A stretch of 64,000 nt of DNA from Paramoeba atlantica (taxonomy: Eukaryota; Protista; Discosea): assembly GCA_977017575.1 (NCBI GenBank), contig CDRNVI010000048.1, positions 255,757 to 319,756 on the forward strand, given 5' to 3'. Each line of letters starts with the position of its first letter. The first letter of the stretch is position 1. The translations under genes and the position numbers were made by a program. The notes below the pieces were generated by a model. That model ran no database searches. It had not been told where the DNA came from and saw only the letters and a program-made list of their open reading frames with translations. This document shows positions 1 through 64,000 of this stretch, in pieces.

Positions 1-1449
1 CCACCTGCATAGTGACCTTTGACTTCTAACGGCACTTTTCCTGCGAGCATGTGGTTGACGAACTTGGTGAGAGTGCCCAGAGGGTCGGTATAAGCGTCGT
101 GATGATATTGCATGGCTGTCTGAAGGTGCTCGGGTCGCAGACCAAAGGCCCCACCTGAGGACCCTCGGTGAAAGGTGGAAAGAGCTTCGGCCACTTCTTC
201 CTCAGTCGCTTTAAGTGGCTCAACGTCCCGAGCCGGAAAGCAGTCCACGTTGGAGGTGGAGAGTCTGGGTGGGTGCTTAGACAGGAGTTTCGCATAGGTC
301 GCTTCATCGTCAGGGGCGAGAGGTTCAGAAGTCAGGGCAGTCATAGCGCGAGAAAGCTCCGAGTCGCGAACAAGCCGTTTAGCGCGTAAAGCCGCTTTCT
401 TGATCTCGTCGTCAATGTCTTGCGCTTGTGCTACACTTTTCTTTTTCCGTACGAGACTAGAAACCGCTTCGTTCCATAGCGCTAAGAATTCTCCATTGCG
501 CCATCTAGCTAGACACTTCTTCACATGGGAAGCGTACGACGCTTTCGCGCGGTTCCCTCCGCGGTGGGGGGCAGGTAAAACGCACTTGGGCAACATGGCG
601 AGAAGCGTCCACGCTTGGAGTGTGTTTTCGCAGATCGCCGTAGATATACATCCACAAAGCGTCTTGGCCCATTCTTGTCGGCAGCGATCTGGGATGTCCT
701 TGCAAGTATTTATTGGCAGAGCGCTCACGGAAGATAAACTCGGAAGGGGTAGATCGACCTGGGCGCTCTGACTTTCCGTGGATTGGTCAGCTGGTGCGGA
801 GGCCGCGCAAAGATCTGGTTGGGGGGTGTCATTGAGATGAGGATTCGCTGCAGGGATGATGTTGCTGCTCGGAGGGGTTGTCTGTGGGATTTGAGGTAGT
901 GAACGGCGGGACGTGCAACTCTTCGTGTGCGTGTCCCGTTTGCCTAGGTCATAGTGTTTGTTGCACTCCTTGCAAAGAAAGCGACCTTCTTCTATCCACC
1001 ACGTATCCGGGACCTGGTCCCCGTGTCTGCGGGCTATGTGGTTATAGAATGCTTGCCACTGCCCCCCGTGAGACAATGTTTTCCATGCGCATCCCTGGAA
1101 ATGACACTTCCGTACGTTTACATTTTCGATGGATGCCTCTTCTCGTGTATGCCCTCTTCTCGTGGATGCCTCTTCTCGTGTAGCGTGGAGTGTCTTGGCT
1201 ATGTGGTGGGGTTTCTCGGCGCCCATGGGCTCGGCGGGCCTGATTTTCGACACCTGGTGACGTTTACGTTTCCCTGGCGATGTGGTTCGGTTCCGTCCGT
1301 CGTGGAACATTTCTCCCGAGGAGCTGTCCACATGTTCTGTTACAGGAGTACATGGCCTGGAGGAGTTCAAAATGGAGTCTGTGTTGTCCCGGTCTTCGCT
1401 GTCCACCCCGGACTCGGCACTCAGCTCGACAGTAGCCCCAGTTGTCTTG
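1..1449 (-). mobile_element. 5'-truncated CRE-like non-LTR retrotransposon (family D), ORF open off the left edge
   Basis: My minus-strand translation gives the same paired zinc fingers as A/B/C (CHFQGC..HIARRH; CKEC..H..C) at ~900-1110 and pre-RT motifs (RGSSGGAFGLRPEHLQ, NHMLAGK) at 1-170. The ORF is cut at ~1449 by a T23 tract. It is missing from the ORF track because no stop lies in the window. Confidence 0.9.
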
Positions 1450-1492
1450 TTTTTTTTTTTTTTTTTTTTTTTGTATTTGGTGATCCTGTCCC

Positions 1493-3166
1493 TTAGGGCT
1501 TTCTCTGAATATGACTGCCTACCTTACTAATGTCTCTCTCGATCTTACCTTCGTATCTCTCGACCTTCTCCATCTCAATCTCCTTCCCGCGACTGACAGC
1601 ATCCGCCGGGTTCTCATCCGTGGATATATACGCTGCCTTGACACAAATACCTTTCTCCTCTGTCAGTCGCAGGACTTCGCGCAATTCCATTGAAACCCCC
1701 TCTGACTTGGAGATCCTCCTGTTCAGTGCAGCCTGACAGGAGGTGTTGTCAACAAAAACATCCAAGCAGGTTCCACGGGGGCAATGCGCGGAAAACTTCT
1801 CGAGGGCTAAGCGGACTGCTGCAGCTTCCGCACGATTCACCTCATACGAGGATGACTCAGGCCACGCCTCTCCCGTAATCAAAACCTCTCCGCTGTCTAA
1901 ATACATAATCGCTCCCCACCCTTTCACCGAGGCATCGGTGTAGAGACGATGCTTGTGTGGAACAACATCGGGATGGGGAGGTGGAGACCGTGGAACATTC
2001 TCCAACAACTCGTTTCTCCACTCTGCTAGCATGGAGCGAGTGACGACAGGGAGTGCGACCGGACGGTCACATAACTTCGGGCAACGGTTCAACAAGTTGA
2101 TACGCCGTTGCGCCACCTTCAAAGCGAAATAAAACCGCGGCATATTGAGTCGGAGAACTGCGGAGCCATAAATGAGGCGCCCCACCACCGCCTCTAGGTC
2201 AACAAAGGAAATGTTGAAGAAAGAGTCGGCTCGCAGTTTCCTGATCACTCGCGGTCCCAGGCAGACCGTATGCGCGTTATGGTCGAACGCCACCCCATTG
2301 AACACGTACTGTGGTACAGGGGGCTGACCCCGATCTTTGAAAAGACCGTTCGCTTTGTCGCAACGCTCGTCAATGAATTGAGCGTACGTGGTGGCCTCGG
2401 AGTCGGTTCCTGCAAACCGAACTCCGTCAACATAAACGTCGATAGCGCCTCGGTGAAACGAGTAGCGCTGAGAACAAATCGACGCCTCGCCAGCAATCGC
2501 GGCGGTAACCGTGTGCATAACCTCCGGTGCACACCTATGGCCCATCGGGAGGACGTTCATCTCATACACGTCTCCACTGTTCGTTCTAAGGCGGAATTTG
2601 GGCCGCGCCCTCTTCGGGATACCAATCTGGTAAAACCCGCATGTGAAGTCCCGCTTCACAGCCATCGGCTCGTGCGCCTTATGAAGATACTTGGAGGGAT
2701 GATATAATGGGACCTTTGGTTCATATGATTTTAATCTATCGTTATCGTCCCTTGTCCATGAAATAAATCTTCTGCGCTGATTGCCCTCATCATCGGTCTC
2801 CACAACCGTGAAGGGAATCATGAACTGCATCGATGGGCGCTTTCTCAACTCCTGCGCCGGGACCTTAGAGATTATGCCTGCGTCCTCCAACAATCGGACG
2901 TCCGCCTCAGGCAATGAACCTTTCACACTAGGTTCGGGGTACGGGGCTTTAGGTACCCATAATAATTCATCCACTACCTTGCGAAAACGAGTGGCAGCTG
3001 ACATACTCATCCACTCCTTAACCTGATCCAAATGGATAACAGGTATCGACTTCTTAACGTGCAAAGGTAGGTGAGCGTCGTGTGCCTTGGCTAGCCGTGA
3101 AGAGCGGCGTGCACAAACAACGGAGTGCCTGCGAAGGTAAGGCACTTCCTCGAAGCACTTTGCCAC
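1493..3166 (-). CDS. Reverse transcriptase + RNase H of the YR retrotransposon
   Basis: DFTCGFYQI, LPMGHRCAP and YVDG RT motifs; RNase H motifs LYTDAS, EAAA, VDN and NPADAVSR. The start codon is uncertain (GTG in the track). Confidence 0.9.
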   Translation of the reverse strand: MAKCFEEVPYLRRHSVVCARRSSRLAKAHDAHLPLHVKKSIPVIHLDQVKEWMSMSAATRFRKVVDELLWVPKAPYPEPSVKGSLPEADVRLLEDAGIISKVPAQELRKRPSMQFMIPFTVVETDDEGNQRRRFISWTRDDNDRLKSYEPKVPLYHPSKYLHKAHEPMAVKRDFTCGFYQIGIPKRARPKFRLRTNSGDVYEMNVLPMGHRCAPEVMHTVTAAIAGEASICSQRYSFHRGAIDVYVDGVRFAGTDSEATTYAQFIDERCDKANGLFKDRGQPPVPQYVFNGVAFDHNAHTVCLGPRVIRKLRADSFFNISFVDLEAVVGRLIYGSAVLRLNMPRFYFALKVAQRRINLLNRCPKLCDRPVALPVVTRSMLAEWRNELLENVPRSPPPHPDVVPHKHRLYTDASVKGWGAIMYLDSGEVLITGEAWPESSSYEVNRAEAAAVRLALEKFSAHCPRGTCLDVFVDNTSCQAALNRRISKSEGVSMELREVLRLTEEKGICVKAAYISTDENPADAVSRGKEIEMEKVERYEGKIERDISKVGSHIQRKP

Positions 3167-3177
3167 GTGCTACGAGG

Positions 3178-4750
3178 TTACAGCACTGGGAGAAGTGCTG
3201 AGACTCTCTGCGTCCCGAGAGCCCTTGCCGTTGTAATACTGCTTGCGTTGTAGCGCAACAGTGATTCGACGTTGAGGTGTTTCGTGAGGTTCTGGACGTC
3301 CTCCATCCTGAGATTCCCGAGGGAGATCTCGTGGAATGGGTAAGTAATCGCACCTCTTTTTATGTAATGTGTTCCATACCCCGGACCGAGAAGTTGATTC
3401 ATCCTGTGGTCCATCTCCCGGACCGTCGTGTAACACAGGCGCTGGCCTGGTCTCAAACTTCCCACAAACTGAGCCAGTTCGGGTGTCCCCGGTCCAGTCA
3501 CTATCGCGTAGAGGTACGGCCGGTAAGGATTCAGACGGGTTGTCTTGGTCCCCCTGCCCCAATAAATGATTACCTCGTGACTGGCCACACTCACGAACTG
3601 CTCCCGCCTCAGGTCGGCGGTCTCGGTCCATCTCGCAGCGGCTTTCCAACACAGGAGGCAACACATGCTCTCCTTTACGTCGAGATGACGTCTCAGCTTC
3701 TTTAGAAGAAGTGGCGTGATTGGTAGCATCTGCCGCGTGGGTTCTAGCCCCCCCTGCGCTTGCAGGGCCTTTACGTAGAGACTCAATGGGGTACCTTCGA
3801 TTCCCATGAGCTCGAAGAGAGTCCTCAATGCCCCTGCGTACCCCATGCGCGTCGAGGTAGCGAGAGGCAGAGTCTCCAGGAAGAGCACCGCGTTTGCAGG
3901 ATTCGCGGTGATTCCCTTCGCCTGGCAATACTCGCGCAGGCGGAACCACAGTCCAAATCCAAAAAAAATCCAAATCATTCCGGATTGCTCCGGATGGTCA
4001 CTGGCAAGCCAGACCCTTCACAGACAGATTTGGAAGTTCCGAGGCCGACGTCCTCTACCAGTTTCCGCTTGTCCAAGGCGGCACCAACGTGCTGTTACCA
4101 ACACGCTGCGTCGACGAACTGTACGTCAACACGGCTTACCCAAGAGGTGTAAGCCGGGTAAGGGAGCTGGTTCCCCGAGGGGAGGGTCCGGGACGGTCCT
4201 CCGAGTACTGGGCCTAGTCGGTTATCAGCCCAGCCTCTTAGAGTGAGGCCGCCGGGAATATTGCGATGAGCGGGTTTGAACTCGCCGTCTGAGCACCATG
4301 TGCTTCAAACTTTGAATTCTTGCCACTCCGCCACCTCCGCAAGAACCACAGTCGCTCCCTTGTGGCCCACGTGGCCGTTGCCCACATGGGCTGGAGCGCC
4401 TCGCCCAACTGGGTGGCGCGAGGATCGTCGGCGGGCATCCTCAGAATGGCCTCGAGCAGCTGCTTGCGGTGTTTTCCTGGCGGCTGTGCGGCGTCGGCGG
4501 TTACGACGGCGGCGGGTTTGGCGGCGGCGGGTTTGGGAGGAACGGTGAGCCGGGGGAGAGGAAGTGCCGGAAGAGAGACGCTGCGACGTCGTAGCCGTAA
4601 CGGGGAGAGAGGGCGTGGAGGAGGAGTATTGCCACGCACGCGTGGCCGTCTTTCGCGCTGGCGGAGGGACGGAGAGGGAACAGGTGTATGAAAATCCACC
4701 CGTCGTCGCCTGGGACGACGGGCACGAGCAGTGATTGGGGTGGGGGGCAT
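3178..4750 (-). pseudogene. Tyrosine recombinase ORF split by a SINE insertion (4750-4343 joins 3942-3178)
   Basis: Catalytic-type residues: AARW (R), GTKT (K), HYIKRG (HxxR), TKH and RY. Removing 3954-4342 plus one TSD copy joins ...TWATRERLWF to RLREYCQ... in frame, giving about 390 aa from the ATG at 4750. Confidence 0.85.
3954..4342 (-). mobile_element. tRNA-derived SINE (389 bp) with 11-bp TSD
   Basis: TSD gaaccacagtc at 3943-3953 and 4343-4353. A-box TGGCGGAGTGG (4333-4323) and B-box-like AGTTCAAACCC (4282-4272) in a tRNA-like head. The 3' end has a TCCGGA-GCAA-TCCGGA hairpin followed by a TTTGGA-type repeat tail. Confidence 0.8.
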
Positions 4751-4753
4751 TTC

Positions 4754-6154
4754 CTAGTGGAAAGCCCGTGTTGCGCCGTAACGGTTGGCGCCGCCCACCA
4801 CCCCGCCGCGAAAATCCTGTTGCGGGGTGCGCTGGGTACGGAACTGCCCCCCCTGCTGTTGGGACGATTGGGGGCAGTTCGATCGTAGGTGGCCTGGCTG
4901 ATGGCAGCCAAAACAGAAAGGTCCTTGGCTGCGTCGTCGGGGAGCACGCGTAGCGGTTCGGCCCCTCAGTTGCTCATCCACAACGAGCTGACCGTAACGG
5001 TCCTGAGGATCGTCGTCACGGTGCAAACGCTGTTGCACACGCTCGACAGCAACGCCCGCCGCAGCCCAACAATGGTTGCGAAGCTCTTCGATGATGAGAA
5101 GGGCTACGGCGAGGTTGTGCTTCTCTAGCCATCCCTCCGTATTACACGCAGCGTACACCCATTCAGTTAACATTTTGAACAGGCGCTCACGCTGCGGCGG
5201 CGGGTTGAAGCGTACCCCAAGCTGCGGAGCTTCGCGCAGCTCACGGATGAGTTCACGTGGCTTGAACAAATCATCCGTGTCGATCCACGGTTGCCAAGTA
5301 ACCGGATCGTAGGGGGAGAAGCCTTTCGGGTCCGTAATACGGACGCGTTCAAACGTGGGGATCAGATCTTCAACTGGTTTCCCACCCGGCATCTGCGCCC
5401 GAACATGGGCCAGTTCCAAAGAGTGGTAGTTGATCTCGGGATGGGGAAAACGGTAGGCAGTGTTCTTGTCCCCATCCCACTCGGCGAACAACTCAGTTGA
5501 GTTAGGGTCCTTTGGATGCGTCATATGCACCAACCCTATAACCGTCTGCCGTAGGCCATCCCGGGGAAGGGACCATACAGCCTCGACGGTGACCTCATAG
5601 TCTTTGCGCAGAAGCTCAATCACTTTCGTGATGAATTCTTCTTTGCTAGATTGTGTAATGATCCCACGCGCATCACAGCGTGAACGCTGAGGCATCCCGA
5701 CGTGGTCAAGGTCGAGGGCCTCGTAACGGCGCGGCGAGCGAGAAGCCTCAACCTGGTCAGGGTTGAGGGTTCCTCTACGTCGAACATGGGGCTCCGGAGC
5801 CTCCAGCGGAAATGGATACGGGCTAGGGAGGGAGCTCGCCGGCAAACTAGGGAGGTTGGAAGGGAGAGGGCTAGGCGGTTCGCGGGCGGGGCTGAGTGCT
5901 CTTCCTGAAGGGCGTACCTTGCGACGCGCCGGTCCAGGGGTAGGGGGAACAGGAGGAGGTCGCGCGGATACCTGCGGAGCCGGCTGCGTGGGAAGAGGAG
6001 GGAGAGGGGGGCGCACGGGAGGACATGAAAGAGACTGGCGTTTCGAACGGGCAAAAGAGGAGGTTTCAACCGGTGTTGGCGCCCGGTCACGCTTTGGAGA
6101 GCGATCACGGTCCTGGCTCGGCTCCTGAGGAGCCCGCAAACGTTGGGATCTCAT
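4754..6154 (-). CDS. Gag-like protein with CCHC zinc knuckle
   Basis: CFGCHQPGHLRSNC knuckle near the C-terminus and a Pro-rich N-terminal part. The likely ATG is at 6154 (MRSQ), preceded by an AT/pyrimidine-rich tract ending TTTAAG. The track's TTG start at 6325 probably reads UTR. Confidence 0.8.
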   Translation of the reverse strand: MRSQRLRAPQEPSQDRDRSPKRDRAPTPVETSSFARSKRQSLSCPPVRPPLPPLPTQPAPQVSARPPPVPPTPGPARRKVRPSGRALSPAREPPSPLPSNLPSLPASSLPSPYPFPLEAPEPHVRRRGTLNPDQVEASRSPRRYEALDLDHVGMPQRSRCDARGIITQSSKEEFITKVIELLRKDYEVTVEAVWSLPRDGLRQTVIGLVHMTHPKDPNSTELFAEWDGDKNTAYRFPHPEINYHSLELAHVRAQMPGGKPVEDLIPTFERVRITDPKGFSPYDPVTWQPWIDTDDLFKPRELIRELREAPQLGVRFNPPPQRERLFKMLTEWVYAACNTEGWLEKHNLAVALLIIEELRNHCWAAAGVAVERVQQRLHRDDDPQDRYGQLVVDEQLRGRTATRAPRRRSQGPFCFGCHQPGHLRSNCPQSSQQQGGQFRTQRTPQQDFRGGVVGGANRYGATRAFH

Positions 6155-6336
6155 TCTTAAACAAAAACTTAAAGCAAAGTAAAATAACAACCTAACAAGG
6201 ATATATAAGATAATAGTAAATACCCATCCCATGTAAAATTCTGAATACAAATCATAATTCGAAGAAACTATGTGCCCCGAAGGGCCAGCAGGCAAATACA
6301 TAACAGCCCCTCGGCTAAATTTCAAAACGTGGACTA

Positions 6337-8625
6337 TTACTCGTGTGGTATATCTTCCAAAAACTTGCTAAAAATAACCTCGGAGCTCACAGTATCTGTA
6401 GTTTTGACGTGGCCTTCTGGGTACCAAGCGCCAAAGCGGTAGTGACAAAAAAACAAAAAAAAGTATACAATAGTATACGCTGCTAGCTTTTCTATCTCGA
6501 GTTGGAAGGCCTCACGTACGTCTTCGTACTTTTGTTTGGCTCGTTGGGATAATGCCTTGAGGAGGGTTTTGGTGTCGTTGTGCAGAAAACCGCAGTCTGA
6601 GGCGGCCAGGCAACGAAAAGAGTCGCTTTCTACGCCTTTCTCCGTAACGTACTTCTTGAATTTCTTGTCGAGCACGTGCTGCATCAGCGCTGTACTTGTT
6701 TGTTTGGCATAGCTGCTGCAACAAGTGTGAACAACGGTAAAATCATACAGGACCTCCCCCATGTGGGGCCACATAATAGCAAGATCAGGACCGGATCGGA
6801 TTCTGCGGGCTTTGCAAGGATGATGTTCAGCTACTTCCGCTGAGATGGAACACTTGCACTTAGTACAGAAAAACGAAGAATGGATGCGCGGTTCGATAAT
6901 ACAAGGGAGACCAGCTTTGGAGCACAAATCTGCGAGGTACCTCACTATGTGTGAGTGCTTTCTGGTGCAATTCATGCCCGAGCACCGGGAGCATCCTGCG
7001 ACGTGTGGTATAATGCTGGTAGGAGATTCATGGCCACATCATCCAGGGCATATAACATCGGCCGGTGCGTTATGTAATCCGATGCCCAAACGCATCATCA
7101 AAGTGTATCGGAAGAGGTACGGGTTTACATAATTGCTGGTGCTTTCTAAATGCATGTTTGATTCCTTTGTACGCTTCAATAAAAGTCCCATGTGAGAATC
7201 CTTCTGCAGCTCAGTTATCTGTTTATCGTGTTCTGCACTTAGCTTCTTTTTCAATAGCTTGCGCGCTGCCTCTCCTCGACTTTGCGGTTGTTTCACAGCT
7301 TTTTCGCTGCCTTTCTGATCTACCGGAGCGTTATTGGGTTTAAGGTGCTCATCAATAGATTTGCTGGCAGTTTCGAAGAAATGTTTTTGCTTCAGAGTCG
7401 AGGAAATTAAGCCTAGGCCACCGAGTTTCTGTGGTAGAGCGGCGAGTTTCAGGGCGTTTGCGTCTGCTCCACTCCACTTTTCTAGAACTTTGTTTACTTG
7501 GTTCTCGAAGGATTGTGCTAGTTGGAAAGTAGCGCCTGGCCGATGTACTCGTAGATGGTAATCGTGCCGTGGAATCGTACAACGGCGGAGAATGGCAAGA
7601 GACAAATTACTGGGACCCATAAGCAACAACCTGCGGCAACAACCTACGTCAGGGCATTCGACTTTTGTCGAATGATGGGGCGTAGCGACCCCAGCTTCCC
7701 TAGCTAACTCACCCGGCGTCGCACAACAAGACGCTACATACCTAGGGTGGGTACGATCAAGGTCCCGCGGATGACACTACCCGGTGCCAACAAAACAAGG
7801 CACAAAATAACTAGGGTAACGGTCACCCAGGCATCGCAGCGTGAGAATGACACCGCCCGGTACCGGATATAACAAGGTACTAAGAAACTAGGGTGGGTGT
7901 CATTCAGCATAATCTTTGGAGTGTGTTGTGTTTTTCACTTCAAAAGAAGTGTTTTTTCATAAGGAATATTTTCTTGTAGTATATAAAAGGGGATAAAAAA
8001 AGATAAGCTGGCTGCTCGCGCTCGATCTGGTCAAATCTTCGAATTTGACTTGCGTGCTGCGTGGTACAGCTCCTAGCAAGCGATAAGGGGAGGCTTGTTC
8101 TTGGGAGGTAACATCTCCTCGGAGATATATTGCCTAATTCATCATCATCATCGACAACCTGCGGAATAGGCACTTGTGTTTCTCCATTTTCTTGATCAGC
8201 AGATTTTCCACGACTTGGTCTGTACCTACGTATGCGCCTAAGACTTTTATCGCATCACTGCAAAAGTTTACTCCAAGTTTTTCCAACGGAGGAGGCTGAG
8301 CTATGTTGGGAATGTTCTTCTGAAACCAATCGCATTTCTGGAAATTAATTCGGAGGTTCATCTCTGCGGCGATCTCACGCAGGTAAAAGAAAGCTGCCTC
8401 CAATGCTTGCACGTTTTTGGAGCTCAAAGTCACATCGTCTTGGTATGCTCGGATCTTCACGTCAGGATAGAGGTGCATGAGTTCTCGTAGCGGGCCTTGC
8501 AAAAGTGCGCAGAAGTACATTGATGAAAGTGCCGATCCTTGGCGAATTCCTGAAGAGCTTTCGATGGTAGCAAACAGAGCATTGTGCGCAAAAAATAGCA
8601 GCTCAGAGGGAATCCCATATTCTAG
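6337..8625 (-). pseudogene. Degenerate SLACS/CRE-type RLE retrotransposon (family X), 5'-truncated within RT
   Basis: RT motifs GIRQGSALS and YQDD (8165-8625). The ORF continues after a 518-bp insertion (7629-7039). One in-frame TGA lies inside the knuckle CPG*CGH...H...C, followed by an RLE (RKH..E, PD, D, KKY). No poly(A) is seen at its own 3' end. Confidence 0.8.
7637..8154 (+). mobile_element. Structured non-coding retroposon-like insertion with 10-bp TSD and (ATC)4 tail
   Basis: TSD caacctgcgg at 7627-7636 and 8155-8164; removal restores FRRLLLMG in X. It contains many hairpins, three covarying repeats (7711-7748, 7779-7817, 7856-7894), and ATCATCATCATC at the right end. Strand is inferred from the tail. 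Confidence 0.75.
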
Positions 8626-9181
8626 TTTTTTTTTTTTTTTTTTTGCAGATAATAGGGGGGGAAGAGTACGAGTTCTAATTTTATATATGTATGTACGGTA
8701 TGACTTTCTCACTTACTTTCCTACTTGCTCAACTTCTTTCCCTCACTTCCCCCCATTTTGAAAACCAGCAAAATATATAACTAGCAAATACATGCTTTCC
8801 CATCTTACCCACTTCCCCTTACCAATCTTACCAGCTTTCCAGGGAGGGTAAGGTCTCCCTCGGTTAGGAGGGGCAGACTTTTCCCGAACCATTCGCGCGT
8901 TCCGGACCGGGTCTTTCGACCTCTCCCAGCTTGCCTTGTTAACCCTTCTCTTGTTGTACGAGAGGGCGCAAGCAATGGGCCTGTGCCGACAGCGGCACGG
9001 TCGCGGAGCATGATGCTGGCCGACGGGGAGGAACAAAGTTCCCTACCCATGTCCTACCTCACTTGGAGTACCTAGCCCTGGCGGACTAGGCGTGAGCATA
9101 GACCCTGCCGGCATCGACCAGCATCCGGACCAGCTGTTCGGGTTCCGGCTGAGCGGCCCATCTTGCACATCCGTCATCGTG

Positions 9182-11245
9182 CTATTGCTCGATTAAAGGG
9201 GGCAAGGGGTCCACAGCCGGCAGGCGCGTAATCATCATGCGTGCCTGGCAACGCATCAATGTTACGTTCATGTCGGTCACGAGACGGAGCGTAGAGGCCT
9301 CGTCTGTCAAGATACCGTTGGACGCTTTTGCCCTTCGTTCTCCAACCTTCCGGAGAACGGCTAAAGCACTGGCACTCCAAGAGCCATAGCTCTCGACCAC
9401 CATAGCTGTGAAATCGCTTCCGGCATCTTCAGATTCACGGCGTTGTCGGACTTTCTGCTCTGAGGCATAATGCTCTGCGAAGGACCCCGCGGCCACCCAG
9501 CTAGCATTTCGGACTGTGTCCGTGTATTTAAATTGCTGGGCGTGAGTGACCGCGAAGTCAAGCACGATAGGTTTCCCGAGGAAGAGACTCGGAAGGAAGA
9601 CGTCCCCGGGTCTAGTCAGAGCGCCTCCGGGGCCCCGGTTCCCGAGGCTTTTTTCCCGTTGGGGAGCTAGGCGTGCGTTACTGCAAGTATCGGCAAAGTG
9701 ATCGGCCAAGGCGTTGTGACGGCCGATAATACCGTCCCCGTGCTTGCATGTGAGAGCGTGATCGCCGTGTATGTCCAATGGGAGTGTGCAGTTCCCCTTG
9801 GGACATGTACCTTCTTCCCCGTACACGGGCACACCTAACCACCAGCGGGATAGGATGCGGAATTCTGTGGGGTTAAAGGCGTGGCCCGTGTCTCTGGAAG
9901 GAGTTACGAACGCCCAGCTGCTTGCTCCTTTACCACACTGAGAAGCCCAGCGTGCGCGAGTCCGGGCGTCGGCGTTTTCATATGCGTGCGAGAACTCTGT
10001 GGCAGAGATCGCGTAACTTATGTCTTTTTGGCGGGGGACGCTATTACTTGCCCAGTCGGGTGGATCCGCGTCAACGCAATCTTCGGATGCGTAAAGGGGG
10101 TTTGTATCGTGTGGAAAGTCTTCGGAATGAGGCAATGCGCGGTCACGAGGAAGGGAAGGCGGATTTGCGGGTTCAAAGGGATGTCTGGTTTCTCCCTCGC
10201 GAGATCTCTTGGTGAAGCGAGCTTTGGGGGAGAGTTCTTCACATTTATGGCGCGGGATGGAACGCACGAGTCCGTTTGAGTCGAGTAGACTGATACCAAC
10301 TTTCGAGTTCACGTCTTCAATCGATTGTAGAAAGCCCTCCACTTCTGAAGCATCCCATGAGTCCGTGGCCGCCGCGAAAACTACAGAGGAGGCGTAAGCG
10401 GAGGATGCGTGCACGGTCGACGATTTTAAACCGAAACCTCCGTGTCTTTTCAAGCGCTGAATTTGGGCGCGTGCGGAGGGAGGCAAAGGACATAGAGTGG
10501 ATTCGACCGCGTGCATTAGGAAGTCGTCGAGCCGCTTGCAGAGGTTCATAACTGATTGCGGGGGCGTCGTTCGTAGAGCATGTACCAATTTGCAGAATCC
10601 AGCACATTGTCGAATTAGCGCCATGGATACCTGGGGGTCCCGGATTCTGGTTATGGCATCAAGGGCCATTTCGGCGGGCTCAACCGCGTGTGTCAGCAGA
10701 TATTCAGTACAGTACTCAGGGGACCCAATTGGGCTTCCTAGGACACTAAAGTTACCGCACACGTTTATTTTGGCGTCGGGTATGTCCGGAAATATGGTTA
10801 CAACGTTAACCGAGGCAGGGGGGGTGATTATTTCGCACTTGGACATGTTCAGATATAGGCCCCATCGCGGACCTACTCTGGCGATTGTATCCAACGAATT
10901 CCTGACGTCTTCTGCCCTGCCAATGAGAATCCCGTCGTCTAGGTACCATAGCTGCAAGTCCAGGTCGGCCTGGTGATAGATTTCTTTTGCAAGTTCCAAG
11001 GAGACCAGTGAAAAGAAAAGTGGTCCCAGGGGATCGCCCTGTTGGACGCCTTCATCCGAAAGGAGTGTGTGGTAACGATAGGTCAAAGCACTAGTTGTCG
11101 TATAGCACCAGCTAGCCCAGGGGAACAATTCCGGAAAATGATCGCCTACAAGTTTCAAGAAAGTTGCTCTGCTAACGTTGTTGAATGCGTTGCTTAGGTC
11201 GACTTTACATAATACCATGTCGGGGTTGTCCGTATGAATTGTCAT
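9182..11245 (-). CDS. Family A C-terminal part: RT + CCHC + restriction-like endonuclease
   Basis: KVDLSNAFN, GVQQGDPLGPL, WYLDDG, CPKGNC..H...C, RH..E, PGD..LDF motifs. Confidence 0.9.
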   Translation of the reverse strand: MTIHTDNPDMVLCKVDLSNAFNNVSRATFLKLVGDHFPELFPWASWCYTTTSALTYRYHTLLSDEGVQQGDPLGPLFFSLVSLELAKEIYHQADLDLQLWYLDDGILIGRAEDVRNSLDTIARVGPRWGLYLNMSKCEIITPPASVNVVTIFPDIPDAKINVCGNFSVLGSPIGSPEYCTEYLLTHAVEPAEMALDAITRIRDPQVSMALIRQCAGFCKLVHALRTTPPQSVMNLCKRLDDFLMHAVESTLCPLPPSARAQIQRLKRHGGFGLKSSTVHASSAYASSVVFAAATDSWDASEVEGFLQSIEDVNSKVGISLLDSNGLVRSIPRHKCEELSPKARFTKRSREGETRHPFEPANPPSLPRDRALPHSEDFPHDTNPLYASEDCVDADPPDWASNSVPRQKDISYAISATEFSHAYENADARTRARWASQCGKGASSWAFVTPSRDTGHAFNPTEFRILSRWWLGVPVYGEEGTCPKGNCTLPLDIHGDHALTCKHGDGIIGRHNALADHFADTCSNARLAPQREKSLGNRGPGGALTRPGDVFLPSLFLGKPIVLDFAVTHAQQFKYTDTVRNASWVAAGSFAEHYASEQKVRQRRESEDAGSDFTAMVVESYGSWSASALAVLRKVGERRAKASNGILTDEASTLRLVTDMNVTLMRCQARMMITRLPAVDPLPPLIEQ

Positions 11246-13041
11246 TGCGTGCCGTGAATTATTCGTTCCGAACCGGCCGGTGTCGCGACGCCGAACTGTA
11301 GTCCCTTAAAAAATTCCCTGGCTTTGCTCCTCACTGCATTGCAAGCCGCTTTGCTTACCAATCGACGTATCGTTTCTCCCGCTGCTATGGGGCGGACGTC
11401 ATTTTCGCCCTTTTCAAGCGCGCAAAGTCTGGCTCCCGCAAAATATGGTTGTACCTCTAGGGGTGCTTTCCCGGCTAGTAGATGATTCACGAGGTTTTTA
11501 AGGGCAGTAAGGGGTTTCACGGTGTTATCTACGTGCGCCAGGAGTACAGCTTGCAAGTGCTCGGGTCGTAAACCCATGGTTCCGGACGAGGAACCCCGGT
11601 GAAAGCTCTTGATAGTTTTCGCTACCACGCGTTCATCCATTATTAGGGGCGCTGTGGGCGGAGGCGTATAGTCGATGATGTCACTGTCTGGATGTCGGGG
11701 CGGGTGCTTGCTCTGAAGTTTGAGGAGTGTATCTTCGTCGTCAGGGGCCATAGCATCCGCCGTGAGTGCAGCCATACCCCTAGAGTACTCGCCTTGTCGA
11801 GCTAGAAGCTCTGCTCGGATAGCTGCCTTTTCCTCTTCGTCGTGAACGGTTGTAGGGGCTACAGATTGTTTCTTGAGTGCGTTGTCTACTGCTTCATTCC
11901 ATAGGGAGACATAATCTTGCGCGAGCCATCGGTTCATGCACTTCTGGACGTATGATGCGTAAGTTGTGTGGTTCTTACGTCCTCCTCGGGGTGGGGCGGG
12001 TAGTAAGCACTTGGGGAGCATGGCGAATAGGGTCCACGCGGCTGTAGAGTTTTCGGTGACTGCGTTTTGGGCTGCTTTGGTGATAATTTCTCCCCACAGT
12101 TGACGGCAACGTGGAGGTACGTCCTTGCAAGTGTTCAGGCGCAGCGTGCAGATAGAGGATAGCGAGGGAAGTTCAGAGTGATGAGTTTGAGTCCCCGGAA
12201 GGTGGCTTGGGTCGCTCGAGTGTGCTGCGCGCGATGGGATTTGGGGGTTCGCAACGTTCCCTTTGCAGGCTTGTGGATGAGCTTCCCTTTTGTTGATGTC
12301 ATAATGGCGCCCGCATAAGTTGCAAAGAAATCGGCCTTCTGCATCCCACCAGGTAGCGGGAACTCCGTTTCCGTGGCGACACGCGACGTGGTTATAAAAC
12401 GCTTGCCAAGACCCTCCGTGCGGCAGACTTCTCCAAGTGCATCCCATGGCCGGACATTCCCGAGTCTCTTCTCTTGTTTGTGTCTTTTCAGCGAAGTTAT
12501 TTTGGTTTGCGGCGTGTCGCGGTGAAGAGAAATATGTCCGGGGCTCCGGTGTTCGCCTTGACGAGCGCGAGTCCGCTTTGGTCACTCCTTTCGATGGGGA
12601 AGTGTTTCGACCTTGGTGGGAAAGAGCATCCTTCACTGCGGATTTGAGCGTCCGAGCTTCATCGGGGATCTTTGATGTGGGTGTAGCCTCGTGAGTAATT
12701 TTCTGCCTTCTCACTCCACAGTGCTGCATCTCCTCGTCTTCGGCCTCTACGTGGCCCGTGTCTGGGGTTTCCTTTTCCTGGGAGATGTGACGTGCGCGTT
12801 CCAACCATTCCTTAGGAATATTCTCCGGGATTGGTGTAGTGTAGAGTTGTTCGTCGTATGTGCTGACAGCGCGAATCAAATGCTTGTTTCCTTGGAATTG
12901 GTCCCAACTGCCGAGGGAGTGCGCACGTTCTTCGTCGGCGAGAGCGCCTACGCTGAGAGTTCCTTCCTTTGCACTCATATGGGATGAGGGGTGGTCCTCG
13001 TTCGAGCGTGCGGGGCTCTGAGGAGTATTGGTTTGCGTCAT
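11242..13041 (-). CDS. Family A N-terminal part: conserved WDQF motif, two zinc fingers, RT N-terminus
   Basis: First ATG after the SL is at 13041 (MTQT). Motifs CPAMGC..H...H, CNLC..H...C and RPIAAGETIRRL. Ends at a TGA overlapping the next ATG. Confidence 0.85.
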   Translation of the reverse strand: MTQTNTPQSPARSNEDHPSSHMSAKEGTLSVGALADEERAHSLGSWDQFQGNKHLIRAVSTYDEQLYTTPIPENIPKEWLERARHISQEKETPDTGHVEAEDEEMQHCGVRRQKITHEATPTSKIPDEARTLKSAVKDALSHQGRNTSPSKGVTKADSRSSRRTPEPRTYFSSPRHAANQNNFAEKTQTREETRECPAMGCTWRSLPHGGSWQAFYNHVACRHGNGVPATWWDAEGRFLCNLCGRHYDINKREAHPQACKGNVANPQIPSRAAHSSDPSHLPGTQTHHSELPSLSSICTLRLNTCKDVPPRCRQLWGEIITKAAQNAVTENSTAAWTLFAMLPKCLLPAPPRGGRKNHTTYASYVQKCMNRWLAQDYVSLWNEAVDNALKKQSVAPTTVHDEEEKAAIRAELLARQGEYSRGMAALTADAMAPDDEDTLLKLQSKHPPRHPDSDIIDYTPPPTAPLIMDERVVAKTIKSFHRGSSSGTMGLRPEHLQAVLLAHVDNTVKPLTALKNLVNHLLAGKAPLEVQPYFAGARLCALEKGENDVRPIAAGETIRRLVSKAACNAVRSKAREFFKGLQFGVATPAGSERIIHGTQ

Positions 13042-13092
13042 AAAAGAGCTGGGCCCCGAGAGAATACTGCGTAAAAAAATTTCAACAAGGTA

Positions 13093-13128
13093 CAACAAGG
13101 TACAGAAACTGTATCTTTATCGTTAAAG
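13093..13128 (-). other. Retroposed spliced-leader exon, with extra 10-nt SL 3' fragment at 13083-13092
   Basis: CTTTAACGATAAAGATACAGTTTCTGTACCTTGTTG followed by TACCTTGTTG and the A 5' UTR; no GT donor follows. Confidence 0.8.
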
Positions 13129-13487
13129 TTTACTCCAAGTTTTTCCAACGGAGGAGGCTGAGCTATGTTGGGAATGTTCTTCTGAAACCAATCGCATTTC
13201 TGGAAATTAATTCGGAGGTTCATCTCTGCGGCGATCTCACGCAGGTAAAAGAAAGCTGCCTCCAATGCTTGCACGTTTTTGGAGCTCAAAGTCACATCGT
13301 CTTGGTATGCTCGGATCTTCACGTCAGGATAGAGGTGCATGAGTTCTCGTAGCGGGCCTTGCAAAAGTGCGCAGAAGTACATTGATGAAAGTGCCGATCC
13401 TTGGCGAATTCCTGAAGAGCTTTCGATGGTAGCAAACAGAGCATTGTGCGCAAAAAATAGCAGCTCAGAGGGAATCCCATATTCTAG
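13125..13487 (-). pseudogene. 363-bp duplicate of the family X RT fragment
   Basis: Matches 8263-8625 and joins the SL through 4-nt AAAG microhomology. Confidence 0.93.
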
Positions 13488-14043
13488 TTTTTTTTTTTTT
13501 TTTTTTGCAGATAATAGGGGGGGAAGAGTACGAGTTCTAATTTTATATATGTATGTACGGTATGACTTTCTCACTTACTTTCCTACTTGCTCAACTTCTT
13601 TCCCTCACTTCCCCCCATTTTGAAAACCAGCAAAATATATAACTAGCAAATACATGCTTTCCCATCTTACCCACTTCCCCTTACCAATCTTACCAGCTTT
13701 CCAGGGAGGGTAAGGTCTCCCTCGGTTAGGAGGGGCAGACTTTTCCCGAACCATTCGCGCGTTCCGGACCGGGTCTTTCGACCTCTCCCAGCTTGCCTTG
13801 TTAACCCTTCTCTTGTTGTACGAGAGGGCGCAAGCAATGGGCCTGTGCCGACAGCGGCACGGTCGCGGAGCATGATGCTGGCCGACGGGGAGGAACAAAG
13901 TTCCCTACCCATGTCCTACCTCACTTGGAGTACCTAGCCCTGGCGGACTAGGCGTGAGCATAGACCCTGCCGGCATCGACCAGCATCCGGACCAGCTGTT
14001 CGGGTTCCGGCTGAGCGGCCCATCTTGCACATCCGTCATCGTG

Positions 14044-16107
14044 CTATTGCTCGATTAAAGGGGGCAAGGGGTCCACAGCCGGCAGGCGCGTAATCATCAT
14101 GCGTGCCTGGCAACGCATCAATGTTACGTTCATGTCGGTCACGAGACGGAGCGTAGAGGCCTCGTCTGTCAAGATACCGTTGGACGCTTTTGCCCTTCGT
14201 TCTCCAACCTTCCGGAGAACGGCTAAAGCACTGGCACTCCAAGAGCCATAGCTCTCGACCACCATAGCTGTGAAATCGCTTCCGGCATCTTCAGATTCAC
14301 GGCGTTGTCGGACTTTCTGCTCTGAGGCATAATGCTCTGCGAAGGACCCCGCGGCCACCCAGCTAGCATTTCGGACTGTGTCCGTGTATTTAAATTGCTG
14401 GGCGTGAGTGACCGCGAAGTCAAGCACGATAGGTTTCCCGAGGAAGAGACTCGGAAGGAAGACGTCCCCGGGTCTAGTCAGAGCGCCTCCGGGGCCCCGG
14501 TTCCCGAGGCTTTTTTCCCGTTGGGGAGCTAGGCGTGCGTTACTGCAAGTATCGGCAAAGTGATCGGCCAAGGCGTTGTGACGGCCGATAATACCGTCCC
14601 CGTGCTTGCATGTGAGAGCGTGATCGCCGTGTATGTCCAATGGGAGTGTGCAGTTCCCCTTGGGACATGTACCTTCTTCCCCGTACACGGGCACACCTAA
14701 CCACCAGCGGGATAGGATGCGGAATTCTGTGGGGTTAAAGGCGTGGCCCGTGTCTCTGGAAGGAGTTACGAACGCCCAGCTGCTTGCTCCTTTACCACAC
14801 TGAGAAGCCCAGCGTGCGCGAGTCCGGGCGTCGGCGTTTTCATATGCGTGCGAGAACTCTGTGGCAGAGATCGCGTAACTTATGTCTTTTTGGCGGGGGA
14901 CGCTATTACTTGCCCAGTCGGGTGGATCCGCGTCAACGCAATCTTCGGATGCGTAAAGGGGGTTTGTATCGTGTGGAAAGTCTTCGGAATGAGGCAATGC
15001 GCGGTCACGAGGAAGGGAAGGCGGATTTGCGGGTTCAAAGGGATGTCTGGTTTCTCCCTCGCGAGATCTCTTGGTGAAGCGAGCTTTGGGGGAGAGTTCT
15101 TCACATTTATGGCGCGGGATGGAACGCACGAGTCCGTTTGAGTCGAGTAGACTGATACCAACTTTCGAGTTCACGTCTTCAATCGATTGTAGAAAGCCCT
15201 CCACTTCTGAAGCATCCCATGAGTCCGTGGCCGCCGCGAAAACTACAGAGGAGGCGTAAGCGGAGGATGCGTGCACGGTCGACGATTTTAAACCGAAACC
15301 TCCGTGTCTTTTCAAGCGCTGAATTTGGGCGCGTGCGGAGGGAGGCAAAGGACATAGAGTGGATTCGACCGCGTGCATTAGGAAGTCGTCGAGCCGCTTG
15401 CAGAGGTTCATAACTGATTGCGGGGGCGTCGTTCGTAGAGCATGTACCAATTTGCAGAATCCAGCACATTGTCGAATTAGCGCCATGGATACCTGGGGGT
15501 CCCGGATTCTGGTTATGGCATCAAGGGCCATTTCGGCGGGCTCAACCGCGTGTGTCAGCAGATATTCAGTACAGTACTCAGGGGACCCAATTGGGCTTCC
15601 TAGGACACTAAAGTTACCGCACACGTTTATTTTGGCGTCGGGTATGTCCGGAAATATGGTTACAACGTTAACCGAGGCAGGGGGGGTGATTATTTCGCAC
15701 TTGGACATGTTCAGATATAGGCCCCATCGCGGACCTACTCTGGCGATTGTATCCAACGAATTCCTGACGTCTTCTGCCCTGCCAATGAGAATCCCGTCGT
15801 CTAGGTACCATAGCTGCAAGTCCAGGTCGGCCTGGTGATAGATTTCTTTTGCAAGTTCCAAGGAGACCAGTGAAAAGAAAAGTGGTCCCAGGGGATCGCC
15901 CTGTTGGACGCCTTCATCCGAAAGGAGTGTGTGGTAACGATAGGTCAAAGCACTAGTTGTCGTATAGCACCAGCTAGCCCAGGGGAACAATTCCGGAAAA
16001 TGATCGCCTACAAGTTTCAAGAAAGTTGCTCTGCTAACGTTGTTGAATGCGTTGCTTAGGTCGACTTTACATAATACCATGTCGGGGTTGTCCGTATGAA
16101 TTGTCAT
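14044..16107 (-). CDS. Family A C-terminal part (RT-CCHC-RLE), copy 2
   Basis: Protein identical to 9182-11245. Confidence 0.9.
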   Translation of the reverse strand: MTIHTDNPDMVLCKVDLSNAFNNVSRATFLKLVGDHFPELFPWASWCYTTTSALTYRYHTLLSDEGVQQGDPLGPLFFSLVSLELAKEIYHQADLDLQLWYLDDGILIGRAEDVRNSLDTIARVGPRWGLYLNMSKCEIITPPASVNVVTIFPDIPDAKINVCGNFSVLGSPIGSPEYCTEYLLTHAVEPAEMALDAITRIRDPQVSMALIRQCAGFCKLVHALRTTPPQSVMNLCKRLDDFLMHAVESTLCPLPPSARAQIQRLKRHGGFGLKSSTVHASSAYASSVVFAAATDSWDASEVEGFLQSIEDVNSKVGISLLDSNGLVRSIPRHKCEELSPKARFTKRSREGETRHPFEPANPPSLPRDRALPHSEDFPHDTNPLYASEDCVDADPPDWASNSVPRQKDISYAISATEFSHAYENADARTRARWASQCGKGASSWAFVTPSRDTGHAFNPTEFRILSRWWLGVPVYGEEGTCPKGNCTLPLDIHGDHALTCKHGDGIIGRHNALADHFADTCSNARLAPQREKSLGNRGPGGALTRPGDVFLPSLFLGKPIVLDFAVTHAQQFKYTDTVRNASWVAAGSFAEHYASEQKVRQRRESEDAGSDFTAMVVESYGSWSASALAVLRKVGERRAKASNGILTDEASTLRLVTDMNVTLMRCQARMMITRLPAVDPLPPLIEQ

Positions 16108-17903
16108 TGCGTGCCGTGAATTATTCGTTCCGAACCGGCCGGTGTCGCGACGCCGAACTGTAGTCCCTTAAAAAATTCCCTGGCTTTGCTCCTCACTGCA
16201 TTGCAAGCCGCTTTGCTTACCAATCGACGTATCGTTTCTCCCGCTGCTATGGGGCGGACGTCATTTTCGCCCTTTTCAAGCGCGCAAAGTCTGGCTCCCG
16301 CAAAATATGGTTGTACCTCTAGGGGTGCTTTCCCGGCTAGTAGATGATTCACGAGGTTTTTAAGGGCAGTAAGGGGTTTCACGGTGTTATCTACGTGCGC
16401 CAGGAGTACAGCTTGCAAGTGCTCGGGTCGTAAACCCATGGTTCCGGACGAGGAACCCCGGTGAAAGCTCTTGATAGTTTTCGCTACCACGCGTTCATCC
16501 ATTATTAGGGGCGCTGTGGGCGGAGGCGTATAGTCGATGATGTCACTGTCTGGATGTCGGGGCGGGTGCTTGCTCTGAAGTTTGAGGAGTGTATCTTCGT
16601 CGTCAGGGGCCATAGCATCCGCCGTGAGTGCAGCCATACCCCTAGAGTACTCGCCTTGTCGAGCTAGAAGCTCTGCTCGGATAGCTGCCTTTTCCTCTTC
16701 GTCGTGAACGGTTGTAGGGGCTACAGATTGTTTCTTGAGTGCGTTGTCTACTGCTTCATTCCATAGGGAGACATAATCTTGCGCGAGCCATCGGTTCATG
16801 CACTTCTGGACGTATGATGCGTAAGTTGTGTGGTTCTTACGTCCTCCTCGGGGTGGGGCGGGTAGTAAGCACTTGGGGAGCATGGCGAATAGGGTCCACG
16901 CGGCTGTAGAGTTTTCGGTGACTGCGTTTTGGGCTGCTTTGGTGATAATTTCTCCCCACAGTTGACGGCAACGTGGAGGTACGTCCTTGCAAGTGTTCAG
17001 GCGCAGCGTGCAGATAGAGGATAGCGAGGGAAGTTCAGAGTGATGAGTTTGAGTCCCCGGAAGGTGGCTTGGGTCGCTCGAGTGTGCTGCGCGCGATGGG
17101 ATTTGGGGGTTCGCAACGTTCCCTTTGCAGGCTTGTGGATGAGCTTCCCTTTTGTTGATGTCATAATGGCGCCCGCATAAGTTGCAAAGAAATCGGCCTT
17201 CTGCATCCCACCAGGTAGCGGGAACTCCGTTTCCGTGGCGACACGCGACGTGGTTATAAAACGCTTGCCAAGACCCTCCGTGCGGCAGACTTCTCCAAGT
17301 GCATCCCATGGCCGGACATTCCCGAGTCTCTTCTCTTGTTTGTGTCTTTTCAGCGAAGTTATTTTGGTTTGCGGCGTGTCGCGGTGAAGAGAAATATGTC
17401 CGGGGCTCCGGTGTTCGCCTTGACGAGCGCGAGTCCGCTTTGGTCACTCCTTTCGATGGGGAAGTGTTTCGACCTTGGTGGGAAAGAGCATCCTTCACTG
17501 CGGATTTGAGCGTCCGAGCTTCATCGGGGATCTTTGATGTGGGTGTAGCCTCGTGAGTAATTTTCTGCCTTCTCACTCCACAGTGCTGCATCTCCTCGTC
17601 TTCGGCCTCTACGTGGCCCGTGTCTGGGGTTTCCTTTTCCTGGGAGATGTGACGTGCGCGTTCCAACCATTCCTTAGGAATATTCTCCGGGATTGGTGTA
17701 GTGTAGAGTTGTTCGTCGTATGTGCTGACAGCGCGAATCAAATGCTTGTTTCCTTGGAATTGGTCCCAACTGCCGAGGGAGTGCGCACGTTCTTCGTCGG
17801 CGAGAGCGCCTACGCTGAGAGTTCCTTCCTTTGCACTCATATGGGATGAGGGGTGGTCCTCGTTCGAGCGTGCGGGGCTCTGAGGAGTATTGGTTTGCGT
17901 CAT
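16104..17903 (-). CDS. Family A N-terminal part, copy 2
   Basis: Protein identical to 11242-13041. Confidence 0.85.
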   Translation of the reverse strand: MTQTNTPQSPARSNEDHPSSHMSAKEGTLSVGALADEERAHSLGSWDQFQGNKHLIRAVSTYDEQLYTTPIPENIPKEWLERARHISQEKETPDTGHVEAEDEEMQHCGVRRQKITHEATPTSKIPDEARTLKSAVKDALSHQGRNTSPSKGVTKADSRSSRRTPEPRTYFSSPRHAANQNNFAEKTQTREETRECPAMGCTWRSLPHGGSWQAFYNHVACRHGNGVPATWWDAEGRFLCNLCGRHYDINKREAHPQACKGNVANPQIPSRAAHSSDPSHLPGTQTHHSELPSLSSICTLRLNTCKDVPPRCRQLWGEIITKAAQNAVTENSTAAWTLFAMLPKCLLPAPPRGGRKNHTTYASYVQKCMNRWLAQDYVSLWNEAVDNALKKQSVAPTTVHDEEEKAAIRAELLARQGEYSRGMAALTADAMAPDDEDTLLKLQSKHPPRHPDSDIIDYTPPPTAPLIMDERVVAKTIKSFHRGSSSGTMGLRPEHLQAVLLAHVDNTVKPLTALKNLVNHLLAGKAPLEVQPYFAGARLCALEKGENDVRPIAAGETIRRLVSKAACNAVRSKAREFFKGLQFGVATPAGSERIIHGTQ

Positions 17904-17954
17904 AAAAGAGCTGGGCCCCGAGAGAATACTGCGTAAAAAAATTTCAACAAGGTA

Positions 17955-17990
17955 CAACAAGGTACAGAAACTGTATCTTTATCGTTAAAG
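17955..17990 (-). other. Retroposed SL exon (plus 10-nt fragment 17945-17954)
   Basis: Same sequence as 13083-13128. Confidence 0.8.
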
Positions 17991-18347
17991 TTTACTCCAA
18001 GTTTTTCCAACGGAGGAGGCTGAGCTATGTTGGGAATGTTCTTCTGAAACCAATCGCATTTCTGGAAATTAATTCGGAGGTTCATCTCTGCGGCGATCTC
18101 ACGCAGGTAAAAGAAAGCTGCCTCCAATGCTTGCACGTTTTTGGAGCTCAAAGTCACATCGTCTTGGTATGCTCGGATCTTCACGTCAGGATAGAGGTGC
18201 ATGAGTTCTCGTAGCGGGCCTTGCAAAAGTGCGCAGAAGTACATTGATGAAAGTGCCGATCCTTGGCGAATTCCTGAAGAGCTTTCGATGGTAGCAAACA
18301 GAGCATTGTGCGCAAAAAATAGCAGCTCAGAGGGAATCCCATATTCT

Positions 18348-18349
<2 letters not shown>
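17987..18349 (-). pseudogene. Third copy of the 363-bp X RT fragment
   Basis: Same boundaries as the other two copies, followed by an extra G, T33 and the family B tail. Confidence 0.93.
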
Positions 18350-18385
<36 letters not shown>

Positions 18386-18642
18386 AATTAATAAGGGGGG
18401 AGAAGTATGAATCGCGGCATTGCCTCTATATTTTGACCCAGTAGACGAACCAAGTAGGTCCATTGGGGGGGGGGGGTATACGAATTGAAAACAAACAATC
18501 AAATTAGCAATTCTTTTTCTGTCCACAGATGTACCTTTTTTCTCAGCCCAAAACTAGCAATTTAGTCTCCCCTAAGTATATACTACAAACAAGAAAAACA
18601 GTAAAAATTAGTAAAAATTAAAACAAGCAATCCATGCCCAAT

Positions 18643-18875
18643 CCATTCGCGCGTTCCGGACCGGGTCTTTCGACCTCTCCACGGCCTGACTTGTGAACCC
18701 TTCCCTTGTTATATGGGAGGGCGCAGGCGCGGGCCTGTGTCGACAGCGACACGGTCGCGAAACAGGATGCTGGCCGACGGGGAGGAGATTCACTGCCCGT
18801 GTACTACCTCACTTGGGGTACCTAGCCCTCGCGAGCTAGGCGTGAGTATAGACTCTGTCGACGCGACCAGCACCC
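18643..18875 (-). ncRNA. Conserved structured RNA element in the 3' UTR (representative copy)
   Basis: Homologous blocks at ~8889, 13751, 22847, 23454, 27954, 32147, 36541 (partial), 36972, 41423, 45539 (partial) and in G UTRs (~46495, 53756, 61019). Compensatory changes in at least four helices; a GNRA loop on the sense strand. Confidence 0.8.
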
Positions 18876-18914
18876 TAATCGTCTTGTTACCCTAGAGGAC
18901 CATGCCTGTGGGCC

Positions 18915-21900
18915 CTACTCCCCTTCCAGGGGAGCTTGGGGGTCACTGACGACTATCCGGGAGACCATCATGCGGGCCTGAGAGCGCATGAGTGTGACGT
19001 TAAGCTCTTTCAGAAGGTCATTTCGGGCTTGAGCATCCGTGAGAAGACCTTTTGACGAGTTGGCGCGCAGTGCTCCCACCTTCCATAAGACCGCCATTGC
19101 GCTTTTACTCCACGAGCCAAAAGACTCGACAACCATGGCCGTGAACCCTAGTTGTGCTTCTTCTGCTTCTTGACGTTGTTTTTCCTTCGTTTCTGAGTAA
19201 TGCTCGGCGAAAGACCCTGCAGCCACCCAGCTAGCATTCCGGACAGAGTCCAAATACTTTGTTTGCTGTGCGTGGGTGACTGCGAAGTCTAGTACCATGC
19301 CTTTCCCTAGAGTGTACGTGGGGAGGAAAACGTCAGCCGGTCTGGTGAGACCCCCTCCTGGCCCCCGATTTCCTAGACTTTTTTCTCGCTGGGGAGCCAT
19401 GTTGGCCTTGCTGCAAAAGGAGGCGAATTCTACACAAAGCGCATTGTGCCGCGTGATGAGGCCATGTCCGTTCTTGCACAATAATGCATGCTCCCCATTT
19501 TTCTGTAGGGGTAGGGAACACCCGTTTGCTGTGCAGGGGCGGTCTTGGCCATAAATGTCCATGCCAAACCACCAGCGCGATAACGTGCGGAACTCGGTTG
19601 GTGTGAAAGCAAAACCTTTACTCCTTGAGGGCGTGACGAAGGCCCAGCTCCCAGCTCCCTTTCCTGACTGTGAAACCCATCGTGCTCGGGTGCGGGGGTC
19701 GGCCTGGCCGTAGGCTGTAGTGAATTCCTGCTGCGATATGGCTTGGCTCAGTTGCTGCTGCCGGGGTATAACCATTTCCGGCTCGGCCGTCTTATCCGCG
19801 TCCATGTTGTTGAGTATGTGTCGTGGGCGTTTGCTTCTCGAGGTGAGGTTGTGTCTTTGGCTGGACTCTGGATGTGGTTTATTCTGTTTCGGGATGCGTC
19901 CTGTACCGGGATCCACAAGTTCTACCCCCGCCTTTCTATTCACGTCCTGCACGGAAATGGTGAATCCCTCGGCTTCTGAAGGGTCCCAATCGTCTGCATC
20001 GGCGGCGTGCGCAACGGAGGAGACATATGCTGCTGTTGCGTGGAGGAGAGAAGACCTGAGACCAAAACCCCCGTTGCGCTTCTTACGTTGGATTTGGTCA
20101 CGCGCGTGGGAATCCAGAAGGAAAAGTGCCCATTCCGCGGCTTTTAGAACATTTTCATCAAGGGAATTACAAAGCTCAGAAAGCGCATGAGGGGGTGTCG
20201 TGCGAAGTGCGTAGACCATTTGACAGAATCCAGTGCACTGCCGGATGAGGGACATGGCTACTTGTGGGTCTCCTATGAAACCTATTGCGTCTAATGTTTC
20301 GCGTGCGGGCTCAATGGCTTCTGACCTGAGAAACTCCACGCAATGCTCCGCTGACCCAATCGGGGAGCCCAAGATGTCGAAATTTCCATCAGTACGAGTT
20401 TTAGTCTTCGGTATCTCTGGAAATAATCCTGTGAGATGGGATGAAGCAGGCGGTGTTATTATCTCACATTTCGATGGGTTTAGGAAAAGTCCGCATCGGG
20501 AGCCAACATTGGAAAAAACATCGAGCGCCTTCCTGACCTCCTCAGCCTCCCCTATGAGTACCCCGTCATCTAGGTACCAAAGTTGAGTGTCTAGATTCGA
20601 CCGAGACGATATTTCTTCTGTTACACTGGATAGTACTAGAGAGAAGAGAAGAGGGCCTAGTGGGTCTCCTTGTTGTACCCCCTCTGCCGAGGGTATGACA
20701 TTGTCTCTGTAGGTAAGACAGCTCACGTTGGAGTAACACCACTCTACCCAAGGTGAGAGTTCGGGGAAATTTAAGCGCGTGGTTAGGGTGAGAACAGGCC
20801 TGCTGACGTTATTGAAAGCGTTTCTTAAGTCCACTTTGCAGAAGACAAAATTGTCACTCCCCAGGTTATTGAGCATGGCTCTCCGGCAGAGGTGGATAAC
20901 TCGTTCGGCTCCCGCGGGGGCTGCTACACCATATTGTCGCCCGTTGAACAGAGTACCCGCTTTCTCCTTTATCGAGATACATGCCGCCTTGCTTACGAGG
21001 CGTCTAAGGGTTTCACCCGCTGCGATTGGTCGAACATCGTCCTCGCCTTTTTCCAGGGCGCAGAGCCGGGCTCCAGCGTAGAATGATTGGACGTCTTGTG
21101 GCGCTTTTCCTTGAAGCATGTGGTTCACTAGTCGCGTGAGGGCCGAGAGAGGATTCACATCCTTGTCCACATGTTCCAAGATGGCTGCCTGGAGGTGCTC
21201 TGGACGAAGGCCCATCGTGCCGGCTGAAGATCCCCTGCGGAAGCTGACGATCGCTTTTTTGACCTCTGTTTCCTCTAGGTGTAGGGGGTTGCCCTCGATC
21301 GGTGGTAGATCATTCTGCAAGGGATTTTCGTGTGGGTCTGGATGCTTCTCCAAGAGCTTTTCGAGGGTATCTGCATTGTCTGGCGCCATGGGGGCTGCGG
21401 TTAGGGCTGCCATTCCCCTGGAAAATTCCCCCTGGCGGGCCAAGAGTTCGGCTCGAATTGCCGCTCTGTCTGCATCGATTTCGGAGTCGCGTGATCTGGA
21501 GCGCTTTTTATAATGATCCCTCTGGGCATCTTCCCATAGCAAGAGGTACTCCCCCGCTAGCCACAGTTTCATGCGGTTTTCGACGTACGTAGAGTATGAT
21601 GTGTGGCCTTTGCGACCGCCTCGGAAAGGTGCTGGTAGGACACACTTAGGGAGCATTGCGAGAAGTGTCCATGCCTCTACCGTGTTTTCCTTCACTGCGG
21701 ATGTCAAGGATTGCGTGAGGATGCTCGCCCAGAGGAATCTGCAACAGTGTGGAACGTCTTTGCAGGTACTCATGGGAAGTGCGCAGATGGAGCCGAGTGA
21801 TGGCAAATTGTCTGTTGGATTTTCTTCTGCGTTTTGGGGACGTGCCGTTGGTGGGGCTAATGACCGTCCGGAATTGTTGCGGCCCCTGCAGTTTTTGGGG

Positions 21901-22505
21901 TGAGACTTGAGCTTGTTCTTGGCGTAGTGTCTGCCACAATCTCTGCAGAGGAATCTTCCCTCTCCCTCCCACCACTCGTTTGGAATGTTTTTGCCGTGTC
22001 GATGAGCTACATGGTGATAAAATGCCTGCCATTTTCCGCTATGTGGTGGGGTTTTCCACGTACATCCTTCTGCTGGGCATTGACGTTCTACATCCTTCTG
22101 CTGCGTATTGGCGTTGTGGTATGTGGTAGGGGCAGAATCAGTATTCTTGCGCTTTGTAGCCTTAGTTGGAGAGAAAATGTGGGCGGATGAGGCCTCCGAA
22201 GTAATTCCCACGTTGTTTGCCACGACAAGGGAGTGATTTGTCTCTTCGTCCGCGGTCATTCTGCCTGTGTCCGGTGTAGGTTCCTCTGCCGCGATCTTGT
22301 AGGCTCTTTCGGTCCAGTGTTTAGGTACGTTTTCGGGGATAGGTGTCGTATACAAAAGTTCATTGTAGGTGCTTTGGCCGGAAATCAGGTGAGCGTTTCC
22401 TGCGAATTGGTCCCAATCTCCGGGTTTGTGTGACATTTGTTCCTGGCGAAAAGAGTCATCATCCATTGGTAACGCGTTGGCATCAAAGGAATCATCGGGC
22501 GGCAT
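18915..22505 (-). CDS. Family B polyprotein (ZnF-RT-CCHC-RLE), 1196 aa
   Basis: Uninterrupted ORF with RPIAAGETLRRL, GVQQGDPLGPL, WYLDDG, CTANGC..H...C and PAD..LDF..ESFG. Confidence 0.95.
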   Translation of the reverse strand: MPPDDSFDANALPMDDDSFRQEQMSHKPGDWDQFAGNAHLISGQSTYNELLYTTPIPENVPKHWTERAYKIAAEEPTPDTGRMTADEETNHSLVVANNVGITSEASSAHIFSPTKATKRKNTDSAPTTYHNANTQQKDVERQCPAEGCTWKTPPHSGKWQAFYHHVAHRHGKNIPNEWWEGEGRFLCRDCGRHYAKNKLKSHPKNCRGRNNSGRSLAPPTARPQNAEENPTDNLPSLGSICALPMSTCKDVPHCCRFLWASILTQSLTSAVKENTVEAWTLLAMLPKCVLPAPFRGGRKGHTSYSTYVENRMKLWLAGEYLLLWEDAQRDHYKKRSRSRDSEIDADRAAIRAELLARQGEFSRGMAALTAAPMAPDNADTLEKLLEKHPDPHENPLQNDLPPIEGNPLHLEETEVKKAIVSFRRGSSAGTMGLRPEHLQAAILEHVDKDVNPLSALTRLVNHMLQGKAPQDVQSFYAGARLCALEKGEDDVRPIAAGETLRRLVSKAACISIKEKAGTLFNGRQYGVAAPAGAERVIHLCRRAMLNNLGSDNFVFCKVDLRNAFNNVSRPVLTLTTRLNFPELSPWVEWCYSNVSCLTYRDNVIPSAEGVQQGDPLGPLLFSLVLSSVTEEISSRSNLDTQLWYLDDGVLIGEAEEVRKALDVFSNVGSRCGLFLNPSKCEIITPPASSHLTGLFPEIPKTKTRTDGNFDILGSPIGSAEHCVEFLRSEAIEPARETLDAIGFIGDPQVAMSLIRQCTGFCQMVYALRTTPPHALSELCNSLDENVLKAAEWALFLLDSHARDQIQRKKRNGGFGLRSSLLHATAAYVSSVAHAADADDWDPSEAEGFTISVQDVNRKAGVELVDPGTGRIPKQNKPHPESSQRHNLTSRSKRPRHILNNMDADKTAEPEMVIPRQQQLSQAISQQEFTTAYGQADPRTRARWVSQSGKGAGSWAFVTPSRSKGFAFTPTEFRTLSRWWFGMDIYGQDRPCTANGCSLPLQKNGEHALLCKNGHGLITRHNALCVEFASFCSKANMAPQREKSLGNRGPGGGLTRPADVFLPTYTLGKGMVLDFAVTHAQQTKYLDSVRNASWVAAGSFAEHYSETKEKQRQEAEEAQLGFTAMVVESFGSWSKSAMAVLWKVGALRANSSKGLLTDAQARNDLLKELNVTLMRSQARMMVSRIVVSDPQAPLEGE

Positions 22506-22547
22506 GGTGCGACCCTAGTAAGCAATAAAGAGAAAGAAAAATTAATT

Positions 22548-22580
22548 CAACAAGGTACAGAAACTGTATCTTTATCGTTA

Positions 22581-22583
<3 letters not shown>
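22548..22583 (-). other. Retroposed SL exon
   Basis: 36-nt SL joined directly to the B 5' UTR (AATTAATT...); the next base is T, consistent with a longer SL 5' end. Confidence 0.82.
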
Positions 22584-22584
<1 letters not shown>

Positions 22585-22614
<30 letters not shown>

Positions 22615-23172
22615 GCGAAAATGCATACAGTTCATACACGTACATAATTATTAACAAACCCTATTCAAATATAATCCCTCCTGAATTTCAATCCGTAAAC
22701 TTTTAATCTTTTTTTTTATTTTTATTAAACAAGCAATCAAATTAGCAATTTCACATGTTGTAGCCCAAAACTAGTAATTCAACCTGCCTTAAGTTATTTA
22801 TGATTTTGATAACAATAATAATAAAAAGAAGCAATTTATGCCCAATTCATTCGCGCGTTCCGGACCGGGTCTTTCGACCACTCCTCGGCCTGACTTGTGA
22901 ACCCTTCCCTTGTTATATGGGAGGGCGCAGGCGCGGGCTTGTGCCGACAGCGGCACGGTCGCGAAACAGGGTGCTGGCCGACGGGGAGGAAGTTTTAGTT
23001 CCCGACCCATGTCCTACCTCACTTGGAGTACCTAGCCCTTGAGGGCTAGGCGTGAGCATAGACCCTGCCGGCATCGACCAGCATCCAGGCCAGCCATCTA
23101 TGAGGGCGCAAACGTGGGTCTGTGCTGACTGCCGTCCGGTCAGGAAACGTTTACTCCCCCAAGCAAGAAAAA
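22585..23172 (-). mobile_element. 3' UTR-only module of another family (H), 5'-truncated
   Basis: T28, a distinct AT-rich tail, and a variant of the structured block (~22847-23085); cut by the next poly-T at 23173. Confidence 0.8.
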
Positions 23173-23737
23173 GTTTTTTTTTTTTTTTTTTTTGCAATTA
23201 ATAAGGGGGGAGAAGTATGAATCGCGGCATTGCCTCTATAATTTGATCCAGTAGACGAACCAAGTACATAGTAGGTCCATTAGGGGGGTATATGAATTTA
23301 AAACAAGCAATCAAATTAGCAATTCTTTTCATTTCCACAGAAGTATATTTTCTTTTTCTTTTTTCTCAGCCCAAAACTAGCAATTCAATCTCCCCTAAGT
23401 ATATACGACAAATAAGACACAGTAAAAATAAAAACAAGCAATCCAGACCCAATCCATTCGCGCGTTCCGGACCGGGTCTTTCGACCACTCCACGGCCTGA
23501 CTTGTGAACCCTTCCCTTGCTATACGGGAGGGCGCAGGCGCGGGCCTGTGTCGACAGCGACACGGTCACGAAACAGGATGCTGGCCGACGGGGAGGAGAT
23601 TCACTACCCGTGTACTACCTCACTTGGGGTACCTAGCCCTCGCGGGCTAGGCGTGAGCATAGTCTCTGTCGACCCGGCCAGCACCCGCCCTGGATATTAT
23701 GGCGTCTTCGTGCTGAAACTGGACTGTCAGTAGAGGC

Positions 23738-26700
23738 TTAAGCCTCTACCAAAGGATCCGCTGGGTCCTCTACGCGGATGCGCGAAACCATCATCCTGGC
23801 TTGAGAACGCATTAGCGTCACGTTCAGATCTGTTAGGAGATCGTTTCGCGCTTGGTCTCGTGAAAGGAGCCCTTTGGATGCATTCGCCCGTTGGGTTCCG
23901 ATGTCCCGGAGTAACGCTAGCGCACTCTCGCTCCAGGAACCAAAGGATTCCACCACCATCGCTGTGAAGAGGTGTCCTGCTTTTTCTGCTTCTTGTCGCT
24001 GTCGCGCCTTGGTCTCCGCGAAGTGCTCGGCAAAAGACCCCGGGGTCACCCAGCTAGCATTGTGGACTGAGTCCAAATACTTTGTTTGCTGTGCGTGAGT
24101 GACCGCAAAATCTAGGACCATGCCTTGCGCTAAAGATCCTTTGGCGATGGAGGCAGTTGGCAGAAATACGTCTGCTGGTCTCGTGAGAGCCAGAACCCCG
24201 ATTTCCCAAACTCTTCTCTCTCTGTGGCGCCAGGAAGGCTCTGCTGCAGAACGATGTAAATTGTTGGGCCAGAGCGTTGTGCCGTGAGATGATACCATGG
24301 CCGTTCTTGCAGAGCAAAGCGTGCTCTCCATTCTTGAGCAAGGGAAGGGTGCACCCGTCAGCTGGGCAAGGCCGATCTTCGGGGAAGACGTCCATGCCTA
24401 GCCACCAGCGTGTTAGGGTACGAAACTCCGTGTGGGTGAAAGCGTAGCCTCTGGTCTTGGAGGGAGTTGCGAAAGCCCAGTTTCCGGCCCCTTTTCCGGA
24501 CTGCGAGATCCATCGCGCCCGCGTTCTTGCGTCTGCCTTTGAATATGCCGTTTGAAATTCCCTATCCGAGATAGCTTGGCTGAGATGTTTTTGCCTCGGG
24601 ATGATCTTTTCCTGATCCGTCGAGACCGGGAGAAGGGCGTGATTGAGGGATTGTGCGAGTTTTCTTTTCGATGGGCGGGAAAGGATGCTCCGATTTGCAT
24701 GATATTCACCAGGCACACTAGGTTTGGTAATGCGTCCAGTGTATGGATCAACCAGATCAGTCCCAACTTTGTCATTTATGTCATGTGCTGAGCTGGAAAA
24801 TCCCTCAGCTTCTGTGGGGTCCCAGTTGTCCAAGCTAGCGGCGTGCGCGACGGAAGAAACGTAGGCTGCTGACTGGTGGAGAATTGATGAGCGAAGTCCG
24901 AACCCGCCGTGGCGTTTTGGTCGTTGTATTTGGTCGCGAGCGGCGACGCCTAAGGGAGAAATTGCGTGCTCCACGGCCTGGACTAGATGAGAGTCAAGTT
25001 TTTGGCATAATTCTCCAAGGGCTTGGGGAGGAGTGGTGCGCAGTGCGTACACCATCTGACAAAACCCCGAACATTGCCGTATTAGTGCGAGAGCTATTTG
25101 GGGATCTTCTAACACAGCAGTAGCTTCTAATGTTTCGCGGGCTGGTTCAATCGCGTGTGTCATGAGAAACTCCGCACAGTGTTCCGCAGAGCCTATTGGG
25201 CTTCCAAGAATGTCGAAGTTCCCGTCGTACCGTATTTTATCACTGGGGATGTCAGGAAAGAAAACGGAGGTATGAGCTGATGCTGGGGGGGTAATGATCT
25301 CGCACTTGGAGAGATTCAGGAAGAGTCCCCACTTCGGTCCTATCTCGTCGAGGACGTCTAGGGCTTTACGGACTTCTTTGGGCTCACCTACAAGCACACC
25401 GTCATCTAAATACCATAATTGTGTTCGTAGGTTAGAATTTGATGCAATTTCTTCTGTTACCTCTGCTAACACCAAGGAGAAGAGGAGTGGGCCCAGAGGG
25501 TCTCCTTGTTGCACTCCTTCTGCCGAGGGGATAAAATCATTGCCGAATGTGAGACAGCTGTGATTGGCATAACACCATTCTACCCATGGGGATAGTTCAG
25601 GGAAATGCTTTCGTGTGAGAAAGATGAAGACGGGTCGGCTCACGTTATTAAAGGCGTTCCGAAGATCCACCTTACAGAACGTTATGTTCTCATTTTCTTC
25701 ATTATTTCTCATTAGACGGCGACAAAGGTGTATCACTCTTTCCGCCCCAGCAGACGCTGCGACCCCGTATTGACGACGTCCAAAGAAGGATCCTGCTTTT
25801 TCTTTTATCGAAAGGCACACTGCCTTGCTCACCAGGCGTCTAAGGGTTTCCCCCGCAGCGATAGGCCGCACGTCATCTTCCCCTTTTTCGAGTGCGCATA
25901 GCCGTGCCCCTGCAAAAAAAGGTTGCACTTCGTCTGCGGCTTTGCCAGCTAGGAGATGGTTTACGAAGGAAGTGAGCGTCGTAAGAGGATTCATATTCTG
26001 GTCGACGTGCTCTTGAAGCGCTGTTTGGAGGTGTTCAGGCCGGAGCCCCATAGTCCCAGCAGAGGATCCGCGACGGAAGGTATCTACTGCTTTTCTCACC
26101 TCGGATTCGTCCAGTTTTAAAGCTTCTTCTTCCAGGGGAGGTAGGGGGCACGAGATGGGATTACCATGGGGGCTAGGGTGTTTTTCCTGCAGCTTTAGCA
26201 GGGTTTCCTCGCTGTATGGTGCAAGTGGAGCTGCAGTAAGGGCAGCCATGCCTCGGGAAAATTCTCCTTGGCGAACCAGAATTTCAGCCCGTATTGCAGC
26301 CTTGTCTTCTTCACCCTCAATCTCATTATTCGGCACTTTTGAGCGCTTCCTGTCATGCTCCGAATTTGCTTGGGCCCATAGGGTGGTATATTGGCCTTGT
26401 ATCCAAAGTTCCATTCGCTTTGAGATGTAGGAGGTATAGGACTTGTGAGCTTTGCGGCCTCCTCGGTACGGGGCTGGTAGGACGCATTTCGGAAGCAAGG
26501 CAAGAAGGGTCCAGGCTCTCAGTGAGTTTTCGTTTACCGCGGTGGAGAGGGCTGCGGTAAAAATTCTGGTCCACAGATATCGACATCGGTGTGGGACATC
26601 CTTGCACGTGCTTATTTGAGTCGTGCAAACTTCCTCTAGGGACGGTAGACTATGCGTACCTTGTATATCGTACATGGCTTCCCCGGACTCTGACAGCTGT

Positions 26701-27533
26701 GAAGGCTGCTGTGGTTGTGAGGGCGGCTGCGAGGAGGGTGGTGTAGATTGCATTTTACAATGATTCAAATGAGAAGTTTTCTTGCTAATATCGTAATGAC
26801 GACCGCATGCGTCGCAGAGAAATCGTCCTTCCTTTGTCCACCAGTCATTGGGTATGTTATTTCCGTGTCGGTAAGCAACGTGGTTGTAGTACGACTGCCA
26901 TTGACCTCCATGGGCACGAGTTTTCCAAATACAGTTTTCTGCGGGGCACTCCCTTTGTGTCGGACGGTTTTGGGAAGATGGAAACGTGAGAACTGCTTCG
27001 CTCGTCGAAGGTGGGATTTCAAGGGAAGTTCCTTGTACTATTTGGCGTGGAGAGTTGTTTTCGGGGTTATGTTCCGTCGCTTCCCCTTTTCGAGGTGTAG
27101 CTGGTTCGCGCGCTTTTCGATGAGACTTTACGATTCCCCGATTCCCTTTGACGCTTGGGGGTGTGGAAGATGGTTGGCATCGAGTAAACTTTTTAGTGAT
27201 AGTGTTGCTATCAGATTGCGTTTTTTGGTGTCCATGATGTAATCTGATGACTCGTGAGTGGTTTGTTTCCTCATCGCTACTATCTACCTGTCCCGTATCA
27301 TGTGTCTGGTTCTCAGTTGAGATCAAGGCGGCGTTCATGTTCCATTCTTCCGGAATGTTCGCAGGAATAGGGGTCGTGTAGAGCAATTCGTTGTACGTAC
27401 TCCGTTGCTTAATGAGATGTGCGTTTCCAGCAAACTGGTCCCAGGATCCTCTATTGTGTACTGCTTCCTCTTGTAAAAATGAATCGTCGTCCATCGGCGG
27501 AGGTGAGGCTTTGAGAAGATCGTTTTCAGACAT
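23738..27533 (-). pseudogene. Family C ORF with 5-nt deletion at ~24190 before the RLE PD motif
   Basis: The + strand has agagccagaacccc versus agagcccccccaggacccc in copy 2. The offset to copy 2 changes from 8698 at the start to 8693 at the stop. Confidence 0.9.
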
Positions 27534-27579
27534 GAGAAAGAACCGCGTACCTGGAAAAGATGAAATAAAGAAAATAATT

Positions 27580-27619
27580 CAACAAGGTACAGAAACTGTA
27601 TCTTTATCGTTAAAGAGTC
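27580..27619 (-). other. Longest retroposed SL: G + ACTCTTTAACGATAAAGATACAGTTTCTGTACCTTGTTG (39 nt)
   Basis: The + strand reads ...cgttaaagagtc then T26. 39 nt matches the kinetoplastid SL length; the extra G may be a copied cap. Confidence 0.7.
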
Positions 27620-27753
27620 TTTTTTTTTTTTTTTTTTTTTTTTTTGCAATTAATAAGGGGGGAGAAGTATGAATCGCGGCATTGCCTCTATATTTTGACC
27701 CAGTAGACGAACCAAGTAGGTCCATTGGGGGGGGGGTATACGAGTTGAAAACT

Positions 27754-27755
<2 letters not shown>
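27620..27755 (-). mobile_element. Short (~110-nt) 3'-tail-only module
   Basis: T26 plus the shared terminal tail, truncated and followed by T30. Confidence 0.8.
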
Positions 27756-27786
<31 letters not shown>

Positions 27787-28225
27787 GGGGGGGGGGGTAT
27801 ACGAATTGAAAACAAACAATCAAATTAGCAATTCTTTTTCTGTCCACAGATGTACCTTTTTTCTCAGCCCAAAACTAGCAATTTAGTCTCCCCTAAGTAT
27901 ATACTACAAACAAGAAAAACAGTAAAAATTAAAACAAGCAATCCATGCCCAATCCATTCGCGCGTTCCGGACCGGGTCTTTCGACCTCTCCACGGCCTGA
28001 CTTGTGAACCCTTCCCTTGTTATATGGGAGGGCGCAGGCGCGGGCCTGTGTCGACAGCGACACGGTCGCGAAACAGGATGCTGGCCGACGGGGAGGAGAT
28101 TCACTGCCCGTGTACTACCTCACTTGGGGTACCTAGCCCTCGCGAGCTAGGCGTGAGTATAGACTCTGTCGACGCGACCAGCACCCTAATCGTCTTGTTA
28201 CCCTAGAGGACCATGCCTGTGGGCC

Positions 28226-31200
28226 CTACTCCCCTTCCAGGGGAGCTTGGGGGTCACTGACGACTATCCGGGAGACCATCATGCGGGCCTGAGAGCGCAT
28301 GAGTGTGACGTTAAGCTCTTTCAGAAGGTCATTTCGGGCTTGAGCATCCGTGAGAAGACCTTTTGACGAGTTGGCGCGCAGTGCTCCCACCTTCCATAAG
28401 ACCGCCATTGCGCTTTTACTCCACGAGCCAAAAGACTCGACAACCATGGCCGTGAACCCTAGTTGTGCTTCTTCTGCTTCTTGACGTTGTTTTTCCTTCG
28501 TTTCTGAGTAATGCTCGGCGAAAGACCCTGCAGCCACCCAGCTAGCATTCCGGACAGAGTCCAAATACTTTGTTTGCTGTGCGTGGGTGACTGCGAAGTC
28601 TAGTACCATGCCTTTCCCTAGAGTGTACGTGGGGAGGAAAACGTCAGCCGGTCTGGTGAGACCCCCTCCTGGCCCCCGATTTCCTAGACTTTTTTCTCGC
28701 TGGGGAGCCATGTTGGCCTTGCTGCAAAAGGAGGCGAATTCTACACAAAGCGCATTGTGCCGCGTGATGAGGCCATGTCCGTTCTTGCACAATAATGCAT
28801 GCTCCCCATTTTTCTGTAGGGGTAGGGAACACCCGTTTGCTGTGCAGGGGCGGTCTTGGCCATAAATGTCCATGCCAAACCACCAGCGCGATAACGTGCG
28901 GAACTCGGTTGGTGTGAAAGCAAAACCTTTACTCCTTGAGGGCGTGACGAAGGCCCAGCTCCCAGCTCCCTTTCCTGACTGTGAAACCCATCGTGCTCGG
29001 GTGCGGGGGTCGGCCTGGCCGTAGGCTGTAGTGAATTCCTGCTGCGATATGGCTTGGCTCAGTTGCTGCTGCCGGGGTATAACCATTTCCGGCTCGGCCG
29101 TCTTATCCGCGTCCATGTTGTTGAGTATGTGTCGTGGGCGTTTGCTTCTCGAGGTGAGGTTGTGTCTTTGGCTGGACTCTGGATGTGGTTTATTCTGTTT
29201 CGGGATGCGTCCTGTACCGGGATCCACAAGTTCTACCCCCGCCTTTCTATTCACGTCCTGCACGGAAATGGTGAATCCCTCGGCTTCTGAAGGGTCCCAA
29301 TCGTCTGCATCGGCGGCGTGCGCAACGGAGGAGACATATGCTGCTGTTGCGTGGAGGAGAGAAGACCTGAGACCAAAACCCCCGTTGCGCTTCTTACGTT
29401 GGATTTGGTCACGCGCGTGGGAATCCAGAGGGAAAAGTGCCCATTCCGCGGCTTTTAGAACATTTTCATCAAGGGAATTACAAAGCTCAGAAAGCGCCTG
29501 AGGGGGTGTCGTGCGAAGTGCGTAGACCATTTGACAGAATCCAGTGCACTGCCGGATGAGGGACATGGCTACTTGTGGGTCTCCTATGAAACCTATTGCG
29601 TCTAATGTTTCGCGTGCGGGCTCAATGGCTTCTGACCTGAGAAACTCCACGCAATGCTCCGCTGACCCAATCGGGGAGCCCAAGATGTCGAAATTTCCAT
29701 CAGTACGAGTTTTAGTCTTCGGTATCTCTGGAAATAATCCTGTGAGATGGGATGAAGCAGGCGGTGTTATTATCTCACATTTCGATGGGTTTAGGAAAAG
29801 TCCGCATCGGGAGCCAACATTGGAAAAAACATCGAGCGCCTTCCTGACCTCCTCAGCCTCCCCTATGAGTACCCCGTCATCTAGGTACCAAAGTTGAGTG
29901 TCTAGATTCGACCGAGACGATATTTCTTCTGTTACACTGGATAGTACTAGAGAGAAGAGAAGAGGGCCTAGTGGGTCTCCTTGTTGTACCCCCTCTGCCG
30001 AGGGTATGACATTGTCTCTGTAGGTAAGACAGCTCACGTTGGAGTAACACCACTCTACCCAAGGTGAGAGTTCGGGGAAATTTAAGCGCGTGGTTAGGGT
30101 GAGAACAGGCCTGCTGACGTTATTGAAAGCGTTTCTTAAGTCCACTTTGCAGAAGACAAAATTGTCACTCCCCAGGTTATTGAGCATGGCTCTCCGGCAG
30201 AGGTGGATAACTCGTTCGGCTCCCGCGGGGGCTGCTACACCATATTGTCGCCCGTTGAACAGAGTACCCGCTTTCTCCTTTATCGAGATACATGCCGCCT
30301 TGCTTACGAGGCGTCTAAGGGTTTCACCCGCTGCGATTGGTCGAACATCGTCCTCGCCTTTTTCCAGGGCGCAGAGCCGGGCTCCAGCGTAGAATGATTG
30401 GACGTCTTGTGGCGCTTTTCCTTGAAGCATGTGGTTCACTAGTCGCGTGAGGGCCGAGAGAGGATTCACATCCTTGTCCACATGTTCCAAGATGGCTGCC
30501 TGGAGGTGCTCTGGACGAAGGCCCATCGTGCCGGCTGAAGATCCCCTGCGGAAGCTGACGATCGCTTTTTTGACCTCTGTTTCCTCTAGGTGTAGGGGGT
30601 TGCCCTCGATCGGTGGTAGATCATTCTGCAAGGGATTTTCGTGTGGGTCTGGATGCTTCTCCAAGAGCTTTTCGAGGGTATCTGCATTGTCTGGCGCCAT
30701 GGGGGCTGCGGTTAGGGCTGCCATTCCCCTGGAAAATTCCCCCTGGCGGGCCAAGAGTTCGGCTCGAATTGCCGCTCTGTCTGCATCGATTTCGGAGTCG
30801 CGTGATCTGGAGCGCTTTTTATAATGATCCCTCTGGGCATCTTCCCATAGCAAGAGGTACTCCCCCGCTAGCCACAGTTTCATGCGGTTTTCGACGTACG
30901 TAGAGTATGATGTGTGGCCTTTGCGACCGCCTCGGAAAGGTGCTGGTAGGACACACTTAGGGAGCATTGCGAGAAGTGTCCATGCCTCTACCGTGTTTTC
31001 CTTCACTGCGGATGTCAAGGATTGCGTGAGGATGCTCGCCCAGAGGAATCTGCAACAGTGTGGAACGTCTTTGCAGGTACTCATGGGAAGTGCGCAGATG
31101 GAGCCGAGTGATGGCAAATTGTCTGTTGGATTTTCTTCTGCGTTTTGGGGACGTGCCGTTGGTGGGGCTAATGACCGTCCGGAATTGTTGCGGCCCCTGC

Positions 31201-31816
31201 AGTTTTTGGGGTGAGACTTGAGCTTGTTCTTGGCGTAGTGTCTGCCACAATCTCTGCAGAGGAATCTTCCCTCTCCCTCCCACCACTCGTTTGGAATGTT
31301 TTTGCCGTGTCGATGAGCTACATGGTGATAAAATGCCTGCCATTTTCCGCTATGTGGTGGGGTTTTCCACGTACATCCTTCTGCTGGGCATTGACGTTCT
31401 ACATCCTTCTGCTGCGTATTGGCGTTGTGGTATGTGGTAGGGGCAGAATCAGTATTCTTGCGCTTTGTAGCCTTAGTTGGAGAGAAAATGTGGGCGGATG
31501 AGGCCTCCGAAGTAATTCCCACGTTGTTTGCCACGACAAGGGAGTGATTTGTCTCTTCGTCCGCGGTCATTCTGCCTGTGTCCGGTGTAGGTTCCTCTGC
31601 CGCGATCTTGTAGGCTCTTTCGGTCCAGTGTTTAGGTACGTTTTCGGGGATAGGTGTCGTATACAAAAGTTCATTGTAGGTGCTTTGGCCGGAAATCAGG
31701 TGAGCGTTTCCTGCGAATTGGTCCCAATCTCCGGGTTTGTGTGACATTTGTTCCTGGCGAAAAGAGTCATCATCCATTGGTAACGCGTTGGCATCAAAGG
31801 AATCATCGGGCGGCAT
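28226..31816 (-). CDS. Family B polyprotein, 1196 aa
   Basis: Intact; differs from copy 1 at PPQAL/PPHAL and FPLD/FLLD. Confidence 0.95.
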   Translation of the reverse strand: MPPDDSFDANALPMDDDSFRQEQMSHKPGDWDQFAGNAHLISGQSTYNELLYTTPIPENVPKHWTERAYKIAAEEPTPDTGRMTADEETNHSLVVANNVGITSEASSAHIFSPTKATKRKNTDSAPTTYHNANTQQKDVERQCPAEGCTWKTPPHSGKWQAFYHHVAHRHGKNIPNEWWEGEGRFLCRDCGRHYAKNKLKSHPKNCRGRNNSGRSLAPPTARPQNAEENPTDNLPSLGSICALPMSTCKDVPHCCRFLWASILTQSLTSAVKENTVEAWTLLAMLPKCVLPAPFRGGRKGHTSYSTYVENRMKLWLAGEYLLLWEDAQRDHYKKRSRSRDSEIDADRAAIRAELLARQGEFSRGMAALTAAPMAPDNADTLEKLLEKHPDPHENPLQNDLPPIEGNPLHLEETEVKKAIVSFRRGSSAGTMGLRPEHLQAAILEHVDKDVNPLSALTRLVNHMLQGKAPQDVQSFYAGARLCALEKGEDDVRPIAAGETLRRLVSKAACISIKEKAGTLFNGRQYGVAAPAGAERVIHLCRRAMLNNLGSDNFVFCKVDLRNAFNNVSRPVLTLTTRLNFPELSPWVEWCYSNVSCLTYRDNVIPSAEGVQQGDPLGPLLFSLVLSSVTEEISSRSNLDTQLWYLDDGVLIGEAEEVRKALDVFSNVGSRCGLFLNPSKCEIITPPASSHLTGLFPEIPKTKTRTDGNFDILGSPIGSAEHCVEFLRSEAIEPARETLDAIGFIGDPQVAMSLIRQCTGFCQMVYALRTTPPQALSELCNSLDENVLKAAEWALFPLDSHARDQIQRKKRNGGFGLRSSLLHATAAYVSSVAHAADADDWDPSEAEGFTISVQDVNRKAGVELVDPGTGRIPKQNKPHPESSQRHNLTSRSKRPRHILNNMDADKTAEPEMVIPRQQQLSQAISQQEFTTAYGQADPRTRARWVSQSGKGAGSWAFVTPSRSKGFAFTPTEFRTLSRWWFGMDIYGQDRPCTANGCSLPLQKNGEHALLCKNGHGLITRHNALCVEFASFCSKANMAPQREKSLGNRGPGGGLTRPADVFLPTYTLGKGMVLDFAVTHAQQTKYLDSVRNASWVAAGSFAEHYSETKEKQRQEAEEAQLGFTAMVVESFGSWSKSAMAVLWKVGALRANSSKGLLTDAQARNDLLKELNVTLMRSQARMMVSRIVVSDPQAPLEGE

Positions 31817-31858
31817 GGTGCGACCCTAGTAAGCAATAAAGAGAAAGAAAAATTAATT

Positions 31859-31894
31859 CAACAAGGTACAGAAACTGTATCTTTATCGTTAAAG
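31859..31894 (-). other. Retroposed SL exon
   Basis: 36-nt SL abutting T24. Confidence 0.82.
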
Positions 31895-32430
31895 TTTTTT
31901 TTTTTTTTTTTTTTTTTTGGCATTGCCTCTATATTTTGACCCAGTAGACGAACCAAGTACATAGTAGGTCCATTAGGGGGGTATATGAATTTAAAACAAG
32001 CAATCAAATTAGCAATTCTTTTTATTTCCACAGAAGTATATTTTCTTTTTCTTTTTTCTCAGCCCAAAACTAGCAATTTAATCTCCCCTAAGTATATACG
32101 ACAAACAAGACACAGTAAAAATAAAAACAAGCAATCCAGACCCAATCCATTCGCGCGTTCCGGACCGGGTCTTTCGACCACTCCACGGCCTGACTTGTGA
32201 ACCCTTCCCTTGTTATGTGGGAGGGCGCAGGCGCGGGCCTGTGTCGACAGCGACACGGTCGCGAAACAGGATGCTGGCCGACGGGGAGGAGATTCACTAC
32301 CCGTGTACTACCTCACTTGGGGTACCTAGCCCTCGCGGGCTAGGCGTGAGCATAGTCTCTGTCGACCCGGCCAGCACCCGTCCTGGATATTATGGCGTCT
32401 TCGTGCTGAAACTGGACTGTCAGTAGAGGC

Positions 32431-35400
32431 TTAAGCCTCTACCAAAGGATCCGCTGGGTCCTCTACGCGGATGCGCGAAACCATCATCCTGGCTTGAGAA
32501 CGCATTAGCGTTACGTTCAGATCTGTTAGGAGATCGTTTCGCGCTTGGTCTCGTGAAAGGAGCCCTTTGGATGCATTCGCCCGTTGGGTTCCGATGTCCC
32601 GGAGTAACGCTAGCGCACTCTCGCTCCAGGAACCAAAGGATTCCACCACCATCGCTGTGAAGAGATGTCCTGCTTTTTCTGCTTCTTGTCGCTGTCGCGC
32701 CTTGGTCTCCGCGAAGTGCTCGGCAAAAGACCCCGGGGTCACCCAGCTAGCATTGTGGACTGAGTCCAAATACTTTGTTTGCTGTGCGTGAGTGACCGCA
32801 AAATCTAGGACCATGCCTTGCGCTAAAGATCCTTTGGCGATGGAGGCAGTTGGCAGAAATACGTCTGCTGGTCTCGTGAGAGCCCCCCCAGGACCCCGAT
32901 TTCCCAAACTCTTCTCTCTCTGTGGCGCCAGGAAGGCTCTGCTGCAGAACGATGTAAATTGTTGGGCCAGAGCGTTGTGCCGTGAGATGATACCATGGCC
33001 GTTCTTGCAGAGCAAAGCGTGCTCTCCATTCTTGAGCAAGGGAAGGGTGCACCCGTCAGCTGGGCAAGGCCGATCTTCGGGGAAGACGTCCATGCCTAGC
33101 CACCAGCGTGTTAGGGTACGAAACTCCGTGTGGGTGAAAGCGTAGCCTCTGGTCTTGGAGGGAGTTGCGAAAGCCCAGTTTCCGGCCCCTTTTCCGGACT
33201 GCGAGATCCATCGCGCCCGCGTTCTTGCGTCTGCCTTTGAATATGCCGTTTGAAATTCCCTATCCGAGATAGCTTGGCTGAGATGTTTTTGCCTCGGGAT
33301 GATCTTTTCCTGATCCGTCGAGACCGGGAGAAGGGCGTGATTGAGGGATTGTGCGAGTTTTCTTTTCGCTGGGCGGGAAAGGATGCTCCGATTTGCATGA
33401 TATTCACCAGGCACACTAGGTTTGGTAATGCGTCCAGTGTATGGATCAACCAGATCAGTCCCAACTTTGTCATTTATGTCATGTGCTGAGCTGGAAAATC
33501 CCTCAGCTTCTGTGGGGTCCCAGTTGTCCAAGCTAGCGGCGTGCGCGACGGAAGAAACGTAGGCTGCTGACTGGTGGAGAATTGATGAGCGAAGTCCGAA
33601 CCCGCCGTGGCGTTTTGGTCGTTGTATTTGGTCGCTAGCGGCGACGCCTAAGGGAGAAATTGCGTGCTCCACGGCCTGGACTAGATGAGAGTCAAGTTTT
33701 TGGCATAATTCTCCAAGGGCTTGGGGAGGAGTGGTGCGCAGTGCGTACACCATCTGACAAAACCCCGAACATTGCCGTATTAGTGCGAGAGCTATTTGGG
33801 GATCTTCTAACACAGCAGTAGCTTCTAATGTTTCGCGGGCTGGTTCAATCGCGTGTGTCATGAGAAACTCCGCACAGTGTTCCGCAGAGCCTATTGGGCT
33901 TCCAAGAATGTCGAAGTTCCCGTCGTACCGTATTTTATCACTGGGGATGTCAGGAAAGAAAACGGAGGTATGAGCTGATGCTGGGGGGGTAATGATCTCG
34001 CACTTGGAGAGATTCAGGAAGAGTCCCCACTTCGGTCCTATCTCGTCGAGGACGTCTAGGGCTTTACGGACTTCTTTGGGCTCACCTACAAGCACACCGT
34101 CATCTAAATACCATAATTGTGTTCGTAGGTTAGAATTTGATGCAATTTCTTCTGTTACCTCTGCTAACACCAAGGAGAAGAGGAGTGGGCCCAGAGGGTC
34201 TCCTTGTTGCACTCCTTCTGCCGAGGGGATAAAATCATTGCCGAATGTGAGACAGCTGTGATTGGCATAACACCATTCTACCCATGGGGATAGTTCAGGG
34301 AAATGCTTTCGTGTGAGGAAGATGAAGACGGGTCGGCTCACGTTATTAAAGGCGTTCCGAAGATCCACCTTACAGAACGTTATGTTCTCATTTTCTTCAT
34401 TATTTCTCATTAGACGGCGACAAAGGTGTATCACTCTTTCCGCCCCAGCAGACGCTGCGACCCCGTATTGACGACGTCCAAAGAAGGATCCTGCTTTTTC
34501 TTTTATCGAAAGGCACACTGCCTTGCTCACCAGGCGTCTAAGGGTTTCCCCCGCAGCGATAGGCCGCACGTCATCTTCCCCTTTTTCGAGTGCGCATAGC
34601 CGTGCCCCTGCAAAAAAAGGTTGCACTTCGTCTGGGGCTTTGCCAGCTAGGAGATGGTTTACGAAGGAAGTGAGCGTCGTAAGAGGATTCATATTCTGGT
34701 CGACGTGCTCTTGAAGCGCTGTTTGGAGGTGTTCAGGCCGGAGCCCCATAGTCCCAGCAGAGGATCCGCGACGGAAGGTATCTACTGCTTTTCTCACCTC
34801 GGATTCGTCCAGTTTTAAAGCTTCTTCTTCCAGGGGAGGTAGGGGGCACGAGATGGGATTACCATGGGGGCTAGGGTGTTTTTCCTGCAGCTTTAGCAGG
34901 GTTTCCTCGCTGTATGGTGCAAGTGGAGCTGCAGTAAGGGCAGCCATGCCTCGGGAAAATTCTCCTTGGCGAACCAGAATTTCAGCCCGTATTGCAGCCT
35001 TGTCTTCTTCACCCTCAATCTCATTATTCGGCACTTTTGAGCGCTTCCTGTCATGCTCCGAATTTGCTTGGGCCCATAGGGTGGTATATTGGCCTTGTAT
35101 CCAAAGTTCCATTCTCTTTGAGATGTAGGAGGTATAGGACTTGTGAGCTTTGCGGCCTCCTCGGTACGGGGCTGGTAGGACGCATTTCGGAAGCAAGGCA
35201 AGAAGGGTCCAGGCTCTCAGTGAGTTTTCGTTTACCGCGGTGGAGAGGGCTGCGGTAAAAATTCTGGTCCACAGATATCGACATCGGTGTGGGACATCCT
35301 TGCACGTGCTTATTTGAGTCGTGCAAACTTCCTCTAGGGACGGTAGACTATGCGTACCTTGTATATCGTACATGGCTTCCCCGGACTCTGACAGCTGTGA

Positions 35401-36231
35401 AGGCTGCTGTGGTTGTGAGGGCGGCTGCGAGGAGGGTGGTGTAGATTGCATTTTACAATGATTCAAATGAGAAGTTTTCTTGCTAATATCGTAATGACGA
35501 CCGCATGCGTCGCAGAGAAATCGTCCTTCCTTTGTCCACCAGTCATTGGGTATGTTATTTCCGTGTCGGTAAGCAACGTGGTTGTAGTACGACTGCCATT
35601 GACCTCCATGGGCACGAGTTTTCCAAATACAGTTTTCTGCGGGGCACTCCCTTTGTGTCGGACGGTTTTGGGAAGATGGAAACGTGAGAACTGCTTCGCT
35701 CGTCGAAGGTGGGATTTCAAGGGAAGTTCCTTGTACTATTTGGCGTGGAGAGTTGTTTTCGGGGTTATGTTCCGTCGCTTCCCCCTTTCGAGGTGTAGCT
35801 GGTTCGCGCGCTTTTCGATGAGACTTTACGATTCCCCGATTCCCTTTGACGCTTGGGGGTGTGGAAGATGGTTGGCATCGAGTAAACTTTTTAGTGATAG
35901 TGTTGCTATCAGATTGCGTTTTTTGGTGTCCATGATGTAATCTGATGACTCGTGAGTGGTTTGTTTCCTCATCGCTACTATCTACCTGTCCCGTATCACG
36001 TGTCTGGTTCTCAGTTGAGATCAAGGCGGCGTTCATGTTCCATTCTTCCGGAATGTTCGCAGGAATAGGGGTCGTGTAGAGCAATTCGTTGTACGTACTC
36101 CGTTGCTTAATGAGATGTGCGTTTCCAGCAAACTGGTCCCAGGATCCTCTATTGTGTACTGCTTCCTCTTGTAAAAATGAATCGTCGTCCATCGGCGGAG
36201 GTGAGGCTTTGAGAAGATCGTTTTCAGACAT
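32431..36231 (-). CDS. Family C polyprotein (ZnF-RT-CCHC-RLE), 1266 aa
   Basis: Uninterrupted ORF with all RT and RLE motifs. Confidence 0.95.
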   Translation of the reverse strand: MSENDLLKASPPPMDDDSFLQEEAVHNRGSWDQFAGNAHLIKQRSTYNELLYTTPIPANIPEEWNMNAALISTENQTRDTGQVDSSDEETNHSRVIRLHHGHQKTQSDSNTITKKFTRCQPSSTPPSVKGNRGIVKSHRKAREPATPRKGEATEHNPENNSPRQIVQGTSLEIPPSTSEAVLTFPSSQNRPTQRECPAENCIWKTRAHGGQWQSYYNHVAYRHGNNIPNDWWTKEGRFLCDACGRHYDISKKTSHLNHCKMQSTPPSSQPPSQPQQPSQLSESGEAMYDIQGTHSLPSLEEVCTTQISTCKDVPHRCRYLWTRIFTAALSTAVNENSLRAWTLLALLPKCVLPAPYRGGRKAHKSYTSYISKRMELWIQGQYTTLWAQANSEHDRKRSKVPNNEIEGEEDKAAIRAEILVRQGEFSRGMAALTAAPLAPYSEETLLKLQEKHPSPHGNPISCPLPPLEEEALKLDESEVRKAVDTFRRGSSAGTMGLRPEHLQTALQEHVDQNMNPLTTLTSFVNHLLAGKAPDEVQPFFAGARLCALEKGEDDVRPIAAGETLRRLVSKAVCLSIKEKAGSFFGRRQYGVAASAGAERVIHLCRRLMRNNEENENITFCKVDLRNAFNNVSRPVFIFLTRKHFPELSPWVEWCYANHSCLTFGNDFIPSAEGVQQGDPLGPLLFSLVLAEVTEEIASNSNLRTQLWYLDDGVLVGEPKEVRKALDVLDEIGPKWGLFLNLSKCEIITPPASAHTSVFFPDIPSDKIRYDGNFDILGSPIGSAEHCAEFLMTHAIEPARETLEATAVLEDPQIALALIRQCSGFCQMVYALRTTPPQALGELCQKLDSHLVQAVEHAISPLGVAASDQIQRPKRHGGFGLRSSILHQSAAYVSSVAHAASLDNWDPTEAEGFSSSAHDINDKVGTDLVDPYTGRITKPSVPGEYHANRSILSRPAKRKLAQSLNHALLPVSTDQEKIIPRQKHLSQAISDREFQTAYSKADARTRARWISQSGKGAGNWAFATPSKTRGYAFTHTEFRTLTRWWLGMDVFPEDRPCPADGCTLPLLKNGEHALLCKNGHGIISRHNALAQQFTSFCSRAFLAPQREKSLGNRGPGGALTRPADVFLPTASIAKGSLAQGMVLDFAVTHAQQTKYLDSVHNASWVTPGSFAEHFAETKARQRQEAEKAGHLFTAMVVESFGSWSESALALLRDIGTQRANASKGLLSRDQARNDLLTDLNVTLMRSQARMMVSRIRVEDPADPLVEA

Positions 36232-36277
36232 GAGAAAGAACCGCGTACCTGGAAAAGATGAAATAAAGAAAATAATT

Positions 36278-36313
36278 CAACAAGGTACAGAAACTGTATC
36301 TTTATCGTTAAAG
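36278..36313 (-). other. Retroposed SL exon
   Basis: 36-nt SL joined to the C 5' UTR (AATTATTTT...). Confidence 0.82.
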
Positions 36314-36700
36314 TTTTTTTTTTTTTTTTTTTTTTTTTTTTGACGAACCAAGTACATAGTAGGTCCATTAGGGGGGTATATGAATTTAAAACAAGCAATC
36401 AAATTAGCAATTCTTTTTATTTCCACAGAAGTATATTTTCTTTTTCTTTTTTCTCAGCCCAAAACTAGCAATTTAATCTCCCCTAAGTATATACGACAAA
36501 CAAGACACAGTAAAAATAAAAACAAGCAATCCAGACCCAATCCATTCGCGCGTTCCGGACCGGGTCTTTCGACCACTCCACGGCCTGACTTGTGAACCCT
36601 TCCCTTGTTATGTGGGAGGGCGCAGGCGCGGGCCTGTGTCGACAGCGACACGGTCGCGAAACAGGATGCTGGCCGACGGGGAGGAGATTCACTACCCGTG
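36314..36700 (-). mobile_element. Family C-type 3' UTR-only module, truncated within the structured block
   Basis: T28, tail beginning at gacgaacc, ends at actacccgtg before T23. Confidence 0.85.
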
Positions 36701-37243
36701 TTTTTTTTTTTTTTTTTTTTTTTGCAATTAATAAGGGGGGAGAAGTATGAATCGCGGCATTGCCTCTATATTTTGACCCAGTAGACGAACCAAGTAGGTC
36801 CATTGGGGGGGGGGGTATACGAATTGAAAACAAACAATCAAATTAGCAATTCTTTTTCTGTCCACAGATGTACCTTTTTTCTCAGCCCAAAACTAGCAAT
36901 TTAGTCTCCCCTAAGTATATACTACAAACAAGAAAAACAGTAAAAATTAAAACAAGCAATCCATGCCCAATCCATTCGCGCGTTCCGGACCGGGTCTTTC
37001 GACCTCTCCACGGCCTGACTTGTGAACCCTTCCCTTGTTATATGGGAGGGCGCAGGCGCGGGCCTGTGTCGACAGCGACACGGTCGCGAAACAGGATGCT
37101 GGCCGACGGGGAGGAGATTCACTGCCCGTGTACTACCTCACTTGGGGTACCTAGCCCTCGCGAGCTAGGCGTGAGTATAGACTCTGTCGACGCGACCAGC
37201 ACCCTAATCGTCTTGTTACCCTAGAGGACCATGCCTGTGGGCC

Positions 37244-40200
37244 CTACTCCCCTTCCAGGGGAGCTTGGGGGTCACTGACGACTATCCGGGAGACCATCAT
37301 GCGGGCCTGAGAGCGCATGAGTGTGACGTTAAGCTCTTTCAGAAGGTCATTTCGGGCTTGAGCATCCGTGAGAAGACCTTTTGACGAGTTGGCGCGCAGT
37401 GCTCCCACCTTCCATAAGACCGCCATTGCGCTTTTACTCCACGAGCCAAAAGACTCGACAACCATGGCCGTGAACCCTAGTTGTGCTTCTTCTGCTTCTT
37501 GACGTTGTTTTTCCTTCGTTTCTGAGTAATGCTCGGCGAAAGACCCTGCAGCCACCCAGCTAGCATTCCGGACAGAGTCCAAATACTTTGTTTGCTGTGC
37601 GTGGGTGACTGCGAAGTCTAGTACCATGCCTTTCCCTAGAGTGTACGTGGGGAGGAAAACGTCAGCCGGTCTGGTGAGACCCCCTCCTGGCCCCCGATTT
37701 CCTAGACTTTTTTCTCGCTGGGGAGCCATGTTGGCCTTGCTGCAAAAGGAGGCGAATTCTACACAAAGCGCATTGTGCCGCGTGATGAGGCCATGTCCGT
37801 TCTTGCACAATAATGCATGCTCCCCATTTTTCTGTAGGGGTAGGGAACACCCGTTTGCTGTGCAGGGGCGGTCTTGGCCATAAATGTCCATGCCAAACCA
37901 CCAGCGCGATAACGTGCGGAACTCGGTTGGTGTGAAAGCAAAACCTTTACTCCTTGAGGGCGTGACGAAGGCCCAGCTCCCAGCTCCCTTTCCTGACTGT
38001 GAAACCCATCGTGCTCGGGTGCGGGGGTCGGCCTGGCCGTAGGCTGTAGTGAATTCCTGCTGCGATATGGCTTGGCTCAGTTGCTGCTGCCGGGGTATAA
38101 CCATTTCCGGCTCGGCCGTCTTATCCGCGTCCATGTTGTTGAGTATGTGTCGTGGGCGTTTGCTTCTCGAGGTGAGGTTGTGTCTTTGGCTGGACTCTGG
38201 ATGTGGTTTATTCTGTTTCGGGATGCGTCCTGTACCGGGATCCACAAGTTCTACCCCCGCCTTTCTATTCACGTCCTGCACGGAAATGGTGAATCCCTCG
38301 GCTTCTGAAGGGTCCCAATCGTCTGCATCGGCGGCGTGCGCAACGGAGGAGACATATGCTGCTGTTGCGTGGAGGAGAGAAGACCTGAGACCAAAACCCC
38401 CGTTGCGCTTCTTACGTTGGATTTGGTCACGCGCGTGGGAATCCAGAGGGAAAAGTGCCCATTCCGCGGCTTTTAGAACATTTTCATCAAGGGAATTACA
38501 AAGCTCAGAAAGCGCCTGAGGGGGTGTCGTGCGAAGTGCGTAGACCATTTGACAGAATCCAGTGCACTGCCGGATGAGGGACATGGCTACTTGTGGGTCT
38601 CCTATGAAACCTATTGCGTCTAATGTTTCGCGTGCGGGCTCAATGGCTTCTGACCTGAGAAACTCCACGCAATGCTCCGCTGACCCAATCGGGGAGCCCA
38701 AGATGTCGAAATTTCCATCAGTACGAGTTTTAGTCTTCGGTATCTCTGGAAATAATCCTGTGAGATGGGATGAAGCAGGCGGTGTTATTATCTCACATTT
38801 CGATGGGTTTAGGAAAAGTCCGCATCGGGAGCCAACATTGGAAAAAACATCGAGCGCCTTCCTGACCTCCTCAGCCTCCCCTATGAGTACCCCGTCATCT
38901 AGGTACCAAAGTTGAGTGTCTAGATTCGACCGAGACGATATTTCTTCTGTTACACTGGATAGTACTAGAGAGAAGAGAAGAGGGCCTAGTGGGTCTCCTT
39001 GTTGTACCCCCTCTGCCGAGGGTATGACATTGTCTCTGTAGGTAAGACAGCTCACGTTGGAGTAACACCACTCTACCCAAGGTGAGAGTTCGGGGAAATT
39101 TAAGCGCGTGGTTAGGGTGAGAACAGGCCTGCTGACGTTATTGAAAGCGTTTCTTAAGTCCACTTTGCAGAAGACAAAATTGTCACTCCCCAGGTTATTG
39201 AGCATGGCTCTCCGGCAGAGGTGGATAACTCGTTCGGCTCCCGCGGGGGCTGCTACACCATATTGTCGCCCGTTGAACAGAGTACCCGCTTTCTCCTTTA
39301 TCGAGATACATGCCGCCTTGCTTACGAGGCGTCTAAGGGTTTCACCCGCTGCGATTGGTCGAACATCGTCCTCGCCTTTTTCCAGGGCGCAGAGCCGGGC
39401 TCCAGCGTAGAATGATTGGACGTCTTGTGGCGCTTTTCCTTGAAGCATGTGGTTCACTAGTCGCGTGAGGGCCGAGAGAGGATTCACATCCTTGTCCACA
39501 TGTTCCAAGATGGCTGCCTGGAGGTGCTCTGGACGAAGGCCCATCGTGCCGGCTGAAGATCCCCTGCGGAAGCTGACGATCGCTTTTTTGACCTCTGTTT
39601 CCTCTAGGTGTAGGGGGTTGCCCTCGATCGGTGGTAGATCATTCTGCAAGGGATTTTCGTGTGGGTCTGGATGCTTCTCCAAGAGCTTTTCGAGGGTATC
39701 TGCATTGTCTGGCGCCATGGGGGCTGCGGTTAGGGCTGCCATTCCCCTGGAAAATTCCCCCTGGCGGGCCAAGAGTTCGGCTCGAATTGCCGCTCTGTCT
39801 GCATCGATTTCGGAGTCGCGTGATCTGGAGCGCTTTTTATAATGATCCCTCTGGGCATCTTCCCATAGCAAGAGGTACTCCCCCGCTAGCCACAGTTTCA
39901 TGCGGTTTTCGACGTACGTAGAGTATGATGTGTGGCCTTTGCGACCGCCTCGGAAAGGTGCTGGTAGGACACACTTAGGGAGCATTGCGAGAAGTGTCCA
40001 TGCCTCTACCGTGTTTTCCTTCACTGCGGATGTCAAGGATTGCGTGAGGATGCTCGCCCAGAGGAATCTGCAACAGTGTGGAACGTCTTTGCAGGTACTC
40101 ATGGGAAGTGCGCAGATGGAGCCGAGTGATGGCAAATTGTCTGTTGGATTTTCTTCTGCGTTTTGGGGACGTGCCGTTGGTGGGGCTAATGACCGTCCGG

Positions 40201-40834
40201 AATTGTTGCGGCCCCTGCAGTTTTTGGGGTGAGACTTGAGCTTGTTCTTGGCGTAGTGTCTGCCACAATCTCTGCAGAGGAATCTTCCCTCTCCCTCCCA
40301 CCACTCGTTTGGAATGTTTTTGCCGTGTCGATGAGCTACATGGTGATAAAATGCCTGCCATTTTCCGCTATGTGGTGGGGTTTTCCACGTACATCCTTCT
40401 GCTGGGCATTGACGTTCTACATCCTTCTGCTGCGTATTGGCGTTGTGGTATGTGGTAGGGGCAGAATCAGTATTCTTGCGCTTTGTAGCCTTAGTTGGAG
40501 AGAAAATGTGGGCGGATGAGGCCTCCGAAGTAATTCCCACGTTGTTTGCCACGACAAGGGAGTGATTTGTCTCTTCGTCCGCGGTCATTCTGCCTGTGTC
40601 CGGTGTAGGTTCCTCTGCCGCGATCTTGTAGGCTCTTTCGGTCCAGTGTTTAGGTACGTTTTCGGGGATAGGTGTCGTATACAAAAGTTCATTGTAGGTG
40701 CTTTGGCCGGAAATCAGGTGAGCGTTTCCTGCGAATTGGTCCCAATCTCCGGGTTTGTGTGACATTTGTTCCTGGCGAAAAGAGTCATCATCCATTGGTA
40801 ACGCGTTGGCATCAAAGGAATCATCGGGCGGCAT
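37244..40834 (-). CDS. Family B polyprotein, 1196 aa
   Basis: Intact ORF. Confidence 0.95.
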   Translation of the reverse strand: MPPDDSFDANALPMDDDSFRQEQMSHKPGDWDQFAGNAHLISGQSTYNELLYTTPIPENVPKHWTERAYKIAAEEPTPDTGRMTADEETNHSLVVANNVGITSEASSAHIFSPTKATKRKNTDSAPTTYHNANTQQKDVERQCPAEGCTWKTPPHSGKWQAFYHHVAHRHGKNIPNEWWEGEGRFLCRDCGRHYAKNKLKSHPKNCRGRNNSGRSLAPPTARPQNAEENPTDNLPSLGSICALPMSTCKDVPHCCRFLWASILTQSLTSAVKENTVEAWTLLAMLPKCVLPAPFRGGRKGHTSYSTYVENRMKLWLAGEYLLLWEDAQRDHYKKRSRSRDSEIDADRAAIRAELLARQGEFSRGMAALTAAPMAPDNADTLEKLLEKHPDPHENPLQNDLPPIEGNPLHLEETEVKKAIVSFRRGSSAGTMGLRPEHLQAAILEHVDKDVNPLSALTRLVNHMLQGKAPQDVQSFYAGARLCALEKGEDDVRPIAAGETLRRLVSKAACISIKEKAGTLFNGRQYGVAAPAGAERVIHLCRRAMLNNLGSDNFVFCKVDLRNAFNNVSRPVLTLTTRLNFPELSPWVEWCYSNVSCLTYRDNVIPSAEGVQQGDPLGPLLFSLVLSSVTEEISSRSNLDTQLWYLDDGVLIGEAEEVRKALDVFSNVGSRCGLFLNPSKCEIITPPASSHLTGLFPEIPKTKTRTDGNFDILGSPIGSAEHCVEFLRSEAIEPARETLDAIGFIGDPQVAMSLIRQCTGFCQMVYALRTTPPQALSELCNSLDENVLKAAEWALFPLDSHARDQIQRKKRNGGFGLRSSLLHATAAYVSSVAHAADADDWDPSEAEGFTISVQDVNRKAGVELVDPGTGRIPKQNKPHPESSQRHNLTSRSKRPRHILNNMDADKTAEPEMVIPRQQQLSQAISQQEFTTAYGQADPRTRARWVSQSGKGAGSWAFVTPSRSKGFAFTPTEFRTLSRWWFGMDIYGQDRPCTANGCSLPLQKNGEHALLCKNGHGLITRHNALCVEFASFCSKANMAPQREKSLGNRGPGGGLTRPADVFLPTYTLGKGMVLDFAVTHAQQTKYLDSVRNASWVAAGSFAEHYSETKEKQRQEAEEAQLGFTAMVVESFGSWSKSAMAVLWKVGALRANSSKGLLTDAQARNDLLKELNVTLMRSQARMMVSRIVVSDPQAPLEGE

Positions 40835-40876
40835 GGTGCGACCCTAGTAAGCAATAAAGAGAAAGAAAAATTAATT

Positions 40877-40907
40877 CAACAAGGTACAGAAACTGTATCT
40901 TTATCGT

Positions 40908-40909
<2 letters not shown>
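40877..40909 (-). other. Retroposed SL exon, 5'-shortened
   Basis: TAACGATAAAGATACAGTTTCTGTACCTTGTTG. Confidence 0.8.
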
Positions 40910-40911
<2 letters not shown>

Positions 40912-40938
<27 letters not shown>

Positions 40939-41144
40939 GCAATTAATAAGGGGGGAGATGTATGAAACGCGGCATTGCCTCTATATTACCCATTATGCGA
41001 ACCAAGTAGGTCCATTGGGGGGGATATGAATGTATGTAAATTTCTTAGTTTTTCCTCCTTCCACAAGCAATCAGCCCACCCCAAACTAGCAAACAATTTC
41101 CCCCCACGAAGCCGCCTCCCTGAAGAGAAATGCAGTGAAAAGTC
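40912..41144 (-). mobile_element. ~205-nt non-autonomous module F (SINE-like), copy 1
   Basis: Same sequence and same 5' end (GACTTTTC...) at 40939-41144, 46030-46235, 52934-53138 and 60197-60401; carries a variant of the shared 3' tail plus poly(A). Confidence 0.7.
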
Positions 41145-41694
41145 TTTTTTTTTTTTTTTTTGCAGCCGTCTTTTGCAATTAATAAGGGGGGAGAAGTATG
41201 AATCGCGGCATTGCCTCTATATTTTGACCCAGTAGACGAACCAAGTAGGTCCATTGGGGGGGGGGGTATACGAATTGAAAACAAACAATCAAATTAGCAA
41301 TTCTTTTTCTGTCCACAGATGTACCTTTTTTCTCAGCCCAAAACTAGCAATTTAGTCTCCCCTAAGTATATACTACAAACAAGAAAAACAGTAAAAATTA
41401 AAACAAGCAATCCATGCCCAATCCATTCGCGCGTTCCGGACCGGGTCTTTCGACCACTCCACGGCCTGACTTGTGAACCCTTCCCTTGTTATATGGGAGG
41501 GCGCAGGCGCGGGCCTGTGTCGACAGCGACACGGTCGCGAAACAGGATGCTGGCCGACGGGGAGGAGATTCACTGCCCGTGTACTACCTCACTTGGGGTA
41601 CCTAGCCCTCGCGAGCTAGGCGTGAGTATAGACTCTGTCGACGCGACCAGCACCCTAATCGTCTTGTTACCCTAGAGGACCATGCCTGTGGGCC

Positions 41695-44600
41695 CTACTC
41701 CCCTTCCAGGGGAGCTTGGGGGTCACTGACGACTATCCGGGAGACCATCATGCGGGCCTGAGAGCGCATGAGTGTGACGTTAAGCTCTTTCAGAAGGTCA
41801 TTTCGGGCTTGAGCATCCGTGAGAAGACCTTTTGACGAGTTGGCGCGCAGTGCTCCCACCTTCCATAAGACCGCCATTGCGCTTTTACTCCACGAGCCAA
41901 AAGACTCGACAACCATGGCCGTGAACCCTAGTTGTGCTTCTTCTGCTTCTTGACGTTGTTTTTCCTTCGTTTCTGAGTAATGCTCGGCGAAAGACCCTGC
42001 AGCCACCCAGCTAGCATTCCGGACAGAGTCCAAATACTTTGTTTGCTGTGCGTGGGTGACTGCGAAGTCTAGTACCATGCCTTTCCCTAGAGTGTACGTG
42101 GGGAGGAAAACGTCAGCCGGTCTGGTGAGACCCCCTCCTGGCCCCCGATTTCCTAGACTTTTTTCTCGCTGGGGAGCCATGTTGGCCTTGCTGCAAAAGG
42201 AGGCGAATTCTACACAAAGCGCATTGTGCCGCGTGATGAGGCCATGTCCGTTCTTGCACAATAATGCATGCTCCCCATTTTTCTGTAGGGGTAGGGAACA
42301 CCCGTTTGCTGTGCAGGGGCGGTCTTGGCCATAAATGTCCATGCCAAACCACCAGCGCGATAACGTGCGGAACTCGGTTGGTGTGAAAGCAAAACCTTTA
42401 CTCCTTGAGGGCGTGACGAAGGCCCAGCTCCCAGCTCCCTTTCCTGACTGTGAAACCCATCGTGCTCGGGTGCGGGGGTCGGCCTGGCCGTAGGCTGTAG
42501 TGAATTCCTGCTGCGATATGGCTTGGCTCAGTTGCTGCTGCCGGGGTATAACCATTTCCGGCTCGGCCGTCTTATCCGCGTCCATGTTGTTGAGTATGTG
42601 TCGTGGGCGTTTGCTTCTCGAGGTGAGGTTGTGTCTTTGGCTGGACTCTGGATGTGGTTTATTCTGTTTCGGGATGCGTCCTGTACCGGGATCCACAAGT
42701 TCTACCCCCGCCTTTCTATTCACGTCCTGCACGGAAATGGTGAATCCCTCGGCTTCTGAAGGGTCCCAATCGTCTGCATCGGCGGCGTGCGCAACGGAGG
42801 AGACATATGCTGCTGTTGCGTGGAGGAGAGAAGACCTGAGACCAAAACCCCCGTTGCGCTTCTTACGTTGGATTTGGTCACGCGCGTGGGAATCCAGAGG
42901 GAAAAGTGCCCATTCCGCGGCTTTTAGAACATTTTCATCAAGGGAATTACAAAGCTCAGAAAGCGCCTGAGGGGGTGTCGTGCGAAGTGCGTAGACCATT
43001 TGACAGAATCCAGTGCACTGCCGGATGAGGGACATGGCTACTTGTGGGTCTCCTATGAAACCTATTGCGTCTAATGTTTCGCGTGCGGGCTCAATGGCTT
43101 CTGACCTGAGAAACTCCACGCAATGCTCCGCTGACCCAATCGGGGAGCCCAAGATGTCGAAATTTCCATCAGTACGAGTTTTAGTCTTCGGTATCTCTGG
43201 AAATAATCCTGTGAGATGGGATGAAGCAGGCGGTGTTATTATCTCACATTTCGATGGGTTTAGGAAAAGTCCGCATCGGGAGCCAACATTGGAAAAAACA
43301 TCGAGCGCCTTCCTGACCTCCTCAGCCTCCCCTATGAGTACCCCGTCATCTAGGTACCAAAGTTGAGTGTCTAGATTCGACCGAGACGATATTTCTTCTG
43401 TTACACTGGATAGTACTAGAGAGAAGAGAAGAGGGCCTAGTGGGTCTCCTTGTTGTACCCCCTCTGCCGAGGGTATGACATTGTCTCTGTAGGTAAGACA
43501 GCTCACGTTGGAGTAACACCACTCTACCCAAGGTGAGAGTTCGGGGAAATTTAAGCGCGTGGTTAGGGTGAGAACAGGCCTGCTGACGTTATTGAAAGCG
43601 TTTCTTAAGTCCACTTTGCAGAAGACAAAATTGTCACTCCCCAGGTTATTGAGCATGGCTCTCCGGCAGAGGTGGATAACTCGTTCGGCTCCCGCGGGGG
43701 CTGCTACACCATATTGTCGCCCGTTGAACAGAGTACCCGCTTTCTCCTTTATCGAGATACATGCCGCCTTGCTTACGAGGCGTCTAAGGGTTTCACCCGC
43801 TGCGATTGGTCGAACATCGTCCTCGCCTTTTTCCAGGGCGCAGAGCCGGGCTCCAGCGTAGAATGATTGGACGTCTTGTGGCGCTTTTCCTTGAAGCATG
43901 TGGTTCACTAGTCGCGTGAGGGCCGAGAGAGGATTCACATCCTTGTCCACATGTTCCAAGATGGCTGCCTGGAGGTGCTCTGGACGAAGGCCCATTGTGC
44001 CGGCTGAAGATCCCCTGCGGAAGCTGACGATCGCTTTTTTGACCTCTGTTTCCTCTAGGTGTAGGGGGTTGCCCTCGATCGGTGGTAGATCATTCTGCAA
44101 GGGATTTTCGTGTGGGTCTGGATGCTTCTCCAAGAGCTTTTCGAGGGTATCTGCATTGTCTGGCGCCATGGGGGCTGCGGTTAGGGCTGCCATTCCCCTG
44201 GAAAATTCCCCCTGGCGGGCCAAGAGTTCGGCTCGAATTGCCGCTCTGTCTGCATCGATTTCGGAGTCGCGTGATCTGGAGCGCTTTTTATAATGATCCC
44301 TCTGGGCATCTTCCCATAGCAAGAGGTACTCCCCCGCTAGCCACAGTTTCATGCGGTTTTCGACGTACGTAGAGTATGATGTGTGGCCTTTGCGACCGCC
44401 TCGGAAAGGTGCTGGTAGGACACACTTAGGGAGCATTGCGAGAAGTGTCCATGCCTCTACCGTGTTTTCCTTCACTGCGGATGTCAAGGATTGCGTGAGG
44501 ATGCTCGCCCAGAGGAATCTGCAACAGTGTGGAACGTCTTTGCAGGTACTCATGGGAAGTGCGCAGATGGAGCCGAGTGATGGCAAATTGTCTGTTGGAT

Positions 44601-45285
44601 TTTCTTCTGCGTTTTGGGGACGTGCCGTTGGTGGGGCTAATGACCGTCCGGAATTGTTGCGGCCCCTGCAGTTTTTGGGGTGAGACTTGAGCTTGTTCTT
44701 GGCGTAGTGTCTGCCACAATCTCTGCAGAGGAATCTTCCCTCTCCCTCCCACCACTCGTTTGGAATGTTTTTGCCGTGTCGATGAGCTACATGGTGATAA
44801 AATGCCTGCCATTTTCCGCTATGTGGTGGGGTTTTCCACGTACATCCTTCTGCTGGGCATTGACGTTCTACATCCTTCTGCTGCGTATTGGCGTTGTGGT
44901 ATGTGGTAGGGGCAGAATCAGTATTCTTGCGCTTTGTAGCCTTAGTTGGAGAGAAAATGTGGGCGGATGAGGCCTCCGAAGTAATTCCCACGTTGTTTGC
45001 CACGACAAGGGAGTGATTTGTCTCTTCGTCCGCGGTCATTCTGCCTGTGTCCGGTGTAGGTTCCTCTGCCGCGATCTTGTAGGCTCTTTCGGTCCAGTGT
45101 TTAGGTACGTTTTCGGGGATAGGTGTCGTATACAAAAGTTCATTGTAGGTGCTTTGGCCGGAAATCAGGTGAGCGTTTCCTGCGAATTGGTCCCAATCTC
45201 CGGGTTTGTGTGACATTTGTTCCTGGCGAAAAGAGTCATCATCCATTGGTAACGCGTTGGCATCAAAGGAATCATCGGGCGGCAT
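41695..45285 (-). CDS. Family B polyprotein, 1196 aa
   Basis: Intact ORF. Confidence 0.95.
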   Translation of the reverse strand: MPPDDSFDANALPMDDDSFRQEQMSHKPGDWDQFAGNAHLISGQSTYNELLYTTPIPENVPKHWTERAYKIAAEEPTPDTGRMTADEETNHSLVVANNVGITSEASSAHIFSPTKATKRKNTDSAPTTYHNANTQQKDVERQCPAEGCTWKTPPHSGKWQAFYHHVAHRHGKNIPNEWWEGEGRFLCRDCGRHYAKNKLKSHPKNCRGRNNSGRSLAPPTARPQNAEENPTDNLPSLGSICALPMSTCKDVPHCCRFLWASILTQSLTSAVKENTVEAWTLLAMLPKCVLPAPFRGGRKGHTSYSTYVENRMKLWLAGEYLLLWEDAQRDHYKKRSRSRDSEIDADRAAIRAELLARQGEFSRGMAALTAAPMAPDNADTLEKLLEKHPDPHENPLQNDLPPIEGNPLHLEETEVKKAIVSFRRGSSAGTMGLRPEHLQAAILEHVDKDVNPLSALTRLVNHMLQGKAPQDVQSFYAGARLCALEKGEDDVRPIAAGETLRRLVSKAACISIKEKAGTLFNGRQYGVAAPAGAERVIHLCRRAMLNNLGSDNFVFCKVDLRNAFNNVSRPVLTLTTRLNFPELSPWVEWCYSNVSCLTYRDNVIPSAEGVQQGDPLGPLLFSLVLSSVTEEISSRSNLDTQLWYLDDGVLIGEAEEVRKALDVFSNVGSRCGLFLNPSKCEIITPPASSHLTGLFPEIPKTKTRTDGNFDILGSPIGSAEHCVEFLRSEAIEPARETLDAIGFIGDPQVAMSLIRQCTGFCQMVYALRTTPPQALSELCNSLDENVLKAAEWALFPLDSHARDQIQRKKRNGGFGLRSSLLHATAAYVSSVAHAADADDWDPSEAEGFTISVQDVNRKAGVELVDPGTGRIPKQNKPHPESSQRHNLTSRSKRPRHILNNMDADKTAEPEMVIPRQQQLSQAISQQEFTTAYGQADPRTRARWVSQSGKGAGSWAFVTPSRSKGFAFTPTEFRTLSRWWFGMDIYGQDRPCTANGCSLPLQKNGEHALLCKNGHGLITRHNALCVEFASFCSKANMAPQREKSLGNRGPGGGLTRPADVFLPTYTLGKGMVLDFAVTHAQQTKYLDSVRNASWVAAGSFAEHYSETKEKQRQEAEEAQLGFTAMVVESFGSWSKSAMAVLWKVGALRANSSKGLLTDAQARNDLLKELNVTLMRSQARMMVSRIVVSDPQAPLEGE

Positions 45286-45327
45286 GGTGCGACCCTAGTA
45301 AGCAATAAAGAGAAAGAAAAATTAATT

Positions 45328-45383
45328 CAACAAGGTACAGAAACAACAAGGTACAGAAACTGTATCTTTATCGTTAAGAGAGT
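45328..45383 (-). other. Full SL followed by 16-nt relict SL (TTTCTGTACCTTGTTG)
   Basis: The relict begins exactly after the SL's internal CAG. Confidence 0.8.
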
Positions 45384-45398
45384 TTGCGTGCAGCCGTC

Positions 45399-46021
45399 TT
45401 TTTTTTTTTTTTTTTTATTTCCACAGAAGTATATTTTCTTTTTCTTTTTTCTAAGCCCAAAACTAGCAATTCAATCTCCCCTAAGTATATACGACAAACA
45501 AGAAACAGTAAAAATAAAAACAAGCAATCCAGGCCCAATCCATTCGCGCGTTCCGGACCGGGTCTTTCGACCTCTCCACGGCCTGACTTGTGAACCCTTC
45601 CCTTGCTATACGGGAGGGCGCAGGCGCGGGCCTGTGTCGACAGCGACACGGTCGCGAAACAGGATGCTGGCCGACGGGGAGGAGATTCACTACCCGTGTA
45701 CTACCTCACTTGGGGTACCTAGCCCTCGCGGGCTAGGCGTGAGACTTCACCCGCTTCTTTCCCTCACTTCCCCCCCCCCCGAGCATCCATCCGCGCCTTC
45801 CAAACTTTGCCCTCCTCTTTCCCTCACTTCCCCCCAGAAATCAATCCGCGCGTGCTCCACCCCTTCTTCCAGCAGTGCGCGCTTCGGACCGGGTCTCTCG
45901 ACCTCTCCACGGCCTGGCTTGGGAACCCTTCCCTTGTTATGCGGGAGGGCGCAGGCGCGGGCATGTGCCGACAGCGGCACGGTCACGAAGTTGGGTTTTG
46001 ATCGCCGGATTCGGATGAATG
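45399..46021 (-). mobile_element. Chimeric UTR-only module: C-type 3' UTR (45417-45743) joined without poly(A) to a G-type UTR piece (45743-46021)
   Basis: The sequence switches at ggcgtgag|acttcacc and ends at ggatgaatg before T8. Confidence 0.8.
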
Positions 46022-46235
46022 TTTTTTTTGCAATTAATAAGGGGGGAGATGTATGAAACGCGGCATTGCCTCTATATTACCCATTATGCGAACCAAGTAG
46101 GTCCATTGGGGGGGATATGAATGTATGTAAATTTCTTAGTTTTTCCTCCTTCCACAAGCAATCAGCCCACCCCAAACTAGCAAACAATTTCCCCCCACGA
46201 AGCCGCCTCCCTGAAGAGAAATGCAGTGAAAAGTC
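46022..46235 (-). mobile_element. Module F copy 2
   Basis: As 40939-41144. Confidence 0.7.
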
Positions 46236-49139
46236 TTTTTTTTTTTTTTTTTTTTTTTGTCTTTTTTACTTACTTTCCTACTTACTTTACTTCGCCCTTA
46301 TCAACTTCGCCCGCTTCTCTCCCTTATCTCCACCCCTCAAAGAAACCATCCGCGACTTTCCGACTTCACCCGCTTCTTTCCCTCACTTCCCCCCCCCCCG
46401 AGCATCCATCCGCGCCTTCCAAACTTTGCCCTCCTCTTTCCCTCACTTCCCCCCAGAAATCAATCCGCGCGTGCTCCACCCCTTCTTCCAGCAGTGCGCG
46501 CTTCGGACCGGGTCTCTCGACCTCTCCACGGCCTGGCTTGGGAACCCTTCCCTTGTTATGCGGGAGGGCGCAGGCGCGGGCATGTGCCGACAGCGGCACG
46601 GTCACGAAGTTGGGTTTTGATCGCCGGATTCGGATGAATGTTCCGAATCCATACCTGTCTCACATTGGGGTACCTTGCTCGTGAAAGCGAGGCGTGAGGA
46701 TAGGCACTGTCGGCTCGATCGGCCTCGGGCCGCTCTGGAGGCTATTCCTCCAGAGTTGCGATGGGGTCTTCGGAAGGTGAACGAGCAACCATCATGCGCG
46801 CTTGAAAGCGCATAAGGGTTATGTTTAGTTCAGCGAAGATTCGGCTCGTTGCCTCACCTTCCGAAAGTAGACCCCCCGAGGCGTGCGAACACCTCTCACC
46901 GACTTTGCGGAGCACGGCTGAAGCGCTGGGGCTCCAGGCGCCATAACTTTCGACAACCATGGCCGTAAAGTCGCATCCTGCCTCTACGGCTTCTCGACGC
47001 TGCTTGCCCTTCTCCATTGAGGAATAATGTTCGGCAAATGACCCCGCGGCAACCCAGCTAGCGTTTCGGACTTTGTCCGTATATTTTAATTGCTGAGCAT
47101 GGGTGACCGCGAAGTCAAGCACAATGGGATTTCCAAGAAAAAGGCTGGGCAAGTATATGTCGCCAGGTCTGGTGAGGGCCCCGCCTGGGCCCCTGTTCCC
47201 GAGACTCTTTTCTCGTTGAGGGGCGAGGCGGGCTCGACTGCACACGTCCGCGAACTGGTCCGTAACAGCGTTGTGCCTGGTCACAATACCATGGCCATGT
47301 TTGCAAGACAGTGCATGGTCCCCTTTGCTGTCAAGGGGGAGCGAGCATTTCGGCATGGGGCACGTGCTATCTTCATGGTAGATGTCCACGCCTAACCACC
47401 AACGGGCCAAAGTTCGGAATTGTGTGGGGGTAAAGGCGTGCCCAAGGTCTTTCGAAGGAGTCACAAAGGCCCAGCTGCTCGCTCCCGTGCCACACTGGGA
47501 GATCCACCTTGCACGGGTTCGTGCGTCAGTTGTCTCATATTCCTGGGAAAAGGCATGGGCTGCAATAGCATAACTGATTACCCGCTGGCGCGGGATCTTC
47601 CCTTTGGGCCACTGTGGGGGTAGCATGTCCTGGCATTCTTCAGAACCGTAGAGGGGAGTCGAGAGTGGGTAGGCATCCGTGGGTGTGTTGGCCGTGCGGG
47701 AAGTCGTACGAAGAATATGTCCCGGAGGCTCGTCCGGGGGGTGAGGATCATTCCCTGGCGGAGGGCGCCTTCTCTTCCGGTAGGAGTACGGCGCGCTCAG
47801 GGCCTTCTCGCATGGGGCGTTGGGAGTCGTGAGAACACGACCTCGGGGATCGAGGAGAGCAGTGCCGGCCTTCTGATTGATGTCGAGGATGGCCTCCGAG
47901 AAACCTTCAGCGTCTGTGGGATCCCAGGAATCTGTGGCAGAGGCAAAGGCGACGGATGCAACGTAAGCCGCGGAAGCGTGGAGAGCTGCGGATCTCAGAC
48001 CTAATCCCCCATGACGCTTCAGTCGCTGTGCTTGAGATTGTGCTGACCTGTCCAGAGGACAGATGATTGCCTCTATAGCGGTCATGAGAAAGTCGTCTAA
48101 ACGGGAGCAAAGGTGAATCAGGGACTGTGGGGGCGTGCTTCTCATGGCATACACCATTTGACAGAACCCCGCACATTGACGAATTAGGGCAAGCGCGACC
48201 TGGGGGTCCTGAATGTTGGTGATGGCATCGAGGGTATCCTCGGCTGGTTCTAGGGCGTGAGAAAGAAGATAAGCAGAGCAGTGGTCGGCGGATCCTACAG
48301 GACTCCCTAGTATGTCAAAGTTCCCCTGCGAATTGATCTTCTCGTCGGGTATGTCTGGGAAGTAATCAGCCTGGTGGGCCGAGCTGGGGGAAGTAATAAT
48401 TTCGCATTTCGACGTATTGAGATACAAGCCCCATTGAGGTCCTACTCGGGCGATCGTGTCTAGGGCGTCTCTAACTTCCTGCGCCTGGCCAACGAGGACG
48501 CCATCGTCGAGATACCAGAGTTGGGCGGGAATATCAGTTTGAAGGTTAATGGCTTCTGAGAGCTCCAGGGCCACTAACGAGAAGAGCAATGGTCCTAGGG
48601 GATCGCCCTGTTGTACTCCTTCCTCGGAGGAGATGAATCGGGCCCCGTAGGTAAGAGAGATGGGGTCGGAATAGCACCAATTGATCCAAGGGAAGAGTTC
48701 CGGGAAATATTCCTGTACTAGTGGAAGGAAGGCAGCCCTGCTTACGTTATTGAAAGCGTTACGTAGGTCCACTTTGCACATGACGAAGTTCGGGTTTTCC
48801 ATATTGGACGACATGGCCAGGCGACACATGTGAATGACTCTTTCGGCCCCGGCTGTCGCTGCCACTCCGTACTGTTTGCCTTCAAAGAGCTCGCTCGCTT
48901 TGGGTCGGATTGCGTTGCATACGGCTTTGCTCGCTAATCGCCGAAGGGTTTCACCGGCAGCGATCGGACGAACATCATTTTCGCCCTTTGATAGGGCGCA
49001 TAAGCGCGCCCCTGCGAAGTGCGCCTGTACTTCAGAGGGTGCCTTCCCAGCTAGGAGGTGATTTGTTAGCTTTGTGAGGGATCGGAGAAAGTCATTTCCG
49101 TGTACGAGCAGTGCTGCCTGTAGGTGCTCTGGGCGTAAG
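46236..49139 (-). mobile_element. CRE-like family G copy 1, 5'-truncated
   Basis: ORF 46742 to ~49139 (RT-CCHC-RLE) is open upstream of the track's start up to LRPEHLQ; structured UTR at ~46495-46720. Confidence 0.9.
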
Positions 49140-49314
49140 TTCCTCTTTAAGTAGTTCCTCTTTTTTTTTTTTTAGCAAATCTTTTTGTTTCCACAGATGT
49201 ACCTTTTGTTTTTTTCTCTCAGCCCAAAACTAGCAATTTAATCTCCCCTAAGTATATACTACTTCTTTTTACACTTTTTTACTACTTTTTTTTACTACTT
49301 TTTTTTTTTTCCTC

Positions 49315-52300
49315 TTTTTTTGCAATAAATAGGGGGGGAGAAGTATAAAACGCGGCATTGCCTCTATATTTTTACTCAGTAGACGAACCAAGTAGGTCCA
49401 TTGGGGGGGGTATATGATTTGTAAACAAGCAATCAAATTAGCAATTTCACATTTTTTTTTTTTAAAGTTAGGCTCAGAATAGAAACAAGCAACTGTACGA
49501 AAAGTAAAAGAATGTTCAACCGAGCAAACGGCCCAAAAAACAGCAAATAAGAACCCGTTCCCACCCCCAAAAAAAACCTTCCCCAAAAAACGAATACCCA
49601 AAGCCCCAAAAAGAAACCACCCGAGAAAACCAGCCAATAGAAACGAGGCCTCCTCCCTTGACACCGACTCCTTCACTTTCCTACTGAGCTCCTACTCCTC
49701 TTTTCCGTAACCTAAGAGCACTGTGTCAGGGACCGCCGCTGGGGATCGTAATACAAGCATGCGAGCTTGCGACCTCATGAGGGTAATGTTGAGAGATGAA
49801 AGGAGGTGATGCAAGGCATCGCTTTTAGGGAGGGTATCCCCTGAGTTCGCCATCTTTTTAGTTGAAATTTCCCTAAGAACCGCCATGGCGCTGGGACTCC
49901 AGGCGCCATAGGACTCTACTACCATTGCCGCGAACTTGTACCCAGCCGTGTTAGCCTCTTCCCGTTGTCTTCTCTTGTTCTCGGTAGCATAGCGCTCCGC
50001 AAATGACCCGGCCGTCACCCCGTTAGCGTCACGGACTGAGTCCGTATATTTTTGTTGCTGTACATGGGTGACGGCAAAGTCAAGCACAAGACCCTCGCCA
50101 AGCCCGAAATTTTTGATGAAGACATCACCAGGCCTGGTGAGGGCGCCCCCCTGCCCCTTGTTTCCCAAGCTCATTTCCCTCTGGGTAGTGAACCCAGCCT
50201 TAGAACATTCAGAAGAAAATTCTGCGGCCAGGGCATTATGCCGCGAGGTGATACCATGTCCACTTTTGCAAGCCAATGCGTGATCGCCCTCAGGACCCAA
50301 CGGTTGGGTGCACTTCTCCATGGGACAAGATCGGGGACCCGGATATATTTGCTCCCCTAGCCACCAACGTCCAATCCAATCCAATCCAAAAGACCGACAT
50401 ATGTCGGTTAGAATGTTAAATGTTTTCCCCCCGAACTTATACTCCCTCGCCTTCCAGTTCAGAGTTTAGTAGTGCCTACTATTTTACTTTCACACAATAC
50501 TTTTCCTTATCTTCCTGAACTCTTCCTCAGGGTATTCCGAACCTGCTGGTGGAAGCACGTCTTCCGCCCAACTCTTACTATGAAGGCGCCCTCTTCCCAC
50601 CAGTTTTCGCAATCTTCCCGCACAGCTTGACTTTAGCCTCGGCGCCGCGCTTGGGTGCTGGATTGGTTTTCGTCTTTCCCTTTTCCAAGGTTCTATGTTT
50701 TATCAGCTTTTCCAAGGATTTGTCGATTTGTGATGCGTTGGAATCATTACTTGTTTTTCTCTTTTTCTGCTCAGGCGGTCGAGGAACTTTTCGCGCTGCA
50801 ATCAGTGCTAACCCATCTGCCTCCTCGTTCCATTTATTTCCTGAGTGACCCTTGACTTTGCACATATATATTGAGTAGAAATCATGTTTTAAGGACCGTA
50901 ATTTTCCGTCTAACTGGGAGAACAAATCTCCATTTAAAACCCCCTTGTAACCAACGATTCGCCACCAACGTACCAGAGTCCGAAACTCGGTTGGGGTATA
51001 AGCGTGGCCGTTCTTTTTCGACGGCAATACAAAAGCCCATTCTGCTGCTCCGTGCCCCGTTTCCGAAATCCATCGAGCCCTCGTACGTGGGTCAGCGAGG
51101 GAGAGTGCTTGATGAAACTCGTGAGATGAGATTGCATCGCTTAGATCTCGTTGCCGAGGGATTACTGTTTCGGTACTGGATTCTGTAATGCCACGTTTAC
51201 TGAAAGGCGGAGTGGATGACAAGGCGAAACCTTTCGGTATTCTCCCTGATTGAATGTCTACGATGTCTTTCCCCACCCTTTTATTGACATCGCTTACGGC
51301 TTCTTCGAAACCTTCTGCCTCCGTGGGGTCCCAGCGATCTAGCTCCGATGCAAATGCGACAGAGGCGATATAGGCTGAAGTAGAGTGCTCTTCCGCGGAA
51401 CGGAGTCCTAACCCGCCAAATCGCTTGTTTCGTTGTGTTTGACGGCGGGCCTCGGGGGTCAGAGGACGGAAAAAATTCTCTACCGCGCGTTGCACGGCGT
51501 CGTCCAAGCGCCGACAGAGATCCCGAAGTTCAGATGTTGGGGTTGTTCGTAGGGAGTAAACCATCTGGCAGAAGCCAGTGCAGTGACGAATGAGGGATAA
51601 GGCAACCTGGGGGTCTTCGAGGTGCGTTATAGCGTCCAGAGAATCTTCTGCCATTTCGACTGCATTGTTGACGAGATATTCACGACAAAACTCTGGCGAT
51701 CCAACGGGGCTTCCCAGAATGTAAAAATTGCCTTCGAGGTTTTTGTTAGGGCCAGGGAGATCGGGAAAAACAGAAGAACGATGAGAAGATGCTGGGTGGG
51801 TAATAATCTCGCATTTTGCAGCGTTGAGGTGTAGGCCCCATTGTGGACCCTTCATTTCGATAACGTCGAACGCGTGTCGCACATCACAGGAAGTGCCAGC
51901 CAAAACGCCATCATCCAGGTACCAGAGGCTTAGGTCTAATTTGGGGGCTGCTGCGTGAATTTCTGAGGCGACTTCCCTCATGACTAACGAGAAAAGAAGA
52001 GGGCCCAAGGGGTCCCCTTGCTGGACACCCTCACGAGATTTAATAACGCGTGTTCCAAAGGTAAGCTTACTTTCCGAAGTGTAGCACCATTCGACGTAAG
52101 GAGTAAGCGTGGGGAAATGCTCGCGTGTTAGTGCTATGAACCAGTCCCTTGAAACTTGGTTGAAGGCATTACGTAGGTCGATTTTACAGAGAACAAAGTC
52201 GTCATCTTCCGTGCGAGCAGCAAAGGCCTGGCGACACAGATGTATAACTCGCTCGGCCCCGGCGGGCGTGGCTACCCCGTACTGATGGCCTTTGAAAATT

Positions 52301-52907
52301 TTGCGGGCTCGCGCTTTTACTGATAGGCAGGCCACTTTACTCACCAGACGGCGGAGCGTTTCTCCATCGGCTATTGGGCGCACGTCGTGTTCTCCCTTTT
52401 CCAAAGCACATAGCCTTCCTCCGGCAAAGTGGTCTTGAACGTCGAGTGGTAACTTCCCAGCGAGCATATGGTTGGTGAAATTTGTGAGCGTGCCCAGTGG
52501 ATTTGTGTGCCCGTCATTGTGATATTGCATTGCCGCTTGCACGTGTTCTGGGCGGAGGCAAAGTGCGCCACCTGATGATCCTCTGTGGAAGGTTGAGAGC
52601 GCAGCTGCGACTTCTTCCTCGGTGACTTTGAGTGGTTCTGTTTCCGGAGTTAAGCTGGGGGATGTTGTGGATGCGGAGATTCGTGGGGGGTGTTTGGCCT
52701 GAAGTTTGGCGTACGTGTTGTCGTCGTCTGGTGCTAGCGGCGAAGAAGTCAGTGCGGTCATGGCGCGAGAAAGTTCTCCGTCGCGGGCCAGTCGCTCCGC
52801 GCGAAGACACGCTTTCTTCCCCTCGTCTTCTAGGCTTGTTGCTTGCGCAGCACGTTTCTTACGATTCAAAGTCTTACATGTTTCGTTCCAAAGTGATAGA
52901 TATTGTC
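49315..52907 (-). mobile_element. CRE-like family E copy 1, 5'-truncated and interrupted
   Basis: RT part (50961-52907) and RLE part (49692-50370) join in frame as LVRWW-LGEQIYP once the 590-bp insertion is removed. The 3' UTR lacks the structured block. Confidence 0.88.
50371..50960 (-). mobile_element. 5'-truncated RNase-H-bearing LINE (Ingi/I-like) with 11-bp TSD
   Basis: TSD gccaccaacgt at 50360-50370 and 50961-50971. Encodes an RNase H C-terminal half (NGDLF..KVKGHSG..WNEEADGLA). The 3' end has the palindrome accgacatatgtcggt and an (ATTGG)3 tail. Confidence 0.8.
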
Positions 52908-53138
52908 TTTTTTTTTTTTTTTTTTTTTTTTTTGCAATTAATAAGGGGGGAGATGTATGAAACGCGGCATTGCCTCTATATTACCCATTATGCGAACCAA
53001 GTAGGTCCATTGGGGGGATATGAATGTATGTAAATTTCTTAGTTTTTCCTCCTTCCACAAGCAATCAGCCCACCCCAAACTAGCAAACAATTTCCCCCCA
53101 CGAAGCCGCCTCCCTGAAGAGAAATGCAGTGAAAAGTC
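52908..53138 (-). mobile_element. Module F copy 3
   Basis: As 40939-41144. Confidence 0.7.
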
Positions 53139-53522
53139 TTTTTTTTTTTTTTTTTATGCGTTCAAGACTGAAAAATTCTTTCTTCTAAAATATATTCTAT
53201 GAATGTACGGTATCCCTTTCTTACTTACTTTCCTACTTACTTTACTTCGCCCTTATCAACTTCGCCCGCTTCTCTCCCTTATCTCCACCCCTCAAAGAAA
53301 CCATCCGCGACTTTCCGACTTCACCCGCTTCTTTCCCTCACTTCCCCCCCCCCGAGCATCCATCCGCGCCTTCCAAACTTTGCCCTCCTCTTTCCCTCAC
53401 TTCCCCCAAGAAATCAATCCGCGCGTGCTCCACCCCTTCTTCCAGCAGTGCGCGCTTCGGACCGGGTCTCTCGACCTCTCCACGGCCTGGCTTGGGAACC
53501 CTTCCCTTGTTATGCGGGTACC
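53139..53522 (-). mobile_element. G-type 3' UTR-only module
   Basis: T17, a longer G tail, truncated inside the structured block before T23. Confidence 0.8.
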
Positions 53523-56400
53523 TTTTTTTTTTTTTTTTTTTTTTTACTTTACTTCGCCCTTATCAACTTCGCCCGCTTCTCTCCCTTATCTCCACCCCTC
53601 AAAGAAACCATCCGCGACTTTCCGACTTCACCCGCTTCTTTCCCTCACTTCCCCCCCCCCGAGCATCCATCCGCGCCTTCCAAACTTTGCCCTCCTCTTT
53701 CCCTCACTTCCCCCCAGAAATCAATCCGCGAGTGCTCCACCCCTTCTTCCAGCAGTGCGCGCTTCGGACCGGGTCTCTCTACCTCTCCACGGCCTGGCTT
53801 GGGAACCCTTCCCTTGTTATGCGGGAGGGCGCAGGCGCGGGCATGTGCCGACAGCGGCACGGTCACGAAGTTGGGTTTTGATCGCCGGATTCGGATGAAT
53901 GTTCCGAATCCATACCTGTCTCACATTGGGGTACCTTGCTCGTGAAAGCGAGGCGTGAGGATAGGCACTGTCGGCTCGATCGGCCTCGGGCCGCTCTGGA
54001 GGCTATTCCTCCAGAGTTGCGATGGGGTCTTCGGAAGGTGAACGAGCAACCATCATGCGCGCTTGAAAGCGCATAAGGGTTATGTTTAGTTCAGCGAAGA
54101 TTCGGCTCGTTGCCTCACCTTCCGAAAGTAGACCCCCCGAGGCGTGCGAACACCTCTCACCGACTTTGCGGAGCACGGCTGAAGCGCTGGGGCTCCAGGC
54201 GCCATAACTTTCGACAACCATGGCCGTAAAGTCGCATCCTGCCTCTACGGCTTCTCGACGCTGCTTGCCCTTCTCCATTGAGGAATAATGTTCGGCAAAT
54301 GACCCCGCGGCAACCCAGCTAGCGTTTCGGACTTTGTCCGTATATTTTAATTGCTGAGCATGGGTGACCGCGAAGTCAAGCACAATGGGATTTCCAAGAA
54401 AAAGGCTGGGCAAGTATATGTCGCCAGGTCTGGTGAGGGCCCCGCCTGGGCCCCTGTTCCCGAGACTCTTTTCTCGTTGAGGGGCGAGGCGGGCTCGACT
54501 GCACACGTCCGCGAACTGGTCCGTAACAGCGTTGTGCCTGGTCACAATACCATGGCCATGTTTGCAAGACAGTGCATGGTCCCCTTTGCTGTCAAGGGGG
54601 AGCGAGCATTTCGGCATGGGGCACGTGCTATCTTCATGGTAGATGTCCACGCCTAACCACCAACGGGCCAAAGTTCGGAATTGTGTGGGGGTAAAGGCGT
54701 GCCCAAGGTCTTTCGAAGGAGTCACAAAGGCCCAGCTGCTCGCTCCCGTGCCACACTGGGAGATCCACCTTGCACGGGTTCGTGCGTCAGTTGTCTCATA
54801 TTCCTGGGAAAAGGCATGGGCTGCAATAGCATAACTGATTACCCGCTGGCGCGGGATCTTCCCTTTGGGCCACTGTGGGGGTAACATGTCCTGGCATTCT
54901 TCAGAACCGTAGAGGGGAGTCGAGAGTGGGTAGGCATCCGTGGGTGTGTTGGCCGTGCGGGAAGTCGTACGAAGAATATGTCCCGGAGGCTCGTCCGGGG
55001 GGTGAGGATCATTCCCTGGCGGAGGGCGCCTTCTCTTCCGGTAGGAGTACGGCGCGCTCAGGGCCTTCTCGCATGGGGCGTTGGGAGTCGTGAGAACACG
55101 ACCTCGGGGATCGAGGAGAGCAGTGCCGGCCTTCTGATTGATGTCGAGGATGGCCTCCGAGAAACCTTCAGCGTCTGTGGGATCCCAGGAATCTGTGGCA
55201 GAGGCAAAGGCGACGGATGCAACGTAAGCCGCGGAAGCGTGGAGAGCTGCGGATCTCAGACCTAATCCCCCATGACGCTTCAGTCGCTGTGCTTGAGATT
55301 GTGCTGACCTGTCCAGAGGACAGATGATTGCCTCTATAGCGGTCATGAGAAAGTCGTCTAAACGGGAGCAAAGGTGAATCAGGGACTGTGGGGGCGTGCT
55401 TCTCATGGCATACACCATTTGACAGAACCCCGCACATTGACGAATTAGGGCAAGCGCGACCTGGGGGTCCTGAATGTTGGTGATGGCATCGAGGGTATCC
55501 TCGGCTGGTTCTAGGGCGTGAGAAAGAAGATAAGCAGAGCAGTGGTCGGCGGATCCTACAGGACTCCCTAGTATGTCAAAGTTCCCCTGCGAATTGATCT
55601 TCTCGTCGGGTATGTCTGGGAAGTAATCAGCCTGGTGGGCCGAGCTGGGGGAAGTAATAATTTCGCATTTCGACGTATTGAGATACAAGCCCCATTGAGG
55701 TCCTACTCGGGCGATCGTGTCTAGGGCGTCTCTAACTTCCTGCGCCTGGCCAACGAGGACGCCATCGTCGAGATACCAGAGTTGGGCGGGAATATCAGTT
55801 TGAAGGTTAATGGCTTCTGAGAGCTCCAGGGCCACTAACGAGAAGAGCAATGGTCCTAGGGGATCGCCCTGTTGTACTCCTTCCTCGGAGGAGATGAATC
55901 GGGCCCCGTAGGTAAGAGAGCTGGGGTCGGAATAGCACCAATTGATCCAAGGGAAGAGTTCCGGGAAATATTCCTGTACTAGTGGAAGGAAGGCAGCCCT
56001 GCTTACGTTATTGAAAGCGTTACGTAGGTCCACTTTGCACATGACGAAGTTCGGGTTTTCCATATTGGACGACATGGCCAGGCGACACATGTGAATGACT
56101 CTTTCGGCCCCGGCTGTCGCTGCCACTCCGTACTGTTTGCCTTCAAAGAGCTCGCTCGCTTTGGGTCGGATTGCGTTGCATACGGCTTTGCTCGCTAATC
56201 GCCGAAGGGTTTCACCGGCAGCGATCGGACGAACATCATTTTCGCCCTTTGATAGGGCGCATAAGCGCGCCCCTGCGAAGTGCGCCTGTACTTCAGAGGG
56301 TGCCTTCCCAGCTAGGAGGTGATTTGTTAGCTTTGTGAGGGATCGGAGAAAGTCATTTCCGTGTACGAGCAGTGCTGCCTGTAGGTGCTCTGGGCGTAAG
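53523..56400 (-). mobile_element. Family G copy 2, 5'-truncated
   Basis: ORF 54003 to ~56400; same truncation as copy 1. Confidence 0.9.
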
Positions 56401-56576
56401 TTCCTCTTTAAGTAGTTCCTCTTTTTTTTTTTTTAGCAAATCTTTTTGTTTCCACAGATGTACCTTTTGTTTTTTTCTCTCAGCCCAAAACTAGCAATTT
56501 AATCTCCCCTAAGTATATACTACTTCTTTTTACACTTTTTTACTACTTTTTTTTACTACTTTTTTTTTTTTTCCTC

Positions 56577-59500
56577 TTTTTTTGCAATAAATAGGGGGGG
56601 AGAAGTATAAAACGCGGCATTGCCTCTATATTTTTACTCAGTAGACGAACCAAGTAGGTCCATTGGGGGGGGTATATGATTTGTAAACAAGCAATCAAAT
56701 TAGCAATTTCACATTTTTTTTTTTTAAAGTTAGGCTCAGAATAGAAACAAGCAACTGTACGAAAAGTAAAAGAATGTTCAACCGAGCAAACGGCCCAAAA
56801 AACAGCAAATAAGAACCCGTTCCCACCCCCAAAAAAAACCTTCCCCAAAAAACGAATACCCAAAGCCCCAAAAAGAAACCACCCGAGAAAACCAGCCAAT
56901 AGAAACGAGGCCTCCTCCCTTGACACCGACTCCTTCACTTTCCTACTGAGCTCCTACTCATCTTTTCCGTAACCTAAGAGCACTGTGTCAGGGACCGCCG
57001 CTGGGGATCGTAATACAAGCATGCGAGCTTGCGACCTCATGAGGGTAATGTTGAGAGATGAAAGGAGGTGATGCAAGGCATCGCTTTTAGGGAGGGTATC
57101 CCCTGAGTTCGCCATCTTTTTAGTTGAAATTTCCCTAAGAACCGCCATGGCGCTGGGACTCCAGGCGCCATAGGACTCTACTACCATTGCCGCGAACTTG
57201 TACCCAGCCGTGTTAGCCTCTTCCCGTTGTCTTCTCTTGTTCTCGGTAGCATAGCGCTCCGCAAATGACCCGGCCGTCACCCCGTTAGCGTCACGGACTG
57301 AGTCCGTATATTTTTGTTGCTGTACATGGGTGACGGCAAAGTCAAGCACAAGACCCTCGCCAAGCCCGAAATTTTTGATGAAGACATCACCAGGCCTGGT
57401 GAGGGCGCCCCCCGGCCCCTTGTTTCCCAAGCTCATTTCCCTCTGGGTAGTGAACCCAGCCTTAGAACATTCAGAAGAAAATTCTGCGGCCAGGGCATTA
57501 TGCCGCGAGGTGATACCATGTCCACTTTTGCAAGCCAATGCGTGATCGCCCTCAGGACCCAACGGTTGGGTGCACTTCTCCATGGGACAAGATCGGGGAC
57601 CCGGATATATTTGCTCCCCTAGCCACCAACGTCCAATCCAATCCAATCCAAAAGACCGACATATGTCGGTTAGAATGTTAAATGTTTTCCCCCCGAACTT
57701 ATACTCCCTCGCCTTCCAGTTCAGAGTTTAGTAGTGCCTACTATTTTACTTTCACACAATACTTTTCCTTATCTTCCTGAACTCTTCCTCAGGGTATTCC
57801 GAACCTGCTGGTGGAAGCACGTCTTCCGCCCAACTCTTACTATGAAGGCGCCCTCTTCCCACCAGTTTTCGCAATCTTCCCGCACAGCTTGACTTTAGCC
57901 TCGGCGCCGCGCTTGGGTGCTGGATTGGTTTTCGTCTTTCCCTTTTCCAAGGTTCTATGTTTTATCAGCTTTTCCAAGGATTTGTCGATTTGTGATGCGT
58001 TGGAATCATTACTTGTTTTTCTCTTTTTCTGCTCAGGCGGTCGAGGAACTTTTCGCGCTGCAATCAGTGCTAACCCATCTGCCTCCTCGTTCCATTTATT
58101 TCCTGAGTGACCCTTGACTTTGCACATATATATTGAGTAGAAATCATGTTTTAAGGACCGTAATTTTCCGTCTAACTGGGAGAACAAATCTCCATTTAAA
58201 ACCCCCTTGTAACCAACGATTCGCCACCAACGTACCAGAGTCCGAAACTCGGTTGGGGTATAAGCGTGGCCGTTCTTTTTCGACGGCAATACAAAAGCCC
58301 ATTCTGCTGCTCCGTGCCCCGTTTCCGAAATCCATCGAGCCCTCGTACGTGGGTCAGCGAGGGAGAGTGCTTGATGAAACTCGTGAGATGAGATTGCATC
58401 GCTTAGATCTCGTTGCCGAGGGATTACTGTTTCGGTACTGGATTCTGTAATGCCACGTTTACTGAAAGGCGGAGTGGATGACAAGGCGAAACCTTTCGGT
58501 ATTCTCCCTGATTGAATGTCTACGATGTCTTTCCCCACCCTTTTATTGACATCGCTTACGGCTTCTTCGAAACCTTCTGCCTCCGTGGGGTCCCAGCGAT
58601 CTAGCTCCGATGCAAATGCGACAGAGGCGATATAGGCTGAAGTAGAGTGCTCTTCCGCGGAACGGAGTCCTAACCCGCCAAATCGCTTGTTTCGTTGTGT
58701 TTGACGGCGGGCCTCGGGGGTCAGAGGACGGAAAAAATTCTCTACCGCGCGTTGCACGGCGTCGTCCAAGCGCCGACAGAGATCCCGAAGTTCAGATGTT
58801 GGGGTTGTTCGTAGGGAGTAAACCATCTGGCAGAAGCCAGTGCAGTGACGAATGAGGGATAAGGCAACCTGGGGGTCTTCGAGGTGCGTTATAGCGTCCA
58901 GAGAATCTTCTGCCATTTCGACTGCATTGTTGACGAGATATTCACGACAAAACTCTGGCGATCCAACGGGGCTTCCCAGAATGTAAAAATTGCCTTCGAG
59001 GTTTTTGTTAGGGCCAGGGAGATCGGGAAAAACAGAAGAACGATGAGAAGATGCTGGGTGGGTAATAATCTCGCATTTTGCAGCGTTGAGGTGTAGGCCC
59101 CATTGTGGACCCTTCATTTCGATAACGTCGAACGCGTGTCGCACATCACAGGAAGTGCCAGCCAAAACGCCATCATCCAGGTACCAGAGGCTTAGGTCTA
59201 ATTTGGGGGCTGCTGCGTGAATTTCTGAGGCGACTTCCCTCATGACTAACGAGAAAAGAAGAGGGCCCAAGGGGTCCCCTTGCTGGACACCCTCACGAGA
59301 TTTAATAACGCGTGTTCCAAAGGTAAGCTTACTTTCCGAAGTGTAGCACCATTCGACGTAAGGAGTAAGCGTGGGGAAATGCTCGCGTGTTAGTGCTATG
59401 AACCAGTCCCTTGAAACTTGGTTGAAGGCATTACGTAGGTCGATTTTACAGAGAACAAAGTCGTCATCTTCCGTGCGAGCAGCAAAGGCCTGGCGACACA

Positions 59501-60169
59501 GATGTATAACTCGCTCGGCCCCGGCGGGCGTGGCTACCCCGTACTGATGGCCTTTGAAAATTTTGCGGGCTCGCGCTTTTACTGATAGGCAGGCCACTTT
59601 ACTCACCAGACGGCGGAGCGTTTCTCCATCGGCTATTGGGCGCACGTCGTGTTCTCCCTTTTCCAAAGCACATAGCCTTCCTCCGGCAAAGTGGTCTTGA
59701 ACGTCGAGTGGTAACTTCCCAGCGAGCATATGGTTGGTGAAATTTGTGAGCGTGCCCAGTGGATTTGTGTGCCCGTCATTGTGATATTGCATTGCCGCTT
59801 GCACGTGTTCTGGGCGGAGGCAAAGTGCGCCACCTGATGATCCTCTGTGGAAGGTTGAGAGCGCAGCTGCGACTTCTTCCTCGGTGACTTTGAGTGGTTC
59901 TGTTTCCGGAGTTAAGCTGGGGGATGTTGTGGATGCGGAGATTCGTGGGGGGTGTTTGGCCTGAAGTTTGGCGTACGTGTTGTCGTCGTCTGGTGCTAGC
60001 GGCGAAGAAGTCAGTGCGGTCATGGCGCGAGAAAGTTCTCCGTCGCGGGCCAGTCGCTCCGCGCGAAGACACGCTTTCTTCCCCTCGTCTTCTAGGCTTG
60101 TTGCTTGCGCAGCACGTTTCTTACGATTCAAAGTCTTACATGTTTCGTTCCAAAGTGATAGATATTGTC
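56577..60169 (-). mobile_element. Family E copy 2, 5'-truncated and interrupted
   Basis: RLE part 56954-57632; RT part 58223-60169. Confidence 0.88.
57633..58222 (-). mobile_element. Truncated RNase-H LINE insertion, copy 2
   Basis: TSD at 57622-57632 and 58223-58233. Confidence 0.8.
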
Positions 60170-60401
60170 TTTTTTTTTTTTTTTTTTTTTTTTTTTGCAA
60201 TTAATAAGGGGGGAGATGTATGAAACGCGGCATTGCCTCTATATTACCCATTATGCGAACCAAGTAGGTCCATTGGGGGGATATGAATGTATGTAAATTT
60301 CTTAGTTTTTCCTCCTTCCACAAGCAATCAGCCCACCCCAAACTAGCAAACAATTTCCCCCCACGAAGCCGCCTCCCTGAAGAGAAATGCAGTGAAAAGT
60401 C
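60170..60401 (-). mobile_element. Module F copy 4
   Basis: As 52934-53138. Confidence 0.7.
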
Positions 60402-60785
60402 TTTTTTTTTTTTTTTTTATGCGTTCAAGACTGAAAAATTCTTTCTTCTAAAATATATTCTATGAATGTACGGTATCCCTTTCTTACTTACTTTCCTACT
60501 TACTTTACTTCGCCCTTATCAACTTCGCCCGCTTCTCTCCCTTATCTCCACCCCTCAAAGAAACCATCCGCGACTTTCCGACTTCACCCGCTTCTTTCCC
60601 TCACTTCCCCCCCCCCGAGCATCCATCCGCGCCTTCCAAACTTTGCCCTCCTCTTTCCCTCACTTCCCCCAAGAAATCAATCCGCGCGTGCTCCACCCCT
60701 TCTTCCAGCAGTGCGCGCTTCGGACCGGGTCTCTCGACCTCTCCACGGCCTGGCTTGGGAACCCTTCCCTTGTTATGCGGGTACC
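60402..60785 (-). mobile_element. G-type 3' UTR-only module, copy 2
   Basis: As 53139-53522. Confidence 0.8.
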
Positions 60786-63663
60786 TTTTTTTTTTTTTTT
60801 TTTTTTTTACTTTACTTCGCCCTTATCAACTTCGCCCGCTTCTCTCCCTTATCTCCACCCCTCAAAGAAACCATCCGCGACTTTCCGACTTCACCCGCTT
60901 CTTTCCCTCACTTCCCCCCCCCCGAGCATCCATCCGCGCCTTCCAAACTTTGCCCTCCTCTTTCCCTCACTTCCCCCCAGAAATCAATCCGCGAGTGCTC
61001 CACCCCTTCTTCCAGCAGTGCGCGCTTCGGACCGGGTCTCTCTACCTCTCCACGGCCTGGCTTGGGAACCCTTCCCTTGTTATGCGGGAGGGCGCAGGCG
61101 CGGGCATGTGCCGACAGCGGCACGGTCACGAAGTTGGGTTTTGATCGCCGGATTCGGATGAATGTTCCGAATCCATACCTGTCTCACATTGGGGTACCTT
61201 GCTCGTGAAAGCGAGGCGTGAGGATAGGCACTGTCGGCTCGATCGGCCTCGGGCCGCTCTGGAGGCTATTCCTCCAGAGTTGCGATGGGGTCTTCGGAAG
61301 GTGAACGAGCAACCATCATGCGCGCTTGAAAGCGCATAAGGGTTATGTTTAGTTCAGCGAAGATTCGGCTCGTTGCCTCACCTTCCGAAAGTAGACCCCC
61401 CGAGGCGTGCGAACACCTCTCACCGACTTTGCGGAGCACGGCTGAAGCGCTGGGGCTCCAGGCGCCATAACTTTCGACAACCATGGCCGTAAAGTCGCAT
61501 CCTGCCTCTACGGCTTCTCGACGCTGCTTGCCCTTCTCCATTGAGGAATAATGTTCGGCAAATGACCCCGCGGCAACCCAGCTAGCGTTTCGGACTTTGT
61601 CCGTATATTTTAATTGCTGAGCATGGGTGACCGCGAAGTCAAGCACAATGGGATTTCCAAGAAAAAGGCTGGGCAAGTATATGTCGCCAGGTCTGGTGAG
61701 GGCCCCGCCTGGGCCCCTGTTCCCGAGACTCTTTTCTCGTTGAGGGGCGAGGCGGGCTCGACTGCACACGTCCGCGAACTGGTCCGTAACAGCGTTGTGC
61801 CTGGTCACAATACCATGGCCATGTTTGCAAGACAGTGCATGGTCCCCTTTGCTGTCAAGGGGGAGCGAGCATTTCGGCATGGGGCACGTGCTATCTTCAT
61901 GGTAGATGTCCACGCCTAACCACCAACGGGCCAAAGTTCGGAATTGTGTGGGGGTAAAGGCGTGCCCAAGGTCTTTCGAAGGAGTCACAAAGGCCCAGCT
62001 GCTCGCTCCCGTGCCACACTGGGAGATCCACCTTGCACGGGTTCGTGCGTCAGTTGTCTCATATTCCTGGGAAAAGGCATGGGCTGCAATAGCATAACTG
62101 ATTACCCGCTGGCGCGGGATCTTCCCTTTGGGCCACTGTGGGGGTAACATGTCCTGGCATTCTTCAGAACCGTAGAGGGGAGTCGAGAGTGGGTAGGCAT
62201 CCGTGGGTGTGTTGGCCGTGCGGGAAGTCGTACGAAGAATATGTCCCGGAGGCTCGTCCGGGGGGTGAGGATCATTCCCTGGCGGAGGGCGCCTTCTCTT
62301 CCGGTAGGAGTACGGCGCGCTCAGGGCCTTCTCGCATGGGGCGTTGGGAGTCGTGAGAACACGACCTCGGGGATCGAGGAGAGCAGTGCCGGCCTTCTGA
62401 TTGATGTCGAGGATGGCCTCCGAGAAACCTTCAGCGTCTGTGGGATCCCAGGAATCTGTGGCAGAGGCAAAGGCGACGGATGCAACGTAAGCCGCGGAAG
62501 CGTGGAGAGCTGCGGATCTCAGACCTAATCCCCCATGACGCTTCAGTCGCTGTGCTTGAGATTGTGCTGACCTGTCCAGAGGACAGATGATTGCCTCTAT
62601 AGCGGTCATGAGAAAGTCGTCTAAACGGGAGCAAAGGTGAATCAGGGACTGTGGGGGCGTGCTTCTCATGGCATACACCATTTGACAGAACCCCGCACAT
62701 TGACGAATTAGGGCAAGCGCGACCTGGGGGTCCTGAATGTTGGTGATGGCATCGAGGGTATCCTCGGCTGGTTCTAGGGCGTGAGAAAGAAGATAAGCAG
62801 AGCAGTGGTCGGCGGATCCTACAGGACTCCCTAGTATGTCAAAGTTCCCCTGCGAATTGATCTTCTCGTCGGGTATGTCTGGGAAGTAATCAGCCTGGTG
62901 GGCCGAGCTGGGGGAAGTAATAATTTCGCATTTCGACGTATTGAGATACAAGCCCCATTGAGGTCCTACTCGGGCGATCGTGTCTAGGGCGTCTCTAACT
63001 TCCTGCGCCTGGCCAACGAGGACGCCATCGTCGAGATACCAGAGTTGGGCGGGAATATCAGTTTGAAGGTTAATGGCTTCTGAGAGCTCCAGGGCCACTA
63101 ACGAGAAGAGCAATGGTCCTAGGGGATCGCCCTGTTGTACTCCTTCCTCGGAGGAGATGAATCGGGCCCCGTAGGTAAGAGAGCTGGGGTCGGAATAGCA
63201 CCAATTGATCCAAGGGAAGAGTTCCGGGAAATATTCCTGTACTAGTGGAAGGAAGGCAGCCCTGCTTACGTTATTGAAAGCGTTACGTAGGTCCACTTTG
63301 CACATGACGAAGTTCGGGTTTTCCATATTGGACGACATGGCCAGGCGACACATGTGAATGACTCTTTCGGCCCCGGCTGTCGCTGCCACTCCGTACTGTT
63401 TGCCTTCAAAGAGCTCGCTCGCTTTGGGTCGGATTGCGTTGCATACGGCTTTGCTCGCTAATCGCCGAAGGGTTTCACCGGCAGCGATCGGACGAACATC
63501 ATTTTCGCCCTTTGATAGGGCGCATAAGCGCGCCCCTGCGAAGTGCGCCTGTACTTCAGAGGGTGCCTTCCCAGCTAGGAGGTGATTTGTTAGCTTTGTG
63601 AGGGATCGGAGAAAGTCATTTCCGTGTACGAGCAGTGCTGCCTGTAGGTGCTCTGGGCGTAAG
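60786..63663 (-). mobile_element. Family G copy 3, 5'-truncated
   Basis: ORF 61266 to ~63663; protein identical to copy 2. Confidence 0.9.
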
Positions 63664-64000
63664 TTCCTCTTTAAGTAGTTCCTCTTTTTTTTTTTTTAGC
63701 AAATCTTTTTGTTTCCACAGATGTACCTTTTGTTTTTTTTCTCTCAGCCCAAAACTAGCAATTTAATCTCCCCTAAGTATATACTACTTCTTTTTACACT
63801 TTTTTACTACTTTTTTTTACTACTTTTTTTTTTTTTTCCTCTTTTTTTGCAATAAATAGGGGGGGAGAAGTATAAAACGCGGCATTGCCTCTATATTTTT
63901 ACTCAGTAGACGAACCAAGTAGGTCCATTGGGGGGGGTATATGATTTGTAAACAAGCAATCAAATTAGCAATTTCACATTTTTTTTTTTTTAAAGTTAGG
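63664..64000 (-). mobile_element. Tail fragment and start of a third family E 3' UTR, running off the window
   Basis: Matches 49140-49470 and 56401-56730. Confidence 0.85.

What the first reader, a model, noticed from the sequence alone, without database searches (positions are those of the whole stretch)
13083..45383. Every full-length element starts with the same trans-spliced SL exon
Seen: all 8 full-length copies of three divergent families begin with the same 33-39-nt sequence, CTTTAACGATAAAGATACAGTTTCTGTACCTTGTTG. It is fused to different 5' UTRs with no GT donor after it. Established: the ACAGTTTCTGTAC core and terminal TTG match kinetoplastid/diplonemid SL exons, and trypanosomatid CRE/SLACS/CZAR insert into SL genes. 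Inference: these elements use host trans-splicing instead of a promoter or ribozyme to define and cap their 5' end. Each full-length insertion also deposits an SL copy, which could act as a new landing site if these families are SL-targeted.
Basis: partly seen in the sequence, partly recalled or inferred. Interest (0 to 1): 0.85.

Follow-up and report, generated by a model that had tools for sequence, protein, structure and literature searches.

The report
Retrotransposons headed by the host spliced leader
Every full-length LINE-type retrotransposon in this euglenozoan window starts with a DNA copy of the cell's own spliced-leader mini-exon, so the elements are most likely copied from trans-spliced, capped mRNAs; this is a real and little-documented way for a mobile element to get its 5' end, but they land in A-runs, not in spliced-leader genes.

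Summary
Eight copies of the 33-36-nt motif lie on the minus strand, and each opens a full-length RT element (families A x4, B x2, C x2). None is followed by a GT donor.

Six other loci of the same assembly add 11 more heads, 19 in all. Their last 32 nt are identical in all 19. The first ~8 nt vary, and the leaders behind them are only ~62% alike.

The SL comes from the RNA template, not from the target:
- More than 20 5'-truncated copies lack it.
- An isolated copy has it at the 5' end only.
- Copy A4 has a 14-nt target-site duplication at an A-run.

Relic SL pieces recur at the same two internal boundaries (after CAG and after CTG), including a three-step ladder. One copy has an alternative SL junction. 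Both point to repeated trans-splicing.

SL-targeting is not supported. The whole window is a head-to-tail chain of poly(A)-ended retrocopies inserted into A-runs.

Families A-C carry an R2-like endonuclease, and an APE-type LINE is SL-headed too.

First-stage readers noted the same phenomenon in other windows of this genome. Partial precedents exist in Perkinsela, Diplonema and dinoflagellates.

The parts
13083..13128 (-). SL head of element C2 (36-mer at 13093-13128) plus a 10-nt relic of the SL 3' end (13083-13092)
17945..17990 (-). SL head of element C1 plus the same 10-nt relic. This is a duplicate of the C2 unit.
22548..22584 (-). SL head of A1, with one extra T between the upstream poly(A) and the 36-mer
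27580..27619 (-). SL head of B1, preceded by GACT
31859..31894 (-). SL head of A2, directly abutting the upstream poly(A)
36278..36313 (-). SL head of B2, directly abutting the upstream poly(A)
40877..40912 (-). SL head of A3 with a variant start (G-CT-AACG, lacking CTTT). The block from module F through the poly(A), this head and 19 nt of leader is shared with L003.
45328..45384 (-). SL head of A4 (45344-45384, starting AACT) plus a 16-nt relic (45328-45343) that begins right after the SL's internal CAG
45389..45402 (-). 5' copy of the 14-nt target-site duplication of A4 (an A-run plus GACGGCTGCA)
41161..41174 (-). 3' copy of the 14-nt target-site duplication of A4
8626..13128 (-). Element C2 (RT plus R2-like endonuclease family C; ORF split in two) with its poly(A)
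13488..17990 (-). Element C1, 100% identical to C2
18351..22584 (-). Element A1: a 1196-aa ORF with an LsmAD-like N-terminus, Cys/His motifs, RT, CCHC and an R2-like endonuclease, followed by a poly(A)
23174..27619 (-). Element B1
27756..31894 (-). Element A2
31895..36313 (-). Element B2 (1266-aa ORF)
36701..40912 (-). Element A3
41175..45384 (-). Element A4, flanked by the target-site duplication
13129..13487 (-). 360-bp RT fragment D between a poly(A) and the C2 head. Further copies lie at 17991-18350 and from 8625 downwards. It joins the SL through a CTTT/AACTTT microhomology.
22585..23173 (-). One example of the 5'-truncated, poly(A)-ended 3' fragments of A/B/C-like elements without an SL. 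Others lie at 27620-27755, 36314-36700 and 40912-41144, and fill 45399-64000.

Best explanation
The window belongs to a euglenozoan with a kinetoplastid/diplonemid-type spliced leader. It is a one-directional chain of LINE-type retrocopies. Element RNAs are made as ordinary Pol II transcripts, probably by read-through. They receive the host SL mini-exon (38-40 nt, with its cap) by trans-splicing and are polyadenylated. They are then reverse-transcribed by target-primed reverse transcription that is primed in A-runs, very often the poly(A) tail of an earlier copy. A complete cDNA therefore deposits the SL as the first ~36-40 nt of the new DNA copy, and a 5'-truncated cDNA does not. A resident SL-headed copy can be transcribed and trans-spliced again. 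Splicing at the SL copy's internal CAG or CTG leaves 16-nt or 10-nt relics. Splicing at its terminal TTG would leave none, and that would explain the majority class. Shown here: the SL is of host type, a gene for it exists, and it comes from the template's 5' end and not from the target. Also shown: relics recur at fixed boundaries, one copy has an alternative junction, and insertions go into A-runs with a target-site duplication. Inferred: trans-splicing happens at every generation, TTG is used as an acceptor, the variable first ~8 nt are a footprint of cap and cap-4 modifications, and transcription is promoter-less read-through.
For: 1. SL identity. All 19 heads in the window and six other loci of the same assembly have 32 identical 3' nucleotides, 0 mismatches in 608 nt. 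The adjacent leaders of 8 families are only ~62% alike.
2. Host origin. A metagenome contig carries this exact exon (AA plus the 36-mer) followed by GTATGAGAAGC, about 390 bp from a divergent 5S rRNA gene. The published SLs of D. papillatum, Perkinsela and T. brucei share the core.
3. RNA evidence. An RNA run of the same species label has zero depth on the element body. It has two high-depth contigs (1447x and 1180x) on the SL alone, and one has the SL at its very end with a snap-back palindrome.
4. Not target-derived. More than 20 poly(A)-ended 5'-truncated fragments of the same families lack the SL. The isolated copy L009:8360-12833 has an SL at its 5' end and unrelated DNA after its poly(A). 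A4 has a 14-nt duplication at an A-run. No head is followed by GT.
5. Repeated splicing. The 16-nt relic after CAG occurs in A4 and in L013. The 10-nt relic after CTG occurs in C and in L013. L013:3750-3830 is a ladder of SL, 16-nt relic, 10-nt relic and leader.
6. Alternative junction. In L012 the SL is joined to 13 different nt ahead of a leader that lacks its usual first 4 nt.
7. Variable starts among siblings. Copies A2 and A3, whose bodies are 100% identical, differ in their SL starts.
8. More than one lineage. An APE+RT+RNase H LINE is also SL-headed.
9. Non-AG acceptors. TG is used 26% of the time in Perkinsela.
Against: - No source copy with a conventional AG acceptor directly before the leader was found in about 170 kb.
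- The majority junction requires a TTG acceptor, or some other route, that I could not demonstrate for this organism.
- I could not show SL-capped transcripts of these elements. The only RNA run has no coverage of family A, and its two SL contigs continue into T-rich sequence that may itself be TE leader.
- The SL RNA gene came from a metagenome contig, not demonstrably from this genome. Its exon starts AACTTT, whereas several heads read AACT-CTTT.
- The relics could not be confirmed by independent reads, because the contigs break at the SL.
- Two D. papillatum relatives that I inspected carry no SL.
Confidence: 0.7

Rival explanations
1. Templated inheritance. The SL was captured once by an ancestor and is now simply part of the element. 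It is copied from DNA through read-through transcripts whose 5' end is set by cleavage at the upstream poly(A) site, and it is kept identical by selection, for example for translation or for 5' integration.
For: All leaders are homologous and start with A (AATT, ATTT or ACTA), which fits descent from one ancestor. Composite blocks with internal poly(A) tracts are shared between loci, so read-through or multi-unit templates do get copied. No AG acceptor lies in front of the leader.
Against: There are zero substitutions in 32 nt across 19 heads of at least 8 families, beside leaders only ~62% alike. Siblings with identical bodies have different SL starts. The relic ladder and the alternative junction need fresh SL addition in any case.
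Confidence: 0.14
2. SL-gene masters. As SLACS uses the SL RNA gene promoter, master copies sit in SL RNA genes exactly at the exon/intron border. They are transcribed from the SL promoter, so their RNA begins with the whole exon. The copies seen here are off-target progeny.
For: The endonuclease is R2-like. The D. papillatum homologue is annotated SLACS-like. The SL/leader junction is exact in most copies. Other first-stage notes report elements within SL gene units elsewhere in this genome; I did not test those.
Against: No copy is flanked by SL gene halves in about 170 kb. The documented target is an A-run with a duplication. An APE-type LINE is SL-headed too. The relics and the alternative junction are not explained.
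Confidence: 0.08
3. The SL copies are target sequence. The elements insert into SL exons, in the CRE/SLACS manner or with the exon as the target-site duplication, so each element is bracketed by SL copies.
For: In the array each element is followed by the next SL, which mimics a duplication.
Against: The isolated copy has an SL at its 5' end only. 5'-truncated copies sit between two poly(A) tracts without any SL. A4's duplication is not SL. There is no intron, promoter or Sm-site remnant.
Confidence: 0.03
4. SL capture by RT template jumping. The element RNA starts at the leader, and the RT jumps from its 5' end onto the 3' end of a free SL exon (a splicing intermediate) or onto other SL-bearing RNA.
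For: Double heads show that the RT does switch onto SL sequences. These are L009 (SL nt 3-20, 3 nt, then a full SL) and L013 (a 5' SL part fused through TTT). R2-type RTs are known from the literature to jump templates.
Against: The observed switches land at internal positions with extra or microhomologous nucleotides, not precisely at the exon end. Fifteen of 19 heads have the exact exon-end junction. Free SL exon is a rare, spliceosome-bound intermediate.
Confidence: 0.04

Closest known systems
Dinoflagellate retrogenes with relic DinoSL (Slamovits & Keeling type; reviewed in PMC11453091, PMC5585692, PMC12014239)
   Same: The SL of a trans-spliced mRNA is fixed in DNA at the 5' end of a retrocopy. 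Re-splicing at an acceptor inside the resident SL leaves stacked, truncated relics.
   Different: There the carriers are host genes and the SL is 22 nt. Here the carriers are the autonomous LINEs themselves, in every full-length copy examined. The SL is of the kinetoplastid/diplonemid type, and one relic boundary follows TG rather than AG.
Dispersed SL-exon fragments in Diplonema papillatum (PMC10161547, supplement) and in Perkinsela (PMC5601477)
   Same: Hundreds of stand-alone SL exon pieces are scattered through a euglenozoan genome. In Perkinsela 24 lie next to retrotransposon sequences and an L1Tc-like transcript carried an SL. The authors guessed at reverse transcription of mRNAs.
   Different: Those reports did not show that the SL forms the exact 5' end of full-length elements. 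They did not document relic ladders, target-site duplications or A-run targets. The Perkinsela authors left the link 'worthy of further investigation'.
SLACS / CRE1 / CRE2 / CZAR (SL-gene-specific non-LTR elements of trypanosomatids)
   Same: Both have an RT plus a C-terminal restriction-like endonuclease. Both are associated with SL sequence and live in euglenozoan hosts. A D. papillatum homologue is auto-annotated as SLACS.
   Different: Those elements interrupt the SL exon of SL RNA genes at a fixed internal site and are flanked by both gene halves. Here the complete exon precedes the element, nothing of the gene follows it, and the insertion sites are A-runs.
Other LINE solutions to the 5'-end problem: R2 and L1Tc 5' HDV-like ribozymes, the Pr77 internal promoter (PMC1874656, PMC3185411), and the HeT-A neighbour promoter
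   Same: All solve the same problem, which is to make a defined, translatable 5' end without carrying an upstream promoter. The head-to-tail arrays here resemble HeT-A/TART arrays.
   Different: No ribozyme was detected. L1Tc transcripts are reported to be unspliced, whereas here the 5' end is the host SL. No telomere repeats are present.

Membership tests
Retrocopy of an SL-trans-spliced RNA (relic-SL retroposition) | The complete SL exon, without its intron, lies at the exact 5' end of the copy | tested here: met
   19 of 19 heads; none is followed by GT
Retrocopy of an SL-trans-spliced RNA (relic-SL retroposition) | A 3' poly(A) and a target-site duplication | tested here: met
   Every element has a poly(A). 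A4 has a 14-nt duplication. In pure A-runs a duplication cannot be seen.
Retrocopy of an SL-trans-spliced RNA (relic-SL retroposition) | Truncated relic SLs at internal acceptor positions, stacked 5' to 3' from newest to oldest | tested here: met
   The 16-nt relic after CAG occurs in A4 and L013. The 10-nt relic after CTG occurs in C and L013. L013 carries a ladder.
Retrocopy of an SL-trans-spliced RNA (relic-SL retroposition) | The SL equals the exon of the host's own SL RNA gene and is present on host mRNAs | tested here: inconclusive
   A gene with the identical exon plus a GT donor, linked to 5S, was found in a metagenome contig. The SL is present in two high-depth RNA contigs of the same species label. 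This genome's own gene and its host mRNA 5' ends could not be read.
CRE/SLACS/CZAR clade | Insertion at a fixed site inside the SL exon of an SL RNA gene, flanked by both gene halves | tested here: not met
   No gene halves are present, and the targets are A-runs
CRE/SLACS/CZAR clade | Phylogenetic placement of the RT within the CRE clade | not tested
   There is only an automatic 'SLACS' name on a homologue 32% identical. No reference CRE sequences were available.
R2-superfamily (restriction-like-endonuclease non-LTR elements) | An RT domain followed by a CCHC knuckle and a PD-(D/E)XK nuclease | tested here: met
   Pfam RVT_1 matches. The best PDB sequence hits are R2 proteins. The invariant residues C, H, C, H, E, D, D are present. 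The AlphaFold model has pLDDT 90.9, and its top 7 Foldseek hits are R2 structures with E from 4e-5 to 1.6e-3.
R2-superfamily (restriction-like-endonuclease non-LTR elements) | N-terminal zinc-finger DNA-binding region | tested here: inconclusive
   Cys/His motifs are visible in the translation, but no Pfam zinc-finger model hit at E<=0.01
SL RNA gene | The exon is followed by a GT donor, an intron and an Sm site | tested here: not met
   0 of 19 heads qualify, and there are no Rfam hits. Only the metagenome contig L015 has the donor.
Ribozyme-processed LINE 5' end (R2 or L1Tc type) | An HDV-like self-cleaving ribozyme at the 5' end | tested here: not met
   No ribozyme family matched at the gathering score or at E<=1 in 8000-46500. 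Divergent ribozymes could be missed.

The most novel reading that the evidence does not exclude
The resident SL copy, together with the A-run it always follows, forms a self-renewing trans-splice cassette. The A-run supplies branch sites. The pyrimidine-rich 3' half of the SL copy supplies the tract. Its (A/T)G dinucleotides, usually the terminal TTG, serve as acceptors. Any SL-headed copy lying in a transcribed region would then regain a fresh, cap-4-bearing SL at exactly the same junction. This would give both RLE-type and APE-type LINEs a heritable, promoter-free 5' end, and it would leave a DNA record of cap-proximal modification in the variable first ~8 nt.
Probability: 0.35. Interest if true: 0.85.

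Novelty: new variant of a known kind. Interest (0 to 1): 0.7.

Why it matters
LINEs must rebuild a defined, translatable 5' end at each generation. The known answers are internal promoters, 5' ribozymes and neighbour promoters. Here whole superfamilies in a euglenozoan appear to hand that job to the host's trans-splicing machinery, and every full-length copy records the event in DNA.

This has three practical uses:
- It gives a genome-wide natural tag for full-length retrotransposition events.
- The relic ladders count successive rounds of splicing and retrotransposition.
- It opens a window on non-AG acceptor use and on how a reverse transcriptase reads the hyper-modified cap-4 region.

It also explains the unexplained scattered SL fragments reported in the Diplonema and Perkinsela genomes. 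It corrects the natural assumption that SL-associated RLE elements must be SL-gene-specific. The SL words are about 80-fold more abundant than the family A body in the genomic runs, so the phenomenon shapes a large part of this repeat-rich genome.

Tried and rejected
- SL as target site or target-site duplication: rejected (isolated copy, truncated copies, A4 duplication).
- SL RNA gene or ribozyme in the window: none by Rfam at the gathering score or at E<=1.
- Telomeric array: no TTAGGG repeats.
- Cross-species test, asking whether Diplonema papillatum relatives start with the Diplonema SL. The two loci inspected (L001, L014) have no SL. One is N-terminally shorter, and the other starts right after an A37 run with non-SL sequence. 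The result is uninformative or negative.
- More distant homologues from metagenomes and Logan (L002, L005-L008) are different element types without an SL, some with terminal inverted repeats.
- A locus from a second ENA assembly (L004) has no SL.
- Full-text search for the exact SL sequence: no paper.
- Source copies with an AG acceptor in front of the leader: none in about 170 kb.
- My interim idea of a strictly 40-nt SL (AACT+CTTT...) is weakened by the metagenomic gene, which reads AACTTT (38 nt). I leave it open.
- Organism identity: the names are coded and I did not resolve it. It is not D. papillatum or Perkinsela CCAP 1560/4, judging by their SL sequences.
Full report
**1. Observation.** The 36-mer occurs eight times with at most 3 mismatches. 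All copies are on the minus strand, 4.3-5.0 kb apart, against 0 expected by chance. Reading the minus strand, each copy is followed by a T-rich leader of about 30 nt and then a long ORF with a reverse-transcriptase domain. None is followed by GT. The copies belong to three families. Family A has four copies that are 99.6-100% identical, B has two at 99.4%, and C has two that are 100% identical. Between families, blastn aligns only the SL (100%), a 240-nt 3'UTR module (84%) and, for A versus B, the last 1.3 kb (76%). C1 and C2 are one duplicated unit. The others have different 5' junctions, so I count about seven independent events. C is split into two ORFs inside the RT domain and B1 is broken near its C-terminus, so 'full-length' describes extent and not integrity.

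**2. What the elements are.** The A protein has an N-terminal motif that weakly matches LsmAD, Cys/His motifs, an RT, and a C-terminal region with invariant C, H, C, H, E, D and D residues. Its best sequence matches among solved structures are R2 proteins. An AlphaFold model of the last 277 residues has pLDDT 90.9. Its seven best Foldseek hits are all R2 retrotransposon structures (E from 4e-5 to 1.6e-3), followed by PD-(D/E)XK cap-snatching nucleases. Families A-C are therefore R2-superfamily elements with a restriction-like endonuclease. A Diplonema papillatum homologue that is 32% identical is auto-annotated as SLACS. I did not test clade membership.

**3. Context.** The whole 64-kb window is a head-to-tail chain of about 30 poly(A)-ended segments, all on the minus strand. 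Besides the eight SL-headed elements there are more than 20 short or long segments that align to the 3' parts of A/B/C-like elements. These are 5'-truncated copies, and none carries an SL. Six SL heads abut the upstream poly(A), with 0-4 extra nucleotides between. The two C heads are joined to a 360-bp RT fragment (D) through a CTTT microhomology, and a third D copy shows the uninterrupted sequence. A4 is flanked by a 14-nt duplication consisting of four A's plus GACGGCTGCA (45402-45389 and 41174-41161). This is classic target-primed reverse transcription started in an A-run.

**4. More copies from the same assembly.** Homologues led to six further loci of ENA assembly ERZ24900291.
- They add 11 heads from at least five more families.
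- Across all 19 heads the last 32 nt of the SL are identical, with 0 mismatches in 608 nt. The first ~8 nt vary: AACT, GACT, ACCT, GATA or GCAG before CTTT, or shorter forms.
- The first 40 nt of the leaders average 62% identity between families.
- L009 holds an isolated copy (8360-12833). It lies in an A9 run, has an SL at its 5' end, and has unrelated DNA after its poly(A).
- L010 holds an SL-headed LINE with APE (weak match), RT and RNase H domains. It shares the leader and the N-terminal module with RLE family B.

**5. Is it the host SL?**
- The published SLs share the ACAGTTTCTGTAC-type core and the terminal TTG but differ elsewhere, so this is another euglenozoan. They are D. papillatum (supplement of PMC10161547), Perkinsela (PMC5601477) and the T. 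brucei 3' 15-mer (PMC11613528).
- An exact search of JGI metagenome contigs for the SL 3' part plus GT found one contig, L015. From memory, this is the conserved start of trypanosomatid SL introns. A divergent 5S rRNA gene lies about 390 bp away (Rfam 98 bits).
I cannot prove that the contig is from this species, and it ends 23 nt into the intron.
- In the single reads call, an RNA run of 2015 with the same species label had no depth on family A or on the 3' module. It had two contigs, at 1447x and 1180x, lying on the SL alone and running on into unlike sequence. One had the SL at its terminus with a snap-back palindrome.
- In three other runs whose library type is not on record, which I take to be genomic DNA, the bin holding the SL had 16,000-34,000 word depth against about 150-550 (mostly ~400 in X1) for the A body. 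Most continuations after TTG were T-rich leaders.

**6. Source of the SL on the elements.** A target-site origin is excluded by the isolated copy, by the truncated copies that sit between two poly(A) tracts, by A4's non-SL duplication, and by the absence of any intron, Sm site or promoter remnant. Evidence for trans-splicing comes from the relics.
- In A4 the SL is followed by the SL's own last 16 nt, starting right after its internal CAG.
- In C the SL is followed by its last 10 nt, starting after CTG.
- Both relic types recur in an unrelated family at L013:3750-3830. There they are stacked in the order full SL, 16-nt relic, 10-nt relic and leader.
- In L012 the SL is joined to 13 different nucleotides in front of an F'-type leader that lacks its usual first four bases. 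This is an independent junction.
- A2 and A3 have 100% identical bodies but different SL starts.

Taken together, these findings mean that SL-headed DNA copies are transcribed, receive a new SL, and are copied again.

**7. The open step.** Most heads carry no relic, and no AG precedes the leader. Retrocopies lose their outron, so a conventional acceptor cannot be inherited. Perkinsela uses TG at 26% of trans-splice sites, and the same paper notes diplonemids as another exception. The CTG relic shows a TG boundary here as well. I therefore infer that the SL copy's terminal TTG is the usual acceptor, which would regenerate the junction without a relic. The alternatives are listed as rivals: templated inheritance, masters in SL genes, and RT jumps onto SL RNA. 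Double heads in L009 and L013 show that the RT does sometimes switch onto SL sequence. Those switches land at internal positions, not at the exon end.

**8. SL-targeting.** This is not supported. Poly(A) tracts are followed just as readily by non-SL segments as by SL heads. The documented targets are A-runs. The unidirectional array follows naturally from priming on the T-strand of earlier poly(A) tails, with later segmental duplication. Examples of that duplication are the C+D unit of 4862 bp, and a 7.26-kb composite repeated from 46 to 64 kb whose segment order recurs in L010.

**9. Prior knowledge.**
- Relic SLs on retrogenes are well known in dinoflagellates.
- The Diplonema genome paper mentions hundreds of scattered SL-exon fragments and guesses at mRNA retroposition.
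- The Perkinsela paper reports SL fragments near retrotransposons and an SL on an L1Tc-like transcript, and leaves the link open.
- I found no paper describing autonomous LINE families whose full-length genomic copies are systematically SL-headed. That library is incomplete.
- First-stage readers of this scan noted the same phenomenon in other windows of this genome.

**10. Verdict.** I class it as a new variant of a known kind and score interest at 0.7.

Noticed in passing
window 1-64000 (minus strand): The entire window is a one-directional chain of about 30 poly(A)-ended retrocopy segments with no host gene. It includes higher-order repeats: a 4862-bp D+C unit repeated 2.1 times at 8265-18350, and a 7.26-kb composite of six or seven segments repeated about 2.5 times at 46236-64000. 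The segment order of that composite recurs in L010:13662-14303.
   Followed up: partly
window 41177-41653 and the 3' ends of all families: A shared 3'UTR module (about 240 nt, 84% identical between A, B and C, ending in a C-run then TTATTAATTGC) has 20,000-35,000 word depth in the genomic runs. That is as abundant as the SL and about 80 times the family A body.
   Followed up: partly
window ORFs 18915-22505, 32431-36231, 11242-13098; L010:4922-9805: The N-termini share a WDQF..N.HLI...STY.E.LYTTPIP motif that hits Pfam LsmAD, the ataxin-2 type domain (E=7e-5 for C, E=0.007 for A). The same module and a homologous leader sit on an APE+RT+RNase H LINE, which implies module exchange between LINE superfamilies.
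   Followed up: partly
leaders after each SL (e.g. window 22506-22547, 27534-27579; L003, L009-L013): All leaders start with A and consist of about 25-30 nt of T-rich sequence followed by a (C/A/G)GG-GTAC(G/A)CGG or GGTCGC motif just before the ATG. An AG at the end of the T-tract is present in only about half of the families, so the tract is probably not simply a splice acceptor.
   Followed up: no
window 41161-40858 versus L003:6899-7204: A block made of module F, a poly(A), G, an SL lacking CTTT and the first 19 nt of leader is 98% identical in the two loci. It is joined to different families downstream (A versus F'), which suggests recombination or template switching inside the leader.
   Followed up: partly
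L009:8360-8420 and L013:3750-3790: These are double heads: a 5' part of an SL (nt 3-20, or about nt 7-25) sits upstream of a complete SL, joined by 3 extra nt or by a TTT microhomology. The likely cause is RT switching onto another SL-bearing RNA.
   Followed up: partly
heads after poly(A): window 27619, 40911; L003:2401, 7151; L011:2218; L013:14884: Six heads have a G as the first nucleotide after the poly(A), ahead of the variable SL start. This may be the copied m7G cap, as described for full-length L1 insertions (from memory). The first ~8 nt of the SL vary while nt 9-40 never do.
   Followed up: no
Read laying loose end at window 45376 (runs X1, X4, X5): A contig present in both the DNA and the RNA runs (825 nt, depth 1180 in RNA) has ...GTACACGG directly in front of TAACGAT... 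of the SL, which lies internally at contig positions 292-324. It is neither the canonical SL start nor a poly(A) junction, and I could not explain it.
   Followed up: no
L015 (metagenome contig Ga0316204_10168667) 1-570: The SL RNA gene (minus strand, exon 61-24) and a 5S rRNA gene (plus strand, 450-568) diverge from a ~390-bp spacer that contains two tRNA-like T-loop/B-box motifs in mirror orientation. ARAGORN calls no tRNA there.
   Followed up: partly
window 53237-53825 and 60500-61088: A 307-bp tandem duplication (1.9 copies, 98% identical) lies inside one segment of the 7.26-kb composite.
   Followed up: no
L014:1-40 (D. papillatum JAPJBO010002721.1): A D. papillatum SLACS-like element also starts immediately after an A37 run but without an SL. 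Head-to-tail insertion into poly(A) may therefore be shared by the family even where the SL head is not.
   Followed up: no
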